A stretch of 64,000 nt of DNA from Halobacteriovoraceae bacterium (GTDB lineage Bacteria > Bdellovibrionota > Bacteriovoracia > Bacteriovoracales > Bacteriovoracaceae). Shown here in pieces: positions 1 through 64,000 of this stretch. A model generated the notes under the pieces. It saw nothing but the letters and a program-made list of their open reading frames with translations, was not told where the DNA came from and did not search any database. The stretch's first letter is position 1. Each line of letters opens with the position of its first letter. The stretch covers positions 32,001 through 96,000 of the forward strand of contig CAVRCF010000001.1 of assembly GCA_963719505.1 (NCBI GenBank), read 5' to 3'. The translations under genes and the position numbers were made by a program.

Positions 1-345
1 TTTTCTTCCTGCCGTTTTTCTCACTTCTGCTTCTGAGAGAATCAGAAGTTTTGCAAGGTTTGCAAGGTGTCTACTTGAGGCAATAACATCTAAGTTTTTA
101 TGAAATTCATGCTTACCTTCACTTGGAGCGATAACATCATCTGGTCCGATATCACCGATAAGCCATTCCGGTATAAGTGTTCTTCTCACGTCAACGCCTA
201 GAGTCGAACTCAAATTGGCTTGTGAATCAAGGTCAATAACTAAAACCTTGTTTCCTTCATTTGCGAGGTGTGTTGAAAGCTGATAAGCCTGCATCGTTTT
301 ACCAACGCCGCCCTTATTGTTTGCAATTGTAATTACTTTTGCCAT
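1..345 (-). CDS. parA: ParA/Soj family ATPase (partial, runs off window start)
   Basis: Manual translation from ATG 345: MAKVITIANNKGGVGKT...KVLVIDLDSQANLS, deviant Walker A; RBS AGGGAG upstream. Confidence 0.9.
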   Translation of the reverse strand, partial: MAKVITIANNKGGVGKTMQAYQLSTHLANEGNKVLVIDLDSQANLSSTLGVDVRRTLIPEWLIGDIGPDDVIAPSEGKHEFHKNLDVIASSRHLANLAKLLILSEAEVRKTAGRK

Positions 346-507
346 GCGAACTCCCTTTCCGACAAAAAAAATCTTATATAGAAAATTGTAGGGGCATTAT
401 CACACTCCGTCAAAAAAAAATCTAAATAAAATTGGGGGGTTTGCGCAGCACTAAGACTTGAAAGCTTGCAGCATTTATGTTTAAAAGAAACTCTCAAAGG
501 AACGATT

Positions 508-1611
508 ATGATTAACTTTTATGAAGAGCAAGTCCCCCATAAGCCAGCAATTACCGAATCGGAATTGTCGGATGAACAAGTTATGGTTGAATTAAAAAAA
601 ATTAGAGAAGAGCTCGGTGAAAAGGTAGTGGTCCTAGGACATCACTATCAACAAGACGATGTGATCTCACTTGCTGATAAAACGGGTGACTCCCTTCAAC
701 TTGCAAAAGATGCTGCGGCTTTAGAAGCTGAATATATTATTTTTTGTGGCGTTCATTTCATGGCCGAAACTGCAGACATGCTCACAGCTCCTCATCAAAA
801 AGTTATTCTCCCTGATATGAATGCTGGATGTTCAATGGCCGATATGGCCAATAGAATTGAAATAGATAGATGTTGGAAGTATCTGCAAGAAAGTACCAAA
901 CAGACCATTATCCCTATCACCTATATAAACTGTGCCGCTCTTTTAAAAGATTTTGTCGGTGCTAATGAAGGTGCAATTTGTACCTCTAGTAATGCAAAGA
1001 AAGTTATTCAGTGGGCGTTGAAAAAAGGTGAGAAACTTCTGTTTTTTCCAGACCAACACCTAGGGAGAAATACCTGTTTTGAATTAGGGATCAAGCTCGA
1101 CCAGATGGTCGTTTACAACCCAAACCTTCAAAACGGTGGGTTAACGGCAAAGCAGATTGATGAGGCCAAAGTCATTCTGTGGTATGGGTACTGTTCTGTG
1201 CACCAGGGATTTACTGCGGAACAAGTAAAAGCCATTAAAAAAGATTCTCCAGAGACCACTGTCATCGTCCACCCTGAGTGTAATTTTGAAACCGTTCAAG
1301 CCTCTGACGATAATGGTTCAACCGCTTATATCATTGAAACAATTAAAGCTGCGAAGCCTGGAACAAAGTGGGCCGTGGGAACAGAGATTAACCTGGTCAA
1401 TAGACTGGCCCAGTGGTTTCCAGATAAGGAAATTATTTCTTTATCGCCTTACCAATGTCTTTGCACGACAATGTATCGAGTAAGACCGCGTTGGCTCCTT
1501 GAATCATTTAGATCCATAAAAAGAGGCGAACCAATAAACGTTATAACAGTGCCTGAAAGTGTTAAAAATAACTCTTTAAAAGCTTTGGATAGAATGCTAA
1601 AAATTTCATAA
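508..1611 (+). CDS. nadA: Quinolinate synthase
   Basis: LGHHYQ, GDSLQLA, FCGVHFMAETA, AGCSMADM, HPEC, C-x-TM motifs; likely start ATG 508. Confidence 0.95.
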   Translation: MINFYEEQVPHKPAITESELSDEQVMVELKKIREELGEKVVVLGHHYQQDDVISLADKTGDSLQLAKDAAALEAEYIIFCGVHFMAETADMLTAPHQKVILPDMNAGCSMADMANRIEIDRCWKYLQESTKQTIIPITYINCAALLKDFVGANEGAICTSSNAKKVIQWALKKGEKLLFFPDQHLGRNTCFELGIKLDQMVVYNPNLQNGGLTAKQIDEAKVILWYGYCSVHQGFTAEQVKAIKKDSPETTVIVHPECNFETVQASDDNGSTAYIIETIKAAKPGTKWAVGTEINLVNRLAQWFPDKEIISLSPYQCLCTTMYRVRPRWLLESFRSIKRGEPINVITVPESVKNNSLKALDRMLKIS

Positions 1612-1622
1612 GGAAATTATTT

Positions 1623-2783
1623 ATGATTTATGCTGATAATAATGGCTCTTGCCCATTACATCCAAAAGTAATTGAATATTTAAAAACGCGACTGGAAACA
1701 GGTCCTTACGCCAATCCCAATTCTATTCACAGCCTCGGTAGAAAAATGAACTTTGGTTTAGAAAAATGTCGAATGGTTTGTGCAAAGATTCTTGGGGCAA
1801 AGTCCAATCAAGTAACATTTAACTCCGGTGCCAGTGAGGGTGTCTCTCACGTTTTTCATTCAGTGCTTGCCGATAGATCAGACGGAAAAAATATAATTAT
1901 CACTTCAGGCCTTGAGCACGCAGTCGTTGTAAACGCGGCCAAATACTATGCCGAGCACAGAGGCTTTCAGGTTGTCACTGTTGGAGTCAGCCAAGACGGT
2001 ATTATTGATCTTGCTCACCTGGAAGAACTTTTAGGAAAACACAAAAACAAAGTCGCACTTGTGGCATTGATGGCCGCGAATAATGAGACGGGTGTCATTC
2101 AACCTTATAAAGAAATTGGAAAATTAGTTCTAGACCACGATTCAGAATATCTGTGTGACACGACTCAGTTTATTGGTAAAGCTCCTTTTAGTTTTTCTGA
2201 AAGTCATATTGATTACGCCGTTGTCAGTGGCCATAAAGTTGGAGCTATTATTGGTTCAGGGCTTCTCCTGGCCAAGAACCCTCACAACATGAAACCGATG
2301 GTTTTTGGTGGTGCTGTTCAAGAGTATGGAATTCGCGGGGGAACTCAAAACTATATCGGAGCAGAGACATTAGCCGTGGCCCTTGAAGTTTTTCAAAGCA
2401 ATATTGCTGACCTTGAAAGGGTAAGTCTCTTAAGAGAAGAATTTGAAAAAAATATAAAAGCTAAATTTCCTGACGTCGTCGTCATTGGGGATAAAGTGGA
2501 AAGACTTGCTTCAACAACATTAATCTCTAATCCAGGCATCCATGGGCAAGCTGTCCAGATCGAACTTGAATCCAATGAAATTTTTGTCACGACTTCATCA
2601 GCTTGTTCAGATAATGAGCCTGTCACATCAAAAGTCTTAAAGTCTATGGCCATCGATGATAAGGTAGGACGTGGAATTGTACGAATAAGCTTTTGTATGG
2701 GAGTCTCTCAGAAAGCTTATAACGAAGTAGAGGATGCACTTACTAATGCTTACAAGAAACTTGCCAAAATTCATAGTTACTAG
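1623..2783 (+). CDS. iscS: Cysteine desulfurase (IscS/NifS family)
   Basis: ANPNSIH, NNETG, SGHK (PLP Lys), SSACS (catalytic Cys); follows the Fe-S enzyme NadA. Confidence 0.9.
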   Translation: MIYADNNGSCPLHPKVIEYLKTRLETGPYANPNSIHSLGRKMNFGLEKCRMVCAKILGAKSNQVTFNSGASEGVSHVFHSVLADRSDGKNIIITSGLEHAVVVNAAKYYAEHRGFQVVTVGVSQDGIIDLAHLEELLGKHKNKVALVALMAANNETGVIQPYKEIGKLVLDHDSEYLCDTTQFIGKAPFSFSESHIDYAVVSGHKVGAIIGSGLLLAKNPHNMKPMVFGGAVQEYGIRGGTQNYIGAETLAVALEVFQSNIADLERVSLLREEFEKNIKAKFPDVVVIGDKVERLASTTLISNPGIHGQAVQIELESNEIFVTTSSACSDNEPVTSKVLKSMAIDDKVGRGIVRISFCMGVSQKAYNEVEDALTNAYKKLAKIHSY

Positions 2784-3897
2784 TTTTTCTTTTCTTCTGA
2801 TTGCCTGTTCTTCAACACGAACCCTTATGCATGAAAATGAAACGCAAAGTGGTCACAATAAACTTTACTCCTATCCAGAAAAATTTCCGATGCAATCATT
2901 AACCTCTTCACAGCAGCGAATAATTTTTGCCTCTATTAATGATTTACAAGCCAAACTAAATCCCAAACTTGAAAAGGGAATCAAAGTCGGCGGGAAGGAC
3001 TTATTAAAAAGATACTTAGAGATTTTAAAGGAACAGTACCCCAATGAAGTTATGGTTGTTGATGCTGGAAACTTCACTCATCCAAGCCTTGACCCAGCAC
3101 AAGTCATAGACTTCTATAATAGCATTGATCTCGATGTCGCGGGACTTGGCTACAATGAACTCAACCTCGACCACAGAAAACTAAAGTACCCCTTCATTCT
3201 CACCGGCTCTCTTAGTAAAGCTAAGTTTAAAGCCCTTAATGCTAATCTCTACGATCTAGAGGCATCCAAAAGAACGAACTGGAGACATACAAATAACACG
3301 GCCATTTTCAAACAAGGAAAACTCAAGATTGGTTTTACTAGCGTGATTGGACGAGAGAAAGCTTTAGGATTCACCGATAAAATGAATGGATTTTACGCTA
3401 AAGATATTGCACAGACTATCGTCTCTGAAGCCACTTGGTTAGACAAAAAAGGAGCTGATCTGATTGTAGTCCTTGCTCACACAGATGGAACTTGTGATAA
3501 GAATAAGACTCTTCCCAAAGGAAAATACAACTTTGATCCCAGTGATGACTCAAGTTGTGATAAAGACTCTGAAATATTTAAGGCTTATAAGCTTATTCCA
3601 AAAAACCTTGTCGACATCGTGTTTTTATCAGGATCTGAGTCAAAAGTTGCCAACGCGATCGATGATATAGCAACAGTCCAAAATTTTGGAGATGGTGAGT
3701 ATATCTCTGTTACGGAAGTCATTTTTGATCGAGAATCTAAAAAGCTTGAAGGTATTTACCTCCATCAACCAGTAAGACTTTGTGAAAGCTTTCTCAAAGA
3801 CAACCAAGACTGTTTTGTTGAAAATGGTGATAACTTAGAAATTGTTCCGGCAAAATTTTTAAATAGTAATATTATTCACAATAAAGAGTCCCATTAA
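2734..3897 (+). CDS. Lipoprotein, 5'-nucleotidase/metallophosphoesterase N-terminal-like
   Basis: Lipobox LLIAC; SINDLQ, VVDAGN, LGYNE, VVLAH resemble degenerate calcineurin-like motifs; start possibly TTG 2761. Confidence 0.65.
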   Translation: MHLLMLTRNLPKFIVTSFSFLLIACSSTRTLMHENETQSGHNKLYSYPEKFPMQSLTSSQQRIIFASINDLQAKLNPKLEKGIKVGGKDLLKRYLEILKEQYPNEVMVVDAGNFTHPSLDPAQVIDFYNSIDLDVAGLGYNELNLDHRKLKYPFILTGSLSKAKFKALNANLYDLEASKRTNWRHTNNTAIFKQGKLKIGFTSVIGREKALGFTDKMNGFYAKDIAQTIVSEATWLDKKGADLIVVLAHTDGTCDKNKTLPKGKYNFDPSDDSSCDKDSEIFKAYKLIPKNLVDIVFLSGSESKVANAIDDIATVQNFGDGEYISVTEVIFDRESKKLEGIYLHQPVRLCESFLKDNQDCFVENGDNLEIVPAKFLNSNIIHNKESH

Positions 3898-4690
3898 GAC
3901 AGATAACCCGCAATCCTTCTTGGCAAAAACCAACGGGGCTATCATTAACGCAATAAAACCCCATATCCATGCCACTTGTTTCAACGCCCCTGATACAGGC
4001 GACTTCATTTTTTTCTCCGCAGCGATCGATACCGCATATTCTGGAGTAGCCTTGGGAACATTTAGAGTTCACTAAAAAGTAGCTTGCCCCTTCACAACTT
4101 GAGCATCGATCAAAGGTGACTGAGCAATCATCTTCCACTTTTTTACAAATATCTCCCTCTTTGAGAAGAACTGTTTTGGCTTTGGTTAAAATCGGTGCAG
4201 CAAATTCAATAGAGATATCACTTGAAGATTTTAAAACTGTTCGTATTGTGGGCTTTGGAATATTTAAAAGGTCATACTGGATATTTTCCTCATCCATTCG
4301 AAGCATTAAAGATTGACCTTCAAGTTTAATTCCAAAATTATGAATTGAGCTTTTTACTGCATAGGGCTTTTTTAAAAAGAGCTCATTACAATCTAGGTTT
4401 TGAGGGTTTTCAACAATAGAGACCGCTCCATCATTAAGAGTAGAAACCCTATAAAAAAGGCAATCACTTATACCCTTAAAATCACTTTGATAGTAGTGGA
4501 TCCTCAGCAATGGTTGAATCGTTCCTTTTGGTTCTTGAATATCTGAGAGGCTTTCATAGTTTTCGTTTATTTTTTCGACTTTATAGGCCGCAAACCACCT
4601 TTTATTGGTCTTGGCATAAAAAAAATCTTTTTTCACTTCTTGGCATGAAACGAGTAAAAAACAAATAAAGCTTAGTAAGTAAGCATACAT
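3872..4690 (-). CDS. Hypothetical lipoprotein with Cys-rich C-terminus
   Basis: LLVSC lipobox, many Cys in last 90 aa; overlaps upstream gene. Confidence 0.65.
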   Translation of the reverse strand: MYAYLLSFICFLLVSCQEVKKDFFYAKTNKRWFAAYKVEKINENYESLSDIQEPKGTIQPLLRIHYYQSDFKGISDCLFYRVSTLNDGAVSIVENPQNLDCNELFLKKPYAVKSSIHNFGIKLEGQSLMLRMDEENIQYDLLNIPKPTIRTVLKSSSDISIEFAAPILTKAKTVLLKEGDICKKVEDDCSVTFDRCSSCEGASYFLVNSKCSQGYSRICGIDRCGEKNEVACIRGVETSGMDMGFYCVNDSPVGFCQEGLRVICLNGTLYCE

Positions 4691-5706
4691 CGGAATGCCC
4701 CCTTTACCTCTTCTTTCGTTTTAGAGTTTACTCTTAAACCAATTTGATGAACCGGTGAACTCCAAGGATGAAAAAAACTCGACTCGCTTAAGTTTTGATC
4801 CGGATTAAACTTATTCACAACAATTTCGGGATAATTTCCAAGAACATTGTGCAGCCCCATCCATGATACGGCCATTGGCTCTTGGTAAATATATGGCTTT
4901 ACAGATTCACAGTCTTTTGAATAGAGATTTCCACAATCAGTATTTGATAATTTTTCAACATTGATTTTATCTCTTTTGGAAAAGTGATAGCGATGTTTAA
5001 AAAAGTAGGAATCATTTGAGGGAAAAAAACTTGCCGCATCAAGATAGCGTGCCTGTAAAAGCTGTCGACCAATACTACTACAGTACCTCTCTTTCTCTTT
5101 AAGCGTGAGATTGGTGCTTGGAGCATACAGAGGTTCATCAATATTTTGATTCCAATAAGACACATCGAGATTTGTTCGATAATTTTTGTCGATATAAACA
5201 GATTGATTGATATTATCCCAAAGATTATCCACACCCTTAGGCCCTTGTGAATACTTATTTGATGGCAGATAGGTATCCTTACAGGTATCAAGCAGTCTTA
5301 AGCTAAAATTGAGCTTTCCAACTGCGTAAGTGATAATCGGATTTTGTTTTTTATCTAAATAAAAATCCACTCTTTTATATTTTTTCTTACCTATCTCAAC
5401 TGTTCCCACCGAATTGGTCAAACAGTCGATATAAACTGGATTGCAGTGGAGAAAGTCTGGGTGATAAAGTGAGTTTCTTAAGCTGATCTTGTCACATTTA
5501 AAGCTTGTGAGTGGGAAACTTTCTGAACTACCGCTAAGCCAGGCTTTATTGAGTTGTTCACTCAAGTCCTTGACCTCACTAATGTAGTTAATATTCTCTT
5601 CCTCAGCTCCTCGAACCCGAGTAAAATAGTATGCCAAAAGGGCAATTACTATTAGGAGGATAATCCCCCAAGACTTTGATATAATAGAAAAAAGATATTT
5701 AAGCAT
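4672..5706 (-). CDS. Membrane-anchored protein with FGE-sulfatase (C-type lectin fold)-like domain
   Basis: N-terminal TM; WMGLHNVLGNYPE and terminal GAFRC resemble GLYDMxGNVxEW...GFRC. Confidence 0.5.
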   Translation of the reverse strand: MLKYLFSIISKSWGIILLIVIALLAYYFTRVRGAEEENINYISEVKDLSEQLNKAWLSGSSESFPLTSFKCDKISLRNSLYHPDFLHCNPVYIDCLTNSVGTVEIGKKKYKRVDFYLDKKQNPIITYAVGKLNFSLRLLDTCKDTYLPSNKYSQGPKGVDNLWDNINQSVYIDKNYRTNLDVSYWNQNIDEPLYAPSTNLTLKEKERYCSSIGRQLLQARYLDAASFFPSNDSYFFKHRYHFSKRDKINVEKLSNTDCGNLYSKDCESVKPYIYQEPMAVSWMGLHNVLGNYPEIVVNKFNPDQNLSESSFFHPWSSPVHQIGLRVNSKTKEEVKGAFRCMLTY

Positions 5707-5722
5707 ACTTAAGGAATTTTAT

Positions 5723-7933
5723 ATGGATTGGTTAGGAGAAGTAAACAACGAAAAAGAAACGAGTTCTCAGATATACTCTTTCAATGAGTATATGGACGTC
5801 TTTGAGAAGAATACCAAAAGAGAACTTCGAACGACTGCCCATTATCTAAAAGATATGTTCGACTTCTATGGAAAAGATGAGCACGGTGATTTCAAACTCT
5901 TTAAACGCTCTCATCCAGGGGCTCCTCAAGTTGCAGGGCAATTTAGAACTCAAGAAAAAATTTACGATAACCTCATTAATTTTACTGAAGAGGGCTTCAA
6001 TAATAAATTTATTCTTCTCGTTGGACCCAATGGTTCATCTAAATCATCTCTCATAAAAAAAATTATGAAAACAATGGAGGATTACTCAAAGCTAGAAGAG
6101 GGTGCGCTTTTCACTTTTAGTTGGGTCTTTCCCATTGATAAACATACTAAAGGCAGTCTTGGTCTAAGTTCAAGACAGATTGAAAAGCATATGAGTAGTT
6201 TTGCTCACCTAGAAGATAATGATATATCGGCCATCTTAACCAGTGAGCTTAAAGATCATCCCTTTTTAATTTTACCCCTTAAAACGCGACAAAAAATGAT
6301 TGAGGAGGCTTTAGCAGACGAGCCAGATCTCTTAGAATCAGTGAAGGCCAGTCACCTCTATCATGGTGATCTCTCAAAAAGAAACAGGCTTATTTTTGAT
6401 GCTCTTTTAAAAAATTATCACAATAACTATGAAGAAGTTTTTAAACATATTAGAGTTGAGCAGTTTAACATCGATAAGCGCTACTCTATTGGAGCGTCAA
6501 CTATAGAACCTCAACTTCATGTGGATGCAAGGCTTCAACAAATTACAATGGATAAAAGACTTGCGTCACTTCCACCAAGTCTTCAATCGTTAAATCTCTT
6601 CAACCTCGATGGTGAAGTTATTTTGGCCAATAGAGGAATCTTAGAATTTTCAGACCTTCTGAAAAGACCCCTAGATACTTTTAAATACCTTCTTATGACT
6701 ATGGAGACTAAAACCATTAACCTTCAAGGTATTCTCACAGAATTAGATATTTTCTTTATGGGAAGCTCCAATGAAGTTCACTTCGAAGCTTTTAAACAGC
6801 ATCCTGATTTTAAATCCTTTAAAGGCAGATTTAGCTTTTTAAAAGTTCCCTACCTTCTCGACTTTAGAGAAGAACAAATTATCTATGAAGATCAAGTACT
6901 CAATGTAAAAGAGAAGTCTGTCTTTGAACCTCACGCCCTGGAAGCTCTTTGCTTATGGTCTGTTATGACAAGGATGAGACACCCTCAAGGAAAAAACTAC
7001 CGAGACACAAAGCTTTCAGAAATTGCTGAAAAGCTCACTCCAATAGAGAAAGCTCTTCTTATATCTGAAGATAAAATGCCAGACTATCTCAACCAAGAAG
7101 AGAGACAGATTTTAAAGCTTGGTAAGCGTGACATCATGTTTGAATTTGAAAACGATCAAATGTATGAAGGGAAATTTGGAATCTCTCCTAGAGAGATTAA
7201 GCAAATCATTTATGAGCTATCAAACCAAGAAGAGGTTGTAACCTTTATCGAGGTTTTAGACTATCTCAAAGAGATCTCTGAGATAAAAGCTGAATATGAC
7301 TTTCTCAATATTGGGGCCCAGGGCGACTATCACAATCCTAAAAAGTTTCACTATCAAGTTGAGCAGTACTGTTTAGGTCTTTTTGACAACAAGCTTCGTG
7401 ACTCTTTAGGACTTGTTGATAATAGATCATACGAAGACTATATTCAAAAATACGTTGCTCATATCAATGCTATTATTAAAAATGAGAAAATTAAAAACAA
7501 TGTCACCGGAAAGTACGAAGATCCGGATATGTATTATATCAAAGAGTTTGAGACGAATATTCACCTCAAAGAAAATGCTGATAATTTTCGCTCTCATATT
7601 TTAAGTAAACTTGGTGCCTACTCTTTAGACAATCCAGGAAAGAAAATTATCTACACTGAGGTTCTCGACAATATTACAAAGCTTCTAAAAGAAACTTTCA
7701 GAAACGAGCAAAAAAAGATTATCGACTCTGTCGGTAAGAATCTCGTTTTCTATATGGAAGAGCTGGATAATAAAAAGAACAATAGAACAACTTCATCTGG
7801 CTTAAAAACAGAAGCCAGAACTCAAATTGTTACCATCATGGACCATCTTATCAATAGTCACGGCTATAGCGAGAAGGGTGCCATTAGTTGTTTAAAGTTT
7901 CTCTTGAAAAAAAGATATGACTCCGCTCAGTAA
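5723..7933 (+). CDS. prkA: PrkA/YeaG-family AAA serine protein kinase
   Basis: Walker A GPNGSSKS; ANRGILEFSDLLK; GISPRE. Confidence 0.9.
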   Translation: MDWLGEVNNEKETSSQIYSFNEYMDVFEKNTKRELRTTAHYLKDMFDFYGKDEHGDFKLFKRSHPGAPQVAGQFRTQEKIYDNLINFTEEGFNNKFILLVGPNGSSKSSLIKKIMKTMEDYSKLEEGALFTFSWVFPIDKHTKGSLGLSSRQIEKHMSSFAHLEDNDISAILTSELKDHPFLILPLKTRQKMIEEALADEPDLLESVKASHLYHGDLSKRNRLIFDALLKNYHNNYEEVFKHIRVEQFNIDKRYSIGASTIEPQLHVDARLQQITMDKRLASLPPSLQSLNLFNLDGEVILANRGILEFSDLLKRPLDTFKYLLMTMETKTINLQGILTELDIFFMGSSNEVHFEAFKQHPDFKSFKGRFSFLKVPYLLDFREEQIIYEDQVLNVKEKSVFEPHALEALCLWSVMTRMRHPQGKNYRDTKLSEIAEKLTPIEKALLISEDKMPDYLNQEERQILKLGKRDIMFEFENDQMYEGKFGISPREIKQIIYELSNQEEVVTFIEVLDYLKEISEIKAEYDFLNIGAQGDYHNPKKFHYQVEQYCLGLFDNKLRDSLGLVDNRSYEDYIQKYVAHINAIIKNEKIKNNVTGKYEDPDMYYIKEFETNIHLKENADNFRSHILSKLGAYSLDNPGKKIIYTEVLDNITKLLKETFRNEQKKIIDSVGKNLVFYMEELDNKKNNRTTSSGLKTEARTQIVTIMDHLINSHGYSEKGAISCLKFLLKKRYDSAQ

Positions 7934-9003
7934 TGGGTGAAATCTATAAGAAATTTTCAACCACACTCTACGAAGCTCGCTATAAAGTTGAAGAAGATCA
8001 AAACGGCATGCGACTGGATCAGTACTGCGGTGACTTCTTAGCATCCTTTTCTAGGCAAGCTATTAAAAGAAAAATTGCAAGAGGTGAGGTTCGAATTATT
8101 GATAGACCTTTTCCCCATAAGCCCAGTGTTAAAGTTTATGAAAACGAGCATATTGTTTTCACCACTCCAAGAGGAGATCTTGAAGATGAGTACTGGCGAG
8201 GGGAAAAGCTAGATCTGGTCTTTGATCCAGAAGTCATATTTGAAGACGAAGATATTATCGTTATTGGAAAACCAGCTTATATGACCACTCACCCCTCAGG
8301 AAAACATCTGTTTAACTGTGCGACTGTCTACTTTGAAGAAAAATATGAACACACCATTCATTCCATCCACAGACTCGACAGAGAAACCAGTGGAGTCTTA
8401 GCTTTGGCCAAAAATCCCAAAGCCGCTGGAAAAGTTACGGCCCTTTTTGAAAAAGACCTCGTCTCTAAATGCTACTTTTTTATCGCTCATAATAATAACA
8501 CCAGTGAGTTTCCCTTTACGGCCAAACAAAGAATGGGTGATCTTTCAGACTTTATTCCTAGGCTCTTTGTTCACTGCTTTGATGAAGACTCAAAACAAGG
8601 CAAGCATGCTGAAACTCATTTTAAAAAGTTATACGCAAATGAAGACTACGTTATCGGTTTAGCTTTTCCAAAAACTGGAAGACAGCATCAAATTCGGGTT
8701 CACGCCGCATTTCACGGTTTCCCCCTCGTTGGCGATAAGCTCTACAACGGTGATCCCACGATCTTTATGCGCTTTAAAGACGAAGTGGCCACCGCTGAAG
8801 ATCACGATAAAATGGATCTCTCTCGCCACGCTTTACACGCCACAGGACTATGCTTTCCCTACAATGGCCAGCGCCAGCTCTTTCGTGCAAGTGTTCCCAA
8901 AGACTTGAGACAATGGATGGAAAAAAATATGAAAGAAGTAAACTTAGAAAAAATAGATTTAGAAATCAGCGCTTTGATCAAAGATTTCTTTCAGATGAAA
9001 TAA
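7933..9003 (+). CDS. RluA/C/D-family pseudouridine synthase
   Basis: S4-like N-terminus, HRLDRETSG, TGRQHQIRVH, GDKLY. Confidence 0.93.
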   Translation: MGEIYKKFSTTLYEARYKVEEDQNGMRLDQYCGDFLASFSRQAIKRKIARGEVRIIDRPFPHKPSVKVYENEHIVFTTPRGDLEDEYWRGEKLDLVFDPEVIFEDEDIIVIGKPAYMTTHPSGKHLFNCATVYFEEKYEHTIHSIHRLDRETSGVLALAKNPKAAGKVTALFEKDLVSKCYFFIAHNNNTSEFPFTAKQRMGDLSDFIPRLFVHCFDEDSKQGKHAETHFKKLYANEDYVIGLAFPKTGRQHQIRVHAAFHGFPLVGDKLYNGDPTIFMRFKDEVATAEDHDKMDLSRHALHATGLCFPYNGQRQLFRASVPKDLRQWMEKNMKEVNLEKIDLEISALIKDFFQMK

Positions 9004-9693
9004 AACACCATTGGCACCGGCGTTTTCTTTTCCTTCGAGAATAATTTTAGGTTTATATTCTAATTCATCTAAAACAGAGATGATATTACTCACACCTACT
9101 GAATTTTGAAAATCCTTAAACATAGATTCATCGTTTAAAGCATCACCATAAAAAATTGATTGATCTGGACTTATATGAGGAAACTGATCTTTCATCAGCG
9201 TTTTTACTCCGCGACTTTTAGAGATATCACCAATCCAAAAATTAATATGAACATTTGACCTAGAGAAGTTTGCGCCTTCTTTTAATAAAAACGCTTCAAC
9301 CTTCTCAACCGCAGCTTTACTCATTTGAGAAAACTCTATGGCCCTATCAGTTCTTCTTCCAAAAGAATCTGCACTTAAAACAACCTGTGGAATTTCACTG
9401 ATAAGTCTACTTGTAAGGTCTTCCAACTGCTTGATCTCAGCAGCACTGACAAGATTTTGTTCAATGATATGACCTTCTCTATTTTTAGAGACGATAACAC
9501 CTCCACCTTCCATCACAACATGCTTTACCGGAAAGTGAGTCACAAAGAAATGTCCCCAAGAAAGTGAGCGTCCTGAGACGATGACGAGTGTAGAATTATT
9601 CTTTTCAATAAGGTCTAAAAGCTCAAAAAAAACGGCACCCAATTTACCGTTAATCGTAAGGGTGCCATCGAAGTCAGAAAATACTAATTTCAT
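8959..9693 (-). CDS. HAD-superfamily (IIB) hydrolase
   Basis: SDFDGTL, VSGR, K, GDALND motifs. Confidence 0.88.
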   Translation of the reverse strand: MKLVFSDFDGTLTINGKLGAVFFELLDLIEKNNSTLVIVSGRSLSWGHFFVTHFPVKHVVMEGGGVIVSKNREGHIIEQNLVSAAEIKQLEDLTSRLISEIPQVVLSADSFGRRTDRAIEFSQMSKAAVEKVEAFLLKEGANFSRSNVHINFWIGDISKSRGVKTLMKDQFPHISPDQSIFYGDALNDESMFKDFQNSVGVSNIISVLDELEYKPKIILEGKENAGANGVLFHLKEIFDQSADF

Positions 9694-9696
9694 TAA

Positions 9697-10305
9697 TTAT
9701 TGAAGTGGTAGTGAAACACCGAAAACCACTGAAGAATAACTATTTCTTAAAGAAAAGTTAGTCTCAACGTTTCCAACAAGATTTTCCATTCCTGCAATAT
9801 TTAATCTACCCGTGATACCAGCAGCTAAAGCAGTTGAAGTCTCATATGTATTTTCGTCTGTGTTTAAACCAACTTGAACTGGTAAAGATAAGAATGGGAA
9901 AGCTTCTCTTCCCCAAAAAGCAAAACCTTTTGAGATAATTGGAGCGACTCCAAAAGAGTTTACTCTATCATCATTAATTCTAGCTGTTTCAAGAAGGGCT
10001 TTAACAGAAATTCTTGGCTGTCTTCCATAATCTGGGATGATTTGAAAATCTGCACCAGCAAAGAGTCTATTTTCTCTTTCACCATCAGTAATTCCAAAAC
10101 CTGCGTCAAAGTTTACCGCTTCATTAAGTCTGTTGAAATATCTAGCTTCGATCCCAGCTCCCGCACCATTAGTGTTGTAACTTGTGAACTCAGTTGTAAT
10201 AACTTGTTTTCTTATTTCGAAAGGGTGAGTTGAAACACCGACTGTAGTTGCTGTTGCAGCGCCTGTAATCAAAAGTGCGCCTAATGCCATGCCTAATCTT
10301 CTCAT
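9697..10305 (-). CDS. Putative outer-membrane beta-barrel protein
   Basis: Signal peptide, alternating beta-strand pattern; ATG 10305 with GAGG RBS. Confidence 0.6.
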   Translation of the reverse strand: MRRLGMALGALLITGAATATTVGVSTHPFEIRKQVITTEFTSYNTNGAGAGIEARYFNRLNEAVNFDAGFGITDGERENRLFAGADFQIIPDYGRQPRISVKALLETARINDDRVNSFGVAPIISKGFAFWGREAFPFLSLPVQVGLNTDENTYETSTALAAGITGRLNIAGMENLVGNVETNFSLRNSYSSVVFGVSLPLQ

Positions 10306-10447
10306 AATAACCTCTTCTCCCACTGGGAAATGTTCTCAATTGTTTGCTAGTCATAGTCTAAAGAAATCGCCATGGGACGTCAATTTTAGAATGGATTTTA
10401 GTCGGGATTGCCGCACAGCAAAGTCTTCAATTTCCTTCAAGTTTAGG

Positions 10448-10477
10448 TTGACGACTAAGGGGGCTATAATCTATAAC
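10448..10477 (+). promoter_or_regulatory. Putative sigma70 promoter of tRNA-His
   Basis: TTGACG (10448) with TATAAC 18 bp later (TATAAT also at 10465). Confidence 0.45.
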
Positions 10478-10497
10478 ACTAATACTGAAATTTCTGC

Positions 10498-10574
10498 GGT
10501 GGGCGTAGTTCAGTTGGTAGAGCAGCAGATTGTGATTCTGTTTGTCGTGGGTTCGAGCCCCATCGTCCACCCCA
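10498..10574 (+). tRNA. tRNA-His (GTG)
   Basis: Cloverleaf: G-1, acceptor GTGGGCG/CGTCCAC, anticodon arm GCAGA-TTGTGAT-TCTGT, T loop TTCGAGC, C discriminator, encoded CCA. Confidence 0.97.
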
Positions 10575-10606
10575 TTTTTCAGCATCATTTTATCGAATGC
10601 TTTCAA

Positions 10607-10932
10607 CCCAAATCCGCGAGAATCTTTTCCACTGCTCTGACAATATCCCAAATCCGCGAGAATCTTTTCCACTGCTCTGACAATATTTTTTTCATTCGGC
10701 TCATTTTGAGTTCGCTGGTCCATAGAGGTCGCATAGTTGCGCCTTTTTTTTTGCTCTAGCTCTTTTTTTTCAATTCGGCTCATTTTAAACCCAAATCCGC
10801 GAGAATCTTTTCCACTGCTCTGACAATATTTTTTTCATTCGGCTCATTTTGAGTTCGCTGGTCCATAGAGGTCGCATAGTTGCGCCTTTTTTTTTGCTCT
10901 AGCTCTTTTTTTTCAATTCGGCTCATTTTAAA
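10607..10932. repeat. Tandem copies of the IS1380 right end (40 bp + 143 bp + 143 bp)
   Basis: Copies start at 10607, 10647 and 10790, each with CCCAAATCCGCGAGAATC; 10647-10789 is repeated at 10790-10932. Confidence 0.92.
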
Positions 10933-11228
10933 TCGCTATCTTTTTTTCCAACATCAAAATTTTCCGCGAGTAAACTCAAAACTCTCTTCAAAAAGCTCCC
11001 AGGTACTTTTTCATCTACTTATTTTGTCGCCAAAACAGCCATTCCCAAACCTTTATTCAAAAGTTGTCCCCTACTTCATTTCCATTCTCTATTTTCCTCC
11101 GATAAAAACACAACCTTTCTTCTCGAGCGTATGTTTTAACTACTCAAAGACGTACTCAAGGCGCACGTCTGCCTTGGTGGCAGTAGTTCAAGCTGGTTTA
11201 CAATATTCATTTTTCAAAGAACACGCGC

Positions 11229-12599
11229 TCAGGTTTGTAAACTAAACTTAAACAATAAATTTTTCATAATCCTGTTAAGCACCACCTCCTGTTTAAAGTA
11301 AATTCTTAACTTTAGTTTCCGAGCACTTCGGATCAACTGCCCCGCAATATTTATGACATGACTTCTAACACTCTTTGAAAAATATCCAAGCTGTTTTACA
11401 CGAATCCTTTCTCCACTTTTTCTATCTCGAACTGTTCGCCACTTCTCTTCCATGCAAAAAGAAATTACTCTCGTTAAATTATGTGCAAACGTTCCTACTA
11501 ATCCAAAAATTTTATTCGCTCTCAAACGACGACAAGGAAAGTTTAAAAAATCAAAGCCGTACTTTTGCTCTCGAATATAGCTCTCTGCTGTTGCTCTATC
11601 TTTATAAAACTCAAAAACTTCTTCATTGTTCATCTCTGAAAAACCAATGTTTGTTATGATAGAATAATGTCTATAGTCGTGTTCTTCAGGATTGTAATTC
11701 TTAAAGAGGTCTCGAGCCTCATTGATATCATCTACGCTCTTTCGGGCTCTAATAAAAACGACTCGCATCTCCCCTAAGCTTTTAATTGGGTAATGAGACA
11801 TCGCTATTTCACACTCTTTTGACTTGAAAAACTCAAGTTCTGTCTTCTCCCAATTCAACATATTTCGATTCTTCTTTCTAACATATCGACTTATATTATC
11901 CCTAAGAACTATTGCAAACTTTGCTCCTTTGGCTTGAAGAGCTTTATAAACTTCTTGCTTTCCATATGCGGAGTCTGCTCTAAACCATCTTTCTAAATGA
12001 CTTGGACAATTCTTAAAAATTTCATGCACCCAGCGCTCAGCATCTTTACCCGAATGAGTATTTCCAGGACGAAGATCGAACAAATAACTAAATCCAAATT
12101 GATCATAAGCATTTTGAGAATCAAGGCACCACATATTTTTATAGTTCCACGCCATCCCTTCCATATTTTTTCCGTAATGTTCATGAGGCGTAGAATCCAT
12201 TGAAAGAATAAACTTTATATCATCTGGAAACATCAAAGCTCTAAGCTCAAAAGTTAGCTCAACTAAAAATTCCTGTAATTTTTCAGCATGTCTATTTCCA
12301 AATGACTTTAAAAAATCACCTTGAGTCCTAGCTGCAACCTTCCCAGTAAGTTCTGCAAACAATGGATCTTTATTTGAATTATCAATATCAGAAAGACAAT
12401 CATTTCCAACAACAAACGAATAAAGTAGAGATTTAAACTTATCTAATTGAGTTGGACCTATGTTTTTCTTTTTGCGGGGCATCTTAGATTTGAGTCTTTT
12501 ATCTAGTTTTAGTTGCTTCCAGAGCTCTTCAAATAAAAATAGACCAGAATGAGAAGAGAATGTTTGAGAAGTTGATTCAATTTTGATAGTTTTGTACAT
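11229..12599 (-). CDS. IS1380-family DDE transposase
   Basis: SSHSGL, MDST, LRPGNTHSG, RADSAY, YxxRATAESYIREQK motifs; likely start ATG 12599. Confidence 0.92.
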   Translation of the reverse strand: MYKTIKIESTSQTFSSHSGLFLFEELWKQLKLDKRLKSKMPRKKKNIGPTQLDKFKSLLYSFVVGNDCLSDIDNSNKDPLFAELTGKVAARTQGDFLKSFGNRHAEKLQEFLVELTFELRALMFPDDIKFILSMDSTPHEHYGKNMEGMAWNYKNMWCLDSQNAYDQFGFSYLFDLRPGNTHSGKDAERWVHEIFKNCPSHLERWFRADSAYGKQEVYKALQAKGAKFAIVLRDNISRYVRKKNRNMLNWEKTELEFFKSKECEIAMSHYPIKSLGEMRVVFIRARKSVDDINEARDLFKNYNPEEHDYRHYSIITNIGFSEMNNEEVFEFYKDRATAESYIREQKYGFDFLNFPCRRLRANKIFGLVGTFAHNLTRVISFCMEEKWRTVRDRKSGERIRVKQLGYFSKSVRSHVINIAGQLIRSARKLKLRIYFKQEVVLNRIMKNLLFKFSLQT

Positions 12600-12913
12600 G
12601 GCAGTTCTTTTGCTAAAAAGCTTTTTTGGTTTGTTTTTTTTTGTTTGGCGATAAAAAGATATCAAAACAAAAAAGCTTTTTCTTTATGCAGGGCCGTAAA
12701 AAAAACACTTTTTTTTCAATTTTTGGGTGAATTTATCAAAATGATGAAAAGCCTTATTACGACTACTTGGAACGCACGATATTAGGTATCATCGTGCGCG
12801 GTTACGTTTCAACATACTTTCAACTATTACTAATCACTTACAAACACGTTGTGAGAAACTATCTAGGTCGAAGTCTTATACCTTTCAACTCATTCCATAT
12901 TATTTCACGAATA

Positions 12914-12943
12914 TGACTGATTTCTGACTGACCCTTGACTGAC
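12914..12943. repeat. Putative integrase arm-type sites (3x TGACTGA, 11-bp period)
   Basis: TGACTGA at 12914, 12925, 12936; homologous triplet at 25070/25081/25092. Confidence 0.6.
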
Positions 12944-13262
12944 TTCTTAAAATCGAAATTGCGGATTGTTAACCTTCAATTAATTTTCTGCGGCGTTTTA
13001 CCCCCCATTCAAGAAGCAAGGTCACCTTTAAAAATAGTTTTACTATTTATTTACTCATGTAAATTTTATTAGAAGGCTGTTCAAATACCTTTCTCTATAT
13101 GAAATATTTAAATTAGAAGAAGGATGTTCTGAAAAAAATAAAGTTTACTTATAAAACCCAAAGTTTCTAATAGACTATGAATTCAGTTCTTTATGACCAA
13201 TCAGTCTTAGAAATGTCACATTCAGTTCTCAGTGTAGATTTTTTATGGAGTAACTAAGCAAT

Positions 13263-13559
13263 TTACATAAGAGCTCTTAATATCCACCCTGAACCATGCC
13301 ACAAAGCAGAGCTAACAAGAGGGAATATAAAGATCAATATAATTAAAATACCTAACCCTTCGCTTACCTTATATCTCTTAGGGACTTTACCTGTCGCATA
13401 AATAATTAACACTATTGCTCCAACAGTAGAAATAAAGCCCCTGAAGATACTTACTAACATTTCCACATTTAAATTATTAGATAGAAAAAGCACAAACGAT
13501 AGTAAAACGACGAGAGCCGCAATACTTATAAGCCCATCTTTAATATCTTTGGATTTCAT
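13263..13559 (-). CDS. Small hypothetical membrane protein (3 TM)
   Basis: Hydrophobic ORF in island cargo. Confidence 0.6.
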   Translation of the reverse strand: MKSKDIKDGLISIAALVVLLSFVLFLSNNLNVEMLVSIFRGFISTVGAIVLIIYATGKVPKRYKVSEGLGILIILIFIFPLVSSALWHGSGWILRALM

Positions 13560-13627
13560 TATTGCTTAAGTAGTGATATCAAAATCAACCTTGAAATTTG
13601 TATAAACATAATTATCAGTCTCTCGGT

Positions 13628-13867
13628 TTAAGCAGCTGAATTTTCGCTTAACAGCTTTTTACCAATTGGTGAATTAGTTGGGACAAGAGTCTGACTGTCA
13701 CAAGCTCTACAGGCTTTATGTCGACTTGTCAGTCTCCAAATAGAGTAAATTACTCCCGGTATAATCATCATGATCCATAAAAAAATCTCAATTAAAAGGC
13801 TACCCTTGGTAATTGTTTTTGGTTTCCCAACAGTTCCGCAAGCTGAGCAAATTAATTCGTTAGCCAT
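13628..13867 (-). CDS. LITAF-like zinc-ribbon membrane protein
   Basis: CSAC-hydrophobic segment-CRAC; GGAG RBS. Confidence 0.7.
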   Translation of the reverse strand: MANELICSACGTVGKPKTITKGSLLIEIFLWIMMIIPGVIYSIWRLTSRHKACRACDSQTLVPTNSPIGKKLLSENSAA

Positions 13868-13898
13868 AAAGTCTCCTAATTAAGTTTTTGTTAATTAC

Positions 13899-13925
13899 TG
13901 CTCGGCTTAGAAATAAACACCTTTA
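13899..13925 (-). promoter_or_regulatory. Sigma28 (FliA)-like promoter
   Basis: Minus strand TAAA-N15-GCCGAGCA upstream of the 13867 start. Confidence 0.5.
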
Positions 13926-13977
13926 GTAACTTTCCAATAATTAAGAAAATGCTTTGGCCCCCAATTCAGTAGACACT

Positions 13978-14840
13978 TTAATTAGCACTCCGGTACTGGA
14001 GTGGACTCATCATCTTTAATGCTGAATGTGGTGCTATTTCATTATAATCCGCAAACCACTCTGGCAACATTTTTAAAACTGTTTCAGCATCCTTACAGTC
14101 TGCGAGATAAGCATAATCTCTTTTGATAGTGTGAACGAAAGATTCTGCCATTCCATTTGAAGAAGGGCTATATGGAGCTGTATAACATGTCAGAAGCCCT
14201 AAGTCTCTGGCCGCATTACGTGTGATGTTTGCTCGATAAATTGTTCCTCTATCTGTTAGCCATTGAATTTTATGTGGCGTCTCAACATCCTTAAATCTAT
14301 TTAAGACTGACTCGCTCATCAAATCTCGAATATCTGTTGCTTGAAGTGGTCGATCTTTGGCCACAAAACTTATTGCTTCCCTGTCCTTACAATCTAAGCT
14401 GAAAGCAACGTAAACTTTTTCTCCGTTAAAGCACTGAAGCTCAAATCCATCAGAGCACCAACGAGTATTTGAATGAAGAGTCATTACCTTTCCAGTTCCA
14501 GGATGCTTTTTTCTTGATGGATATTTTTTAAACAATAAATCGTTCATATCCATAACCCTATATATTCTTTTGCGATTAACAATCGCTTTGTTATGAAGAA
14601 CTCTTTCTCTATTAAGCATCGCTGTAATCCTCTTATATCCGTACGTTGGGCGTTTCTCTTTTAACTCCTTTATGGATTCTAATATTTCAGCATCATCTTT
14701 TTTCCTATATCTTTTCATTTCTAAGCCTTTTGATTTTTTATAAAAAGCTGCCCTTGATACTTTTAAATATCTACAGACGAGACTTACCTTGAATCGTTTT
14801 AACTTAACGATTTCTTTGGCAGCTTCTACTTTTCTTTTTT
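13978..14840 (-). CDS. IS3-family transposase OrfB (joined to OrfA by -1 frameshift)
   Basis: YGYKRI, WCSDG, LTDRG, SNGMAESF, YN..PHSAL; frame stays open upstream of ATG 14718 to the A-rich AAAAAAG site near 14834-14840. Confidence 0.9.
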
Positions 14841-15158
14841 GGGATTTTTTTTAAAGATCTCTACCGCTTCATTCAGAATTTCTTTTTCTAAAGAAAGGTC
14901 CCCGACAATCTTTTTGAGTCTTCGGATTTCTTCTTTTTGCTTTTCATTTTCTGAAATTAGCTCTGATTGAGAATGATTCATCTTTGGATTTTTGTCTGAC
15001 ATCTGTCTTTTCCATTGAGCTAGAGTTACTGGGTGTATGCCATGTTTTGTGGCAATACTGATCATTGAATTCTTTTGATCAAAGTACTCTGCTAAGATAG
15101 CACATTTTTGTTCTTTGCTAAAATGCTTACGTTTTTTCGGTGACTTAGTAGTCGTCAT
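14826..15158 (-). CDS. IS3-family transposase OrfA (HTH + coiled coil)
   Basis: RKHFSKEQK...IATKHGIHPVTLAQWKRQ, leucine-zipper tail. Confidence 0.9.
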   Translation of the reverse strand: MTTTKSPKKRKHFSKEQKCAILAEYFDQKNSMISIATKHGIHPVTLAQWKRQMSDKNPKMNHSQSELISENEKQKEEIRRLKKIVGDLSLEKEILNEAVEIFKKNPKKEK

Positions 15159-15254
15159 AACTTCCCCTTATTGGTTGGAAAAGTGTCTACTTGAAAAGGG
15201 GGTTACAAACAAAAAATTAATATCACTTTTACTGCAAAGCCCCGATAAGTAGCT

Positions 15255-15476
15255 ATGTTTAATAATTTTAAAGAAGTCATCAATTCATTAATAAAACGAG
15301 TCGACCACAATCAAGAAATTATTGAAAGCCAACAGGAGTTGATTCTCAAACTACAACAGCAGCTTGAGAAACTCAGAGGTGATTTAGTCTCAAATTCAGA
15401 GGAAATTAAACACCTCACGTTAATCTTAGAGAACCCTCATTTATTTATTAACCCTTTAATTGATAAAAAATCATAG
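15255..15476 (+). CDS. Small coiled-coil hypothetical protein
   Basis: ORF preceded by CCCGATAAG. Confidence 0.5.
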   Translation: MFNNFKEVINSLIKRVDHNQEIIESQQELILKLQQQLEKLRGDLVSNSEEIKHLTLILENPHLFINPLIDKKS

Positions 15477-15685
15477 TTGCTAAACAGACTCTAAAAAACA
15501 ATATTTTAAGTTTCACTTTAACACTAGAGAGTTAGTGCTTTGGAGAAATATATCTAGAGCGAAAGGTCTAAAGTAGGCAAATCAAAAAATTATAGTGAGT
15601 CCAAGCGGGCTGATGAACCGTGTGACCGTCTAATACATTACTTTGTATATAGCCACAAAACACGTTGAAATTAATTTATCTTAAG

Positions 15686-15712
15686 TAAAGCCTTACCAGT
15701 AAGTTCCGAAGA
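15686..15712 (+). promoter_or_regulatory. Sigma28 (FliA)-like promoter
   Basis: TAAA-N15-TCCGAAGA upstream of 15751. Confidence 0.5.
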
Positions 15713-15750
15713 GCTAATTATCTAATCTTTACAATTACTATGGAGGACAA

Positions 15751-16752
15751 ATGTTCTGGAAAAAAAAGAAACATAATGTTGAGCTTGAGCAAGCTGTCAA
15801 TGAAGTCTTAGTAGAGGCATTTGGTGGAGATATATTTGAAGTTAATAGCAAGCACATAGAAGCTATTATTGATAAAGCAAAGTTTAGCAACTCCCCCTTG
15901 CTTATCAAATTCCTTAAACTAAATTCTAAGAGCTATGCTAATGATTACAGCATTTACTTTGAATCAAAAGAAAGTCATGTAAGGCACCTTGTTATGAAAG
16001 AGGCTTGTTTATGCGAACAAGCTCACAACAGAGCAATTTCAATAAATAACCAAACATTGGAGATACAGCGAAAACTAGAATTAACTGAGGACTTCCAACT
16101 AAGTACGTCAGCTGACCAAACTTCACTAGAAAATGAAGCTCTTGATAGTTTCTCCAAGAGCCTAGGTAAATACACTTTTAATACTGGTGAATGCAAAGAG
16201 TATATAAAGGCATATTCTGAGGTTGAAAGCTTTTGGGGTACGGAAGAGCATAAGATCATTATTTCAAAACTAAAGGATGTAAACTTTAAGGTTTTTGACC
16301 TTGTGTTTGAACTCTTTGATAATGATCCAGTTGACTTGTCTCCACAACTTATTAAAGCGGGGTCATATATGGCCGAAGAAGCTAAAAAAGCTACAAAGAG
16401 TGGATGGGTAAAAAGAGGAATTGTTGATATCTCTGATAAAGAGTGGCTAAGCAAAAAGCTCAAAGTTGGAGAAATTAAAGAGATTCTTAAGTCTAAAGGC
16501 TTAACAGCTAAGGGAAAAAAAGATGACCTTCTGGTTACACTTACCCCTTCACTATCAATAGATGATCTTAGCAACTATATTGCCTTAAGAGATGTGTATA
16601 AAGTAAATGATGACATCCTATCAGAACTCGAATGGATCAAAGTAGCAAAGATGTATAATTACTCTAATGCTAGTGTCCAACTCATTCAGATCCACCTTAA
16701 CAATATGATTGACTCATTTATTGACTCGGAGGAAAGCAAGAAAGTTGCTTAG
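15751..16752 (+). CDS. SAP-domain-containing hypothetical protein
   Basis: LKVGEIKEILKSKGLTAKGKKDDLL matches the SAP motif; GGAGG RBS. Confidence 0.7.
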   Translation: MFWKKKKHNVELEQAVNEVLVEAFGGDIFEVNSKHIEAIIDKAKFSNSPLLIKFLKLNSKSYANDYSIYFESKESHVRHLVMKEACLCEQAHNRAISINNQTLEIQRKLELTEDFQLSTSADQTSLENEALDSFSKSLGKYTFNTGECKEYIKAYSEVESFWGTEEHKIIISKLKDVNFKVFDLVFELFDNDPVDLSPQLIKAGSYMAEEAKKATKSGWVKRGIVDISDKEWLSKKLKVGEIKEILKSKGLTAKGKKDDLLVTLTPSLSIDDLSNYIALRDVYKVNDDILSELEWIKVAKMYNYSNASVQLIQIHLNNMIDSFIDSEESKKVA

Positions 16753-16911
16753 AAAGTCAATTCGACCAACAAGATAAATGGACGATACTGTGATCAAAGC
16801 TTTAACAATGCAAAGAATAACTTCAATATTCTAATGAAGTAACGATGGCTTAGGCTGCTTTAATTGGCCTATATATTGCTTCTATTAAGATATCTATACG
16901 AAGGGGAATAT

Positions 16912-17343
16912 ATGAAATTTATTAAAGGTCTTTTTTCAAATTTTAAACAAACGGATGAGGAAAAGCTTAAAAAAGTCGAAGCTGCAATCAAGCCTCAGGT
17001 TGATCAGTACTTAAGTGATGCATTTGTATTATTAATGCCTATCGTTGCAAAATGTAACAAAAGCGAGCTTCCTAAAACTACCACTTCTTATGATTTATAT
17101 TGCTATTGGAGGACTTTGAGCCAAAAGAAAGTTAATGAAAGCCTTTCTTCCATTACAAAGCAAGTATTGGACTTTGGACTCGACCAAGCACTTTATAGCG
17201 TAGACTTAATTATACTGGCGACTTTAAGTGATACCAAGTTGAATAGCAGCTTAAAAACAGAAATTATTCATAAATCCTTACCAATACTTGGAGTAAAAGC
17301 TAAAGACTTCAATGATTTTATAAATATTTTAAATGTAGCCTGA
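16912..17343 (+). CDS. Hypothetical protein
   Basis: ATG 16912 with AGGGG RBS. Confidence 0.6.
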   Translation: MKFIKGLFSNFKQTDEEKLKKVEAAIKPQVDQYLSDAFVLLMPIVAKCNKSELPKTTTSYDLYCYWRTLSQKKVNESLSSITKQVLDFGLDQALYSVDLIILATLSDTKLNSSLKTEIIHKSLPILGVKAKDFNDFINILNVA

Positions 17344-17564
17344 GAATAATAAGCCTAGAGAGTTAAAATTAATCATTAATTATGCTTAAGGTTTTATCAC
17401 TTCACAGCAAGTTAGTAGTAAAGTCTAAAGTAGACTCTTTAGACTTTTAATAAATTTATGGAAGCTAAGTCAATCTTAATGCTCCATTACCTATAATGTA
17501 TAAAGACTATGTAATCCTTTCCTCTGTTCTTCAAAGTATATATAAATTCAGTTATTTATAAATC

Positions 17565-18398
17565 ATGCGAGAAAATAGCAAGACTTTACCATTAATTAAC
17601 GCCATCAAGATTTCTGAAGGTTTTACAGATCTACATAATGACTCCAACTCCTACTTGCATTGTATTATTGAGTGTTGTTTTAAGCTAGAAGTAAGTCTGT
17701 ACGTTTACACTAATGCTTACTTTAGAAGAGTTGACGATGACGACTGTGGAATTATAAATGAATATTCAGAGGAAGTTCAATTCCCACTCGAAAGTGGGGG
17801 CTTTAAATATATGAGGAAAGCACTTTACGCTTTAAATAGATTAGCAATCTTTGAAATTGCCCACAGGAAAATGCCTACCTTTGGGTTTGTAGATCTTTGG
17901 AGTGATGCTTTCATAGGAAAAACCATTACAAGTCAGAGGGTTGAGCCTTTTACAGGCATTTTGAATCTTAATGGAAAGCTAGGTATTCCATACTGTATAA
18001 GCACTAAGAAGCTTCAAAACTTTGAGTTCAGCTTGAATGATCTGTATATAAACATTAAAGATGTAGATAAAGTACTTTTAGAACTCAAAATCACTAAGAG
18101 TAGCCCCACTTTGTCGCTAGAAACCCAATCTACAGTTCCCACAGAGAACAATATCAAGCTAAAGGATGCCATTATTCATACCCTCCTTACACTAATTCAA
18201 TCTGATGCGAACGAAGAAAACTTAAGCATGAACTCTCATATAAGTACCGTTATAACTGACAGTTCTAAGAAAATTCAAGCAAGTAAAATCGCTGACTTGG
18301 TCAACTCAAATGCTATTAAGTATTTTGCGAACAAAGATCAATTTAAGTCATCAACCATAAGTAGAAAAATTAACAAGATATTGAAAGATTTCGAATAG
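17565..18398 (+). CDS. Hypothetical protein, possible C-terminal HTH
   Basis: 277-aa ORF upstream of rep; ends ASKIADLV...KSSTISRKI. Confidence 0.6.
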   Translation: MRENSKTLPLINAIKISEGFTDLHNDSNSYLHCIIECCFKLEVSLYVYTNAYFRRVDDDDCGIINEYSEEVQFPLESGGFKYMRKALYALNRLAIFEIAHRKMPTFGFVDLWSDAFIGKTITSQRVEPFTGILNLNGKLGIPYCISTKKLQNFEFSLNDLYINIKDVDKVLLELKITKSSPTLSLETQSTVPTENNIKLKDAIIHTLLTLIQSDANEENLSMNSHISTVITDSSKKIQASKIADLVNSNAIKYFANKDQFKSSTISRKINKILKDFE

Positions 18399-18487
18399 TC
18401 TGAATATTTATATATTTTAGAAAAATACCGTTTTTTTTATTTATTCAAATTTTAAAGACTAAGTTCCTCTCCAATCAAGGAGATGAA

Positions 18488-19393
18488 ATGAACCTCACAG
18501 CTATATTAAGCACTAAACTCACGTCAAAGAATATACAGCACTCTAATTATTCTGGCTTTATAGATAAGCTTGAATTGAATGCAAAAAGCTTAGAACTAAG
18601 TAAGAGTGACTTAATTTTGCATCTTAGATCTCAAAGTATTCTTTTTCAAGAAGCTTCATTTAGAAAGGGTGGCTTATGCTTAGAAATAACAACACCAATG
18701 AAAGTAAAGGTATACGCGAAGATAAACTATGTCTCTCAGTACATTTCTAAACTAATATTAAATCCAAGTTATTACGAAAACTACAAACAATTCTCTTCAG
18801 ATGCTTTATCTCTGTTCGGAAAGATTTCAACTATTGAATTACTTCCAGTGACTAGGCTTGATAAGTCATTAGATATTGCTTGTTCCTATGAACTAGTATC
18901 AAGAGGATTTGATATCAAAAATAAGAGGTCAGCTAATGCTTATCAATACAGCTCTGGCATAAATACTGGGATTGATATAGGTAAAACTCCAGAAGTAATG
19001 AAACTTTATGATACTTCCCTTAAAGCAAAACTCTCCTTTCCTTGTACTAGGCTAGAGGCATGCCTTACTCGCAATAAAATAAACATAGATAATATCTTTG
19101 AACTTCGACAGCTTTATAACAAAAACTCTAATTATGTTGACCATACATTTTCTAAAACTTCTTTTAACGACATTGAGTTTAGTAATACTAAATCTGAATC
19201 AACCACTAAACTCAGTATTCTATGTGATCACCTCCCCTACCTCTATGTTAGATGCAGGCTTAATCATCACGGTAACTTCCGTAGGGACTATGCAAAACTT
19301 CACATTTTAGTACCTTGGAGAGCGCAACCATCAATCATATTCAACACAGCAATGAGAAAATTTTTCAATGATAGTGCTTCGGGGAGGCAATAG
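18488..19393 (+). CDS. Rep_trans/gene II-X-like rolling-circle initiator (possibly inactive)
   Basis: IDKL, LNPS, TRLDKSLD, TG-x-x-IG, KLYD, TRLE motif order; adjacent to xis-int. Confidence 0.6.
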   Translation: MNLTAILSTKLTSKNIQHSNYSGFIDKLELNAKSLELSKSDLILHLRSQSILFQEASFRKGGLCLEITTPMKVKVYAKINYVSQYISKLILNPSYYENYKQFSSDALSLFGKISTIELLPVTRLDKSLDIACSYELVSRGFDIKNKRSANAYQYSSGINTGIDIGKTPEVMKLYDTSLKAKLSFPCTRLEACLTRNKINIDNIFELRQLYNKNSNYVDHTFSKTSFNDIEFSNTKSESTTKLSILCDHLPYLYVRCRLNHHGNFRRDYAKLHILVPWRAQPSIIFNTAMRKFFNDSASGRQ

Positions 19394-19599
19394 TGGCTAA
19401 TATGAAGAAGATCTTTGAAATTCAAAAATGGATGACTACAAAGGAAGCTGCTAATTATCTAAGAATGACTGAGAATGCATTTAGAATCTATGCTTCACGA
19501 TACAAGCTTGATGCTTACACATTGGGTGAAAAATCAGTTAGATATAAGACTTCCGACCTAGATAGACTCATGACCCTAAAAACTAGGAGTCACAAATGA
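19393..19599 (+). CDS. Excisionase-like HTH_17 protein
   Basis: WMTTKEAANYLR...VRYKTSDLD; coupled to integrase. Confidence 0.85.
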   Translation: MANMKKIFEIQKWMTTKEAANYLRMTENAFRIYASRYKLDAYTLGEKSVRYKTSDLDRLMTLKTRSHK

Positions 19600-20738
19600 C
19601 TATCATTAAAAAGAAAAACACGATTGGAGAAACTTACTTTCTCATTCGAGTTCAGTTGCGTTCAAAGATTCAACCTCATATTAGAATACAAAAACAAACT
19701 ACTCTTAAGGGCAAATTAGTTAATGCTAAAAAGGCTAAGCGTAGAGAACAAGAGCTGACTTATACCTGTATGGAGGAACTTAAGAAGCGAGAAGGAAGTG
19801 ATCTCTCATTTCAAGAGTTAATTGACCTTTGGTATTCCTATAAAGTCAGTGAAGAATTTATTACTCTAGAGACTGTTGGTGATTACTATAGAGCTTTACA
19901 GAAGTGGTGTTTCTCAATTTTAACAAAGCCATGTAACGAGATTGCAACTTCTGATGTGAAAGTTATTTTAAAAATGCAAAAAGATGAAGGTATCTCTAGA
20001 AGCTTTCGAAGAAAGTTTAAATCTATGATCAATAACGTCTATAAGTGGGGATTTGAAGAGGGATATCTTCATTCAACTAAATTCTCACCCACTGTGGGAA
20101 TTCAACTTGAAAGACGTGAAGAGAAAAAGCCAGAAATTTTAACCTTACAGCAAACAAGAGAGTTCTTAAATGCTGCTCGGACACTTGAACACCCATGGTA
20201 TCCAGTTTGGGCCTTTGCAATTCTAACAGGTGCACGAAATGGTGAGTTATATGCTCTAAACAAAAATGATGTTGATCTTGAAAATAATAAAATTATAATT
20301 TCGAAATCATTCAACAATAGGCGAGGCGAAATCAAGTCTACAAAAGCCGGTTATTATAGGACGGTTCCTATCAACCCTGAGCTAAAAGAATTGATTCTAG
20401 AGCTTAATAGGGCCAATCTAGACAGTGATTTTTTATTACCTCGACTATCTGGATGGAACAAAGGCTGCCAAGCACAAGTTCTAAGAACATTTCTTACTGG
20501 AATTAATCTACCAAGCGTGAAGTTTCATACATTGAGAGCATGCTTTGCAACTTTGTTACTTCAACAAGGCAAAGCACCCGCAGTAATAATGAAGATTTGT
20601 GGCTGGAGAGATCTAAAGACAATGGAACGTTATATTAGACTTGCAGGTGTTGATGAAAAAGGTGCAACAGACTCACTGAAAGTTCTTCCTCTTAAATCTC
20701 TGGACGAAGAATATTGTTTAAACTTCCCACAAAGATAG
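19596..20738 (+). CDS. Tyrosine recombinase/integrase
   Basis: TGARNGE (R), K, FHTLR (HxxR), GW, ERY (Y) all present. Confidence 0.95.
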   Translation: MTIIKKKNTIGETYFLIRVQLRSKIQPHIRIQKQTTLKGKLVNAKKAKRREQELTYTCMEELKKREGSDLSFQELIDLWYSYKVSEEFITLETVGDYYRALQKWCFSILTKPCNEIATSDVKVILKMQKDEGISRSFRRKFKSMINNVYKWGFEEGYLHSTKFSPTVGIQLERREEKKPEILTLQQTREFLNAARTLEHPWYPVWAFAILTGARNGELYALNKNDVDLENNKIIISKSFNNRRGEIKSTKAGYYRTVPINPELKELILELNRANLDSDFLLPRLSGWNKGCQAQVLRTFLTGINLPSVKFHTLRACFATLLLQQGKAPAVIMKICGWRDLKTMERYIRLAGVDEKGATDSLKVLPLKSLDEEYCLNFPQR

Positions 20739-20848
20739 TAACCCACAGCAACAAAAGTCGGTAAAGGTGGGCTCTTTGGCTAACAACAGTCAATAGCTCG
20801 ACTTAAGACATTGTTTTTGATAAGGTTACGAAGAACACCCCATTTTTT

Positions 20849-20884
20849 AAAAGCCTTGCGTCTAACCGCCAAGGCTTTTTTTTT
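20849..20884 (+). terminator. Intrinsic terminator after att copy
   Basis: AAAAGCCTTG...CAAGGCTTTT hairpin with T tract. Confidence 0.7.
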
Positions 20885-20999
20885 GCCTACAATTTCGTTG
20901 GGTTAGACGGGCGGTTAAAAATCCTCGTAGGGAAACGAATGACGGGCCATGTGAATCAGGCGAACCGTTAACCACCACTTTGTTATTGACTAATATGGA

Positions 21000-21743
21000 G
21001 TGTATAAAGGAAAAATGAAAACATTAATCTACACTTCAATGCTTCTATTGCTCATCAGCTGTAACAACTCAACAATGCTATCAGTAAGTAATTGGGCAAT
21101 TGCAATTGCTGCCCTAATTGGATCTTTAGGTGGAGTCGGAAAACTATATTATTCGAATGCTATAAGCAAAGAACAAGAAAAACCCAATCAAAGCAAAATT
21201 CACGAAATAAAATCTGAATATAAAGAATGGATGTTGAATAAAGATTCGCCCATTATCCTAGAGTTAGTTGATCTCCAGTTAAACTTTGGTTTCGAGGCCC
21301 AACTTAATAAAGGCGATCAAATAAACTTTAAAAAATATTTAGACTGGGATATTGATGGAAAGAAACCATTTTTACAATTCAAGGAAGACTGGGACTCAGG
21401 GAAAATTAATCTTGCAGATACTAGTGGAGCACTTCCTATAGTAGGAAAGAAATTTCTTGTAAAAGATATTCATAAGCAATGGGTTTATAGAGATGTCGAT
21501 GACATGGTTGTTACATATAATATTATAAAGCGATATATACTTACTAACACAAATGCACTTCCAAACTCAAAAACAATCAAAGACTTCCAAACGAAAAAAG
21601 TAAAAAGAGTTTTCAATGAAGAAGACTTAGCTCAATTTGATATTCAAGGTAAAAAAATATTTACCTCTAAAGATGAGATTCCAGAGCAGAGTGGAGAAAT
21701 TTTACACTTTAGACTTAAACCTACAATGAAACCAATTAACTAA
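21000..21743 (+). CDS. Hypothetical lipoprotein/membrane protein
   Basis: LLISC lipobox-like sequence and hydrophobic segment. Confidence 0.6.
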   Translation: MYKGKMKTLIYTSMLLLLISCNNSTMLSVSNWAIAIAALIGSLGGVGKLYYSNAISKEQEKPNQSKIHEIKSEYKEWMLNKDSPIILELVDLQLNFGFEAQLNKGDQINFKKYLDWDIDGKKPFLQFKEDWDSGKINLADTSGALPIVGKKFLVKDIHKQWVYRDVDDMVVTYNIIKRYILTNTNALPNSKTIKDFQTKKVKRVFNEEDLAQFDIQGKKIFTSKDEIPEQSGEILHFRLKPTMKPIN

Positions 21744-21769
21744 TCTTCTCTTCTCTTCTCTTCTCTTAT

Positions 21770-22447
21770 CTAACCAAAAACAATTGATGGTTCAAATTTC
21801 TCTCCTAACCCCCCAAGGTTTGCAATACATTCTTCAATCTTACTCTTCAGCCTAGGATCATTTTTAAATACCCCCTTTAAAATATGTTCGGCCATATGAA
21901 CATGTTTTGACTTTACACTAAGGAAATGTTTTGCAATCTCTAGCAAAATCTCATCATTTGTTACTAAGTCAACGCTATTCTTAATGGCATCATACAGGAG
22001 CAAATAATCCTCAGGAGAAGGAGCGGAAGTTGATTTGTTTGATCCCTGGAAAATATTTTCTTCTCTCCATTCCTTTTGTAATTGCTTCCTATAATCATCA
22101 AAAACAATTCTCTTCGCTTTAAAGCCATCGTCTCTTAGATTTGCTAAACTTAAAGAGGTCAAATTATCTTTGATAAAACGTTCTATTTTAGGAAAAGTCA
22201 CTTCACCAACATCATCAAAAAAAGAAGGATATCCTCTTTTTTTAGGTCTAGGAGTAAGATTTTTTTCTAGATGGAAAGTTGCAACATCTGACTCAAACTC
22301 TTCCAATACAATTGGATGAAATTCAAGTAACCCCATACCTGGAATGATGATATTGTCTGCAGGTATAATTTCTTTTGATATAAAAAAATAAAGTTTATAT
22401 ACAGAACATGTGTCAGTTAAAAGTATTTCTATTTTTTCAGAGCCCAC
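21770..22447 (-). CDS. PIN-domain ribonuclease (putative toxin)
   Basis: PIN acidic tetrad pattern: LTDTCS, VLEE, PEDY, LVTND. Confidence 0.7.
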   Translation of the reverse strand: MGSEKIEILLTDTCSVYKLYFFISKEIIPADNIIIPGMGLLEFHPIVLEEFESDVATFHLEKNLTPRPKKRGYPSFFDDVGEVTFPKIERFIKDNLTSLSLANLRDDGFKAKRIVFDDYRKQLQKEWREENIFQGSNKSTSAPSPEDYLLLYDAIKNSVDLVTNDEILLEIAKHFLSVKSKHVHMAEHILKGVFKNDPRLKSKIEECIANLGGLGEKFEPSIVFG

Positions 22448-23676
22448 GATGCAAGCTCCTTACTATTAAACTCTTCACTTGACCAAATAGCCTTCAGAAC
22501 ATTTACTTCATGTCTTTTCAAAGAAAATAAATTTGCATAATCAATAGGACTGATTCCACCATTCACAAGTTTATTTCTCAAAGATGTATAGACAGGATAA
22601 TCTCTTGGCTCTTCCCTAATGATAGTATCAAATAATTTTTTGTGTTCTTCAAAAGATGAGTGATCAATATTTATTCTTCCAATTTCTGAAAGTGATTCTG
22701 TATTATCGTTAAAGTAATCATCATACTTTGATGTAAGATCTTGATAAAGATTACTACCTTCAGTTAGTAATTTATTATCAACTAGAGCATTGGCCAATCC
22801 TGATGGAGCCCAAGTTCCATCATCATTGTATTTTTTAATTACAAAATTAACTACATCTTCAGAAGACTTACCAATTTTTCTCAATCTCCCTCCATCGAGA
22901 AAAATATCCTTTAAATATTCTTCAGGGTAAACTAAATCTCCAACAGTTCTGTCGATGAACTTTTCAAGGTCAATTCCTCTTTCAAATAATCCATCTAAAA
23001 TTATATGAATAATCTCATGAAGCAAATCAAAGAAGACAGATGATCGTCTCCTGTCCGCATCAATAAGTATTGCGAACTCACCATCCCTGCTAAATAAAAC
23101 TGCTGACTTTCTATCACCTTCATCGACTTCAAAATCTAAACCAATGCTTTTAAATGACATATAATAGCAATGAACACTTAATAGGTCTAAAATATAGTCA
23201 TGAACAAAGTTTCTCTTAATTGGAAGACTAGGAGGAATAAAAAAGAAACCTCTTATTATCTTTGCAGCCAATTTAAAAGATTCATCACTCTTAATGTTTA
23301 TACTAGATAACTGCTCTCTAATACCATTAAAATCAAAATTGGATTTCTTCATATAGTCGCTGGCAAGCGTCTCGAAAACAAACTCAGTTCTCTCTCTTAC
23401 CTCAGGTGCAACCTCGCACTTATCCATTTCTCTATGATTTCTAGTTCTATAGTGAAATGCCAATGGCGCCCTTCCCATTAAACAATCAATATCATCCCGG
23501 CTCATCTCAAAAATATCTAGCATTTGAGCGACTCTTGAGTGTGGTATTTTTTCAACACCCCTAGTCCATTTTGAAATAGCTGAAGGGTCAACGCCAAGCT
23601 GGCGAGCCAACTCTCTTCCTGCAATTCCTTTAGAATCAATTAACTGGCTTAAAAACTTTCCTGACCTATAAATCAC
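22429..23676 (-). CDS. XRE HTH fused to ImmA/IrrE-type Zn metallopeptidase
   Basis: ELARQLGVDPSAISKW HTH; LLHEIIH (HExxH). Confidence 0.85.
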   Translation of the reverse strand: MIYRSGKFLSQLIDSKGIAGRELARQLGVDPSAISKWTRGVEKIPHSRVAQMLDIFEMSRDDIDCLMGRAPLAFHYRTRNHREMDKCEVAPEVRERTEFVFETLASDYMKKSNFDFNGIREQLSSINIKSDESFKLAAKIIRGFFFIPPSLPIKRNFVHDYILDLLSVHCYYMSFKSIGLDFEVDEGDRKSAVLFSRDGEFAILIDADRRRSSVFFDLLHEIIHIILDGLFERGIDLEKFIDRTVGDLVYPEEYLKDIFLDGGRLRKIGKSSEDVVNFVIKKYNDDGTWAPSGLANALVDNKLLTEGSNLYQDLTSKYDDYFNDNTESLSEIGRINIDHSSFEEHKKLFDTIIREEPRDYPVYTSLRNKLVNGGISPIDYANLFSLKRHEVNVLKAIWSSEEFNSKELASWALKK

Positions 23677-23865
23677 TAAACAGTATCCTTTACTTTAAAC
23701 TCGTATTCACACACCTCTTCGGTTGATCATACCATTTACTCAATTTTTTATATAATTTCAATATTATATGGCATTTTATTTATCCTTGACACTAAATTTT
23801 ACTCAATTTTTAGTAATATCAACGTACTAGAGATAACTGCTCAACTTAAAGACACTACTTCTTAT

Positions 23866-24273
23866 TTAATTATTAGCTAATATCTGTTGAACCGACTTTG
23901 GTGACCATTTCGCTCTCTTCGTCTTAGTAGTCACCCCCATCACGTTTAAAACATCTGCGATTTTATGATAAGAAAACCCCTGTTCTCTCAACTCCTTGAT
24001 CTTCTCAATCACCTCTTGCTCTTTCTTGTGAACGATAATTTCTCGATCCTTAAACTTCTTCCCATAAGCAAGACCACGCTTTCTATTTTGAACTGTTCCT
24101 GGAACTCGAGTTTCAATTCCAAACTTCTTCATCTGTTTAGAAATAGTTTGACGGGCCACTCCAAACTCTACCGCCAGCTCATTTAGACTTCGCCTTTCTA
24201 CGACGTATTTTTGATATAAAGTCTCTTTATTTCGCCACTCATTTTTGACTGGTAATTGAAAGATATTAGACAT
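23866..24273 (-). CDS. HTH + serine-recombinase 'Recombinase' DNA-binding domain, no catalytic domain
   Basis: SLNELAVEFGVARQTI HTH; YG...EQEVIEKIKEL..GFSYHKIADVLN..G..T....W....V..IL; likely ATG 24273. Confidence 0.7.
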   Translation of the reverse strand: MSNIFQLPVKNEWRNKETLYQKYVVERRSLNELAVEFGVARQTISKQMKKFGIETRVPGTVQNRKRGLAYGKKFKDREIIVHKKEQEVIEKIKELREQGFSYHKIADVLNVMGVTTKTKRAKWSPKSVQQILANN

Positions 24274-24349
24274 TTGGACTTGGCGGTTGGACGGACTCCA
24301 ATAAGAAGGTCCACCACCCCATTTAAAACTTAACATCCTTCGGGATTTT

Positions 24350-24394
24350 AAATAGAAAGAGCCTAGGTCTAACCCACTTAGGCCTTTTTGTTTC
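24350..24394 (+). terminator. Terminator-like hairpin, repeat copy 1
   Basis: AAATAGAAAGAGCCTAGGTCTAACCCACTTAGGCCTTTTTGTTTC; 43/45 identical to 25457-25501. Confidence 0.75.
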
Positions 24395-24443
24395 TGACAT
24401 TATAAAGTGTTTCAAATATTTCTCTTCATGTTAAACTTAGGGC

Positions 24444-24824
24444 ATGCAAGCAACATTCAATCAAAAAATTCTATTTTTGAAACTATTCACAATATCATTA
24501 ATAACATTCCTACTTTATGACACTGGAGAAAGAATATATTTAGGTATAACTGACGATAAGAAATCTGACATACTACTCTTTGTTACCTCAACCTGGAACT
24601 TAGTAGAGATTTTTGTTTTGATAAAGTTTGTTCTTTGTAGAATCTTTGCCCCTTCAAGAAAGGCTCTCCTCATCATTGGGGCCTTAAAACTTGCACTTTT
24701 TCTATTCGTGATAGATCTACTTATCAAAACTCCACTCATTACTCTTAGGGAGTTATTAATAATTACTGGTTTGCTTGTGTTTGGAAATTTAAACTACAGA
24801 AAATATTCTGATACCACAGAATAA
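24444..24824 (+). CDS. Hypothetical 4-TM membrane protein (sole gene of unit 3)
   Basis: Hydrophobic ORF between att copies. Confidence 0.55.
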   Translation: MQATFNQKILFLKLFTISLITFLLYDTGERIYLGITDDKKSDILLFVTSTWNLVEIFVLIKFVLCRIFAPSRKALLIIGALKLALFLFVIDLLIKTPLITLRELLIITGLLVFGNLNYRKYSDTTE

Positions 24825-24915
24825 TTATTATTTATTTCGATAGTTTAGCACTCAGTTAGGCTGCTTTTATCTAATTATCAACCAGTGGCAACAGATCTAA
24901 ATGTTAATGTCTGTC

Positions 24916-24937
24916 TTGGGTGGCATTTGCCACCCCA
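24916..24937. repeat. Palindromic att-like site containing the tRNA-His 3' end
   Basis: TTGGGTGGCA-TT-TGCCACCCCA; second copy TTGGGTGCCA-TA-TGCCACCCCA at 25406-25427. Confidence 0.75.
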
Positions 24938-25218
24938 TTTTTTTCAGTAATATTTTAGAATTCAAATTTCAAAGACTCAACTAATTTAAATCACTTACAT
25001 CACTCTTTAAATCTATTCGCCACTCAAAATCTTGTATCTTTCACACCATTTCACATCACGACTTCATCAGTACTGATTTTTGACTAACTACTGACTGACA
25101 ATAAAAAAAGACATGTGTATATGAAGCATTCTAAATATGATAGACTAAATGAGAAATTCATATTAGTTTGCCTAGTGTGAATCGAATACTTGCATTGACA
25201 GGTATAATTGAGGAATCT

Positions 25219-25347
25219 ATGAAAAAAATATTAAATGCAATTCTTAAAACTATTGCTGACGGGACAACCATTCTATACGCTGGTTTTTCAATTAAAAACA
25301 TCAGAAAAGTGATCAAAGGTGAAAAAGAACCAATCGATAGTCTTTAA
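25219..25347 (+). CDS. 42-aa small protein (sole ORF of unit 4)
   Basis: MKKILNAILKTIADGTTILYAGFSIKNIRKVIKGEKEPIDSL; GAGG RBS and TATAAT upstream. Confidence 0.45.
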   Translation: MKKILNAILKTIADGTTILYAGFSIKNIRKVIKGEKEPIDSL

Positions 25348-25456
25348 ATCAGATAGATTTAACTTAAAAGAATGTGGCAGGCTCGTCAAATGTATACCGC
25401 CTGCTTTGGGTGCCATATGCCACCCCATCAAAACATTAAGCATCTTAGGGTGAGTA

Positions 25457-25501
25457 AAATAGAAAAAGCCTAGGTCTAACCCACTTAGGCTTTTTTGTTT
25501 C
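25457..25501 (+). terminator. Terminator-like hairpin, repeat copy 2 (possibly the native tRNA-His terminator)
   Basis: Hairpin plus T tract ~30 bp after the last CCACCCCA. Confidence 0.75.
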
Positions 25502-25515
25502 AAATTATTGATATT

Positions 25516-26589
25516 TCATTTTATGATTTTAGATTCTAACAATGCGCTTTTCAACTTTATCGCAGAGAACTCTTTTTCTCTTTTGGTACTATTTCTAACG
25601 TTTATAAAAAACTTAGTCGTAAGCAAAATTGTCTCTTGGTGGTCTTTGATAAACTTAATATAGGAAGGGGTAAGATTAAAGAACCCCTCTTTTTTCAATG
25701 AACTGAGGTTATTAATTATTTTCTCTTGTTTTACAAGATTGGAATCATTACGAGAGAGATCGATAAGCTTTGCCACTTTTAGTTTTCTTCTCTTTGAGAA
25801 GTCATCAAATTCTCCATTAAGCTGTAGCCCCATACTTCCAATGAATTCTCCAAAATCATAATTTCTATGTCTACTAAAGAAAGATTTTTCTTCCGTAGAT
25901 AGATCAAAAGTTTTGTCAAGACCTAGTCCAAAGTCAGTTATGTAAGGACTTGATCCGTCGGTAAGGATATTTAAAAAATGCATATCCATATGAATAATAT
26001 TATTTGATTTTAAGAATTGAATTGCATTAAGAACTTCGTTAGTAATCTTAGCAAACTGACTTTTGTCTTTTTTAAGGTAATCTCTAAAGGTTTGAGGAAT
26101 GTACTCTAAAAAAAGAACCAATTCATATGGCGAATTATCACGGGCCTTGATATAACTTTTTATCGAGCTATTATTTTCCCAATATTTAAAATAGCTTTTA
26201 TAATCTTTTTTACTCGCTTTATTAGTTCTCTTTATTATTCGATAATGGTACATCAACGGAAAATTCAAACATTTTTTGCTGAGGACCCAGTTCGTTGTCT
26301 TTATATGCAAAAAAAGCTCCCTAAATGCCCCAAATCCAGCTGATCCAATTCCATAATTGTAAGTCATCGGTAAGTCGTAGTGATTTTTTGTACTAAATGA
26401 ATTATCGAATTCGACTTGAGTTAAAGGAATCTTTTTAGCAAAAACTTTAGTATTTCCAATTTTTATAATGTGATTGGTTCCCCAGCCTTTCTTGCCAAGA
26501 TCACCCTTTTCTAGCTTGTCACAAATCAATGCATCGCTAGAGTATGAAAGTTTCGTGTTGAGGCTAAAGTACTGATCATTTCTATTCAT
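25516..26589 (-). CDS. Protein kinase-like protein
   Basis: GxGWG, VFAKK, LEY, HMDMHFLNIL, TDFG. Confidence 0.8.
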   Translation of the reverse strand: MNRNDQYFSLNTKLSYSSDALICDKLEKGDLGKKGWGTNHIIKIGNTKVFAKKIPLTQVEFDNSFSTKNHYDLPMTYNYGIGSAGFGAFRELFLHIKTTNWVLSKKCLNFPLMYHYRIIKRTNKASKKDYKSYFKYWENNSSIKSYIKARDNSPYELVLFLEYIPQTFRDYLKKDKSQFAKITNEVLNAIQFLKSNNIIHMDMHFLNILTDGSSPYITDFGLGLDKTFDLSTEEKSFFSRHRNYDFGEFIGSMGLQLNGEFDDFSKRRKLKVAKLIDLSRNDSNLVKQEKIINNLSSLKKEGFFNLTPSYIKFIKDHQETILLTTKFFINVRNSTKREKEFSAIKLKSALLESKIIK

Positions 26590-26794
26590 CTTTAAACTCT
26601 ATCAGTCTCAATGTAGAAATCATATGATTATGAGTTGACTCTTTGCTGCAAAAGTCGACACAGATCAATTTTTGCCAGAAAGCCGATTTGTTCTTCCTTG
26701 TGTAGTAACCTAAACAATCTCTATAAAAGCTAATAAGTATCTTCTCAATTATTTTGTCTAAAGTTGTAATGAATCAATTAACTTAGGGGGAACT

Positions 26795-27130
26795 ATTAAA
26801 TTAGCAGAAAACTTATCGAAAAAATTATATATCGACGCTCACGAGTCTATTCTTAGACTAAAAGCAAATATCGAAGATCAAATTGAGTCCGCATTAAAAC
26901 CAATTGCTAAAAGAATAGATAAGAAAATGAAGAGTTTTTCTATAATATCACTCCTACCATCATCTAAAGAGACAAAAAAAGACATTCAAAGTGTAGTTCA
27001 AACTCCGACTATAGCCTTTGAAGATATTACAAAAAAAGATCTCTATGAATTAGCTCAAATCACTGGATTAGAGGGAAGATCTCACATGAATAAAGAGGAA
27101 CTTTACAATAGTTTAAAAACAAAATTATAA
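26795..27130 (+). CDS. Rho-termination-factor N-terminal-like domain protein
   Basis: TKKDLYELAQ..GLEGRSHMNKEEL; frame open to ATT 26795 behind AGGGGG (first ATG 26927). Confidence 0.6.
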   Translation: MKLAENLSKKLYIDAHESILRLKANIEDQIESALKPIAKRIDKKMKSFSIISLLPSSKETKKDIQSVVQTPTIAFEDITKKDLYELAQITGLEGRSHMNKEELYNSLKTKL

Positions 27131-27157
27131 ATATATCCAGGCTGCTCTAAGATTAAA

Positions 27158-27727
27158 ATGAAAAAACTGAAAACAACGGAAATTCTTAAAAAAGATTTTG
27201 TTATCGCTCTAGGCTGTGGGGCAATCGCTACGATTGTAATGCTTCTTGGAACCTACATAATCGGGTTTGTAAGTCAGTATCAAGCTAAAGAACTAATCGG
27301 TGCAATCATGCCCACCATTAGATTCCTGTGTTCAGCGATTATGACAGCGAGTGCAACAATTATTGCTTTAATGCTTACACTGCTGGGCTACTCATTCAAT
27401 ATGGAAAAGAAATTTGCTGACGAGTTCTTTCAGCGAATCAAGGTTATTGCTTTTTACGATACAGTTATTCTCGCTTTTTCCACTTCCTTGCTGGTTCTTC
27501 ACTGCTTTCCCATTATGAAATCTGTTAGCGTACCTTCTTCATGGTACTTTGCTGGATACTACTTTTTACTTATATCCTCTACCATTCTAGGGGGAGGATT
27601 GGTCTCACTTGTCACATTACTTTATTTAACCATCAAAGAGACAATTATATCTTTTGGATATGGTGATGATAATGGACGCTACATGGCCATCGATGAAGAA
27701 AATGAAGAGAAAGGCTCTAGCAAGTAG
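27158..27727 (+). CDS. Hypothetical 4-TM membrane protein
   Basis: Four hydrophobic segments. Confidence 0.7.
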   Translation: MKKLKTTEILKKDFVIALGCGAIATIVMLLGTYIIGFVSQYQAKELIGAIMPTIRFLCSAIMTASATIIALMLTLLGYSFNMEKKFADEFFQRIKVIAFYDTVILAFSTSLLVLHCFPIMKSVSVPSSWYFAGYYFLLISSTILGGGLVSLVTLLYLTIKETIISFGYGDDNGRYMAIDEENEEKGSSK

Positions 27728-27851
27728 TTCCAAGAGCGTCTGGATTCCTAAGTTTTACACCATTTTTAAAATATAAAAATTACAACTCATATGACAACTT
27801 GTCTCTCAATTGCTACCAAGATCTAAAAAAAGCTTAAGGGAGTTCTTTGTG

Positions 27852-28607
27852 ATGAAGTCAGTTTCAACTTTTATAATTTTGTGTTTGTTTTCTTTTACGG
27901 TTCTTGCTCAACCCTATACTCGAGTAAATTCTAGTGTAGATACTATCTTGAAAAAATATGACTACCTTTTAACAAGTCATCCACAAGCCCATGAAAGTGA
28001 ATTTAAGGCAAAAACTCTCAAAGATTTTACCATAGAGCTGAAGGCATCTTTAGAGAACAGTTCAAAAGAGGACGTCCTTAAAAACTTTGAATCAATTTTA
28101 AACAAAATTCCTCAACAAGAAAAAAGAGAAGCCTATCTTAAAATGATTAAGAATTCTTCAAAAGATGAACTGGCAGCCTTTTTATCTAATCCACAATTAC
28201 TATCTGACTCTCTTCGAGGCGAAGGATCAAACTTTGCTATGATCACTGGAGAGCCGGTTGTTGATGTCATCCTATATGTTGTGGGAGCAGTAATACTTTA
28301 TGCCATTATAGAAAGTATTGTTTTGGCGATTAAATATGAAGATTTTAAAAGCTACCAAACTTATCTAGGATTTGTTGGTATTTGTGATCAGGCCACATTA
28401 AATGCGCAAACGAACTCAACTGAGCGTGAGGCGATGAAAAATGATGCTGCAGCCAAGTGTGATGCAAATGCGAGAAGACCCATTACTTGTGAGTTTTCTG
28501 GGTGGAGCTACTCATTCTCTCAGGGTTCTACCTTCGATCAAGTGGATGAGTATACCAGAGGCGATTGTTACGTAAAAGCGACCTACAGAGCAAAGAAAAG
28601 ATACTAG
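27852..28607 (+). CDS. Hypothetical secreted/membrane protein
   Basis: Signal peptide, central TM, Cys-containing C-terminus. Confidence 0.65.
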   Translation: MKSVSTFIILCLFSFTVLAQPYTRVNSSVDTILKKYDYLLTSHPQAHESEFKAKTLKDFTIELKASLENSSKEDVLKNFESILNKIPQQEKREAYLKMIKNSSKDELAAFLSNPQLLSDSLRGEGSNFAMITGEPVVDVILYVVGAVILYAIIESIVLAIKYEDFKSYQTYLGFVGICDQATLNAQTNSTEREAMKNDAAAKCDANARRPITCEFSGWSYSFSQGSTFDQVDEYTRGDCYVKATYRAKKRY

Positions 28608-28650
28608 TTCGTCGAAGCTAATAATTATTAGTCATCAACGTAAATTTGAT

Positions 28651-28665
28651 ATAGTTTAAAACTAT
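28651..28665. promoter_or_regulatory. LysR-type box ATAG-N7-CTAT abutting the lysR start
   Basis: ATAGTTTAAAACTAT directly before ATG 28666. Confidence 0.65.
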
Positions 28666-29553
28666 ATGAAACTGACAGATCACCTTGAGAAATTAAAATA
28701 CTTCTATGAAGTTGCTAGTACAGGCTCCCTAAAAGGGGCCTCCAAAGTTGTTCATATTTCTCAACCCTCTTTGACAAAATCGATTAAAATTCTTGAGGAT
28801 GTTGTTGGGAGTAATCTTTTTGTCAGACTACCAAGAGGAATGAAGCTTACTCAAGAAGGTGAAGTTCTCTACCTTTACTGCCAGAACCTTTTTTCTTCAA
28901 TTACTGATATCGAACAAAAACTCGCTCACCCCAATGACTCACTTGCCGGCTCCCTTAGAATCGGAACCTATGACTCTATTGGTATTTATTTTTGGCCTAA
29001 GTTTTTACAAAAATTTCTTCTTAAATATGACAAGCTAGACATACAACTTCTCACTGGAAGAAGTGCAGAAATTCAAGACAAGCTCGATGCCGGTCAGATT
29101 GATATTGCTCTTATCGTGAACCCAAAAAAATCCCCCGGTATTGAAGTCGATATTTTAAATAACGACGCCTTCAAGCTGTATGAAAGTTGCTCGGATAAAG
29201 TTTATAAAAAAGGTAGTGAGGCTCCTATTATAGCGATGCCTACAGCGTCAGTTGGGACAGAAACGATCCGAGATATTTTAAATGGAATCGGATTTGGCGA
29301 AAGAAAAATCTATACAACTTCTACACTGGAGTCAGTAAAAGAGTTAACTCTTCATGGCATCGGTATGGGTCTTCTACCTGAGATGGTCGCCAAGTCCCCC
29401 TTATCTTCTAAAAAGATAAGAGAAGTAAAGCACAAGGGGCTTCCTAAAGAAGGAATTGGCCCCCATGCCATTGGCATTGCCTATCATTCAAATAGACGAA
29501 ATTCAAAGATCATCGAAGTATTAATTAAAGAAATAAAAAATCATAAACTTTAG
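28666..29553 (+). CDS. LysR-family transcriptional regulator
   Basis: GSLKGASKVVHISQPSLTKSIKILE...LF.R..RG..LT..G. Confidence 0.95.
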   Translation: MKLTDHLEKLKYFYEVASTGSLKGASKVVHISQPSLTKSIKILEDVVGSNLFVRLPRGMKLTQEGEVLYLYCQNLFSSITDIEQKLAHPNDSLAGSLRIGTYDSIGIYFWPKFLQKFLLKYDKLDIQLLTGRSAEIQDKLDAGQIDIALIVNPKKSPGIEVDILNNDAFKLYESCSDKVYKKGSEAPIIAMPTASVGTETIRDILNGIGFGERKIYTTSTLESVKELTLHGIGMGLLPEMVAKSPLSSKKIREVKHKGLPKEGIGPHAIGIAYHSNRRNSKIIEVLIKEIKNHKL

Positions 29554-30158
29554 TAGACATCACTTATCTCCTCAAGCTTCTTACGCATAATATTTGGGAG
29601 TTCATAATTGGGATTCTTACGACCAAGGGCCAAAATAAGAAAAGGCCTCTCATTTTTAGGTCGCCCAAGTGTCGCATTCAAAAACCGCATAGGAGACGGA
29701 GTGTGAGTCAAACTTGATATTCCGAGTCTATGTAGTGCTGTAATAAGAATTCCCGTCGCTATTCCCACTGACTCTTTTGAATAATAGCACTTGCTATTTG
29801 TCTCACTTTCAATTGTTTTTGAGAAAATAACAATAAGAGCAGAAGCCTCTTCCAGATGAGGTTTCTCCCAGTTTGTTTTTAAATGTTTTAAATCCTCTAG
29901 CCAGCTTTTGTTTTGTCGCCTGTGATAGAAATCAAATTCTTCTTTTTCAGCTTCAATTCTTATCTTCTTTTTCATCTCACTACTTCTAATGATGGCGAAA
30001 TACCACGGCTGTTTATTGGCCCCACTTGGAGCCGTTCCAGCAGCCCGAATACAGTGTTGGATAACCTCTAAAGGAATTTCTTCATCGGTGAATCTGCGAA
30101 CAGTCCTTCGCTCATTCATTAGGTTGTAAAAATTTTGGGCGCTTCTCTTTAAATCCAT
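29550..30158 (-). CDS. Iodotyrosine deiodinase-like nitroreductase
   Basis: RRTVRRF, TAPSGANKQPW, AEKEE..FY, TNWEKPHL, ESVGIA, LTHTPSPM: IYD-subgroup signature. Confidence 0.8.
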   Translation of the reverse strand: MDLKRSAQNFYNLMNERRTVRRFTDEEIPLEVIQHCIRAAGTAPSGANKQPWYFAIIRSSEMKKKIRIEAEKEEFDFYHRRQNKSWLEDLKHLKTNWEKPHLEEASALIVIFSKTIESETNSKCYYSKESVGIATGILITALHRLGISSLTHTPSPMRFLNATLGRPKNERPFLILALGRKNPNYELPNIMRKKLEEISDVY

Positions 30159-30166
30159 GTTTTTCC

Positions 30167-31285
30167 TCAGTGATATAAATGCATCGTAAGAAATGATCGG
30201 TGCTCGGGATTTCCAGGTTTACTAACAAAACTTCGTCTTTGATACTCGACTTGAAACTCTATATGAGGAAGAGGAAGCAGTTGGAATCCAAGACCTGGGG
30301 AGGTGATCATTGTACTACTCTCTTTAAGGTTACTTTGAGAGTGTTCAAAAATAAAATAGCCTAAGCCACCTTTGAATACCTTGTACCCAAATTGATGATC
30401 CCCATAAATCGCATCAACTTGGCTTTCGTATTCGTCATTACTGTTAAGTAGACTCTTTTGTTCATAATCGATCTCCGATCTCCCTATCCAATTCTGCCCT
30501 AGCGGAATTAGAGCATTTAGGCCATAGATCGCTCTTCTATACTGGTCGGACTTTCCAGTTAATAAACTCGCTCCAACTCTAGAAGAGCCTCCCATATAAT
30601 GGGTGTAGTTGAAGGCAAAATTTCTCTTTGAATCGTCCTCATCCTTTTCTTCAAAGAAGTCTCCCAGACTCACTGAAGTATTAAACTCGCCCCAATCAAA
30701 GTACTGAGAAAATTCAAAATTATAGGTTTCTGAGTTAGAGCCAAACCCTAGGCTTGTTTTAACAAACCTTGTATGATTTGGGTGATTAATTCCAAAGTGT
30801 TGACGAAACTTACCAACTCGAACTCTGGTATTTTCAGAACTCTCCCACAACACATAATGGCGCTCACTTAAAAACTCTCCCTTCTCCTGTGTCTCATCTG
30901 GCCCCTCTTTTGTTCCTACTGTCCCGACTAAGAAAGACTGCATGTACTTCACTGCAAATTCTAAGTTATTTTGCATCACAAATTGTTTTTCTACCTTTAC
31001 TTGGTCATTTTCGGCCTGAAATTGAATCACTCTCAACTGACCACCATATTTTATATTCTCACTATTTTTTACCGCTCCGTAGTAAGGATTCTCCATTCCC
31101 TCATAACCTTTCCAGGTACTCATCAACTCAGATGATAAACCACGTCCGTAGTCAGTTAAAATTCCCCCTCCATTTGGAGAGATATGACAAGCCATACAAT
31201 TTGGATAGCCTTTGGTCGTGTTCTCAACGAATGAATAACTGAGATGAGAAATGAATAAAAAAACGATGATCAATTGAGCTTTCAT
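30167..31285 (-). CDS. Outer-membrane beta-barrel with N-terminal CxxCH heme motif
   Basis: Signal peptide, GYPNCMACHISPNGGGILTDYGR, then porin-like amphipathic strands. Confidence 0.7.
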   Translation of the reverse strand: MKAQLIIVFLFISHLSYSFVENTTKGYPNCMACHISPNGGGILTDYGRGLSSELMSTWKGYEGMENPYYGAVKNSENIKYGGQLRVIQFQAENDQVKVEKQFVMQNNLEFAVKYMQSFLVGTVGTKEGPDETQEKGEFLSERHYVLWESSENTRVRVGKFRQHFGINHPNHTRFVKTSLGFGSNSETYNFEFSQYFDWGEFNTSVSLGDFFEEKDEDDSKRNFAFNYTHYMGGSSRVGASLLTGKSDQYRRAIYGLNALIPLGQNWIGRSEIDYEQKSLLNSNDEYESQVDAIYGDHQFGYKVFKGGLGYFIFEHSQSNLKESSTMITSPGLGFQLLPLPHIEFQVEYQRRSFVSKPGNPEHRSFLTMHLYH

Positions 31286-31818
31286 TAATTGTCTTTAAAC
31301 TGCGTTTTGACATTTAGTTTTACTTTATTTGCTGCCGTTACTCCTTGGAATGAAGGCAGCTCAATACCAAAATCACTAAGCTGTATCTCGAAGCTATTTT
31401 CCATTGATATCTGAGATGAATCTCTAGAAATTCTTGTTTCTAGATCTATTTCTTTTTTTTGGCCGTGCAACTCTAAAACGGCCTTAAGAATTTGTCTTTC
31501 ATCTGTGGGCGAGATCTTTTGTTTGGAGATTGTTAATTTTGCCAAAGGATATTTTTGAGTCTCTAAATATTTACCTTTTAAATGCTCATCTCTTAAATCG
31601 ATACCAGAGTTTAATTTATCCAATTTTACGATGGCACTACCTTCAATAAAGTCTTCTCCAATATTAAATGTTGAATCTCCTAATGGAACTTCTCCACTGG
31701 CCTTAATAAAAGATGGACGCCCAGTTGCCGTAAATTTTATATCGGACTTTGTGATCGCTAAACTAGCAAAGGCACTTGAACTTAAGGCCAAAAGTATTAT
31801 TAAACTTATATTTTTCAT
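31285..31818 (-). CDS. yceI: YceI-family lipid/ligand-binding periplasmic protein
   Basis: LNSGIDLRDEHL..YLE...YP, L.LHG, L.DFGI..P. Confidence 0.88.
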   Translation of the reverse strand: MKNISLIILLALSSSAFASLAITKSDIKFTATGRPSFIKASGEVPLGDSTFNIGEDFIEGSAIVKLDKLNSGIDLRDEHLKGKYLETQKYPLAKLTISKQKISPTDERQILKAVLELHGQKKEIDLETRISRDSSQISMENSFEIQLSDFGIELPSFQGVTAANKVKLNVKTQFKDN

Positions 31819-32471
31819 CTTATTTCCCCTTCAGGTAAACCTTTTTCTATCCATTCTAAGACAGTCTTTATTTCTTCTTCATTTAGGCGTTCTATATTGG
31901 ACCATACCGGTGGCATAGGCTCCGTAGGATCTGTAAGAACTTCCATCAAGTAACTGTTTTCAACATCTTCAAAGTTATTTAATAAATAATCTCTTTGTTC
32001 AAAAAACTTCTGCCTTGTACTCAAATCTAAAAAGCTTGCTTGTCCATTTGGATTATGGCATTGCACGCATTTTGGAAAAAAGACTTTCTTAGACAGGGAG
32101 TTCCATGTCGGTTCCAATTTCGTGCTCGGCCTAGGATCCACACCAGTTCCAAGAGGAGCTCCACTATCCACCCATGTTTTGAGCAAAGATTTCTTGTAGT
32201 CATCTAAAGCGGAGGCATTCTTTGGCATTCTATCTTGTAAGACAGCTGTTAAAATTTTATCTTTCTCATTCAAAACAGCTTCGTAATCACTGTATCCAGC
32301 ATGACACTGGATACAGCTAGGTTTTAGTATTTCGTCGCTTATATTTTTGAAAGATAATTCTTCTAGGGTAAACACCCCACCAAATTTTGATGTAGGATTT
32401 TCTTTTAATTCTACTGAGCTTCCACATGAGCTTATGAGACAGAGGCATAATAAAGTTAATAGAATTTTCAT
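31815..32471 (-). CDS. Diheme cytochrome c lipoprotein
   Basis: LISSC lipobox; CIQCH...RMP and CVQCH...PMPP. Confidence 0.8.
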   Translation of the reverse strand: MKILLTLLCLCLISSCGSSVELKENPTSKFGGVFTLEELSFKNISDEILKPSCIQCHAGYSDYEAVLNEKDKILTAVLQDRMPKNASALDDYKKSLLKTWVDSGAPLGTGVDPRPSTKLEPTWNSLSKKVFFPKCVQCHNPNGQASFLDLSTRQKFFEQRDYLLNNFEDVENSYLMEVLTDPTEPMPPVWSNIERLNEEEIKTVLEWIEKGLPEGEIR

Positions 32472-32494
32472 AGAAGTCTCCACCATCGAGTCAG

Positions 32495-32989
32495 TTAAAG
32501 TCTTGGTTCTTCACCAGAGATGCGTTTCCAATTAGCGTCAGCTTTAGCAGCATTGCCTGCAATGTCACGATCGAAGTAATTCTTTGCTCTAGAGTTAACG
32601 AAGAAGTAGGACCTATTGCCTACGACAGTGAAAAGTTCTGTGTTGATGTGAACTTTTTGACCCACGACCATAGCTCTGGCACACCACCCACCATAGGTCG
32701 GTTCAAATTTTTCAGGCTGACTTAAAAAAAGCTTCATATTTTGTGCATTGGCGAAAAAATACTCCACTCCTTGTGTCGTGACAGCAAATTCTTTCTTTCC
32801 AACTAGTGCTATCCCTCCACCATCAGTAAAAACCGAAACGGGATCAAAAGCTTGAGCATTTGAAGCATTCCCATTGACAAGTCCAACTCCGACCGAGTTT
32901 AAGTTATACTCTGAGATGTTTCTTCCTTCTTGTGCACTAACCGTAAGTGTTAAGAGAGAGAGAACCGCCATTAAAAACCAATTTTTCAT
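32495..32989 (-). CDS. Secreted YHS-domain protein
   Basis: FDPVSVF, YFFAN..N..LF...PEKFEPTYGGWCA. Confidence 0.85.
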   Translation of the reverse strand: MKNWFLMAVLSLLTLTVSAQEGRNISEYNLNSVGVGLVNGNASNAQAFDPVSVFTDGGGIALVGKKEFAVTTQGVEYFFANAQNMKLFLSQPEKFEPTYGGWCARAMVVGQKVHINTELFTVVGNRSYFFVNSRAKNYFDRDIAGNAAKADANWKRISGEEPRL

Positions 32990-33081
32990 AATTCCTCTTT
33001 TGTTTTTCCAGATTCATTTCTGTCTGCAACTAAGTTAACAAAAAGAATGGTATAAAAATAATTGATTAATCGAATATATCC

Positions 33082-33096
33082 ATAGCTAAAAGCTAT
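33082..33096. promoter_or_regulatory. LysR-type box ATAG-N7-CTAT upstream of the YHS operon
   Basis: ATAGCTAAAAGCTAT about 95 bp upstream of start 32989. Confidence 0.65.
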
Positions 33097-33163
33097 AGCG
33101 TGATTTATTTGGAATATTTGAAGTGATGGTGAGTCCTAAGATAACAGTTCTAGTGCGAGGGGT

Positions 33164-33598
33164 TTATTTTCTCCCCCAAAAAGGTGCACCAAAAGTAGAG
33201 AGCACAAAGATAGAGAGCATAAGATAATTAAAGGGAAGTATAACTTCATCCAATAAAGTTTTAAGATTAGGACTTTCGTATACTTTATAAAACCTAAAAA
33301 TAATGACGATAAGAAGAAAGACATCCAGTATTTTGGGTGCTTTTTTAATATTTTTTAATAAGACCAAAAGTATATTTTTTTCCTTAAAAAGCTCTGGGAA
33401 ATATTTTGAGTTCACAAATATTGAAACGGGTAATGAGATGAGTAAATATAAAAGGTTAATGGATATTAAAAGTTTATAGTTATCATCTTTATCGATGAGT
33501 TCTTTAACGATGAGTTCAAATAGAAAACAGGCGTTCAAAAAAATTAGACTTAAAAAATGTAGGATAAATATATTTTTATATTTTTTTATAAAATTCAT
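33164..33598 (-). CDS. Hypothetical membrane protein (very AT-rich)
   Basis: 4 TM; starts 2 bp after the upstream gene stop. Confidence 0.55.
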   Translation of the reverse strand: MNFIKKYKNIFILHFLSLIFLNACFLFELIVKELIDKDDNYKLLISINLLYLLISLPVSIFVNSKYFPELFKEKNILLVLLKNIKKAPKILDVFLLIVIIFRFYKVYESPNLKTLLDEVILPFNYLMLSIFVLSTFGAPFWGRK

Positions 33599-33600
33599 AG

Positions 33601-35244
33601 TTACATCCTATCCTCTTCAAATATTATTATGGGCATATCGCGTGATTCATACGTTCTTCTATTATTTAATTGTAAACCCGCCAGGGAGTTTGCATTTCGA
33701 CTACCAGTCTGCGCCTCTAGATAGTCTCCCTGAGCATCTGAACATCTCGCATAAACTGATGGTCTTCCAGGGTTAACCTCCATGCTCATTTTGATAGACA
33801 TTTTAGCCTTTGATAATCTCTCTATAGTGTATTTATCCATTCCTACTTCTTCAAGTGCTCTTGGGTCAACTTTAGATAAAGATCCTCTTTTTATCGTCTC
33901 TTTTTCATCTTCCTCATCTTCAACTTCGTCTTCTGTAAAATCTACTTCCTCAACCTCTGGCTCGGGTTTTGGTTCATCCTTAGGTTCCTTTTTTGGTGGC
34001 TCTGGATCAGTATTAGTATTCTCATATGTGGGTTGGGAAGCATTATTTCTAGTAGCTGTTTCCACACCATCCAAAACTTGATCTATGCCTTTATCCTTTA
34101 GGTCTATTAACTCCTTCGAGAAAAAGCCCATGGCAAACCCAGCAATAAAAGCTGATCTACTACCACCTAATCCTCTTCCCACAAAGGCAGCAGCTGTCGC
34201 CCCAGTGTTAATTCTTCCAACCAAATCAATTCCAGCTTTAACCATTCTTTTATTCACAACTCCTCGGTCTAAATCCCCCATAGGACCTATTGATGGACCA
34301 AAATCTCCACCACCATATGCTGTAGACATATCTCCAACAAACTCATTCATTCTGGAGTCTTCATGGTTACTCATAAGCGCATCATATTGATGAGATCCTC
34401 TATCAAAAGAGGATTCAATTCTGCCTCTTAAACGAGCAAGGGGTGCGTGATATCCGAGACGGGAAACTTCAGATAAATAATCTCTTGTTTCTCTCCTTGA
34501 AACATCGCTTGAAGACTCAAAGTGATCACTATAATGACCTTCCCTCCCCAGGGGTCCTTCCATTTCCAAGTTTTCTGTATTGAAGTGTTCAAATGAATTA
34601 AATATTTCTTGGTAAGCGATCTCATCGTTCATAAAAAGTGCAGCTCTTGCAAGATCATCATAAACGGCCAACCCACAGCCATAGCTATTCTCGCAAGCTT
34701 CAAGTCTTGAATCTAAGTCTAACCGCTCTAATGAAAGAGAGTTGTAGAGCCTTTCAAGTTCTGTTTTACCTTCTGGTTTTATCTCAAGTCGCAATACTCC
34801 TAAAAGATCTCGATCGATTTCAACGTCGTCTCTTTCAAACTCAATTTCAGTAATATTAAAGTGATAAAGGTTCGCGACAAGCATATCTGAGAGGAAAGAT
34901 GCTAAATGAATCTTATAAATCTCTGCCTTTTTATCTAAAGCTATTTCATCAACATAGAGATCAACATTTCTAACAAGGTTAAAAATCTTCGCACTATTTT
35001 CAACCCTCTCTAACAAAAAGTGTTGTTTGGCTACTTGCTCTTTAACCAAAGGATTAATTCCATAGTAATGAATTGAAAATTCCTTGAGTGCAATAAAGTA
35101 CCGAGAAGTAATGTCACTGGTCGATTGAAGGCTAAAAACATTTTGAATAAGCTTTTTATCAAATGGTTTCAGCAAAGAGCCATCAGAGCCAAAGCTAGAG
35201 AGAATAAAGGAAAAAAATAGAATGAAAATAAATTGTTTCTTCAT
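33601..35244 (-). CDS. Secreted hypothetical protein with Gly-rich hydrophobic hairpin and acidic/Pro linker
   Basis: Signal peptide; TGATAAAFVGRGLGG..AFIAGFAMG; EPKPEPEVEE...DEEDE. Confidence 0.7.
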   Translation of the reverse strand: MKKQFIFILFFSFILSSFGSDGSLLKPFDKKLIQNVFSLQSTSDITSRYFIALKEFSIHYYGINPLVKEQVAKQHFLLERVENSAKIFNLVRNVDLYVDEIALDKKAEIYKIHLASFLSDMLVANLYHFNITEIEFERDDVEIDRDLLGVLRLEIKPEGKTELERLYNSLSLERLDLDSRLEACENSYGCGLAVYDDLARAALFMNDEIAYQEIFNSFEHFNTENLEMEGPLGREGHYSDHFESSSDVSRRETRDYLSEVSRLGYHAPLARLRGRIESSFDRGSHQYDALMSNHEDSRMNEFVGDMSTAYGGGDFGPSIGPMGDLDRGVVNKRMVKAGIDLVGRINTGATAAAFVGRGLGGSRSAFIAGFAMGFFSKELIDLKDKGIDQVLDGVETATRNNASQPTYENTNTDPEPPKKEPKDEPKPEPEVEEVDFTEDEVEDEEDEKETIKRGSLSKVDPRALEEVGMDKYTIERLSKAKMSIKMSMEVNPGRPSVYARCSDAQGDYLEAQTGSRNANSLAGLQLNNRRTYESRDMPIIIFEEDRM

Positions 35245-35510
35245 AAAGTGACTCCGGTTGATATTTTATTTTTAATGAAGCAAGTCTAAAGCCAATAAAA
35301 TCTAGTTCTAAGTGGTTGATTTTTTTGATAATTAGAGACGAGTATTATTCTGATTTCGGAATATGGCATTCTTATTTGGAAATAAACTTCCTCAAATGAA
35401 TAGAGCGTTTTGATGGCTTCCAAATAACCCGACCAAAGATGTCTGGTAATTGCACATAGATTCCCCAACTGCTAGCCTTGATTGGTTAAAAACTATTCTT
35501 TGGAGAATTT

Positions 35511-36947
35511 ATGATTAAGCTGCTTGTAGCACTTATACTTATTGCTAACACTGCGTTGGCAAACAATATCGACCAGGTAAGACAATTATCAAATGTTCTT
35601 ATCTCTTACACACCTCAATTTCATTCAAGTTTAAAGAAGAGCATCGACAGTGAAATCCCCCTTCATGGTCGTCAGTTAAGACTTATGCATGAGGTTGTCT
35701 CTCACTTTCTAGATATCGATAATAAGATAAAAAAAATGATTGAGCTTGAAACTTCAAAAACCACGAAAACTCTTTTAGCTCTAGATAGATATCAAAGTTT
35801 TCTTATAAACTTCGAGCCTTTTTATTCAACAACTAAATTTAGAAGATATATAAATGATGAAGATCTCTCTTTTAAAATTCAAAAGAATGAACTCCATAAG
35901 CGCTTGATGGAACTTCTAGATCAAGCCTATGCTAAAAAAATTGCTCTTGATATTGATTCAATCTCAAACACTGATAGCAATGACACTTATACAATTGAAG
36001 TCCTCACTCACCCAGCTTTGAGCTTTGTGAAGAACTCAAAGAAGATTGATGCTCTAAACGTCCTCTATAAAAAGTATGCTAAATCAGATCTTAGAAATGA
36101 TCGACTGGTAGATCTTACAGATAGAGTTTCAGGAAGATTTGGAAATACAGCCGGCTCTATAAGATGGAGAAAAGGTCATCTTCTAAAGAATAAAAAAATT
36201 CACCAAGAGATTCTAGCAGAACTCAAGCCCCTTGATATCATCACTGAAAAAACATACTTCGCTCTCACTGATAAATTTATTCCAGGACATTTTGGTCACA
36301 ATGCGATCTGGCTTGGTACCAAAGAAGAACTCATCGGTTTAGGACTTTGGGATCACGAAGCAATTGTCCCTTTTCAAAAAGATATTGAAGCGGGTAAATC
36401 AATTTTAGAAGTTGATCGTTCAGGGACACATCTTAAAAGCCTAGAAGTCTTTATGAATATCGATGAATTTGCAATTTTGAGACTGAAAGAGATTAATTTT
36501 ACCACAGCGAGACTGGAAGAAATTTATACAGTTGCTCTTTCACAAATTGGAAAGATCTATGACTTTAACTTTGATGTTGAAACAACTGATAAACTTGTCT
36601 GCTCTGAGCTTCTCTACCAATCATTCACCAATATTCATTGGCCAACACAGTCTTATTTAACCAACACAAAACTAAAACGCACAACGATCTCTCCAGATAA
36701 TGTTGTCTCCTTGGCCCTTTATGATGACTCTCCGATAGCTCTTGTCTACTACGTCGCTCAAAGAAAAAGAAGACAATCTCCTATTTATAAGGACCTGGAT
36801 CAGCTGGCCAAAGACCTAGAATTTGAAAAGGTTAACGGGCTCTATAAAAGGGTTGTAAAGGTGTGTAAGGATACTTCAAATTGTGAGACGACTTTAGAAG
36901 ATCTTCCTTATTCGTCCCACCCTTATATTGAAGGCATTAGTTTATAG
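35511..36947 (+). CDS. Secreted permuted NlpC/P60 (YiiX/YebB-like) protein
   Basis: GHFGHNAIW...YDFNFD...LVCSEL. Confidence 0.8.
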   Translation: MIKLLVALILIANTALANNIDQVRQLSNVLISYTPQFHSSLKKSIDSEIPLHGRQLRLMHEVVSHFLDIDNKIKKMIELETSKTTKTLLALDRYQSFLINFEPFYSTTKFRRYINDEDLSFKIQKNELHKRLMELLDQAYAKKIALDIDSISNTDSNDTYTIEVLTHPALSFVKNSKKIDALNVLYKKYAKSDLRNDRLVDLTDRVSGRFGNTAGSIRWRKGHLLKNKKIHQEILAELKPLDIITEKTYFALTDKFIPGHFGHNAIWLGTKEELIGLGLWDHEAIVPFQKDIEAGKSILEVDRSGTHLKSLEVFMNIDEFAILRLKEINFTTARLEEIYTVALSQIGKIYDFNFDVETTDKLVCSELLYQSFTNIHWPTQSYLTNTKLKRTTISPDNVVSLALYDDSPIALVYYVAQRKRRQSPIYKDLDQLAKDLEFEKVNGLYKRVVKVCKDTSNCETTLEDLPYSSHPYIEGISL

Positions 36948-37142
36948 ATCTTCTAAAATTTCTTTGACTCTTCCGACATCCCCACTTTCAAGTCTTACCT
37001 TGATTCCATGGGGATGAAATGAAGACTTCGTTAAGATAACCCTAACGACGCCTTCGGTGAGGTTGCCACTTCTTTGATCTTCTTTTAGGACAATCCTAAC
37101 TGTCAGACCTTTTTGAATATTTACTCGTGTACATCCATCCAT
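36942..37142 (-). CDS. YwbE (DUF2196) family protein
   Basis: IVLKEDQRSGNLTEGVV..ILT.S.FHPHGIKVRL..G.VGRV. Confidence 0.9.
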   Translation of the reverse strand: MDGCTRVNIQKGLTVRIVLKEDQRSGNLTEGVVRVILTKSSFHPHGIKVRLESGDVGRVKEILEDL

Positions 37143-37147
37143 TGAAC

Positions 37148-38008
37148 TTACTGCATATCACCTGGGATTTCTGATGGATCAACATCTGCTTCAAACCAAG
37201 AGTCAATAAAGATTGTGTCCGAGTAGTCAATCAACTGCTCACCAAGATAAGCTCTGGTCAGACGTTGAGGTGTACCAAGAGCATTTTCAATAAAAAACGT
37301 ATTGACGGAGTATCCTCGAGCTTTTATCTCTCTTTCTTCAAAAGAGTCTGTTTCATTATTCCATCTATAAACATGATGGATATAATTATTACGATTTTTT
37401 GAGATCAATCTCATCGCCCAAACATCTCTAAACTTTAAAACAAAGATATCATACTCTTTTAAAGCCTGATCAAGCTGGGCTTGAGTAACATCTGAATAAT
37501 CAATATCACTTTGATAAACTTCTTCAATTTGAAAGCGTGGATCAGTGTTAATTTCTGAATTATTAAAGTCTTCAAGACACTTTGGGGTCTCAGTGATGAG
37601 ACGACGATTTTCTTTATAGGTTTTCAAGATAAATTCATCAAACTTATCACCGTCATCGTCAACTTGATCAACCTTAATTTTATAGACCGTTTTCACTGTA
37701 TCAACAGCATTCACGCAATCACCTGAGAAAGTATTTGTCTCCCAGTTGTATTCATTTTTGAGTTCAATCTCAGTTTCTCTATAAGTGTAGCCGACATTAT
37801 AGCTCTCACTACTTCTTGAACCTCGAGTATCTCTGCTCATGGATCTTAAATCACTTACCGATCTTACTCTTCGTTCATTGGTACAAAGAGACTTACTTGA
37901 ACACGGATCATTTTCATTTTCAATGGCTGGTTGAGAAGAACCTCCAGAACCTGATTTTCCGCACGAGTATAGGGCGAGTAAAGACACGAGTGTAACGATT
38001 ATTTTCAT
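37148..38008 (-). CDS. Hypothetical lipoprotein
   Basis: LYSC lipobox; AGGAG RBS before 38008. Confidence 0.7.
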   Translation of the reverse strand: MKIIVTLVSLLALYSCGKSGSGGSSQPAIENENDPCSSKSLCTNERRVRSVSDLRSMSRDTRGSRSSESYNVGYTYRETEIELKNEYNWETNTFSGDCVNAVDTVKTVYKIKVDQVDDDGDKFDEFILKTYKENRRLITETPKCLEDFNNSEINTDPRFQIEEVYQSDIDYSDVTQAQLDQALKEYDIFVLKFRDVWAMRLISKNRNNYIHHVYRWNNETDSFEEREIKARGYSVNTFFIENALGTPQRLTRAYLGEQLIDYSDTIFIDSWFEADVDPSEIPGDMQ

Positions 38009-38171
38009 ATGATCTCCTTGATGGAGCAACTTTCACACTTTGGACTCGACTTGTCAAAGACTCAAAAGCTCTTGAGACTCGACGCACACTGTAAAATCTA
38101 AAATTTTTATTTGATTTCTGCGTCTTTCAATGACAAAAATAAAGTTCAATTTTTTTTAAAAGGACTTCTCT

Positions 38172-38660
38172 ATGCCATCATTCGACTTAGTTTCCTCACT
38201 AGATATGGGAGAGCTTAAAAATGTATTAGCTATGGCCCAAAAGCAAATTTCTGGTCGCTATGACTTTAAAGGCTCAAAATGCAATATCGAACTTAAAAAT
38301 GATAAAGAATTGCATGTTGTGGCTGAGTCGGAGATGAAAATTGAAGCGGCCATGTCTATTCTCTACGGCTGCATGAGTAAAAGAGGCTTAGGTTTAAAGT
38401 GCTTAGATCTTCAAAAAGTCCTTCCCACTGGTCATCAGATGTATAAGCAGGTCATCATTCTCAACTTTGGTATTAACAAAGAAAATGGAAAAACAATCAA
38501 TAGACTAATTAAGGACTCTAAACTTAAAGTGAGCTCTCAATATTTAGACGAGAAGATTCGAGTGACATCTAAAAAAATTGATGAACTCCAAAACACTTAT
38601 CAAATGCTTCGCAATAGTGAAGAGCTTGAAATTGATGTAAAGATGGAAAACATGAAATAA
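38172..38660 (+). CDS. yajQ: YajQ-family nucleotide/c-di-GMP-binding protein
   Basis: MPSFDLVS...RYDFKGS...IRVTSKKIDELQ. Confidence 0.92.
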   Translation: MPSFDLVSSLDMGELKNVLAMAQKQISGRYDFKGSKCNIELKNDKELHVVAESEMKIEAAMSILYGCMSKRGLGLKCLDLQKVLPTGHQMYKQVIILNFGINKENGKTINRLIKDSKLKVSSQYLDEKIRVTSKKIDELQNTYQMLRNSEELEIDVKMENMK

Positions 38661-38662
38661 GC

Positions 38663-39646
38663 TTAAAGAGTAAAACGTTTCTCTCTGGCCTCTTTCCAAA
38701 CTTTTAAGAATTCTTTTACCTCTTCTCGAGTTCGGGCCACGCTACTGTCCTGTTCAATATCAATGGAATACAGATAAAAAGCGCGCTTTATATTATCGTG
38801 GTCTTCGCTTTTAGAAATCTCCAGGACTTCATCAAAAATATTTTTCCACTCTTTTGGAGAATCCGTCTTCGTAAGTTTTTGAAAGTGGGATATGTATTCA
38901 CCGGCTTCATCACTATCCATTTTTTTAATTTCAAATCCCAGCTCGTCTGGATAAAAGTAATGAGGTTTTATTCTTTTTACACTGGCCACAGCTCGAGCAA
39001 TATATTTATCAAGAGAATATTTAACATGAGCAGGGCTTGGAAGCTTAATTGTTTCATTGGGTTCAATAACATCGAAGTTTGTAATTTGAGGGTTGAGGGC
39101 TTTTATATAGGTTAAAGCTTGTTGGGTATCAATCCCGGTATAGCGAGTGTTGATAATTTTACTCACACTATCCCCTTTTTTAACCTTGTAAGAGGCAAAC
39201 TCTTTTGTCGGCGCTGAATTTAAGACTTTCCCAAGGACAAGCTTATCCCCTACATCCAATAGATTTGGATCTTTTATATGAGGGTTGGCCAAAATTGTTT
39301 TTGCGATTTGTTTTCTTAAAGTGATATGAGGCGCGAGATGTTTATGATTTTTAACAATCTCATTAAAGGTCTCTCCTCTTTTAACCTCATAGACAACATC
39401 TTGCAGGTCTGGAAGAACTAGTGTTTGGCCAGGATAGATAAGGTTGGGGTTTTTGATAAACTGGTTGTATTTTAAGATGTCTTCATAAAGAGCACTCTTG
39501 GCCGGTCCCACTCCATAGTTAATAAAGTTATTAAGAATAAGATTAAGATTATCTCCTTCTTTCACACTATAAACATTTTCATAGGCTGCTTGAAGTGAAG
39601 TTGACGTTAAGAGAATGAGACTTGCACAATAAGTTTTGTTTTTCAT
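38663..39646 (-). CDS. Secreted triple-LysM protein
   Basis: Three YxVKxGD/E...NP.I..PN.I..G repeats. Confidence 0.85.
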   Translation of the reverse strand: MKNKTYCASLILLTSTSLQAAYENVYSVKEGDNLNLILNNFINYGVGPAKSALYEDILKYNQFIKNPNLIYPGQTLVLPDLQDVVYEVKRGETFNEIVKNHKHLAPHITLRKQIAKTILANPHIKDPNLLDVGDKLVLGKVLNSAPTKEFASYKVKKGDSVSKIINTRYTGIDTQQALTYIKALNPQITNFDVIEPNETIKLPSPAHVKYSLDKYIARAVASVKRIKPHYFYPDELGFEIKKMDSDEAGEYISHFQKLTKTDSPKEWKNIFDEVLEISKSEDHDNIKRAFYLYSIDIEQDSSVARTREEVKEFLKVWKEAREKRFTL

Positions 39647-39900
39647 AGTTGCCCTATTTGTTAGTTTTTAATAGCTAAAAATTTTGCTCTTATGATTTTT
39701 AAATGTCCTGAGTTTTGTATCGCAAGTCTACTGCAAATGAGAAAACGGCTAAATCCTTTTATTGAAAAAGTGCTTATTTCCCCCTAATTTAGGGGACTTT
39801 GGTGGGTTTGAACTTTTCTTATTCAATGACAAAAGATTTAGACTTCCATATAAATTCAATGGGTTAGTTTTTAAACCTGTGTCTAAAAATGGGCTCTTAC

Positions 39901-40515
39901 CTAGGCATAGATCTCAAGGGGAAAGCTTTGAGTTAGAAGTTCTAAGATGTCTCTTGTCGTGACAATTCCTTTTAGCTCTAAACTGTCAGTTGTGATGGGG
40001 ATGCAATTAACATTTTCCTCGAGCATAACCCTTGCAATATCAGAGATCGATGAGTGCTCTTGACCTGCTAGAACTTCTTTAACCATGACTTCTGCCAAAG
40101 TGGTCGAGGTTAACTTCTTTGCGCCAAGGACACCCAGGAGTAAACCATCGGAGACAATTCCAACCAGTGTTTTATTTTCAACAATGGGGATGTGGCGAAT
40201 TTTATATTTTGATAACAGCTCCATGGCAGTGGCCACTGTATCTTTAGGACTCAAGGAGTGAATCTTTGTCGTCATAAGGTCTCTGGCATAAACCTTCTTT
40301 CTTTTAATCTTTTGGTTTTCGACATAGCTTGATATTTTACTTTTCTTTGCTCTGGATTGGGTTGTGTGACCATCTTCAGTATCTTTATCTACGAAGTGCT
40401 CCATTAGATCGTTAAAAGATGGTGCCATATTTCTTATGCGATGAACGTTATCTCTATTTTTAGAAGGAATTCGGTAGGGTTTAAATTGACCATTAAAAGT
40501 GACGATTAAAGACAT
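39901..40515 (-). CDS. CBS-pair domain protein
   Basis: ARDLMT...IRHIPIV...LVGIVS; LKGIVTTRDIL. Confidence 0.88.
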   Translation of the reverse strand: MSLIVTFNGQFKPYRIPSKNRDNVHRIRNMAPSFNDLMEHFVDKDTEDGHTTQSRAKKSKISSYVENQKIKRKKVYARDLMTTKIHSLSPKDTVATAMELLSKYKIRHIPIVENKTLVGIVSDGLLLGVLGAKKLTSTTLAEVMVKEVLAGQEHSSISDIARVMLEENVNCIPITTDSLELKGIVTTRDILELLTQSFPLEIYA

Positions 40516-40669
40516 GACGTTTCCCTTTTGTTGAAATAAAGACCCATAAAGCGACCAGTCTTCAGTTTAAAACATACCATTACAAATTGACAGGAGCTAG
40601 GGACTCAAGGCTTAAAAAAAGATTTTTTTACCTATGGACTTTAATCTATTTGATCTTATAGTTAAGCTA

Positions 40670-40981
40670 ATGAGACTTTTAGTCGTTCTTCTTATTTTCC
40701 AATCTCTTATATTTACAGGTTCTGTGAAGGCAGAAGACTTTGATCGTCATTTTGAAAAGGTTTTATCAACCAATCTTCTGTCGATACAGTCTCAAGTTCA
40801 AAAGTCCTCAGATCCATCTCTTGACCTATCTTTTAAGGATATAGATTTCTTAGACTCTTTGGCCCAAAGGTTATTAAAAGTCTTCGCTGTCTCATTTAGC
40901 GCTCAGGCGCTTTCAGAAGTCTATCCAAAGAAAATCTTTCTTCTCCTTATGGCTCCAAGGTCTCCCCCAGTAAAGATCTAA
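40670..40981 (+). CDS. Small secreted hypothetical protein
   Basis: Signal peptide; C-terminal PRSPP. Confidence 0.5.
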   Translation: MRLLVVLLIFQSLIFTGSVKAEDFDRHFEKVLSTNLLSIQSQVQKSSDPSLDLSFKDIDFLDSLAQRLLKVFAVSFSAQALSEVYPKKIFLLLMAPRSPPVKI

Positions 40982-41021
40982 CTGTTATTGATACATTTAT
41001 CTTTATTTAAAGGAGAATCTC

Positions 41022-41108
41022 TTGAAAGATGTAAAAGGATGGCTATTTGCGATGAGCTTTTTTATTTTAGCTGGCGCACTGATAGCCTTTGAAGTTTATT
41101 TTAATTAA
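41022..41108 (+). CDS. 28-aa single-TM small protein
   Basis: AAGGAG RBS, TTG start, MKDVKGWLFAMSFFILAGALIAFEVYFN, hairpin at 41119-41144. Confidence 0.5.
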   Translation: MKDVKGWLFAMSFFILAGALIAFEVYFN

Positions 41109-41148
41109 TTCAGATATTTGCAGGTGCTCACAAGGGCATCTGCATGTT

Positions 41149-42654
41149 TTAAACAACTTCGAGATCTTCAGGTGTCTCAACCTCTCGAACTCTTTCATTA
41201 ACAAATCGATTAATAGCTTCATCGATATCAAATTTTGATTTGGTCACAATCAGAACTTTATCATTTATAAGAAACTTTGTTGAACCATCGGGAATAACAA
41301 AGGAGCCCTCTCTTTTGATAAAAAGAACCAGGCATCCACTAGGTAGACCTAGGTCGACAACTCTTCGCTCAACGGCATAGTCATCATGCTCAATTGTAAT
41401 CTCTCTAATTCCATTTTTCGTTTTTTCTAAAACTTCAAAATCGATGGGAAAGCTTGGATCCTCGATAGATTCAAAAAGAAGACCAAGCTTCTTTGCTAGC
41501 ATCTTTAGAGTCACTCCCTGAACCAGGGCGGAGACCAACACGACGAAGAAAACGATATCAAAAAGGATATGGGCTTTATCTCCGATTTTAACAGCTGCAA
41601 GGCTGGCAAAGACAATAGGAGTGGCCCCTTTGAGCCCGGCCCAAGAGATGAAGATTTTGTCTTTGACGTTAAACTTACTAAACACCAGACACAGAAATAT
41701 CGTTGCCGGTCTTGCAATAAAAATGAGAAAAGCCGCAATGATAAGTCCCTCTGGCGCGATCTTTATAAGGCGACTAGGAAAGACCAATAGTCCCAGCATA
41801 ACGAATAAACCTATTTGAGAAAGCCAAGAGATTCCGTCGTAAAAGCTATAGAGAAATGTTTTATGAAGGATTTTTCGACTACTGATAAGAAGTCCAAAAA
41901 GGTAGATGGCCAAAAAACCATTTCCTCCCAGTTGACTGGCTAAAGAATAATTTAAAAAGAGAAAGGACAGGGTTAAAGCTGGATAGAGGCCAACATGCTC
42001 CAGATTAATGATATTATTTAAAGAGATAAAAGCTTTGGCCAAAATACATCCCACGGCGATACCAACCACGGGATTCAGGAGAAAACTCAGACCGATTTGC
42101 TCGATATCAAAGTTTGGACTCTCCATTAATCCTAAAATAACGGTGACTAAAAAGTAGGCCATCGGATCATTACTACCGGATTCAAATTTGAGAAGGTTTT
42201 TATTATTTGCTGTGACTTGAGAGCTTTTATCTTTAAAAATAGAGAAGACCGCAGCCGCATCTGTTGCAGAGAGAATGGCCCCCAAAAGAAGGGATTCCAT
42301 CAGTCCAATTTTCAAAATAAAGTGAGCAAAGATTCCTACAATTCCGGTCGTGAGAAAAATCCCTACCGAGGAGAGAATAATCCCTCGAGCGAGGTTTCCT
42401 TTAATATCCTTAATCTCTGTTTCAATTCCTCCGGAGAAGATAATGAGGCACAGAGCAATAAGACTTAGAGAATGGGTCAGTTCGTAACTTTCAAAGTGAA
42501 TTCCACCCAATCCCTCACTTCCAGCGACCATCCCTACCAACATAAAAATAATAAGAATTGGAAGCCCAAAACGACTAGAGGATTTGCTCAGTAAGACACT
42601 AAGAAGCAGGATAATTGAACCTGCCAGAATAAAGTTATTAAGAAATAATTCCAT
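41149..42654 (-). CDS. cvrA: K+/H+ antiporter (CPA1, NhaP2/CvrA) with TrkA-C domain
   Basis: ATDAAAVF, ESGSNDP, GNGFLAIY, WAGLKGATPI. Confidence 0.92.
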   Translation of the reverse strand: MELFLNNFILAGSIILLLSVLLSKSSSRFGLPILIIFMLVGMVAGSEGLGGIHFESYELTHSLSLIALCLIIFSGGIETEIKDIKGNLARGIILSSVGIFLTTGIVGIFAHFILKIGLMESLLLGAILSATDAAAVFSIFKDKSSQVTANNKNLLKFESGSNDPMAYFLVTVILGLMESPNFDIEQIGLSFLLNPVVGIAVGCILAKAFISLNNIINLEHVGLYPALTLSFLFLNYSLASQLGGNGFLAIYLFGLLISSRKILHKTFLYSFYDGISWLSQIGLFVMLGLLVFPSRLIKIAPEGLIIAAFLIFIARPATIFLCLVFSKFNVKDKIFISWAGLKGATPIVFASLAAVKIGDKAHILFDIVFFVVLVSALVQGVTLKMLAKKLGLLFESIEDPSFPIDFEVLEKTKNGIREITIEHDDYAVERRVVDLGLPSGCLVLFIKREGSFVIPDGSTKFLINDKVLIVTKSKFDIDEAINRFVNERVREVETPEDLEVV

Positions 42655-42756
42655 TAAATATCGACACCATTATTTTTCATTTGATTGTATCTCAAGTGGT
42701 CTTTTGACGATACAGAGAAATCTTAACCCGCCGACTGAGGTCAAGAATTGGGCGTG

Positions 42757-44559
42757 CTATTTTTTGGCAATTTCCCTTAGAAAATCATCACCAAATTTCT
42801 CACACTTACTTTGGCCTACTCCATTAACCATAAGAAACTCATCTTTATTTCTAGGGAGAAGCTGACACATATCGTGCAATGATTTATCAGAAAAAATGAG
42901 GTAGGGAGGAACATTTCCCTCTTTGGCCAATCGAGAGCGAAGTTGGCGCAAATTTTCAAAAAGATCGTCTTGACCGTGGGAGGCTGCAATTTCTTTAGAT
43001 GTATGCTTTGACCTTTTGCTTGAGGTCAGCTTTTCCTTTTGAATACGCATCATAAAAGGTTCTTGCCCCTTGAGAAGTGGTGCACTTTTAGGGGTGAGAG
43101 CTAAATTTCTATAGTCCCAATTTTTTATGCGAATATAACCTTCTCCTAGAAGTTGACGCAAAAGAGTATTCCAAAATGTTTTTGGCTTATCTTTCCCAAC
43201 GCCGTAGACCGATAGTGTGTTGTGTTTTCTCTCTAAGACTTTGGCATTTTCTGATCCTCGAAGAACATCTATCACGTGCCCTGCTCCAAAACTTTCGCCG
43301 GTTCTATAGATGGTTGATAGGATTTTTTGAGACTCCACCATGGCGTCAAATGTATCAGCCGGTTCAAGACAGGCATCACAATTTCCACAAGCTTGAGAGA
43401 GGTCTTCACCAAAATAGCCTAGAAGATATTGTCTTCTGCAATTGATGCTCTCACATAAGGCAAGCATTGAATCAAGTTTTGCCCTTGCCACACTTTTATA
43501 AGCATCTGCCGCTTGAGAATTCTCAAGCATCTGGGACAACTTCATAACGTCTTGCAGACCGTAAACCATCCAAGCGCTGGCCTCTTCACCATCTCGTCCT
43601 GCCCTTCCCGTCTCTTGATAGTATCCCTCGATACTTTTTGGAAGATCCAGGTGGGCGACAAAACGCACATTTGGTTTATCGATCCCCATCCCAAAAGCAA
43701 TGGTAGCGACGATAATAATATTTTCTTCTCTATTAAATTTCGTTTGAATCTTTGAGCGTTTTTCTGAATCCATACCGGCGTGATAAGCATAAGCACTAAA
43801 ACCGGCTTTCTTTAACTCACCTGCAATTTTTTCAACTTTTTTTCTTGATAGGCAGTAAACGATGCCATTTTCATTTTCATGATGAGTTTTAATAAAATTG
43901 ATAAGCTGTTTTACTTCATCATCTCTATTGGTGATTTTATAAGAGATATTTGGTCTATCAAAAGAGGAGACGAAAATGCCTGGATCTCTCATATTGAGCT
44001 GAACAGCGATATCACTTCGAGTCTTTTCATCAGCAGTCGCCGTCAAAGCAAGTATGGGAACTTCGGGATAGCGATCCTTAAGCACTCCAAGCTGCATATA
44101 ATCACTTCTAAATTCATGCCCCCACTGAGAAACGCAATGGGCTTCATCGATAGCAAAAAGGGAAATTTTAACTTCTAAGGAGTTTAAGACTCCCGACATC
44201 AAACCCTCTGGAGAAATATAGAGAATTTTTGCAGCCCCTGAGTTGAGAAGGCTTCTCACTTGGTCTTTTTCTTCAAGGGACTGTGATGAATTTAAAAAGC
44301 AGCCTTTTATTCCATTTTGGGCAAGATTCATAACCTGATCGTGCATAAGAGAAATAAGCGGAGAGATGACAACAGTCAAACCTTCAAGGCAAAGAGCTGG
44401 AACTTGATAACAAACAGACTTTCCACCACCAGTAGGCATAATGGCAATGGTGTCTTTTTTGGCCAAAACATCAGTGATAATTCTTTCCTGCTCAAAGCGA
44501 AAATTTTTATGACCAAAGGTATCTTTTAGAATATTTAACGCGTTATCTATTGTTTCCAT
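42757..44559 (-). CDS. recQ: ATP-dependent DNA helicase RecQ
   Basis: MPTGGGKS, DEAHCVSQWGH, QETGRAGRDG, RQC and HRDC regions. Confidence 0.97.
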   Translation of the reverse strand: METIDNALNILKDTFGHKNFRFEQERIITDVLAKKDTIAIMPTGGGKSVCYQVPALCLEGLTVVISPLISLMHDQVMNLAQNGIKGCFLNSSQSLEEKDQVRSLLNSGAAKILYISPEGLMSGVLNSLEVKISLFAIDEAHCVSQWGHEFRSDYMQLGVLKDRYPEVPILALTATADEKTRSDIAVQLNMRDPGIFVSSFDRPNISYKITNRDDEVKQLINFIKTHHENENGIVYCLSRKKVEKIAGELKKAGFSAYAYHAGMDSEKRSKIQTKFNREENIIIVATIAFGMGIDKPNVRFVAHLDLPKSIEGYYQETGRAGRDGEEASAWMVYGLQDVMKLSQMLENSQAADAYKSVARAKLDSMLALCESINCRRQYLLGYFGEDLSQACGNCDACLEPADTFDAMVESQKILSTIYRTGESFGAGHVIDVLRGSENAKVLERKHNTLSVYGVGKDKPKTFWNTLLRQLLGEGYIRIKNWDYRNLALTPKSAPLLKGQEPFMMRIQKEKLTSSKRSKHTSKEIAASHGQDDLFENLRQLRSRLAKEGNVPPYLIFSDKSLHDMCQLLPRNKDEFLMVNGVGQSKCEKFGDDFLREIAKK

Positions 44560-44695
44560 CGGTCCTCATCCTAATACAGGCTGGGGCCTTCCGACCAGTG
44601 TTTTTATATTTAAACAAATTGTACACATAATCTGGGTCTAAATTTTGAACACTTAGAGGAATATTATTTAACAAAATTCTACCAAGGAGAAATTT

Positions 44696-45301
44696 ATGAA
44701 ATTTATGTTAGGAGCCTTTTTAATCTTAGGTGTTACAAATGTTTATGCGGAAAATAAAGGTGGCCTGTTTGTCGAACCCTTTATTAGTTATGAAAGTTCA
44801 GACCTTGAGGTCAACTACCCTTCACCTTTTGGAGATTCTGAGTTTGACTATAAAGGAGCCGGCGTTGGAGCAAGACTTGGTTTTCACGTCATGGAAACCG
44901 TTTTTGTAGGGGCAGATGCTCGTTACGGAAAGTATAGCTTTAACGATGAAGATAATGATTATGAAGAGGATGCTTCTGGTTATACCTATGGACCTGTTGT
45001 GGGCCTTCAGTTGCCGACCGATTTAAAAATTAGAGTTTGGTACAACTATGTTATGGGAGGGGTTTTAGATCCTGAAAAGTCTGATGGTGTTGATGTAAAG
45101 TTTGAAGATGCTAAAGGTCATAGAATTGGAGCCGGTATCGCTTATAACTCTTTAAGTTTTAATATTGAGTATCAAGATATCACTTACGATAAAACTGAGC
45201 TTGAAAGTGTTGGCCCATTTTCATCTGGCACAAGTTTTAATGATGTAGAGCTTGATAATGCTGGATATGTCTTCAGTGTAAGTTTTCCTTTCGCTATCTA
45301 A
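44696..45301 (+). CDS. Outer-membrane beta-barrel protein
   Basis: Signal peptide, amphipathic strands, aromatic C-terminus. Confidence 0.75.
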   Translation: MKFMLGAFLILGVTNVYAENKGGLFVEPFISYESSDLEVNYPSPFGDSEFDYKGAGVGARLGFHVMETVFVGADARYGKYSFNDEDNDYEEDASGYTYGPVVGLQLPTDLKIRVWYNYVMGGVLDPEKSDGVDVKFEDAKGHRIGAGIAYNSLSFNIEYQDITYDKTELESVGPFSSGTSFNDVELDNAGYVFSVSFPFAI

Positions 45302-45302
45302 T

Positions 45303-45335
45303 AAAAAAAGCCCCACATTTTATAAGTGGGGCTTT
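45303..45335. terminator. Bidirectional intrinsic terminator
   Basis: AAAGCCCCAC...GTGGGGCTTT between convergent genes. Confidence 0.8.
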
Positions 45336-45346
45336 CTCATTTAATA

Positions 45347-45820
45347 TTACTGCGTAATATCTAGCTTTCTATCACTCGATGAGAATAAACCTTTAAAAAA
45401 ACCTTTGCTATCTTCTTTATCTAGCTCGACCTTTTTAGACTCGGTTTCTCCACTTTTAGGAAGGGCCATCTTTAGCACTCCATTTTCGTAGATCGCTTTT
45501 ATATTATCTTGATCCACGTTTTTTGGCAGCATTAAGCTGGTCGAGTAATCGAAGGATCTATTCGCCTCTTTTCTATGAGCATTAACCTTTAGGATATTCT
45601 GGTCAATAGAAATTTCGATGTCATCGTGTTCAACACCAGGCATATCGATGGTAGTTAAAAAATGAGAGTCCTTCTCCTCCATGACTTTTCCAAAATTAGA
45701 TTTTTCACTTCTATTGTAAGAGCCAAAGTCTGTGAAAAAAGAATCAAAGTCATTCCTAAACCTCTCTATGGCCAGATAGGGATTGTCATTAGCTTTTCTT
45801 TTACTTAAATCGTTGTTCAT
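45347..45820 (-). CDS. Hsp20/alpha-crystallin small heat-shock protein
   Basis: IDMPGV..DDIEI...LP..VD...I.A.YENGVL...LPK; GGAGG RBS. Confidence 0.9.
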   Translation of the reverse strand: MNNDLSKRKANDNPYLAIERFRNDFDSFFTDFGSYNRSEKSNFGKVMEEKDSHFLTTIDMPGVEHDDIEISIDQNILKVNAHRKEANRSFDYSTSLMLPKNVDQDNIKAIYENGVLKMALPKSGETESKKVELDKEDSKGFFKGLFSSSDRKLDITQ

Positions 45821-45922
45821 AATTCCTCCATTTATAATGAATATTGACTCCATAGTACCTTTTCATTAAAAATTTTCATCATGAAGTTATTCAAATTTTA
45901 TCTAGATTTTTTTACAAAGGTT

Positions 45923-46372
45923 TCAAAGAGAGGATTTTGATATGAGTTTTAACTTGGGCTCAATATAGGTTTCACAAAATTGATTCCCTTTATTCTTTTC
46001 ATAATAATTGAGATATTTTTCACTATTTAATTTAAAAGCATTCAAAGGGAGAACCTTTGTAATAATCTTTTTATCAAAAGATGCAAGGGCATTTTCAAAA
46101 AGAGGCTTGTCGCACTCTTCGCTATAGTAGACTGCTGACCTGTATTTATCTCTAAATTGATGATTGTTTTGACTGCTATGGGTTTTTAAGTGGATATGGA
46201 TAAGGCTTTCAAGATCTTTAGTATGGCACTGAAGACGAATGGCTTCAGAGAAAGTGGAGGCTTCTCCAAGGGATGATATCCATCCCTGTTCAATATTAAA
46301 GGCTTGGGTAAGGCTATTAAAAACTGCTTCTGTGCACCAATGACAACCACCACCCAGTCCCAAAACGATCAT
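45923..46372 (-). CDS. msrA: Peptide methionine sulfoxide reductase A
   Basis: GGGCHWCTEA, YRSAVY, FC..YI.PKL. Confidence 0.85.
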   Translation of the reverse strand: MIVLGLGGGCHWCTEAVFNSLTQAFNIEQGWISSLGEASTFSEAIRLQCHTKDLESLIHIHLKTHSSQNNHQFRDKYRSAVYYSEECDKPLFENALASFDKKIITKVLPLNAFKLNSEKYLNYYEKNKGNQFCETYIEPKLKLISKSSL

Positions 46373-47167
46373 CTAAATTTTTTCACCAATACCGTATTTA
46401 ACATCAGCATTTTTATAAATAGGTACTGTCTTATCTAACCACTGAGTTAAGTTTTCTTGGCGCCTTTCACTGGCGGGGTGAGTTGACATAATCTCTGGAG
46501 GAGCTTGTCCACCTGCTTTTTTCATTCTCTCCCAAACCTTTGGTGCCTCTGTTGGATTATAGCCAGCTTTCGCCATATAGACTTGGCCCATCTTATCTGA
46601 TTCCGTTTCATCTTCTCTTGAAAATTTTCTATTGAAAAATTCTGCTGCAATAGCAGAAGCCGCTGCTCCGTAAGTGGTCACCTTCTTACACTGTTCAGTT
46701 TTACAAAGAACTTGTCCACCGACGAATACTGCGCCTCCAACTAAAAGACCTGTCAGTTTTGTTTTAATCGCACGAGCGTATCCTTCCTTACCATGCCTCA
46801 AAGTCGCATGAGCCACTTCATGTCCCATAACCGCAGCGAGTGCACCTTCATTTTCTAAGACGGGGAGAATACCTGTGTAAACGGCCATCTTCCCACCAGG
46901 CATGCACCAAGCATTTATTTCGTCAGATTCAATGAGAATAACTTCCCATTTAAAGTCTTCTCCCGAAGCCTTGGCTATCCTGTTTGAAACCCTTTGAACC
47001 ATTTCTGTGAGACGTCTATTAGAGGAGATTTTTGAATTCTTTTTAACCTCTTCGTAAGCCTTTGCCGCTTGAGCATTTATCTCAGCATCTGTCGGCTCCT
47101 TCACTCCAGGAATTGAAGAACAACTCGATAAAAATAATATTAAAAGTATGCTTGCCACTATTCTCAT
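46373..47167 (-). CDS. M48 metallopeptidase lipoprotein
   Basis: NAWCMPGGK, GHEVAH, E.ESD, STHP. Confidence 0.93.
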   Translation of the reverse strand: MRIVASILLILFLSSCSSIPGVKEPTDAEINAQAAKAYEEVKKNSKISSNRRLTEMVQRVSNRIAKASGEDFKWEVILIESDEINAWCMPGGKMAVYTGILPVLENEGALAAVMGHEVAHATLRHGKEGYARAIKTKLTGLLVGGAVFVGGQVLCKTEQCKKVTTYGAAASAIAAEFFNRKFSREDETESDKMGQVYMAKAGYNPTEAPKVWERMKKAGGQAPPEIMSTHPASERRQENLTQWLDKTVPIYKNADVKYGIGEKI

Positions 47168-47364
47168 TTACGATCCTTTATTAAAATTTTTAATATCTTA
47201 TTCATTAACCTTGTCTTTTTCAAACTGATTTTAGCAGAACTTAAACTATCTCTGAGTACTGTCATCGGTCAATATTGCAAATATATAGATATCTACACCT
47301 AAGCTTTATCTAATTGCGATGATAATGACTCTCCCCCTGACTAGACTGGTATAAAGGAGTTCTT

Positions 47365-47724
47365 ATGAAACTATTAATGATTGCAACATTCCTAATGACT
47401 TCACTTGCTGGAGCCGTTAGCTTCAACAACCCTGACTATAAAGACTTTAGACTTAATTCTGAAGTAAGGCTTGTAGAAATCTCTAAAAATTTAGCAAAGC
47501 TTGAAGTTATCGTAAATGAATATAGAGGTCCTGCAAAAGATGACCTAGAGTTAAACTTTGACGCTATCTTAGACAAGACAGCCATGCTTGAAGAAGAAAT
47601 TGCGATGTCGAAGAATATGTCCGAGACAAATTTTTATTTAACTGCACCAGAGATCCAAAAAGATTTAAGAGAAGTTGATATGCAGATTAATCGACTGATA
47701 AATGTCGATCCAGTCATGTACTAA
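47365..47724 (+). CDS. Secreted hypothetical protein
   Basis: Signal peptide; AAGGAG RBS. Confidence 0.65.
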   Translation: MKLLMIATFLMTSLAGAVSFNNPDYKDFRLNSEVRLVEISKNLAKLEVIVNEYRGPAKDDLELNFDAILDKTAMLEEEIAMSKNMSETNFYLTAPEIQKDLREVDMQINRLINVDPVMY

Positions 47725-47871
47725 AAGCCAAGCTAAACGCTTGATTTTTCCACCAAAGTTGTTGGATTGTAATATAAGTTTTTAAGATTCTACATATTAT
47801 TTACTCTATATTTAACAGCCAGTTTTTATTTTATATTTTATTATTAGTTTAGTGTAGAGCAGGAGGAAGAG

Positions 47872-48276
47872 ATGAAAATTTTTATAGTAGACGATGAGCC
47901 AGAGATCATAAAACTTTATACTTTATTTCTCAGAAATAGAGGTGATGAAATCATAGCAACAAGCAATGCAACGAGTGCTATAGACCTTATAAAAGAAAAC
48001 TCTTTTGATCTTATTATTACGTACAAAAGAATGCCTAAAGTTAGTGGAAAAAAGATCATCGAATTTGTGGAGGAGAATAGACCTCTTATTCCAATTCTTC
48101 TTTTAACTGGTGACCATGATGTTTCATACGACTTTATCAATCCCCAAAGTAAAATCGTTATAAAGCCAATAATGATGGCTGACCTTTTAAAACATGTGGA
48201 GGAAGTTGAAAGAAATTTGTTCACTAACGTCTTTGATAAAAATACCGTAAAGCCATCAGAGGTGCCACTACAATAG
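47872..48276 (+). CDS. Single-domain response regulator lacking the phosphoacceptor Asp
   Basis: IVDDE, DLIITYKRMP, LLTG, KP. Confidence 0.8.
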   Translation: MKIFIVDDEPEIIKLYTLFLRNRGDEIIATSNATSAIDLIKENSFDLIITYKRMPKVSGKKIIEFVEENRPLIPILLLTGDHDVSYDFINPQSKIVIKPIMMADLLKHVEEVERNLFTNVFDKNTVKPSEVPLQ

Positions 48277-48284
48277 GGCCCGCT

Positions 48285-49109
48285 TTACCCTAGAAGTTTT
48301 AATAATCCTGCACCCATATTGTTGACTTGTGATTGAACCATCGTTTGAGAATTTGATAAGAGTTTATTTTTTAAATTCTCTGAAGTCACCTGAGCAACGT
48401 CGGCATCTTTTATTTTACTGTGGGTAGATTTACCATTCAAAGAGCTTGTCTCCAAATTACTACTAGTACTTTCCATTCGACTCATCAAAGCGCCGGCTTT
48501 TGCACGACTTTTTGAAATCTCCCGTGAAGCATAATCCAACTTAACCAAAGAAAGACGAGCTTGATGCTTATCGGCCAAGGTGACATCACCAATTCCAAGG
48601 GCCATTGGATCTTGAGAAAATTCTGCAAGGTCAATGGACAGACGACTGTTCTTTCCATTTTCTGTGTCGACTTGAATATCTAATTTTTTATCATCTCCTC
48701 TTAACAGATGATTGTCTTGATACTTAGTACTGACGGCGCTTCTTTTTAGTTCGTTGATCAGTTGATTTGCTTCAATATCAATCAATGACCTTTCTGTATC
48801 TGAGTAGGTATCAGATGCTGACTGAATAGCCAGCTCCCTTACTCTTGTCACGATTGAACTCATCTCGCTTAGGGCACCGTCCATAACTTGAACAATACTT
48901 ACCGCTTGATTTACATTTCTATTGGCTTGATCTTTACTTCTGTTTTGGGAATTTAGTTTGGAGGCAATACTCAACCCTGCGGCATCATCGCCAGCTTGAG
49001 TGATCCTATTACCACTCGCGAGTTTTCTAGAACCTGATTCTATCTCTCTTTGAGTGAGCTTACTTTGACGTAAACTATGAATGCTCATTTTCGCATTAGT
49101 TAACTTTAT
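48285..49109 (-). CDS. fliC: Flagellin
   Basis: LASGNRI.QAGDDAAGLSIA; RVRELAIQSA; IKDADVA; first ATG 49088, RBS favours ATA 49109. Confidence 0.9.
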   Translation of the reverse strand: MKLTNAKMSIHSLRQSKLTQREIESGSRKLASGNRITQAGDDAAGLSIASKLNSQNRSKDQANRNVNQAVSIVQVMDGALSEMSSIVTRVRELAIQSASDTYSDTERSLIDIEANQLINELKRSAVSTKYQDNHLLRGDDKKLDIQVDTENGKNSRLSIDLAEFSQDPMALGIGDVTLADKHQARLSLVKLDYASREISKSRAKAGALMSRMESTSSNLETSSLNGKSTHSKIKDADVAQVTSENLKNKLLSNSQTMVQSQVNNMGAGLLKLLG

Positions 49110-49316
49110 TCGTTCTCCTTATTATCGAATGAGGGTATGGCCTCATCTACTTAACGGACCATATTGCTTAAATACTAAATTAGTCAGGAAAAAAAATTTC
49201 CGAATCGATCCAACACCCTGGAATTTAATAGAAATATTGGCTCTAACAAGAAATTATTGAGGGGAAAATAAGGCTTTATGCCAAAAATTAAGTGAAAATT
49301 CATATAGTATTAAGGG

Positions 49317-50042
49317 GTGAAACTCTCTTTGATAGCTCTTTTCCTCTTTTCACTTTCTAGCCTGGCAGCAGTGACCCCACCTCGCTGGAGGTTTCAGTAC
49401 GACTATGGAAAAGTTAAAACAGAGTACTTTGAAGAACAGTTATCGATCATATTTGATAAAAAAGAAATTATTCAAACTGCAGACTTTCATCAATTTATTT
49501 ATCAATACTACCTTGCCCCACCATGGCTAGATTTTTCTATTGGCGCCAACATCACGGGAACAAATGTTGATGACCCCTCGGATGAAGATCTTCAATTTAA
49601 ATATATAAGTGGCTACGCTAATTTAGGAGTTTTGATTCCCATTTCATATTACTGGAATATAAAATTAGTAACTGAGACTTTTTACACAACAATGGAAGTT
49701 AAGGACGATAAATTTGGATTCCGAAACCTAAGGGGAACCCAGATTTATCCTGAGATTGAATGGCTCCCCTTTGGTACTGATATGTTTTTTCAGGTTTCTC
49801 CTTATTTTAAGTTTCCTCTTTGGAGTGATACCGGCAATAGAGAAGAGACCACGGTGGGACTTAAGTTTTCAATCCCTTTAACATCTCCAGGATCGATGCG
49901 ATTTCCGACATTTGCCTATAACACTTCCCTCGTTGTGCGCCTTTTTTATACCAATATGAAGCTCGATTTTGAGGAGTCTGGCTTTATCTCCTCAGAGTTT
50001 AAAATTAAGCAGTATGGTCTGACTGTTGGACTTAATTTCTAA
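49317..50042 (+). CDS. Putative outer-membrane beta-barrel protein
   Basis: Signal peptide; C-terminal YGLTVGLNF. Confidence 0.65.
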   Translation: MKLSLIALFLFSLSSLAAVTPPRWRFQYDYGKVKTEYFEEQLSIIFDKKEIIQTADFHQFIYQYYLAPPWLDFSIGANITGTNVDDPSDEDLQFKYISGYANLGVLIPISYYWNIKLVTETFYTTMEVKDDKFGFRNLRGTQIYPEIEWLPFGTDMFFQVSPYFKFPLWSDTGNREETTVGLKFSIPLTSPGSMRFPTFAYNTSLVVRLFYTNMKLDFEESGFISSEFKIKQYGLTVGLNF

Positions 50043-50145
50043 ATGACCAATTCTTTTGGCAGAATTCTTAATTTTCCCTAAACCCATTTACCTAAGCTAT
50101 TGAAATCTCATCTAAAGAAAACTTAATATATACTTAAGAGAACCT

Positions 50146-50172
50146 TAAGAAGGAGTGAGCTTATACCGATAA
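50146..50172 (+). promoter_or_regulatory. Sigma28 (FliA)-like promoter
   Basis: TAAG-N15-ACCGATAA upstream of 50183. Confidence 0.55.
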
Positions 50173-50182
50173 GTAGCTATAG

Positions 50183-52672
50183 ATGATGAAAGTATTTTTA
50201 ATAGTCATATTCTTAATTAGTTTCACCTCTTGCGATAATCAAGGCAGTTTTGAACCGAATAATTTGATTTCTGTTGAAGATGATACCGCTGCTGAGGAAG
50301 AACTCTCTAATCTCACAGGGCCTCCTGCTATCGAGTCGATAACAGTTAGTGCAGATGGGATTTATGACGTTGGCCAGGCCATCGTTTTCAATACCAAGTT
50401 TCAAAAAAGAACAAAGATTATTGGAGCCCAAACTCCTAGACTTACCCTTAACGTCGGTGGCGTTACCAGATATGCTAATTATGTTTCAGGTTCTGAGTCT
50501 CGTGATTTTGTTTTTGTTTTTCAATATATTGTTCAAGCAGGTGATTTAGATCACGATGGCATTGAACTAAATGAACAGGTTGATCTCAATGGATCAGTTG
50601 TCCAAGATTATTCAGCCCAAGATCTCAATGTCGCTTTTACCTCGCCTTCACTTACTGAAAAGAGAGTTGATACCGCAAATTTATCTTTTACCTTTCAAGA
50701 AGGCTCACTAACAACGAGTGCGTCTGTAAATCTCGATATCAGCTCTGCTCTATTTCCTGAACTCTACATTGGTCAATCGTGTCTAGGTTTAGGATCCGAT
50801 ATCACTTACGCAACCCCACTGAGTTTCACACTGCCCCTGCTTAATCAAACGAACACAATCTTTGTTGCTGCTAGTAATGGTCTTGGTGGATATTCAAGTT
50901 GTCATAGTGTTGCTATTGATCACGATAATCTTTCACCCAATAATATTGTTGGCATCTCAAATAGTGGGAACTCTTCTGATATTGTATCAGACCGAGCTTC
51001 CTGGAGTGCTTCAACAGACCGAGGTCCCGCTGGATTGAGCTCTTATTCTATTGCCGTTTCAACTTCCACTAACGAAGCTGGAATTGTGCCCGGTGGAGAA
51101 TGGAAAAACGTTGCAACTAATACTTTTGGTTTTATTGATAACGGTGCCAACTCCTTTTTAAACGGTGGAGTTAACTATTACACTCTTGTTAAGGCCATCG
51201 ATAGAGCGGGAAATGAAACAGGAATCTTTGCTTCTCCTGCTTGGCAAGTCGCAGCTCTGTCTCCAGAACAAATTGTCTCAATGTCAGTGACTGATTCAAG
51301 CGACAACTCTCTCAGCGTTGGTTGGCCATATCCCGATGATAAAGGCTTTCCTATTACGGATTATGTTATTGAATACAAATTAGCTTCGTCACCAACTTGG
51401 ATTACGATTAACGATGGTGTTAGTACAAGAAGAAGATACACACTCGAAGGTCTTAGTGCAGAGACCAACTATAATTTTAGAGTAAGAGCATTTAATGGAA
51501 CAAACTTTGGTGCATGGTCACCTGTTTTAACGGCTGAGACTCTTCCGACGATAGAGTTTGTGACAACACCTTACGTCGCTATAAATGTTGGTGGGGCAAC
51601 GGCCAATCAACTCGTTTCTTTTGAAGATGATAATGAAATTTTTTACGGTGATAACTCTGCCTCTTCCTTTAATGATGGATCGACAATAAGTAACGACTTA
51701 GACAAAGGAAAAACGATTCCTGTTCCAGCCAATGAGTTTACCATTGTTAGAGGAACTAAACCCTTTTTTATTGCGGGAAGAATTGGAAGTGGAAGTGATG
51801 CTAGAAAAGGAAATGTTGTTTGGCAAACATCGGCTTGGATTGGAAAGGAATTTCTTTTTAGTCATAACCGAAGTAACCCAATGAAGGTAAAGATCTATGC
51901 CTTTTCAAATTCAGATATAACGGTCACAAAAAATGGTGCACCTGTTGCTTCTGGTTCAGTCTCTTTACCCCAAGACTCAGGACATACTTTTACGATTTCA
52001 AGTTACGGAAGTTATGAGATTACGAGTACAGGTTTTATTGTCGTCTATGGATATGCAAACGGTTCAGGAAGTGAGTACACCGATCCCAAGCCTTTTCTTC
52101 CATCGAGTAACGACCTTGTTGGTGTTCCCTCAAGAGATGCCAAAATTTCTTCTAGAACTTCTGGAAATAATTTTACCGCTTATCATTCTGGAAATACAAC
52201 AAATACGGGAACAATTACTGCTGGAGCTACAACCACTTTGAGTTCTAGAGGAACCAGAGGACTCTACCAAGATCAGGCGGTAAGAATTAGATCGAACTCT
52301 CCAATCGTTGCAAACTCTTACGCGGATGCGAATGGAAACTGCTCCTCCCCCCTAGTGCCTGTTGCCTTTCAAAAAAGAAGGTTTGCTCTCAATGTTGCAT
52401 CCGAATGGGTGGCTTTTGCCTCTACTAATGAATTAACGATCACTGCTACTGAGCCGACAGCTGATGGGCTGGGTTTTGAAGCTCCAAGGACCTACACTTT
52501 AAGTCGTGTCGGTGGTAATAATAACACGCCAACAAAAGGCTATGAAACGGCAAGAAACTTTAGAGCCGGAACGATTTTTGAAGGGAGTGCTCCTTTTCAA
52601 ATGTGGTATGAGCCGCTCAATGACACGAATGCCTCAGATAACGATGAAACCGTGATGTTTGGCTGGGACTAA
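50183..52672 (+). CDS. Large FN3/Ig-like surface lipoprotein
   Basis: FTSC lipobox; FN3 (W..P...G.PITDY.IEY...L...T.YNFRVRA.N..G.WS); beta-rich. Confidence 0.8.
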   Translation: MMKVFLIVIFLISFTSCDNQGSFEPNNLISVEDDTAAEEELSNLTGPPAIESITVSADGIYDVGQAIVFNTKFQKRTKIIGAQTPRLTLNVGGVTRYANYVSGSESRDFVFVFQYIVQAGDLDHDGIELNEQVDLNGSVVQDYSAQDLNVAFTSPSLTEKRVDTANLSFTFQEGSLTTSASVNLDISSALFPELYIGQSCLGLGSDITYATPLSFTLPLLNQTNTIFVAASNGLGGYSSCHSVAIDHDNLSPNNIVGISNSGNSSDIVSDRASWSASTDRGPAGLSSYSIAVSTSTNEAGIVPGGEWKNVATNTFGFIDNGANSFLNGGVNYYTLVKAIDRAGNETGIFASPAWQVAALSPEQIVSMSVTDSSDNSLSVGWPYPDDKGFPITDYVIEYKLASSPTWITINDGVSTRRRYTLEGLSAETNYNFRVRAFNGTNFGAWSPVLTAETLPTIEFVTTPYVAINVGGATANQLVSFEDDNEIFYGDNSASSFNDGSTISNDLDKGKTIPVPANEFTIVRGTKPFFIAGRIGSGSDARKGNVVWQTSAWIGKEFLFSHNRSNPMKVKIYAFSNSDITVTKNGAPVASGSVSLPQDSGHTFTISSYGSYEITSTGFIVVYGYANGSGSEYTDPKPFLPSSNDLVGVPSRDAKISSRTSGNNFTAYHSGNTTNTGTITAGATTTLSSRGTRGLYQDQAVRIRSNSPIVANSYADANGNCSSPLVPVAFQKRRFALNVASEWVAFASTNELTITATEPTADGLGFEAPRTYTLSRVGGNNNTPTKGYETARNFRAGTIFEGSAPFQMWYEPLNDTNASDNDETVMFGWD

Positions 52673-52707
52673 TTGCCAACGGGCTTTTTCCCTGGTAAAA
52701 GACTTAA

Positions 52708-53577
52708 ATGAAAGCTTTCTACATTTTCTTTATTCTCTTAACTGTAAACCTTTACGCCTCAAATGAATTTGTCGTTTTAATTCCTGGTGCTGCTTCAAGT
52801 GGAGAAGATATCTCCATCAGAGGTTTAACGCCAGTTTTTGGGAAAATCGATGAAGGAAAGTATTTTAAACACTTTGAGTCAGAGTTAATAGAGGAAGGTT
52901 TTAAGGTGTTAACATGTCCTAAGTTTAAAGATAAAGACAAAAGAGATATTACTGATAGAGCGAAAGACTGTTCAGCCTTTTTACTTTCAAAGGTCCTCTT
53001 AAATCCAAGAGTAAAATTTCATTTAGTAGGTCACAGTATGGGCGGACTCGTGGCCAGAAAAGTTCTCGACTACCGACTTACAGCTCGATTTATAAAGTCC
53101 GTGACGACCATCTCTACTCCTCATAAGGGAGCGATGTTTGCCAACTATGTTTATAAACACAATAAAAGTTTTGATCCAGTTGCAAAGTTTATTGCCCTCA
53201 TACAATTTAGACCTGAAGATCGCGCTTATCTAAAAGACTTAAAAATAGAAAATGGAGTTAATGTCTTTACTCAAAATCTTAAAAATCCAAAAAAGGTAAA
53301 GATTTATTCAATCTCAAATTATAGAACGAACTGGTATAATGCCCCTTTAGTTCTTAGCTCTAAAGTCTTGAGTAAAGAAGCCAAGCTCTACAAAGGTCGC
53401 TCATTAAAAAATGATGGCATCATCGAGACATCCTCTATGGTTTATGGGGAACATATAGCCCAGATTCAAGCCGATCACTTGGAAAGCGCTTGTATAATGG
53501 CCACAAGATTCTCTCGAGGCTGCAAACAATCCCTCTCAGTTGTTATTGAACACCTAAACTCTCTTATCTCTTTGTAA
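52708..53577 (+). CDS. Secreted alpha/beta-hydrolase (lipase-like)
   Basis: GHSMGG, TPHKG, NDG, DH. Confidence 0.88.
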   Translation: MKAFYIFFILLTVNLYASNEFVVLIPGAASSGEDISIRGLTPVFGKIDEGKYFKHFESELIEEGFKVLTCPKFKDKDKRDITDRAKDCSAFLLSKVLLNPRVKFHLVGHSMGGLVARKVLDYRLTARFIKSVTTISTPHKGAMFANYVYKHNKSFDPVAKFIALIQFRPEDRAYLKDLKIENGVNVFTQNLKNPKKVKIYSISNYRTNWYNAPLVLSSKVLSKEAKLYKGRSLKNDGIIETSSMVYGEHIAQIQADHLESACIMATRFSRGCKQSLSVVIEHLNSLISL

Positions 53578-53659
53578 ATTTTATCAATTTCCATTCTGCT
53601 ATTTACTGATGCAATATCCTATTCTAGGTTGAGGCAACTAATCTTTAAGGAGACCTTTT

Positions 53660-54100
53660 ATGAAAAACATCATTATGACGGCTATCTTAGCAGTTTCATT
53701 CTCTGCACATGCCTCTTTTTACCAAAAGTATTGCTCAAATGCAGAAGGAACGATCAAGCTTAGCAATGGCCATATGGACAATGCCGTTATTTTAACGGAA
53801 AGAGCTTATGGAAACGCTGGAGTAAACACTCAGGAAATCGAATACAAGCTTGGATCATTAATAATTGATAGATCGGATGAAACTGAAATCGAAAATACAA
53901 CTCGAACAACTTGTCAGCCTGGATCAACTGGCGGCATGGTTTCATGGAATAAAATTACTACGAATAAAGTTGTGATTAAAAATGCTGACGGTTCAATGTT
54001 TCCTGATACGACTATTGGTATTGATGGAACAAGAATGGCAGTTAAAGCAACAGTTATCTGTGAATTTAGCGGAAACTCTAGAACATCTTGCTCAAACTAA
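53660..54100 (+). CDS. Secreted hypothetical protein
   Basis: Signal peptide AHA; AGGAG RBS. Confidence 0.7.
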   Translation: MKNIIMTAILAVSFSAHASFYQKYCSNAEGTIKLSNGHMDNAVILTERAYGNAGVNTQEIEYKLGSLIIDRSDETEIENTTRTTCQPGSTGGMVSWNKITTNKVVIKNADGSMFPDTTIGIDGTRMAVKATVICEFSGNSRTSCSN

Positions 54101-54111
54101 TTTAAATAAAC

Positions 54112-54495
54112 TTAAGCCCTCAATTCATTGGGGGCTTTTCTTTTTGTATATCTATAAGCCCAATAAACAACCACCAATTGCAACGGAAGTCTGATGGCCA
54201 AAAATAACGGTGGAATATCAGGAAAACTTTCTGGATTATTGTACATATGCAGATTTGCCGGAAAAATGGCGATAAGAAGACAAATAATCCCCCAAGCTGC
54301 TAATTTTTGAGTCTTAGGAATTAATAAAAGAACGCCAAGAATGATTTCAATAACACCGCTGACATAGACAAGCCCTAGATGCATTGGTAAATAGTCTGGC
54401 ATCATTTTTACATAGAGATCTGGATTTCTAAAATGATTCGCACCGCCCAGAACAAAAGCCAGTGAAAACAGTACCTTAGCAAAAGCTCTAATCAT
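54112..54495 (-). CDS. DoxX-like membrane protein
   Basis: G.NHF..P..Y..MMP...SGV.EI..G...FPAN..M...RLPLQ. Confidence 0.85.
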   Translation of the reverse strand: MIRAFAKVLFSLAFVLGGANHFRNPDLYVKMMPDYLPMHLGLVYVSGVIEIILGVLLLIPKTQKLAAWGIICLLIAIFPANLHMYNNPESFPDIPPLFLAIRLPLQLVVVYWAYRYTKRKAPNELRA

Positions 54496-54632
54496 AATAA
54501 ACTCTCTTCGTTATTCTCAGTTATTTTGTGTAGTTTCCTATAGATTGTCTCTAAATTACAATCAAGATTTTCAATTTAAAATGTATTAAAACATAAAGTA
54601 CATTGATTTAACAATGACCTTAAGGAGGCACT

Positions 54633-55019
54633 ATGAATTTAGAAGTACTAGTATCAGACATGATGACAATGAATACAGTAGCGAGACTTTGGCACTGGAC
54701 AACTGATACAGCTCAACACCATGTCACTTATGAAGCCTTTCTCAATCAAAATGAAGAACATACAGATAGCTTTGTAGAGTCTGCTCTTGGTAACGATCTA
54801 AAAATAGATTTTAGCAAAGTTGGCGTAACGGATGCCAAGATTGAAAAATATGACCTCGATCACGTTAAAGAGAGTTTCAAAAGTTTCAGAAGTAGAGTTT
54901 TTGAAGCAAAAAAATCATTACAAAATAATGAGTCAAGTGCGAATGAGGAATTGATTACAATCCTTGATGACGTAACTGACTTAACAAGTAAAACTCTTTA
55001 CCTACTTAAATTAAAATAA
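54633..55019 (+). CDS. Ferritin/Dps-like protein
   Basis: WHW.T....HH, D.FVE, K.LYLL. Confidence 0.65.
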   Translation: MNLEVLVSDMMTMNTVARLWHWTTDTAQHHVTYEAFLNQNEEHTDSFVESALGNDLKIDFSKVGVTDAKIEKYDLDHVKESFKSFRSRVFEAKKSLQNNESSANEELITILDDVTDLTSKTLYLLKLK

Positions 55020-55129
55020 TATCCCAATAGAAAATCAACTTCTGGTGAGAAGAGCCTTTCGCTCTTTTCACCAGCACTCTCCCATGACTTTAACTTCAAA
55101 TTCACCTATACTTCTTTAAAGAGGTAAAA

Positions 55130-56185
55130 ATGATCGTAGAAAAAAAGTCTCAAAAAGCCGGTATGATTCCTGGAAGTGCCGTTTATGTTGGAGCAAAAAA
55201 GCCCGACCATAGTGTAGGTATTCAGCTCATTGAATACAGTGCCACTGATAGTAAAGAAGAAAGTTCAAATGATATTAACCAACTTTTAAAGTCATTAACA
55301 AATGATGATATCTCTTGGATCAATCTCGACGGAGTTCATGATGTGGAGATGATCAAAACTCTTGGAAAGCATTTTAATATTCACCCATTAACCATCGAAG
55401 ATATTCTCAACACCACTCAACGTCCAAAAGTTGAAGTCGCAGACAACTACACCTATGTTACTTTAAAGATGATCATCTATGATCACGATAAAGAAACTTT
55501 TATAAAAGAACAGTTAAGCTTGATTCTTTTAAAAAATATCGTCATTACAATTCAAGAACTTCCCGGGGATATTTTTGACAGTATAAGAGCAAGAATTCTT
55601 CAAGATAAAGGCAAGATTAGAAAGATGGGGGCGGACTACCTTTTGTATGCCATCCTTGATTGCACTATTGATGGATACTTTGAGGTGATAGAGAGTCTCG
55701 ACATGGAACTTGAGGACTTAGAAGAGAAGATTGAAATAAGTGAAAACGTGGTTCAAAACATTCACTGGTTAAAGAAAGAGCTTCTCTATATTAGAAGAGT
55801 CGTCTCTCCAGTAAGGGATATCATCTCAAACCTTATGCGTGAAGAATCTGACCTCATCACCGATCAAACTTATATTTATTTGAGAGACACTTACGACCAC
55901 TGCACACAAGTGTATGAATCGGTGGAAATCATTCGCGATATTGTCTCTGGCTTGATTGAGATTCACCTCTCTATTATTAGTAATCGTATGAATGAAATTA
56001 TGAAGTACCTAACCATCTTTGCTTCAATCTTTATTCCTCTCACATTTGTGACGGGTATTTACGGAATGAATTTTGAAAATATGCCTGAATTAAAATGGGA
56101 ATATGGATACTTTTTCACTCTCTTTTTTCTTCTGGCTTTTGGTGTTTCTCTTTTTGTTATCTTTAAAAGAAAAAAGTGGCTGTAA
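55130..56185 (+). CDS. corA: Magnesium/cobalt transporter CorA
   Basis: HPL..EDI....QRPK; GIYGMNF..MPEL.W. Confidence 0.95.
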   Translation: MIVEKKSQKAGMIPGSAVYVGAKKPDHSVGIQLIEYSATDSKEESSNDINQLLKSLTNDDISWINLDGVHDVEMIKTLGKHFNIHPLTIEDILNTTQRPKVEVADNYTYVTLKMIIYDHDKETFIKEQLSLILLKNIVITIQELPGDIFDSIRARILQDKGKIRKMGADYLLYAILDCTIDGYFEVIESLDMELEDLEEKIEISENVVQNIHWLKKELLYIRRVVSPVRDIISNLMREESDLITDQTYIYLRDTYDHCTQVYESVEIIRDIVSGLIEIHLSIISNRMNEIMKYLTIFASIFIPLTFVTGIYGMNFENMPELKWEYGYFFTLFFLLAFGVSLFVIFKRKKWL

Positions 56186-56189
56186 AAGA

Positions 56190-57303
56190 TTAAAGCATTT
56201 CAGTCGCCTCAATAAGAAGCGCTTGCTCTAGGGATTTTCTAAGTCCATGGGCCGAAAAATACTTTAAACTCAATGCCATCTCTTCAATCTTTTCAGGTTG
56301 ATTCCCAAGAGCGATTAGGGCCTCTTGAGCCGCCGTATCTGCAATTTTAACAATCTCATTGATGCGAGCTGTACTTATCTTCGATCCTCTCATCAGTTCA
56401 AAAAGCTCACTTTGAATTTTTTGAAGTTCTAAGGCTTCTTGATATATTTCTTTTTGGTAAGAGTTAGAGATGTGTTTTTCAAAAAATTCAGAGAAGCTGC
56501 CGCATCTGTAAGCCAGGGAAAAATATCCACGACATCGAGCGTTTCGTCATGTTTTGCCGTTCATTATTTCCTTCTCTAAGGCTTGGAATAAGACTTTGAT
56601 TCTCTTGGCATTCACTATCTCGAGATCTTCCATAGACCTCATTCAAGGGATTGAATTGGAAACGACTTAGTTTATTTGGAGACTCTTTTCCAAATGAGAT
56701 ATTCTCACTGACATAGGTTTCGGAGTGAAGAAAGTTATGGTATCCGGAATATCCACTTGAAACCGGTGACTCGAGTTTTCTTTCTGGATATAAAACATCA
56801 AAGAATGCATCACCTTTTGAATACTCATCGCGCTCAAAAATATATTCTGGTCCATAGATATTGAGAATATCACCGGCCATCTTTTCTTCTCCAACTTCAA
56901 GCTTTCGACATATGGGGCTCTCTTGCCAATAGATCATCTCTTTGGTCCACACAAACCTAGGTTTCGCAGAGAGCTTTTTGAGACTCATCGCCGTTCCCCA
57001 ACAATTGGCGCCATCTTTAGTAAGACGCTTGTTTTGATTTTCTTTCATAAAAGGAGTTAAACAATTTGAAATGATAACTCGCTGAGATCCATCCCTATTC
57101 GAGCGACATTCATTTCTACCGATATGTGGAATCTTAAATTCGGGCTCAATTGACTTTCGAAGCTCACAGACTTTCTGGTATTCATTTAAAAGAGTTTCAC
57201 AGCTGTTGGCTGTAAGAATCAAGCTATTGCTATTGGTGTAGCTAATGGACACGCTTGAGGCGAAAACGGGGAGTGAGGCTAAAAAAATGATTATCTTTTT
57301 CAT
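56190..57303 (-). pseudogene. Secreted hypothetical gene split by a frameshift near 56547
   Basis: The frame of ORF 56190-56393 is open back to ~56546 (RNARCRGYFSLAYRC...) and overlaps the tail of ORF 56488-57303. Confidence 0.65.
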
Positions 57304-57363
57304 TCTTTATTTTAGAATCTATGTGTATTTGATTCAAATCAAATTGAAAAATTGAGCCCAGTG

Positions 57364-58672
57364 TATAAAGATTCGACAATTATGTCCTATCCTTATTTCC
57401 CAGCGAAAATGTCCTACTTAACGCATTAATATTACAATACTCAGGTAATCAAACCTGAGGTGTTAAATGGGAAAAATAAGCATGGATGCTAAACAAATGA
57501 AGCTTTATAGACTCGCCTGTGAAGTCTTAGCCGGAAAAATTTCTATTAAAGAATTTTCCATCATATCTAAAAAGTCGTATCGCCAGTCTCAACGTATTAT
57601 TAAGAATGTTGAGACTCATGACTTCATAGGAGTCATACATAAAAATTCTGGTGTTGCTCCAGTAAATAAAACTTCTGAAAGACTAGAAGCTTTGATCGTA
57701 GATCTTCTAACTTATAAGTATGTTGGATTTAATCTCACTCACTTTAACGAAATGTTAATTAAAAATGAAAACATTAAAATTTCAAAGTCTTCACTTCATC
57801 GAATTGCAACTAAACACAATCTTGTAAAAGCTCCAAGAAGAGCGAAGAGAAGATCTTTCAAGCCTAGAGCCAGAGTCCCTCAAGAAGGTATGCTCGTGCA
57901 GTTCGATGGAAGCCATCACCCTTGGTTTGGTAATCACAAATCGGACTTAATTGCAGCAATCGACGATGCAACCGGAAAGATTTTAGCAGCAGAGTTTTTT
58001 TATGGAGAGAAGTCGATGCATTCGATGAAAGTTATCAAGGAAGTAATTGATAAAAATGGAATTCCAGAAGCCTTCTACATGGATCAAGCAGGGATTTATG
58101 GAAAGGTAGATCGAGACTGGGAATCTCAGATCTCAAGAGCCTTTGATCAGGTTAATATTAACTTAATTCTTGCAAGCTCTCCACAAGCTAAAGGACGAGT
58201 AGAGCGTCTCTTTAGGACTCTACAAGATCGACTGGTAGCGGAGCTTTCGTTTTATAAAATAGAAACTTTGGAAGAGGCAAATGACTATTTGAGAACAACT
58301 TTTATAGAAGCTTTTAATAAGCAGTTCTCGGTAGAGTCGCAAAGCTTCGATACAGCTTACAGGAAAAATGTTTTTGGAAATTTAGACAGAGTTTTTTGTA
58401 AAAAAGAGAGAAGAAAAATTGGAGTTGGAAACGTATTTTCTTTCAAAGCAATTACTTGGTTGATAGACGAAAAGTTTTGCTATCGAGGTCGCGAAGTGAA
58501 TATAAATACCCATCTTGATGGCAGTCAGAGCTTTGATATTATGGGTAAAGAAATATATCCAATAGTGTTCAACACAAAGAGGATTTATGACTATAAAAAG
58601 CGAGCAATATGACACACAAGGTAGGACATAATCGCTGGGATATTAACCGGACATAGTCGCTGGGATTCAACA
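57364..58672 (+). mobile_element. IS1202-like (ISNCY) insertion sequence
   Basis: Flanking direct repeat AAAAATTGAGCCCAGTGT (57347-57364, 58672-58689); subterminal repeats TCCCAGCGANNATGTCC at both ends. Confidence 0.85.
57467..58612 (+). CDS. ISNCY/IS1202-type DDE transposase
   Basis: QFDGS.H.W, IDDAT, FYMD, SPQAKGRVERLF.TLQDRL. Confidence 0.92.
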   Translation: MGKISMDAKQMKLYRLACEVLAGKISIKEFSIISKKSYRQSQRIIKNVETHDFIGVIHKNSGVAPVNKTSERLEALIVDLLTYKYVGFNLTHFNEMLIKNENIKISKSSLHRIATKHNLVKAPRRAKRRSFKPRARVPQEGMLVQFDGSHHPWFGNHKSDLIAAIDDATGKILAAEFFYGEKSMHSMKVIKEVIDKNGIPEAFYMDQAGIYGKVDRDWESQISRAFDQVNINLILASSPQAKGRVERLFRTLQDRLVAELSFYKIETLEEANDYLRTTFIEAFNKQFSVESQSFDTAYRKNVFGNLDRVFCKKERRKIGVGNVFSFKAITWLIDEKFCYRGREVNINTHLDGSQSFDIMGKEIYPIVFNTKRIYDYKKRAI

Positions 58673-58705
58673 AAAATTGAGCCCAGTGTTTAAACTTTTG
58701 ACAGC

Positions 58706-59164
58706 TTAATGGGAGGGATAGAGTGTCTTAACTATAAGGAAGTACGTCTCTTTTTCTTTCCAAAGCTTTACGTAAAAACTGCCGTTGTCCACATCGATGG
58801 CCGTCTCTAGATCCTCAAGCTGTTGTTCAGTCTTAAATTCATAAAGACTGATCACTCTTTTTTGTTCATCCCTATATTTGATTTGTGCTCCAATAGTCTC
58901 TCCGCTATTGAAATATTTCGCCCCAATCATACGGGCACCCTCTAATTGTTTGATTTGGGTTTTCTTGATTTTAAAATTAAGACCAGTCATGGCTTTTGCG
59001 AGTTGTTCAAAGTTTGTTTTGTTTTCATCAACAACAATCTCATCCACATGAGACTTTAGTATTTCTTTAATCAGTTTTTCAGAGTTTGTATCCGACACAA
59101 AATGGATCACTAAAGACACCGTCATGATTAAGCCTATAATGATAATAAAGTTTTTATTTTTCAC
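58706..59164 (-). CDS. Membrane-anchored hypothetical protein
   Basis: N-terminal TM. Confidence 0.6.
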   Translation of the reverse strand: MKNKNFIIIIGLIMTVSLVIHFVSDTNSEKLIKEILKSHVDEIVVDENKTNFEQLAKAMTGLNFKIKKTQIKQLEGARMIGAKYFNSGETIGAQIKYRDEQKRVISLYEFKTEQQLEDLETAIDVDNGSFYVKLWKEKETYFLIVKTLYPSH

Positions 59165-59174
59165 GCTTATCCCT

Positions 59175-59567
59175 TCACTCTACCAGGTGTTCAGTTAGTT
59201 TATTTTTCAATTCTTCTGTCAGAGGTGTTGCCTTATTTTTTTCATAGTCAAAATAAACCATCACCGTTTTTGCTTGAGCAATTTTTTTAGAACTTTGAAA
59301 AGCCGTTTGAATTAAAACGACAGAAGAGTTACCAATTTTTTCAACCTGCGTCTCTAAGATAACATTTTCGCAGTAGTCACCTTGCCCCAAATAATCGATT
59401 TCGATTCTTGCAATAATGAGGTTCCACTTTTTGAGGTCAAGCTTTGGATTGAAAATTTTAAAAAGAGGCTTTCGAGCTTGTTCGAACCAAGAAAGATAGG
59501 TCGCATTATTAATATGTCCAAGTGCATCTGTATCATTAAATCGAGGCTCTAGTTCAAGTTTAAACAT
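59175..59567 (-). CDS. Acyl-CoA thioesterase (4HBT/YbgC family)
   Basis: RFNDTDALGHINNATY..WFE.AR. Confidence 0.92.
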   Translation of the reverse strand: MFKLELEPRFNDTDALGHINNATYLSWFEQARKPLFKIFNPKLDLKKWNLIIARIEIDYLGQGDYCENVILETQVEKIGNSSVVLIQTAFQSSKKIAQAKTVMVYFDYEKNKATPLTEELKNKLTEHLVE

Positions 59568-59602
59568 TCCATCTCCCTGACAAAATATGCTATCATGCTT
59601 TC

Positions 59603-59824
59603 ATGACACCTACTAAGATTATACCTCTTCCCAAAGAGAAATTTAAAGAATTTAATATTCCCCAAGGTGCCAAGGCAGCAACTTACTACCTCGACAAAGC
59701 CATTGAGGAGCGCTGTGATGAACTTGACTATATGCTCGAAGATATGGGTTATGAAATCGCACACAGAGAAATGATACGAGTGGCCACGAGTATCTATAAT
59801 TATGAGGTTATTGTCTTTAAATGA
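59603..59824 (+). CDS. Hypothetical protein
   Basis: Short ORF upstream of metG. Confidence 0.5.
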   Translation: MTPTKIIPLPKEKFKEFNIPQGAKAATYYLDKAIEERCDELDYMLEDMGYEIAHREMIRVATSIYNYEVIVFK

Positions 59825-59875
59825 CGCTTGTGATAATTTTTTTTCGATCAATTCATTAATTTTAAAGAGAGCTAA

Positions 59876-61369
59876 ATGATGACTAAAACCTACTATATAA
59901 CAACAGCTATTGATTATCCAAACGGTGCCCCTCACTTGGGACATGCCTATGAAAAAGTTGCAGCTGATTTTTATGCTCGCTACCATAAAATTTTCTCTGG
60001 AAGCTCTTACTTTCTTACTGGAACAGATGAGAATGGACAAAAGCTTATCAAGTCTGCTGCCGCGAGCGGTAAAGAGACTCAAAGTTTTGTGGACGAAAAT
60101 GTCGTTGTGTTTAAAGAACTCTGTGCCTCATTAAATATCTCAAATGACGATTTTATTAGAACAACTGAAAAGAGACATTTTGATTTTGTTCAAGACTCTT
60201 GGAAGACCCTTTTAGCAAAAGAGTTGATCTACAAAGGATCTTATAGTGGACACTACTGCTATGACTGTGAAAACTTTTACACGGAATCACAAGCCAAGGA
60301 TCTTATTTGCCCTGAACACGGCAAGAAACTAGAACTTGTTGAGGAAGAAGGTTACTTCTTTAAGTTGTCACAATACCAAACGAAGCTGATTGATCTGATT
60401 GAAGGACAAGAAAATTTCATTAGTCCTAAAGGGTCAAGAAAAGAGATTTTATCCAGGCTCAAGTCAGATGATCTTCGCGATATCGCTGTCTCTCGCCCCA
60501 ATGAAGGCTGGGGAGTACCGGTTCCTGGTGATGATAAGTTTGTTATTTACACATGGTTTGATGCACTTATGAACTATACATCTGCTCTTGATGAGAAACA
60601 AATGAAAGAGCTATGGCCTGCAAACACTCATGTTATTGGGAAAGATATTGCATGGTTTCATACCGTTATTTGGCCATCGATTTTAATGGGACTTGAACTC
60701 CCTATTCCCTCACAGATCTATGTGCACGGAATGGTTCTTGATGCCAACGGAAGAAAGATGTCTAAAAGTTTAAATAACGGTGTTGATCCGATGGAGATGA
60801 TGAAAAAGTATCCACTGGATTCTTTTAGATTTTATCTTCTCTATGGAATACCAGCCCTTGCCGATGGATCTTTTTCAGAAGAAGAGCTCATCAATACCCA
60901 TAATACAGCCCTCGCAAATGATCTTGGAAATCTTATTATGAGAATTGTAAAGATGGCTTTGAAGAAATTGGATTCAGAGACATTAAGTTTTGACCATTTT
61001 ACTAATGATAGAAATTTTGAAGACTTCTCAACTCGCTTTCACTCTCATACCAAAAACTTTGACCACAACAAGGCCATTGACTCTGTCAGAGAATATGTTC
61101 AAGCTTGTAACCAGTATGTAAACGATACGGCTCCTTGGCAGTTTAAGGAAGATAGTGATCTCCCTAAGTTTAAAAATATCGTCTTCAATTGCCTTTATGC
61201 TATTCACTGTGCTGCTTTTCACTACGCACCAGTGATGCCGGAAATTTTCGAGACGATCATGGGAACGATTAACCCATCAATTAAAACCGACCCAACAAAA
61301 GAGTTTGAGAATTTATCTTATACGATGAAAACACCTGAAATTTTATTTGAGAAAATTTTAAGCAAATAG
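59876..61369 (+). CDS. metG: Methionyl-tRNA ligase
   Basis: YPNGAPHLGH, GTDE.G.K, WFDAL.NY, GKDI..FH, KMSKS. Confidence 0.96.
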   Translation: MMTKTYYITTAIDYPNGAPHLGHAYEKVAADFYARYHKIFSGSSYFLTGTDENGQKLIKSAAASGKETQSFVDENVVVFKELCASLNISNDDFIRTTEKRHFDFVQDSWKTLLAKELIYKGSYSGHYCYDCENFYTESQAKDLICPEHGKKLELVEEEGYFFKLSQYQTKLIDLIEGQENFISPKGSRKEILSRLKSDDLRDIAVSRPNEGWGVPVPGDDKFVIYTWFDALMNYTSALDEKQMKELWPANTHVIGKDIAWFHTVIWPSILMGLELPIPSQIYVHGMVLDANGRKMSKSLNNGVDPMEMMKKYPLDSFRFYLLYGIPALADGSFSEEELINTHNTALANDLGNLIMRIVKMALKKLDSETLSFDHFTNDRNFEDFSTRFHSHTKNFDHNKAIDSVREYVQACNQYVNDTAPWQFKEDSDLPKFKNIVFNCLYAIHCAAFHYAPVMPEIFETIMGTINPSIKTDPTKEFENLSYTMKTPEILFEKILSK

Positions 61370-61741
61370 CTCTTTAATTTTTTGAACAAGTTTTTCGATA
61401 TCAATTGGTTTGGTAAAATAATCAAGTGCACCTGATTCGTAAGCTTCTCTTAGGATCAAAGGATCATGGTCAGCGCTTGCGATAATGACTGGAGTCAGCG
61501 CACTTATCGGATCTCCTTTAATTTGTTTTAAAAAATCCATTCCATCGAGTTCTGGCATATTGAGATCAGTAATGACTAAGTCAAAGGCTTCATCACCCAG
61601 AAGTCCCTGTGCATATTCATTCCACGCCTCAGCACTATCGTTAAATTCATAGACGTTAGTGAACCCGGCTTCTTTTAAGCCTTGAGTAATAAAAAAACTG
61701 GCAAGAGGAACATCATCTACAACCATTATTTTTTTATTCAC
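61358..61741 (-). CDS. CheY-like response regulator
   Basis: VVDD, ITDLNMPELDG, SA, KP; likely GTG 61741. Confidence 0.9.
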   Translation of the reverse strand: MNKKIMVVDDVPLASFFITQGLKEAGFTNVYEFNDSAEAWNEYAQGLLGDEAFDLVITDLNMPELDGMDFLKQIKGDPISALTPVIIASADHDPLILREAYESGALDYFTKPIDIEKLVQKIKELFA

Positions 61742-62021
61742 TGAAAATGTCCTTTTGGAGATTTTGCATCGCTTTGATTCTATCATCCAGTAAGAGCTTT
61801 AAAGTATCTTTAAGATACCTTTCCACGTCTTCATCAGTGCTGCCTGTGTTAGAGACAATAAGGTCGTAAAGCTTTCTGGTCTCTTCGGAAACACTCAACG
61901 TTATTTTATGCTCACTGAAGTGATCATCTAGTAAATCCCTCACCAATCCCGACAAGTTTAATCCTGAGTCGGAAACAGTTTGGTATTGGTCTTCTTTAAG
62001 CATTAGGCTAACTCTTTTCAT
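61734..62021 (-). CDS. Small putative ribbon-helix-helix-like protein
   Basis: KRVSLML...NLSGLVRDLL. Confidence 0.55.
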   Translation of the reverse strand: MKRVSLMLKEDQYQTVSDSGLNLSGLVRDLLDDHFSEHKITLSVSEETRKLYDLIVSNTGSTDEDVERYLKDTLKLLLDDRIKAMQNLQKDIFSE

Positions 62022-62157
62022 CCCATTTCTTTACCATATAAGTAGTTAATAAAACAAGTATCTTATGTATTTTTCATAAAAACCCACATTTTTATGTTTA
62101 CTAGCATATCGAGACATACTATAACATAATAACACATACGAAACAATAGGAGGATGT

Positions 62158-62529
62158 ATGGGTATAAAATGGAAAAGATCTACCGATGGCTGGATTCTTG
62201 GGGTTTGTGAAGGTTTAGGTCAATCCTTTGGAATTAATCCCAATATTCTAAGGGCCCTTCTTCTTGTGAGTATGTTCGCATTTGGAACCGGCTTTCTTGT
62301 CTATATGATTCTAGGTTTAACCCTTCCCAAAGAAGATGACATTTTTGACTACAGCGAAAGTAAGTTCTTAGGAGTTTGCCAAAGAATAGCGAGAAGTTCT
62401 GAGATTGAATTAGGTCTAGTAAGGGTCTTTACTGTCGTCTCTTTTTTAGCTTCAGCAGGTATGACGTTTATTCTGTATATCGTGTTGAATTTTGTTCTCC
62501 CTAAAACATCTAAGCAAATTGACCTATAG
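62158..62529 (+). CDS. pspC: Tandem PspC-domain membrane protein
   Basis: Two GVC..L/I...R...Y..L...LP repeats. Confidence 0.85.
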   Translation: MGIKWKRSTDGWILGVCEGLGQSFGINPNILRALLLVSMFAFGTGFLVYMILGLTLPKEDDIFDYSESKFLGVCQRIARSSEIELGLVRVFTVVSFLASAGMTFILYIVLNFVLPKTSKQIDL

Positions 62530-62539
62530 GAGATTTAAA

Positions 62540-63184
62540 ATGAAAATTTTTAATTTTATCACACAGCTTTTTAGTTCTGGAAAAATTGACATCAACAAGG
62601 CCATGAACGAAATTGATAATCAAGAATCAACTCTCAAGGAGACTCTTGCGAATCTTCTTTTTCAACAAGCAAAGCTTAAGCAAAAAAGAAGTGACGAACT
62701 TATGAAGCTTGAAGATATTGCCATTGATCTTGATCAGGCCATTTATGAAAACGATGAGCAGTTGAGCCTCTACCTTCTGGAGCAAACAGATGTTTTAAAA
62801 GCTGACGTTGCTTTTATTGATGAGGAGCTTCACAGTCTAGCCGATAGTATCTGCGGACTCACGGAATCTCGCTCGAAGCTTGCACTCAATAAAAACAGAT
62901 ATAAAAATCAACTCATTTCGCAAACTCATAAACTAGAGTCTCTAAAGTCGAAAAAGAAAATAAACGAACAAATTCAAAGTGTCTCTAACTTTCAGATGGA
63001 CGCACACACTCCTCTTGATGAGTTAAAGTTGCAGGTCTTAAAAGCACAAGCTCAGCTCGATGCACAAGGAGAAAAATCAAATCCTTTTGAGGAAAAAAGA
63101 GAAGAAAATAAGAAGTTTAGACAGACTCAGAAGTACAAAGCTCAGTTTGAGAAGTTAAAGGCATCTCGAGGAGCACTTGTATGA
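62540..63184 (+). CDS. pspA: PspA/IM30-like coiled-coil protein
   Basis: Coiled coil following pspC; AGGAG RBS. Confidence 0.6.
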   Translation: MKIFNFITQLFSSGKIDINKAMNEIDNQESTLKETLANLLFQQAKLKQKRSDELMKLEDIAIDLDQAIYENDEQLSLYLLEQTDVLKADVAFIDEELHSLADSICGLTESRSKLALNKNRYKNQLISQTHKLESLKSKKKINEQIQSVSNFQMDAHTPLDELKLQVLKAQAQLDAQGEKSNPFEEKREENKKFRQTQKYKAQFEKLKASRGALV

Positions 63185-63654
63185 GAACCAGAAAGCACGC
63201 TGTTGTCCTCTACATTTTCTCTCTTCTCTCTTTGGTGGATGGAGAGCAGGGCCTCTCTTTATTTTTCGCGGCCATCGCATCTTACCTTCTCTATAAATGG
63301 TGGAAACATCCTAAACGCCAACTTTTAGTCGAGCTCAAAAAGGATAGCCGCCGTTTTCATGTGGAGATTCCGACATCATATCCCCTGCAGCTTGCATTTT
63401 TCAAAATCTACTCAAAATTTCTTAGGCTTAGCACCCAGTATCCAGCCCTGCAGGCGACCTATCGTGAGTTAATCGACTCAATGTGGGCAAAGCTCTCTCA
63501 AAAGAGTACTCCTAAAGAGTGGGCAGATGTTATTAATGCTGTTGATCGTTCCTGGCCTACACCGGTCGATCTGAAGGATATGCTTAAGACAAGTTTAGAC
63601 AAAGTCTCATCAGAGACAAGTCTTTGGAATGAGGCCATGGCAAAAAGTAGGTAG
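63181..63654 (+). CDS. Hypothetical membrane protein in psp operon
   Basis: 2 N-terminal TM; ATGA overlap with upstream gene. Confidence 0.65.
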   Translation: MRTRKHAVVLYIFSLLSLVDGEQGLSLFFAAIASYLLYKWWKHPKRQLLVELKKDSRRFHVEIPTSYPLQLAFFKIYSKFLRLSTQYPALQATYRELIDSMWAKLSQKSTPKEWADVINAVDRSWPTPVDLKDMLKTSLDKVSSETSLWNEAMAKSR

Positions 63655-63672
63655 ATAAGTTATACTTCTTTC

Positions 63673-64000
63673 ATGACTGAAGAAGAAAAACCAAAGCCCA
63701 TAAATGTTGACGAGATCGATCTTGATCTCATGAAAAAACACACCACTGACGTCCCAGGTCTCATTGAATATGCCCACTCAGTCGGTGGATTTTCAATTGT
63801 TCCCACCAAGCAAGGTGCCATCAAAGGGCGTGCTTTAAAAGTCATGGAACAACAGACAAATATGCAAATGGATCAAATCTTTAAGCAGATGAAGCTTTTA
63901 GCGGAACAAGCTAAAAAGATTAAAGATCGTGCTGATGTTTCGGTCGAGATTTACGATGCGACCTTGGGTTTTGAACCACTAGTTGGCAATACCTATTTTC
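63673..64000 (+). CDS. DUF2452-like protein (partial, runs off window end)
   Basis: PGLIEYAHSVGG...QM.LL..QA..I..R..VS..IY.A...FEP.VG..Y. Confidence 0.7.
   Translation, partial: MTEEEKPKPINVDEIDLDLMKKHTTDVPGLIEYAHSVGGFSIVPTKQGAIKGRALKVMEQQTNMQMDQIFKQMKLLAEQAKKIKDRADVSVEIYDATLGFEPLVGNTYF

Follow-up and report, generated by a model that had tools for sequence, protein, structure and literature searches.

Probable tandem accretion of units, including integrase-less members, at a tRNA-His gene in a Halobacteriovoraceae bacterium

The window analysed here is a 64,000-nucleotide stretch of contig CAVRCF010000001.1 from a predatory Halobacteriovoraceae bacterium, and the results suggested that its positions 10575-25427 are a tandem array that grew by one site-specific insertion after another at a tRNA-His integration hot spot, a reading to which we assign a probability of about two in three. 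In each insertion, the crossover would fall in the last 7-8 bases of tRNA-His (CCACCCCA); both this crossover point and the order of the events are what we infer from the layout. The original prediction that different element families are stacked at this gene, including single-gene units without an integrase, was borne out by the gene content. Comparisons were made within Bacteriovoracaceae/Halobacteriovoraceae (hereafter the family), where the closest genome compared is 74% identical in the flank.

The array is anchored by tRNA-His (GTG) at 10499-10574 on the + strand (ARAGORN; Rfam tRNA, 59.6 bits), the only tRNA reported by ARAGORN in the window and the only tRNA-His among 32 tRNAs detected across the assembly. 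The repeated core (junction J0) is formed by the 8 nt at its 3' end, CCACCCCA at 10567-10574. As predicted, the tRNA 3' end, (C)CACCCCA, recurs at 10567, 20836, 24314, 24930 and 25420, on the + strand and in intergenic sequence. The whole window contains seven CACCCCA, all on the + strand (10568, 20836, 24315, 24931, 25421, 28927 and 32373), compared with 2.39 (sd 1.45) expected from shuffles, and seven were reached in 0/100 shuffles; those at 28927 and 32373 lie within coding sequence without a T-run and were treated as chance occurrences. The full 8-mer CCACCCCA is present at 10567, 24314, 24930 and 25420, and only the 7-mer at 20836. On the two strands of the 3.69-Mb genome there are 53 copies of CCACCCCA and 15 of CCACCCCAT, and this 15-kb stretch holds four of the 53 and four of the 15 on one strand. 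The clustering of the core repeats is far above chance. Measured from core to core, the units span 10268, 3479, 616 and 490 bp, in agreement with the anticipated sizes of ~10.3, 3.5, 0.6 and 0.5 kb. Upstream of the 7-8-nt core, likeness to the tRNA had statistical support at one of the four junctions, 24931, where the local alignment score of 18 was reached by 2 of 177 other genomic CACCCCA sites; the same comparison gave no support for such likeness at 20836, 24315 or 25421. The exact repeats measure just 7-13 nt, which is far shorter than the displaced tRNA fragments usual for island calls, a point that speaks against accretion.

Unit 1 (10575-20842, 10.3 kb) is a real integrative island, because it carries a full-length integrase and an excisionase-like gene. 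The tyrosine integrase (380 aa, 19596-20738, +; Pfam Phage_integrase, 3.5e-16) is encoded at the right end of the unit, not adjoining tRNA-His, and, as had been claimed, no other unit has a full integrase. The excisionase-like HTH gene (68 aa, 19393-19599, +) scored 29.7 bits against Pfam HTH_17 (cut-off 27) and 24.4 bits against the NCBIfam excisionase domain, under the cut-off of 28.8. Four cargo ORFs of 333, 159, 277 and 301 aa (15751-19393, +) matched no Pfam, NCBIfam or PADLOC family above cut-off. The right arm (20739-20842, +) ends in the core ACACCCCA (J1, 20836-20842), and a tRNA-3'-end-like core was visible 100-250 nt past the stop codon in 6 of 13 integrase relatives examined. The integrase is 76% and 71% identical to relatives L040 and L041 (residues 1-379/380); the 76% relative ends in ...GAAGAA-CCCGCCA, of tRNA-Asp type, where ...GAAGAA-CACCCCA stands here, and the 71% relative has CACCCCA followed by a terminator. 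In G093, an integrase 48% identical to that of unit 1 lies in an 8-kb element of the same layout, situated between tRNA-His and a second core and also bearing NikA-like and relaxase genes. The layout of G192 is likewise similar, running from tRNA-His through an island with its integrase at the right end to an array. The tyrosine-integrase family to which unit 1 would belong is one whose target is the extreme 3' end of a tRNA gene, and relatives of this island family are those in G093 and G192.

Two insertion sequences have invaded unit 1. The first, an IS4-like element (10607-12808, -; Pfam DDE_Tnp_1_4, 5.4e-38), encodes a DDE transposase at 11229-12665, has additional tandem copies at its left end (143 bp x2, 40 bp x3) and is present in four further genomic copies with 98.6-100% identity. 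The second belongs to the IS3 family (13940-15221, -; Pfam HTH_Tnp_1, rve, rve_3; orfA 14826-15158, orfB 13978-14718), with two further genomic copies at 99.7-100% identity. The IS4-like element splits the left arm, A1, into a proximal part (TTTTTCAGCATCATTTTATCGAATGCTTTCAA, 10575-10606, +), 72% alike to 24930-24961, and a distal part (12809-12965, +; aligned with 24950-25100). The distal part, of which no further copy was found in the genome, consists of TCAACTATTACTAATCACTTACA and three TGACTGA at 11-bp spacing (12914, 12925 and 12936). The original prediction had described one class of unit starts, after 10574 and 24937, with a common arm. This shared arm is real, but directly after 10574 only TTTTCAG...TTTCAA is present; TCAACT...AATCACTTACA and the three TGACTGA copies lie 2.2 kb downstream of it because of the IS4-like insertion. 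When the insertion sequence is removed, the left arm of unit 1, including its proximal part, is colinear with 24938-25100 (the A2 arm), where one of the three repeats, at 25092, is an exact TGACTGA. These starts are left arms of integrase-bearing islands, and the three phased TGACTGA repeats of unit 1 are putative arm-type integrase-binding sites. The insertion, which appears recent, has left them 2.2 kb from the core and probably cripples excision.

Units 2-4, which have no full integrase, would be CIME-like members of the array. Unit 2 (3.5 kb) starts with a bare terminator with a GTCTAACC loop (20843-20888, +), which resembles the sequence directly after tRNA-His in G001 and G013. Its cargo (21000-23676, both strands) comprises a 247-aa putative lipoprotein (+), a 225-aa ORF (-) and a 415-aa HTH protein with an HExxH motif (-), and no recombinase family was found in it with Pfam, NCBIfam or PADLOC. 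At the right end, a small HTH gene (23866-24336, -; conserved part ~102 aa) abuts the core and encodes part of a 'Recombinase' domain (Pfam PF07508, 8.8e-08). Homologues adjoin a core and trailer in the same position in G093, G134 and G192, from three other genera, and the unit 2 family is represented in these same genomes; in G134, the gene sits in an 11.7-kb island that also encodes a large serine recombinase and has a direct repeat of 14 nt. This conserved right-end gene would mark unit 2 as what is left of a second island family.

Units 3 and 4 (0.6 and 0.5 kb) are single-gene modules. On the left of unit 3, core J2 (24314-24321) is followed by trailer B1, a small hairpin and a terminator with a TCTAACCCA loop; core and trailer together (24314-24400, +) scored 88.1 bits with covariance model R1 and are 88% identical to the sequence directly after tRNA-His of G002. 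A 126-aa hydrophobic ORF (24444-24824, +) without a Pfam or NCBIfam family follows, and in this slot G002 has an unrelated 183-aa AAA_18 gene. The right end (24897-24937, +), pseudo-tRNA arm D10(1) plus core J3 (24930-24937), is 90% identical to G002 and fits the family-wide pattern TGTCT-N12-GCCACCCCA; the arm also folds as a terminator-like hairpin at 24918-24935, so that an ordinary terminator is another way to read it. Unit 3 would be a module with the tRNA-His trailer on its left and a pseudo-tRNA arm and core on its right. Unit 4 opens with the A2 arm (24938-25100, +; aligned with 12790-12960), and A1 and A2 are homologous over ~150 bp, suggesting that A2 is the relic of a left arm that once belonged to a unit-1-type island with an integrase. 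Downstream are a 42-aa ORF (25219-25347, +; from translation) and a complete junction module (25387-25507, +) of arm D10(2), core J4 (25420-25427) and trailer B2 (D10 repeat 86% alike, D3 repeat 80% alike; R1 94.5 bits). This unit could have arisen as a fusion of the relic arm to the 42-aa gene and a second pseudo-tRNA arm. The pseudo-tRNA arms ending units 3 and 4 are unlike the integrase-proximal arm of unit 1, and the two units do not resemble simple deletion remnants of the integrase-bearing islands here. The end of the array is marked by a protein-kinase-like gene (25516-26589, -; Pfam Pkinase, 3.1e-09), the first right-flank gene common to G002, where fragments of it remain.

A second class of unit starts had been predicted to begin with terminator hairpins. 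GTCTAACC does lie at 20860, 24367 and 25474, each time in a hairpin with a T-run behind it, but these do not form a family of element starts. There are two subtypes, the bare terminator after 20842 and a ~85-nt trailer, made of a small hairpin and a terminator, after 24321 and 25427, whose copies are 80% alike. This class is the conserved, family-wide trailer/terminator of tRNA-His; in nine further genomes examined it likewise stands directly 3' of an intact tRNA-His. A core is followed by a native-type terminator at three places (20843, 24322 and 25428), where the simplest model predicts one, a further point against accretion by insertion. Elements bringing their own trailer would explain this: with a crossover in the final bases of the tRNA, most of the sequence common to element and target would lie downstream of it, so that every incoming element would bring its own trailer/terminator and repeat it along the array.

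Presence and absence in relatives were observed directly. In G002, of the same genus, the core of tRNA-His runs straight into the counterpart of what comes after 24321 here, the trailer at 24322, and 10575-24313 is therefore absent exactly; unit boundaries in relatives match the CACCCCA copies, the test that the original prediction had itself proposed. G002 retains the conserved ends of unit 3 around another gene, and behind its version of the arm at 24900-24937 stands sequence other than unit 4. In no relative searched does the 20.8-25.5 kb region occur as one block. Reordering of units was seen as well: the congeners G192 and G185 have two common units in opposite order, and their homology begins at the junctions, which are 85-96% alike compared with ~73% for cargo. 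Single-gene, integrase-less modules of the unit 3/4 kind were found in G002, G092, G185, G192 and others. A family junction module (pseudo-tRNA arm, CACCCCA and trailer) separates the small units in arrays of up to six. At least two same-strand core-plus-trailer copies within 8 kb were present in 12 of 151 genomes searched, with six after tRNA-His in G185. Arrays behind tRNA-Asp have tRNA-Asp 3' ends in place of tRNA-His ends; the repeats, matching their own tRNA, are therefore tRNA-specific target duplications, and a free-moving terminator element was ruled out as their source.

Whether compared inside one genome or across genomes, the trailers are 80-96% alike over 80-110 nt, a length that would suffice for homologous exchange. 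The large islands alone might then have integrated site-specifically, while the small units were gained, lost and shuffled by RecA-type recombination or gene conversion between trailers acting as portable homology anchors. Junction copies in one genome are closely alike, as concerted evolution would give. Moreover, a unit-1-type integrase was found within 1.5 kb of 0 of the 29 pseudo-tRNA arms found in the family, so no recombinase is assignable to the ends of the small units. Recombination between conserved 85-nt trailers could give gain, loss and reordering without an integrase, which also weighs against accretion by insertion. Shuffling of this kind leaves unexplained how the first extra trailers, with tRNA-specific cores and pseudo-tRNA arms, arose behind tRNA-His and tRNA-Asp, why there is a conserved arm at fixed spacing ahead of the core, and why unit 4 starts exactly at a core with an integrase-island arm, not a trailer. 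We consider it very improbable, and we infer that the small units entered by site-specific, not homologous, recombination.

There are 29 matches to the pattern TGTCT-N12-GCCACCCCA, spread over four genera and 23 of 237 genomes, compared with one match for the reversed control. Both the sequence of the arm and its distance from the core are conserved, and conservation continues further upstream; by our reading a trailer follows 23 of the 29 arms (20 clear, 3 partial). A ~6-nt deletion relative to the tRNA is common to the arms, against independent decay of displaced tRNA ends. These data would also suit a platform of trans-mobilised cassettes, on which the small units are a dedicated non-autonomous class, not dead remnants. 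Such units would be circle-forming modules with one attachment site each (pseudo-tRNA arm, CCACCCCA and trailer), inserted, excised and reshuffled at tRNA-His or tRNA-Asp by an integrase encoded elsewhere, in a resident island or by a chromosomal gene. Many units hold a single gene in <1.1 kb, unit order differs between congeners, and the slot ends of this genome (G000) and G002 are 88-90% identical around unrelated cargo, with coding flanks at 74%. Of 237 family genomes, two have the 42-aa gene, this one and G092, which belong to two genera, and each time it lies inside a tRNA-His array. However, an integrase is linked to the junctions at 0/29 loci (within 1.5 kb), no circular form or empty site was observed, terminators stand at unit starts and genes lie on either strand; conserved ends may also reflect terminator function together with homogenisation by gene conversion. 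A cassette platform seems to us unlikely, less so than homologous shuffling, and successive site-specific insertion is preferred.

Integron cassette arrays consist of short, often single-gene units with one conserved recombination site each, variable cargo and changeable order. The array here is likewise a train of short units, each with one recombination-site-like sequence, in which cargo and order vary. The likeness to integrons that had been suggested nevertheless fails on the testable defining features, since there is no integrase beside the anchor, units are led by terminators and genes lie on both strands. Integron cassettes are promoterless behind a common promoter, and no intI-attI-Pc platform adjoins this array; its junctions are tRNA-like arms and terminators, not attC hairpins, and the unit 1 integrase scored 32.5 bits on the integron-integrase model, against a cut-off of 265. 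The small units might be mobilised in trans in an integron-like manner. IMEX arrays at dif are formed by elements without their own integrase that use host XerCD. As at this locus, a single chromosomal site holds successive non-autonomous elements separated by copies of the target. Here, however, that target is the 3' end of a tRNA in place of dif, and nothing implicates a host recombinase.

Islander/TIGER catalogues genomic islands that stand in tandem at tRNA/tmRNA genes, and the catalogue's account of its arrays gives 125 tandems of at least two and four of at least three among 3919 islands, with an integrase and a tRNA fragment required in every member (PMC4383910). Like the arrays so described, this one has an intact tRNA at one end, direct 3'-end repeats, islands head to tail and a tyrosine integrase in the tRNA-proximal island; unlike them, it has an integrase in one of four units, its repeated tRNA piece is only 7-13 nt, and the shared block reaches past the tRNA into its trailer. 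The review PMC5704250, which cites Pavlovic 2004 and Bellanger 2011 as primary papers, describes how an element integrates, decays to a CIME and is then joined by a newly accreted one. As in the streptococcal CIME-IME/ICE accretion outlined there, integrase-less elements keeping both att sites are in tandem with an integrase-bearing element at a tRNA 3' end, and the three-step model fits units 1, 2 and 4 (PMC5704250). In contrast to the streptococcal CIMEs of that account, the small units have one conserved attachment-like module in common in all four genera and form runs of up to six without a nearby integrase-bearing partner, and only the left arm of unit 4 points to derivation by deletion from a full element. 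The locus probably represents units, some of them integrase-less, accreted in tandem at a tRNA gene, an arrangement of known kind but unusually modular form.

The only tRNA gene in the 64-kb window is an intact tRNA-His (10499-10574, + strand), which stands at one end of an array of four tandem units, each closed by a copy of the terminal core (C)CACCCCA. CACCCCA was found seven times in the window, on the + strand every time, against a shuffle expectation of 2.39, and none of 100 shuffles reached seven. Five copies were intergenic (10568, 20836, 24315, 24931 and 25421), each with T-rich DNA directly after it; the copies at 28927 and 32373 both lie within coding sequence and were dismissed as chance. 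In the whole assembly (3.69 Mb, both strands), CCACCCCA occurred 53 times and CCACCCCAT 15 times, with four of each within this 15 kb; chance recurrence of the core was ruled out by the shuffle test together with this genome-wide clustering. At the four junctions downstream of the tRNA, the block matching its end exactly measured 12, 11, 13 and 9 nt (7-13 nt overall). When the 45 nt upstream of each core were locally aligned with the tRNA body, the alignment was significant at one of the four junctions, 24931, with a score of 18 that was equalled by 2 of 177 other CACCCCA sites genome-wide. A decayed, displaced tRNA half upstream of the core was thus supported at 24931 only.

Unit 1 (10575-20842, 10.27 kb) is an island with a full-length tyrosine integrase (19596-20738) and an excisionase-like HTH_17 gene (19393-19599) at its right end; units 2-4 carry no integrase. 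The 478-aa ORF beside the tRNA was rejected as an integrase, because its product is a DDE transposase, belonging to an IS4-like element (10607-12808) with four other genome copies at 98.6-100% identity. An IS3-type element (13940-15221), with two other genome copies, also lies within the unit. With the IS4-like element taken out, the left arm of unit 1 was colinear over ~150 bp with the beginning of unit 4, and both arms showed TCAACTA..AATCACTTACA and three TGACTGA-type repeats with an 11-bp period (12914, 12925 and 12936 in unit 1). This result bore out one of the two classes of unit start in the original prediction, class A, whose members proved to be arms of integrase-bearing islands, the unit 1 copy being split by the IS. 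Since the IS4-like element lies between the core and the arm repeats, unit 1 is probably disabled. The same element, whose left end in the window is multiplied in tandem (143 bp x2), is found 32 bp downstream of tRNA-His at this locus, ~140 bp downstream of tRNA-Asp in a tandem pair (contig C3:213956-217950), and ~250 bp downstream of an integrase paralogue on contig C5 (copies at C5:1089092-1091112 and C5:83419-85441), which suggests that it prefers tRNA-downstream or att regions.

The integrase, which has three paralogues in this genome, was then compared with its relatives. In genome G093, a 48% identical integrase with an HTH_17 gene ahead of it occupies the right end of an element of 8 kb, which is bounded on one side by tRNA-His plus trailer (the structured segment after the core) and on the other by another core with a bare terminator. 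The element additionally encodes NikA-like and MobA/VirD2 relaxase proteins, unlike unit 1, in which no relaxase or mobilisation family was matched. In G192, with tRNA-His at 788925, an integrase homologue (799551-800483) stands directly ahead of the first of several junction modules (arm, core and trailer), and the left arm opens with a T-run and CAG and has repeated TTGCTAC motifs. Downstream DNA was looked at for 13 of 14 named integrase relatives (Bacteriovoracaceae, Halobacteriovoraceae and allied MAGs by record titles). The 76% relative ended in ...GAAGAACCCGCCA, of tRNA-Asp type, the 71% relative was followed by CACCCCA and a terminator, and the others by ...CACCCCA, ...CCACCA, ...CCGCCA (twice) or ...CCACCACCA. 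Judged from these ends, the integrase family would thus have its crossover point at the very 3' terminus of tRNA genes, which would explain why the repeat is short and the shared block sits in the trailer. The arm end GAAGAA at 20810-20842 is near-identical at the locus of the 76% relative (L040), but the core there is CCCGCCA (tRNA-Asp type), possibly reflecting a recent target-tRNA switch inside one integrase lineage.

Unit 2 (20843-24321) opens with a bare terminator. Its cargo is a putative lipoprotein gene, an ORF of 225 aa and a gene for an HTH protein (415 aa) in which an HExxH motif occurs; the right end, abutting the core, is taken by a small HTH gene whose product has part of a 'Recombinase' domain. 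Beyond this partial domain, no recombinase, relaxase or transfer family was found in 20843-25427. Homologues of the right-end gene (44-47% identical) likewise adjoin core and trailer in G093 and G134, and another is present in G192. In G134, an end gene of this type closes an 11.7-kb island, flanked by GGCCACCCCATTTA, whose tRNA-His end carries a large serine recombinase of 539 aa. No such recombinase was found in the present genome, where the sole match was an antisense stretch of tRNA, indicating that unit 2 is non-autonomous. The recombinase frame of G134 (L029 2924-4543) reads into the antisense strand of tRNA-His, and because its last 27 residues are encoded within the tRNA gene, integration may set its C-terminus. 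In unit 2 itself (21770-23676, - strand), the stop of the 415-aa protein gene overlaps the 225-aa ORF, which is of no known family. In its make-up, the pair resembles the regulator-peptidase modules found in loci for mobile-element immunity or defence; PADLOC gave weak HTH-level matches only.

Unit 3 (24322-24937) opens with a trailer of ~85 nt, followed by a hydrophobic ORF of 126 aa and a pseudo-tRNA arm of ~40 nt (D10) closed by the core. Unit 4 (24938-25427) opens with a relic class A arm, continues with an ORF of 42 aa and closes with another D10 arm and its core; beyond it lie a second trailer and, next, a kinase-like gene. No unit cargo matched PADLOC or NCBIfam above cut-off. Each of units 2-4 has a core at both ends, with conserved arms or trailers that are putative att sites. 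The 42-aa ORF was present in just 2 of 237 genomes; the order in G092 is tRNA-His, trailer, 77-aa ORF, degenerate core, second trailer and a homologue of this ORF.

The other class of unit start, class B, was considered as a special element start, and this reading was rejected. The GTCTAACCCAC-loop terminator, a recurrent form in this genome, also lies 3' of tRNA-Asn and tRNA-Leu in this genome, and the full trailer (small UUCG-type hairpin, spacer and terminator) directly follows intact tRNA-His in nine other genomes (G002, G092, G093, G249, G023, G246, G157, G076 and G145); in G001 and G013 the bare terminator alone follows tRNA-His. Sixteen trailer copies aligned well, with compensatory changes in 3 of 10 predicted terminator-stem pairs, and covariation of the small hairpin was judged by eye (CTTC/GAAG, CATC/GATG, CCTC/GAGG, CCAC/GTGG). 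No Rfam family matched the trailer. Its ~85 nt are conserved over many genera, with spacer UUAAGAUAGAA and a YUAACCC-loop terminator (taken from 24322-24400, 25428-25507 and the relatives' loci L013, L018-L022 and L025-L028), and a similar trailer lies downstream of tRNA-Asp. The trailer may have a role beyond termination, for instance as a stable processed RNA or as a target for recombination. At the end of contig C5, two near-identical GTCTAACCCAC-loop terminators 1.85 kb apart (C5:1261776 and C5:1263624, - strand) flank a homologue of the gene downstream of the tRNA-His trailer of G023, and may mark an additional trailer-bounded unit, this one not next to a tRNA.

To place the unit boundaries, the locus was compared with relatives, all of them distant and none at strain level; the present assembly is 83.5% complete in five contigs. 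The closest genome compared, G002, belongs to the same genus, with 74% identity over the left flank. There, tRNA-His runs at its core straight into a trailer that shares 88% identity with 24314-24396 (the window trailer begins at 24322), showing that 10575-24313 is absent there, with breakpoints at cores; units 1 and 2 are missing jointly, not singly. In the slot of unit 3, an unrelated 183-aa AAA_18 gene replaces the 126-aa ORF between conserved ends, the arm being 90% identical to 24901-24942 and closed by GCCACCCCA. Unit 4 is missing, again with a breakpoint at the core, and the arm is followed by a bare terminator, a Fic gene and kinase gene fragments. Upstream of the Fic gene (L013 2240-2350) are GGGTGTTTTACAGGTGTT(n)GGGTGTTTC repeats with an iteron-like look. 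The predicted unit boundaries at the CACCCCA copies thus held in G002, and in no relative searched was 20.8-25.5 kb one invariant block. Right-flank synteny was unusable as a marker of the ancestral site, as downstream genes differ between genera.

These results are best read as accretion at a tRNA gene with CIME-like members, in an unusually modular, family-wide form, to which we assign a probability of roughly 0.68. An element would integrate at the tRNA end and decay to an integrase-less form that keeps its ends, and the next element would then integrate; integration, decay and renewed integration make up the accretion scheme as outlined in PMC5704250, and tandem arrays at tRNA genes are among those catalogued in PMC4383910. 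Binding sites and crossover points throughout are those we infer. Unit 1, probably disabled now, would be the latest arrival, the left arm of unit 4 a relic of a unit-1-type island and unit 2 a remnant of a second family. An origin by deletion would fit the homology of the left arms of units 4 and 1 and the presence of the unit 2 end gene in the recombinase-bearing island of G134; nothing comparable was found for unit 3.

The D10 arm kept both its sequence and its distance from the core across G000 (this genome), G002, G185 and G192. Among 237 genomes, the pattern TGTCT-N12-GCCACCCCA gave 29 occurrences, spread over 23 genomes and four genera, compared with one for the reversed control, and the matched arms together with ~12 nt further upstream were conserved within genera. 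By our reading of the printed contexts, 23 of the 29 arms are followed by a trailer (20 clear, 3 partial), two by a bare terminator, one by the class A arm of unit 4 in the window and three by other sequence. Many of these loci were supported by R1, a covariance model of core plus trailer. Relatives of the unit 1 integrase were found within ±1.5 kb of none of the 29. As we read the alignments, the arm corresponds to the tRNA from the anticodon loop onward minus ~6 nt in the T-arm; because this deletion is common to several genera, the arms appear to have been copied from one another, rather than being tRNA ends that decayed independently.

R1 matched 63 of the 151 family genomes searched, and 12 of the 151 had at least two same-strand copies within 8 kb. 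Nine of these 12 array loci were inspected. After tRNA-His, G185 had six copies, G145 three, and G168 and G114 two each, and G192 had five strong R1 matches; the arrays of G116, G158, G117 and G109 lie behind tRNA-Asp. Extra copies in the tRNA-Asp arrays bear tRNA-Asp 3' ends (CCCGCCA, up to 16 nt), and the extra copy in G114 bears 19 nt of tRNA-His, indicating that the repeats are target duplications specific to the local tRNA. A free-moving terminator repeat was ruled out by the tRNA-Asp ends. In G145 (L033 2192-6711), three junctions are evenly spaced at ~2.2 kb with an ORF6N/Rha-like gene after two, and this array looks like tandem duplication of one unit, not separate insertions.

The units of G185 hold 1-4 genes each (metalloprotease-like, nucleotidyltransferase/HEPN pair, ACT-domain, S9 peptidase and SnoaL-like proteins), with no integrase among them. 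Oriented along the tRNA, G185 and its congener G192 share cargo Y (1.29 kb, 73.5% identical) and cargo X (0.54 kb, 72.8%). Y directly follows the tRNA junction in G185 and the second junction in G192, and X comes after Y in G185 and before it in G192. Junction modules of the two genomes were 85-96% alike over all copies, and Y homology starts within ~13 nt of the junction start. Cargo exchange between conserved ends would fit an integrase-less gene-capture platform at tRNA-His and tRNA-Asp, with short cassettes moved by integrases supplied in trans from resident islands. Each cassette would have one attachment module of ~130 nt, in which a tRNA-mimicking arm, the last tRNA bases and a structured trailer/terminator are combined. 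The platform would also fit the frequent single-gene units and the small-unit ends, which are conserved between genera and unlike the ends of integrase islands. However, no recombinase is linked to the small units, circular forms were not observed, and the conserved 80-110-nt trailers could sustain homologous exchange, so we consider a trans-acting platform unlikely. Exchange of the small units by homologous recombination between these trailers appears less probable still. Stepwise accretion at the tRNA end remains the preferred reading.

Compared with known systems, the locus shows three marks of an Islander-type island, namely an intact tRNA, an integrase (unit 1 only) and an uninterrupted site in a relative (G002); the candidate displaced tRNA fragments are the short identical blocks of 7-13 nt. 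Like CIMEs, which are without integration and transfer genes, units 2-4 lack both; an IME has its own relaxase or oriT besides an integrase, and no relaxase was found in unit 1. The likeness to integron cassettes in the original prediction failed in the defining features tested. Integrons have an integrase-attI-promoter platform beside the array, whereas conserved housekeeping genes lie upstream of the tRNA here, and the unit 1 integrase scored 32.5 bits with the integron integrase model TIGR02249 (cut-off 265). Integron cassettes are promoterless and one-way with attC hairpins, whereas here units open with terminators, both strands carry genes and the junctions are tRNA-like arms plus trailers. 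A literature search for trailer-repeat arrays in these bacteria returned general island, CIME and hot-spot work only; the available portion of a Halobacteriovorax marinus paper mentions a mobile-element hot spot and no tRNA-His array (PMC5760749). Most of the array would escape island finders that rely on long tRNA fragments and expect an integrase in every island.

Islands stacked at tRNA genes are well established, and taken singly this locus would add another example. What the family-wide comparison adds is a conserved junction module dividing very small integrase-less units, in arrays of up to six units in several predatory genera, with cargo swaps and with unit order differing between congeners. 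We know of no description of a gene-shuffling platform of this kind on a tRNA end. If the units were indeed moved by an integrase in trans, these bacteria would possess a simple gene-shuffling platform, a functional analogue of the integron built on the end of a tRNA gene.

Follow-up and report, generated by a model that had tools for sequence, protein, structure and literature searches.

What does a predatory-type bacterium gain from a relative of the thyroid enzyme that takes iodine, bromine and chlorine off tyrosine, kept under a dedicated regulator and packed together with genes for exported redox-type proteins? Such a locus, which offers a lead on the role of iodotyrosine deiodinase (IYD), lies in a 64,000-nt stretch of contig CAVRCF010000001.1 (hereafter the window; all coordinates are positions within it, on the forward strand of the contig). 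Five minus-strand genes are packed there in the order YHS protein, diheme cytochrome, YceI, barrel and nitroreductase, with intergenic spacings of 8, -4, -1 and 8 bp, and are followed by a convergent lysR gene whose end overlaps the IYD stop codon by 4 bp. Gene calls and family assignments thus agree with the five-gene operon and convergent LysR that an earlier note had read from this DNA. The features of the locus are the following.

32495..32989, minus strand: exported tandem-YHS protein of the YHS (seleno) family (NF041384), with a single conserved Cys103 (G-W-C)
31815..32486, minus strand: diheme c-type cytochrome lipoprotein (PSCyt1, PF07635, over the cut-off)
31285..31818, minus strand: exported YceI lipocalin (PF04264, 62.5 bits), likely a quinone/isoprenoid carrier (ligand class from PMC9113575)
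30167..31285, minus strand: predicted outer-membrane 16-strand porin with an N-terminal CxxCH and a Cyc2-like layout, of an unnamed family (structure model, fold, conservation)
29550..30158, minus strand: iodotyrosine deiodinase, predicted cytoplasmic, FMN nitroreductase fold (PF00881, IYD matches, residues, no signal peptide)
28666..29553, plus strand: LysR-type regulator dedicated to IYD (PF00126 and PF03466; ortholog neighbourhoods)
33082..33096, no strand: predicted LysR operator (ATAGC-N5-GCTAT), lying 93-107 bp ahead of the first ATG
28651..28665, no strand: second predicted LysR site, immediately before the lysR start codon and suggestive of autoregulation (same -15 position in L026, L189 and L196)
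33032..33075, minus strand: tentative elements picked out by eye, a second, weak T-N11-A site at 33061-33075 and, at 33040-33032, an extended -10 element with the sequence TG-n-TAACTT

The Pfam domains of the YceI, cytochrome, LysR and nitroreductase proteins all exceed their cut-offs. None of the six proteins contains an inner-membrane segment, and the operon encodes neither an inner-membrane transporter nor a flavin reductase.

The best solved relative of the nitroreductase is 5ko7 (E 1.7e-57), which we take to be the Haliscomenobacter hydrossis enzyme, followed by four mammalian IYD sequences and 6pz0; the IYD matches range from E 1.7e-57 to 5e-28, whereas all remaining nitroreductases score 2e-10 or weaker. 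Residues E74, Y78 and K99 align with the Glu, Tyr and Lys of the E1 lid in the solved IYDs, the Ala at the phenolate site is A47 and the Thr near FMN N5 is T153 (presumably the N5 partner); all five are invariant across 22 aligned rows. The lid residues, which bind the amino-acid zwitterion, are among those that define IYDs (PMC8668982). Judging by its sequence, the nitroreductase is a genuine member of the IYD family, without a signal peptide and with predicted halotyrosine dehalogenase activity. The IYD-type flavoprotein of the earlier note is hereby confirmed: a position outside the IYD subgroup would have spoken against it, and the enzyme falls inside, with the defining residues kept.

The regulator combines an HTH_1 and a LysR substrate domain, reaches the cut-off of none of the 25 NCBIfam models listed, and is predicted to bind T-N11-A dyads near its own and its target promoters. 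In a sample of 251 Bdellovibrionota genomes, 16 of which contain IYD, all nine close orthologs of this LysR adjoin an IYD gene, and 13 of the 16 sampled IYDs have a LysR gene within 5 kb. The tightest, fixed unit, as far as gene neighbourhoods tell, is therefore LysR plus IYD. Both ATAG-N7-CTAT boxes described previously are present (28651-28665 and 33082-33096), along with a third at 33597 that had not been listed; three boxes in the window against 1.1 expected are within chance (7 of 100 shuffles reach three), and the 62 matches found genome-wide compare with 49-88 for other spacer lengths. Support for the boxes comes instead from their conservation in other genomes. A matrix derived from 11 sites, none of them from the own genome, puts the 33082 site at rank 1 and the 28651 site at rank 20 among 17,474 candidates in this genome. 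Of 17 regions hand-picked in other genomes, 11 hold the operator with at most one mismatch, as opposed to 65 of 1,707 upstream regions of the own genome; in genome G253, a separate YHS-cytochrome unit carries its own box. This conservation and the dedication of the LysR to IYD uphold the regulatory meaning that the boxes had been given. The weak second T-N11-A site and extended -10 element could possibly place the main box near -64; a promoter scan whose yield did not exceed chance (10 hits against 11.7 expected) listed neither of them.

The YHS protein scores 94.1 bits against NF041384 (cut-off 70), and its structure model (pLDDT 91) has no match besides small TRASH/YHS-like domains (best Z 6.0). 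Cys103 is invariant in 65 rows, and relatives have Sec at this position. The GxU motif of YHS (seleno)proteins is listed in PMC13188914; in this source and in PMC9312934 the family is listed without a function. In the cytochrome, the lipobox Cys21, both CxxCH motifs (58-62 and 140-144), Met87 and Met191 are invariant in 27 rows, the two Met residues being likely axial ligands, which suggests His/Met ligation. YceI has a signal peptide besides its PF04264 domain, and the system of PMC9113575, in which YceI, a cytochrome and a cytoplasmic reductase act together, provides a precedent for envelope detoxification.

The barrel gave no Pfam or NCBIfam match, and its profile detected no solved relative by sequence and no plasmid match. 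Its structure model (pLDDT 85.6) has 16 barrel strands, with OprP as the best fold match (2o4v, Z 24.4, rmsd 3.1, 291 aligned) and anion-selective and substrate-specific porins as the nearest fold neighbours. The family comprises 2,027 clusters at 50% identity (E up to 0.001), is present in 145 of the 251 Bdellovibrionota genomes and has a motif of its own, GY-x2-CxxCH-x3-GGG-x-L-x2-YGR; Met104, His171, His341 and His369 are conserved among 137 cluster representatives. The barrel also has conserved Arg residues, and its conserved His and Glu could bind metal. Cyc2 is defined by AxPxFAR[Q/K][T/Y] upstream of CxxCH and PxL after it (PMC8406198), and both motifs are absent from the window barrel and from all 137 representatives. 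On this basis the barrel is placed in a family of its own, as a cytochrome-porin that resembles Cyc2 but differs in its motifs, and members of this family could be among the Cyc2 alignments of PMC8406198. Copper genes lie beside 24 of 89 distant members; a copper role for the close clade, considered as a candidate, is weakened by the count of zero in 57 loci. Because distant members sit in copper islands, the family as such is not halogen-specific. The CxxCH-bearing outer-membrane barrel noted earlier is present and belongs to this broader, Cyc2-like family. A complex prediction for the barrel and the diheme cytochrome with three hemes scored 0.00 and was used neither way.

Linkage of the six genes is conserved, as had been anticipated, but the fixed core is LysR plus IYD, and only three of the 16 sampled IYDs adjoin a barrel. 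Each of the three supported Bdellovibrionota IYD clades, and two barrel subclades as well, include cases of IYD behind a barrel, and the linkage takes several gene orders (L026, L030, L199, L209, L276). IYD is present in eight of 13 genomes with a close barrel versus eight of 238 others (kinship and habitat ignored); where barrel and IYD are unlinked, IYD occurs in 12 of 25 genomes with a close barrel, the other 13 being draft genomes in which it was not found, versus two of 25 with a distant barrel. Genome G223 contains the series LysR-YHS-cytochrome-YceI-barrel, and no IYD was found in it. For eight of the 16 sampled IYDs, an exported protein is encoded on the same strand within 5 kb; these neighbours are YHS, cytochrome, YceI, barrel, spondin, RskA-like and vanadium haloperoxidase proteins, and in G227 IYD lies directly 3' of the haloperoxidase gene (4cit, E 3.5e-43). 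A tblastn search of the own genome gave no match for haloperoxidase, spondin, RskA-like or DM13 proteins. The IYD loci of other phyla (five of eight in the plasmid collection) have none of the window partners beside them, and a scan of viral sequences yielded no locus. TPMT was rejected as a fixed IYD partner, being near IYD in four of 38 distinct loci, all of one clade. From these neighbourhoods, the envelope genes appear as variable cargo, one of several exported cargoes and often unlinked.

Sequence and comparison establish that the enzyme is a true IYD, that its LysR accompanies it from genome to genome and that the operator is conserved; they also predict co-transcription with exported redox-type proteins. 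We tentatively propose, with somewhat less than even confidence, a halotyrosine-responsive regulon that would salvage halotyrosine and switch on an envelope redox defence against reactive halogens. The regulon part taken by itself is probable: LysR would bind halotyrosine or a close halophenol, activate the operon and repress itself, and the cytoplasmic IYD would turn halotyrosine into tyrosine and halide, with a reductant encoded elsewhere. Halotyrosines are by-products of hypohalous acid chemistry (PMC11126969). Halotyrosine would be a trace left by contact with reactive halogens (HOBr, HOI/I2, HOCl), and the same signal would therefore induce the envelope defence. A wire from the quinol pool through YceI-bound quinone, the diheme lipoprotein and the porin heme to the outer membrane would reduce the oxidant on entry into the pore; the conserved Cys of the YHS protein, a Sec in relatives, may act as a nucleophilic trap. 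For this envelope step, where we infer the chemical link between the module and halogens, the balance tips slightly to the negative side; that the whole amounts to a new defence, in which a halotyrosine-sensing LysR induces a dehalogenase and a surface wire reducing HOBr, HOI or I2, is doubtful.

An unlikely alternative to this regulon is that LysR and IYD form a salvage unit whose promoter was gained, once or twice in related lineages, by a general envelope redox module (cytochrome-YceI-barrel, YHS) unrelated to halogens. The core module is far commoner than IYD (145 versus 16 of 251 genomes), no IYD follows 32 of the 49 close barrels for which this could be decided, IYD of genus g48 adjoins Phe/Tyr biosynthesis genes with the envelope module elsewhere, and kinship or a marine habitat could explain the co-occurrence; however, the linkage turns up in three IYD clades and under several arrangements of the genes, detached YHS units retain the box (L218, L053, L110), and further exported proteins have been recruited likewise near IYD. 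Assignment of the operon to a peroxide regulon seems very improbable. ATAG-N7-CTAT is also an OxyR half-site, and the same pattern lies between oxyR-like and ahpC-like genes (C1:700374; names from sequence reading), yet in other genomes the box accompanies the cognate lysR, directly before its ATG, and the foreign-site matrix ranks the operon site first but gives the ahpC site rank 105. The window LysR itself was rejected as an OxyR, with 62 bits against a model cut-off of 329 and no conserved Cys, paired or single, in its effector domain. Co-transcription with IYD and the lack of a flavin reductase gene in the operon would suit the envelope hemes as the long-sought IYD electron donor, an idea that deserves hardly any credence: the hemes are unlikely to reduce IYD, since the enzyme lacks a signal peptide and no inner-membrane segment is present in any of the six proteins. 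The other four operon products are exported, c hemes with His/Met ligation usually have potentials too high for the reduction of FMN, and such neighbours are missing at most IYDs. Of the inducible trans-envelope heme and dehalogenation system put forward in the earlier note, the LysR control and the box are supported, the LysR being dedicated to IYD and the box conserved, whereas a role of the hemes as IYD reductant is improbable.

The barrel heme might also take up electrons outside the cell, with Fe(II), Cu(I), iodide or a reduced halo-aromatic as donor, and pass them inward via the diheme protein and YceI-bound quinone. Against such an oxidase, which we hold to be decidedly unlikely, stand the missing Cyc2 motifs, the close clade devoid of nearby copper genes, the IYD-dedicated regulator that iron oxidation leaves unexplained, and the potential needed for iodide oxidation, higher than the usual c-type hemes attain. 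In its favour are the Cyc2 layout (signal peptide, one CxxCH, 16 strands, OprP fold), a diheme protein as partner, comparable to the route from Cyc2 to Cyc1 (PMC10654088), potentially metal-binding His and Glu, and the copper islands of distant members. Finally, the barrel could be a channel, gated by its heme, that admits halotyrosine or halo-aromatics originating in prey or algal material, with YceI ferrying the lipophilic ones and IYD recovering tyrosine, in keeping with the nearest porin folds, the conserved Arg residues, the g48 gene context and LysR control, which is typical of catabolic operons (PMC11495319). This we regard as distinctly improbable, given that the operon is without an inner-membrane transporter, transport has no need of three c-type hemes, and the barrel is absent from most LysR-IYD units.

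The new defence against reactive halogens, if true, would give bacterial IYD its first physiological role and provide the first non-metal substrate for a Cyc2-like cytochrome-porin. With a dedicated regulator and a defined operator at hand, it can be tested directly what IYD does in bacteria and to which natural signal it responds, and a halotyrosine-sensing LysR would serve as a biosensor. The heme-porin family is large, unnamed and built like Cyc2 without being Cyc2, which cautions against equating every cytochrome-porin with iron oxidation; tying one of its clades to halogen chemistry would widen the known roles of these proteins. No description of the operon, the regulator or the porin family was found in the literature searched (mostly papers outside subscription journals), in line with the suggestion that the system is undescribed.

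Among known systems, the LysR regulators of halo-aromatic catabolism and reactive-chlorine response (BenM, OdcR, HypT, OxyR; PMC11495319) share with the window LysR the T-N11-A dyad, the autoregulatory site and a location beside the target, divergent or convergent, whereas the window protein is under every listed NCBIfam cut-off and has no OxyR-type Cys pair. The IYD subgroup of the nitroreductase superfamily (5ko7; mammalian 3gb5 and 4ttb; Thermotoga 6pz0) supplies the top matches of the window enzyme, mesophilic IYDs outscoring other nitroreductases by at least 30 orders of magnitude, and shares with it the lid Glu/Tyr/Lys, the Ala, the Thr and a short anchorless N-terminus. Among the NF041384 YHS (seleno)proteins, the window member, over the curated cut-off, is the Cys form, its GxC aligning with GxU. 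The BcnA (YceI)-LcoA (cytochrome b561)-PsrA system, which detoxifies peroxyl radicals in the envelope (PMC9113575), has the same YceI-cytochrome co-transcription and a cytoplasmic reductase partner against oxidative damage to the envelope; cytochrome b561 is absent among the six window genes, where the cytochromes are c-type and predicted to be in the outer membrane and the cytoplasmic enzyme is a predicted dehalogenase. Cyc2 of Acidithiobacillus and Mariprofundus (PMC8406198) shares with the modelled barrel a signal peptide, a single N-terminal CxxCH, a 16-strand OprP/OprO-like barrel, a length of at least 365 aa and a diheme cytochrome partner. Unlike Cyc2, the barrel lacks AxPxFAR[Q/K][T/Y] and PxL and has its own motif and the conserved Met104, His171, His341 and His369, and its family occurs beside YceI in predatory Bdellovibrionota rather than in iron oxidisers.

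Five tightly packed minus-strand genes and a convergent lysR, as described in the earlier note, occupy the following positions in the window, with successive gaps within the operon of 8, -4, -1 and 8 bp:

32495-32989, minus strand: YHS protein
31815-32486, minus strand: diheme cytochrome
31285-31818, minus strand: YceI
30167-31285, minus strand: CxxCH heme-porin (barrel)
29550-30158, minus strand: iodotyrosine deiodinase (IYD)
28666-29553, plus strand: LysR

Family scans identified YHS (NF041384, over the cut-off), planctomycete-type cytochrome c, YceI, nitroreductase and LysR, and gave no family match for the barrel. Named homologs of the operon proteins come nearly all from Bdellovibrionota, with Bacteriovoracales the closest, suggesting that the host is a member of this group; the operon GC content is 36-39%, compared with 37% genome-wide. 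The four operon proteins other than IYD carry signal peptides, IYD has none, and a simple hydropathy test detected no internal membrane helix in any of the six proteins. Just upstream of the locus lies a stretch of lower GC content (32-37%; window 19596-26589) that is possibly the edge of a mobile island: it encodes a phage integrase (19596-20738), HTH and recombinase-like proteins and, standing alone, a kinase-like ORF. The same operon is present on a contig labelled Flavobacteriaceae (L030), the proteins of which group with Bdellovibrionota and the genome of which has Bdellovibrionota-type relatives; this may be a mislabel.

The nitroreductase had been claimed to be of the IYD type, and its closest solved relatives are indeed IYDs: these score E = 1.7e-57 to 5e-28, and after a gap the other nitroreductases follow at 2e-10 or weaker. 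Three residues, Glu, Tyr and Lys, characterize the IYD subgroup (excerpt of PMC8668982); here they are E74, Y78 and K99 which, together with A47 and T153, are invariant across 22 aligned homologs. Judging from the sequence, the enzyme belongs to the IYD subgroup and is predicted to possess dehalogenase activity.

Both previously noted ATAG-N7-CTAT boxes, before the operon (33082-33096) and abutting the lysR ATG (28651-28665), are present, but the window has one more at 33597, and a total of three can be accounted for by chance (reached in 7 of 100 shuffles). This third match (33597-33611), located where two unrelated ORFs meet and ranked 349th by the matrix described below, is probably fortuitous. 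The box with at most one mismatch was found in 11 of 17 regions beside members of the operon-LysR clade or their first target genes, these regions having been chosen by hand, partly after box conservation had been inspected; for comparison, upstream regions of the own genome, taken with a somewhat shorter window, have such a site in 65 of 1,707 cases. A matrix derived from the 11 foreign sites ranked the 33082 box 1st and the 28651 box 20th among 17,474 own-genome candidates, with the outer eight positions circular through selection and the fifth C and eleventh G independent. The LysR site pattern given in an excerpt of PMC11495319 agrees with the predicted box geometry. In the LysR effector domain, the comparison of homologs shows conservation of Ser, Thr, Arg, Glu and His residues but of no Cys pair, which favours a small molecule as the predicted ligand.

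The conserved linkage at issue in the earlier note holds in part: IYD-barrel units recur in all three supported IYD clades, but the barrel adjoins only 3 of the 16 IYDs, each from a different genome, in the sample of 251 Bdellovibrionota genomes. LysR is encoded within 5 kb of 13 of these IYDs and a same-strand exported protein within 5 kb of 8; all nine close orthologs of the operon LysR in the sample adjoin IYD. Among 38 distinct IYDs (17 found via the barrel; one further locus escaped the motif filter), 30 have LysR and 25 an exported partner beside them; neither was found at five IYD loci from other phyla. Gene order varies among loci: lysR is convergent in the window operon and L030, and divergent in L026; IYD comes first in L199 and L282; the barrel is missing in L276; and spondin and RskA-like genes are added in L209.

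Seen from the barrel, YceI was found at 132 and a cytochrome at 128 of 185 loci, some of them non-independent, compared with 33 for YHS and 20 for IYD. A tree built from 66 distinct barrels, with L076-L105 and L128-L185 omitted, splits off a close clade of 54, leaving 12 distant ones. In the close clade, IYD directly follows the barrel in 17 cases, is absent in 32 and undecidable in 5 (for YHS, 29 present, 11 absent, 14 undecidable); neither gene is in view of any of the 12 distant barrels. IYD occurs in 8 of 13 close-barrel genomes versus 8 of 238 others and, where the barrel lacks an adjacent IYD, elsewhere in 12 of 25 close-barrel versus 2 of 25 distant-barrel genomes (the 25 distant loci belonging to L067-L105, 39 loci in all); neither comparison controls for kinship or habitat.

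The barrel family comprises 2,027 clusters and is present in 145 of the 251 genomes. The structural model (58-row alignment, pLDDT 85.6, low confidence in the heme-motif region) has an N-terminal CxxCH followed by 16 barrel strands, with OprP as the top fold match (Z 24.4, rmsd 3.1, 291 aligned). Met104 and His171 are fully and His341 and His369 almost fully conserved, making them candidate heme or metal ligands; two Met residues are invariant in the diheme partner cytochrome. Copper genes are found near 24 of 89 distant barrels versus none of 57 close ones. The same genome encodes two distant paralogs, one (C5:1053997-1075197) in a copper and metal island that has genes for a multicopper oxidase, a CsoR-like protein, YceI and cation efflux, and the other (C1:337670-344440) adjoining a cluster of CxxCH lipoproteins, the names being read from ORFs.

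In envelope detoxification, YceI proteins act together with a cytochrome, and their ligands are ubiquinone-8 and isoprenoids related to it (excerpt of PMC9113575); YHS relatives have Sec at the position of the conserved Cys (excerpts of PMC13188914 and PMC9312934). One match to the YHS family (G102:C1:462562-462780) contains a single in-frame TGA and may be either a selenocysteine version or a disrupted gene; in three close YHS relatives (P0133, P0135, P0137), a Yx(FWY)xxD domain of lipoprotein type (PF03640, SCO0930-like) is fused in front.

Other IYD neighbors are diverse. Exported spondin-domain, RskA-like and DM13 proteins are encoded on the IYD strand (L030:5597, L188:2093, L197:844, L209:9677-10986, L191:480, L280:2194), with IYD following the DM13 partner pattern in L280; their recurrence suggests a shared role. 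In one genus, LysR-IYD lies just upstream of genes for DAHP synthase/chorismate mutase, aminotransferase, prephenate dehydrogenase and prephenate dehydratase (L202:3225-9581, G188, also with YHS and cytochrome; L203:6553-11631, G265), fitting tyrosine salvage. In one clade, a TPMT-family methyltransferase is encoded within 4 kb of IYD, in two positions (L042:9676, L038, L045, L120); this family has halide methylation activity, and the enzyme could methylate the released halide. In G227 (L216:5490-7366), IYD starts a few bases after a secreted vanadium haloperoxidase-like gene (top match 4cit, E = 3.5e-43), a unit that pairs a halogenating with a dehalogenating enzyme.

Together, these comparisons show a true IYD that has a dedicated LysR and a conserved predicted operator and is repeatedly co-regulated with exported proteins of redox type. 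In the model we propose, LysR would sense a halotyrosine, IYD would salvage tyrosine using a reductant encoded elsewhere, and the same signal would also induce a wire in the envelope for reducing the oxidant; a shared signal would be apt because halotyrosines are products of hypohalous acid chemistry (excerpt of PMC11126969). We consider the regulon part of this model likely and the mechanism as a whole tentative, somewhat short of even. That a LysR-IYD promoter merely captured an envelope redox module is unlikely, and a role of the operon in uptake slightly more so. OxyR control, assessed with the generally known OxyR consensus, appears very improbable; the same matrix places a similar site, located by a pair of oxyR-like and ahpC-like genes, at rank 105. 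Least probable of all is that the envelope hemes serve as the IYD reductant; redox-potential arguments among these alternatives are general knowledge. A Cyc2-like oxidase, a reading about as doubtful as capture or uptake and intermediate between them, would match the barrel in layout, namely the N-terminal CxxCH and 16 strands described for Cyc2, but both motifs that serve to identify Cyc2 (excerpt of PMC8406198) are missing in all 137 barrel-family representatives among the best 150 listed.

The suggestion that the system is possibly undescribed is borne out by the literature searched, which yielded no description of the operon, its regulator or the porin family; the excerpt of PMC10654088 contains no mention of Bdellovibrio. 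The parts are of known kinds, whereas their combination is undescribed and its chemistry putative; this analysis adds the LysR-IYD core with its operator, the variety of cargo exported, and the pairing of a haloperoxidase with IYD.
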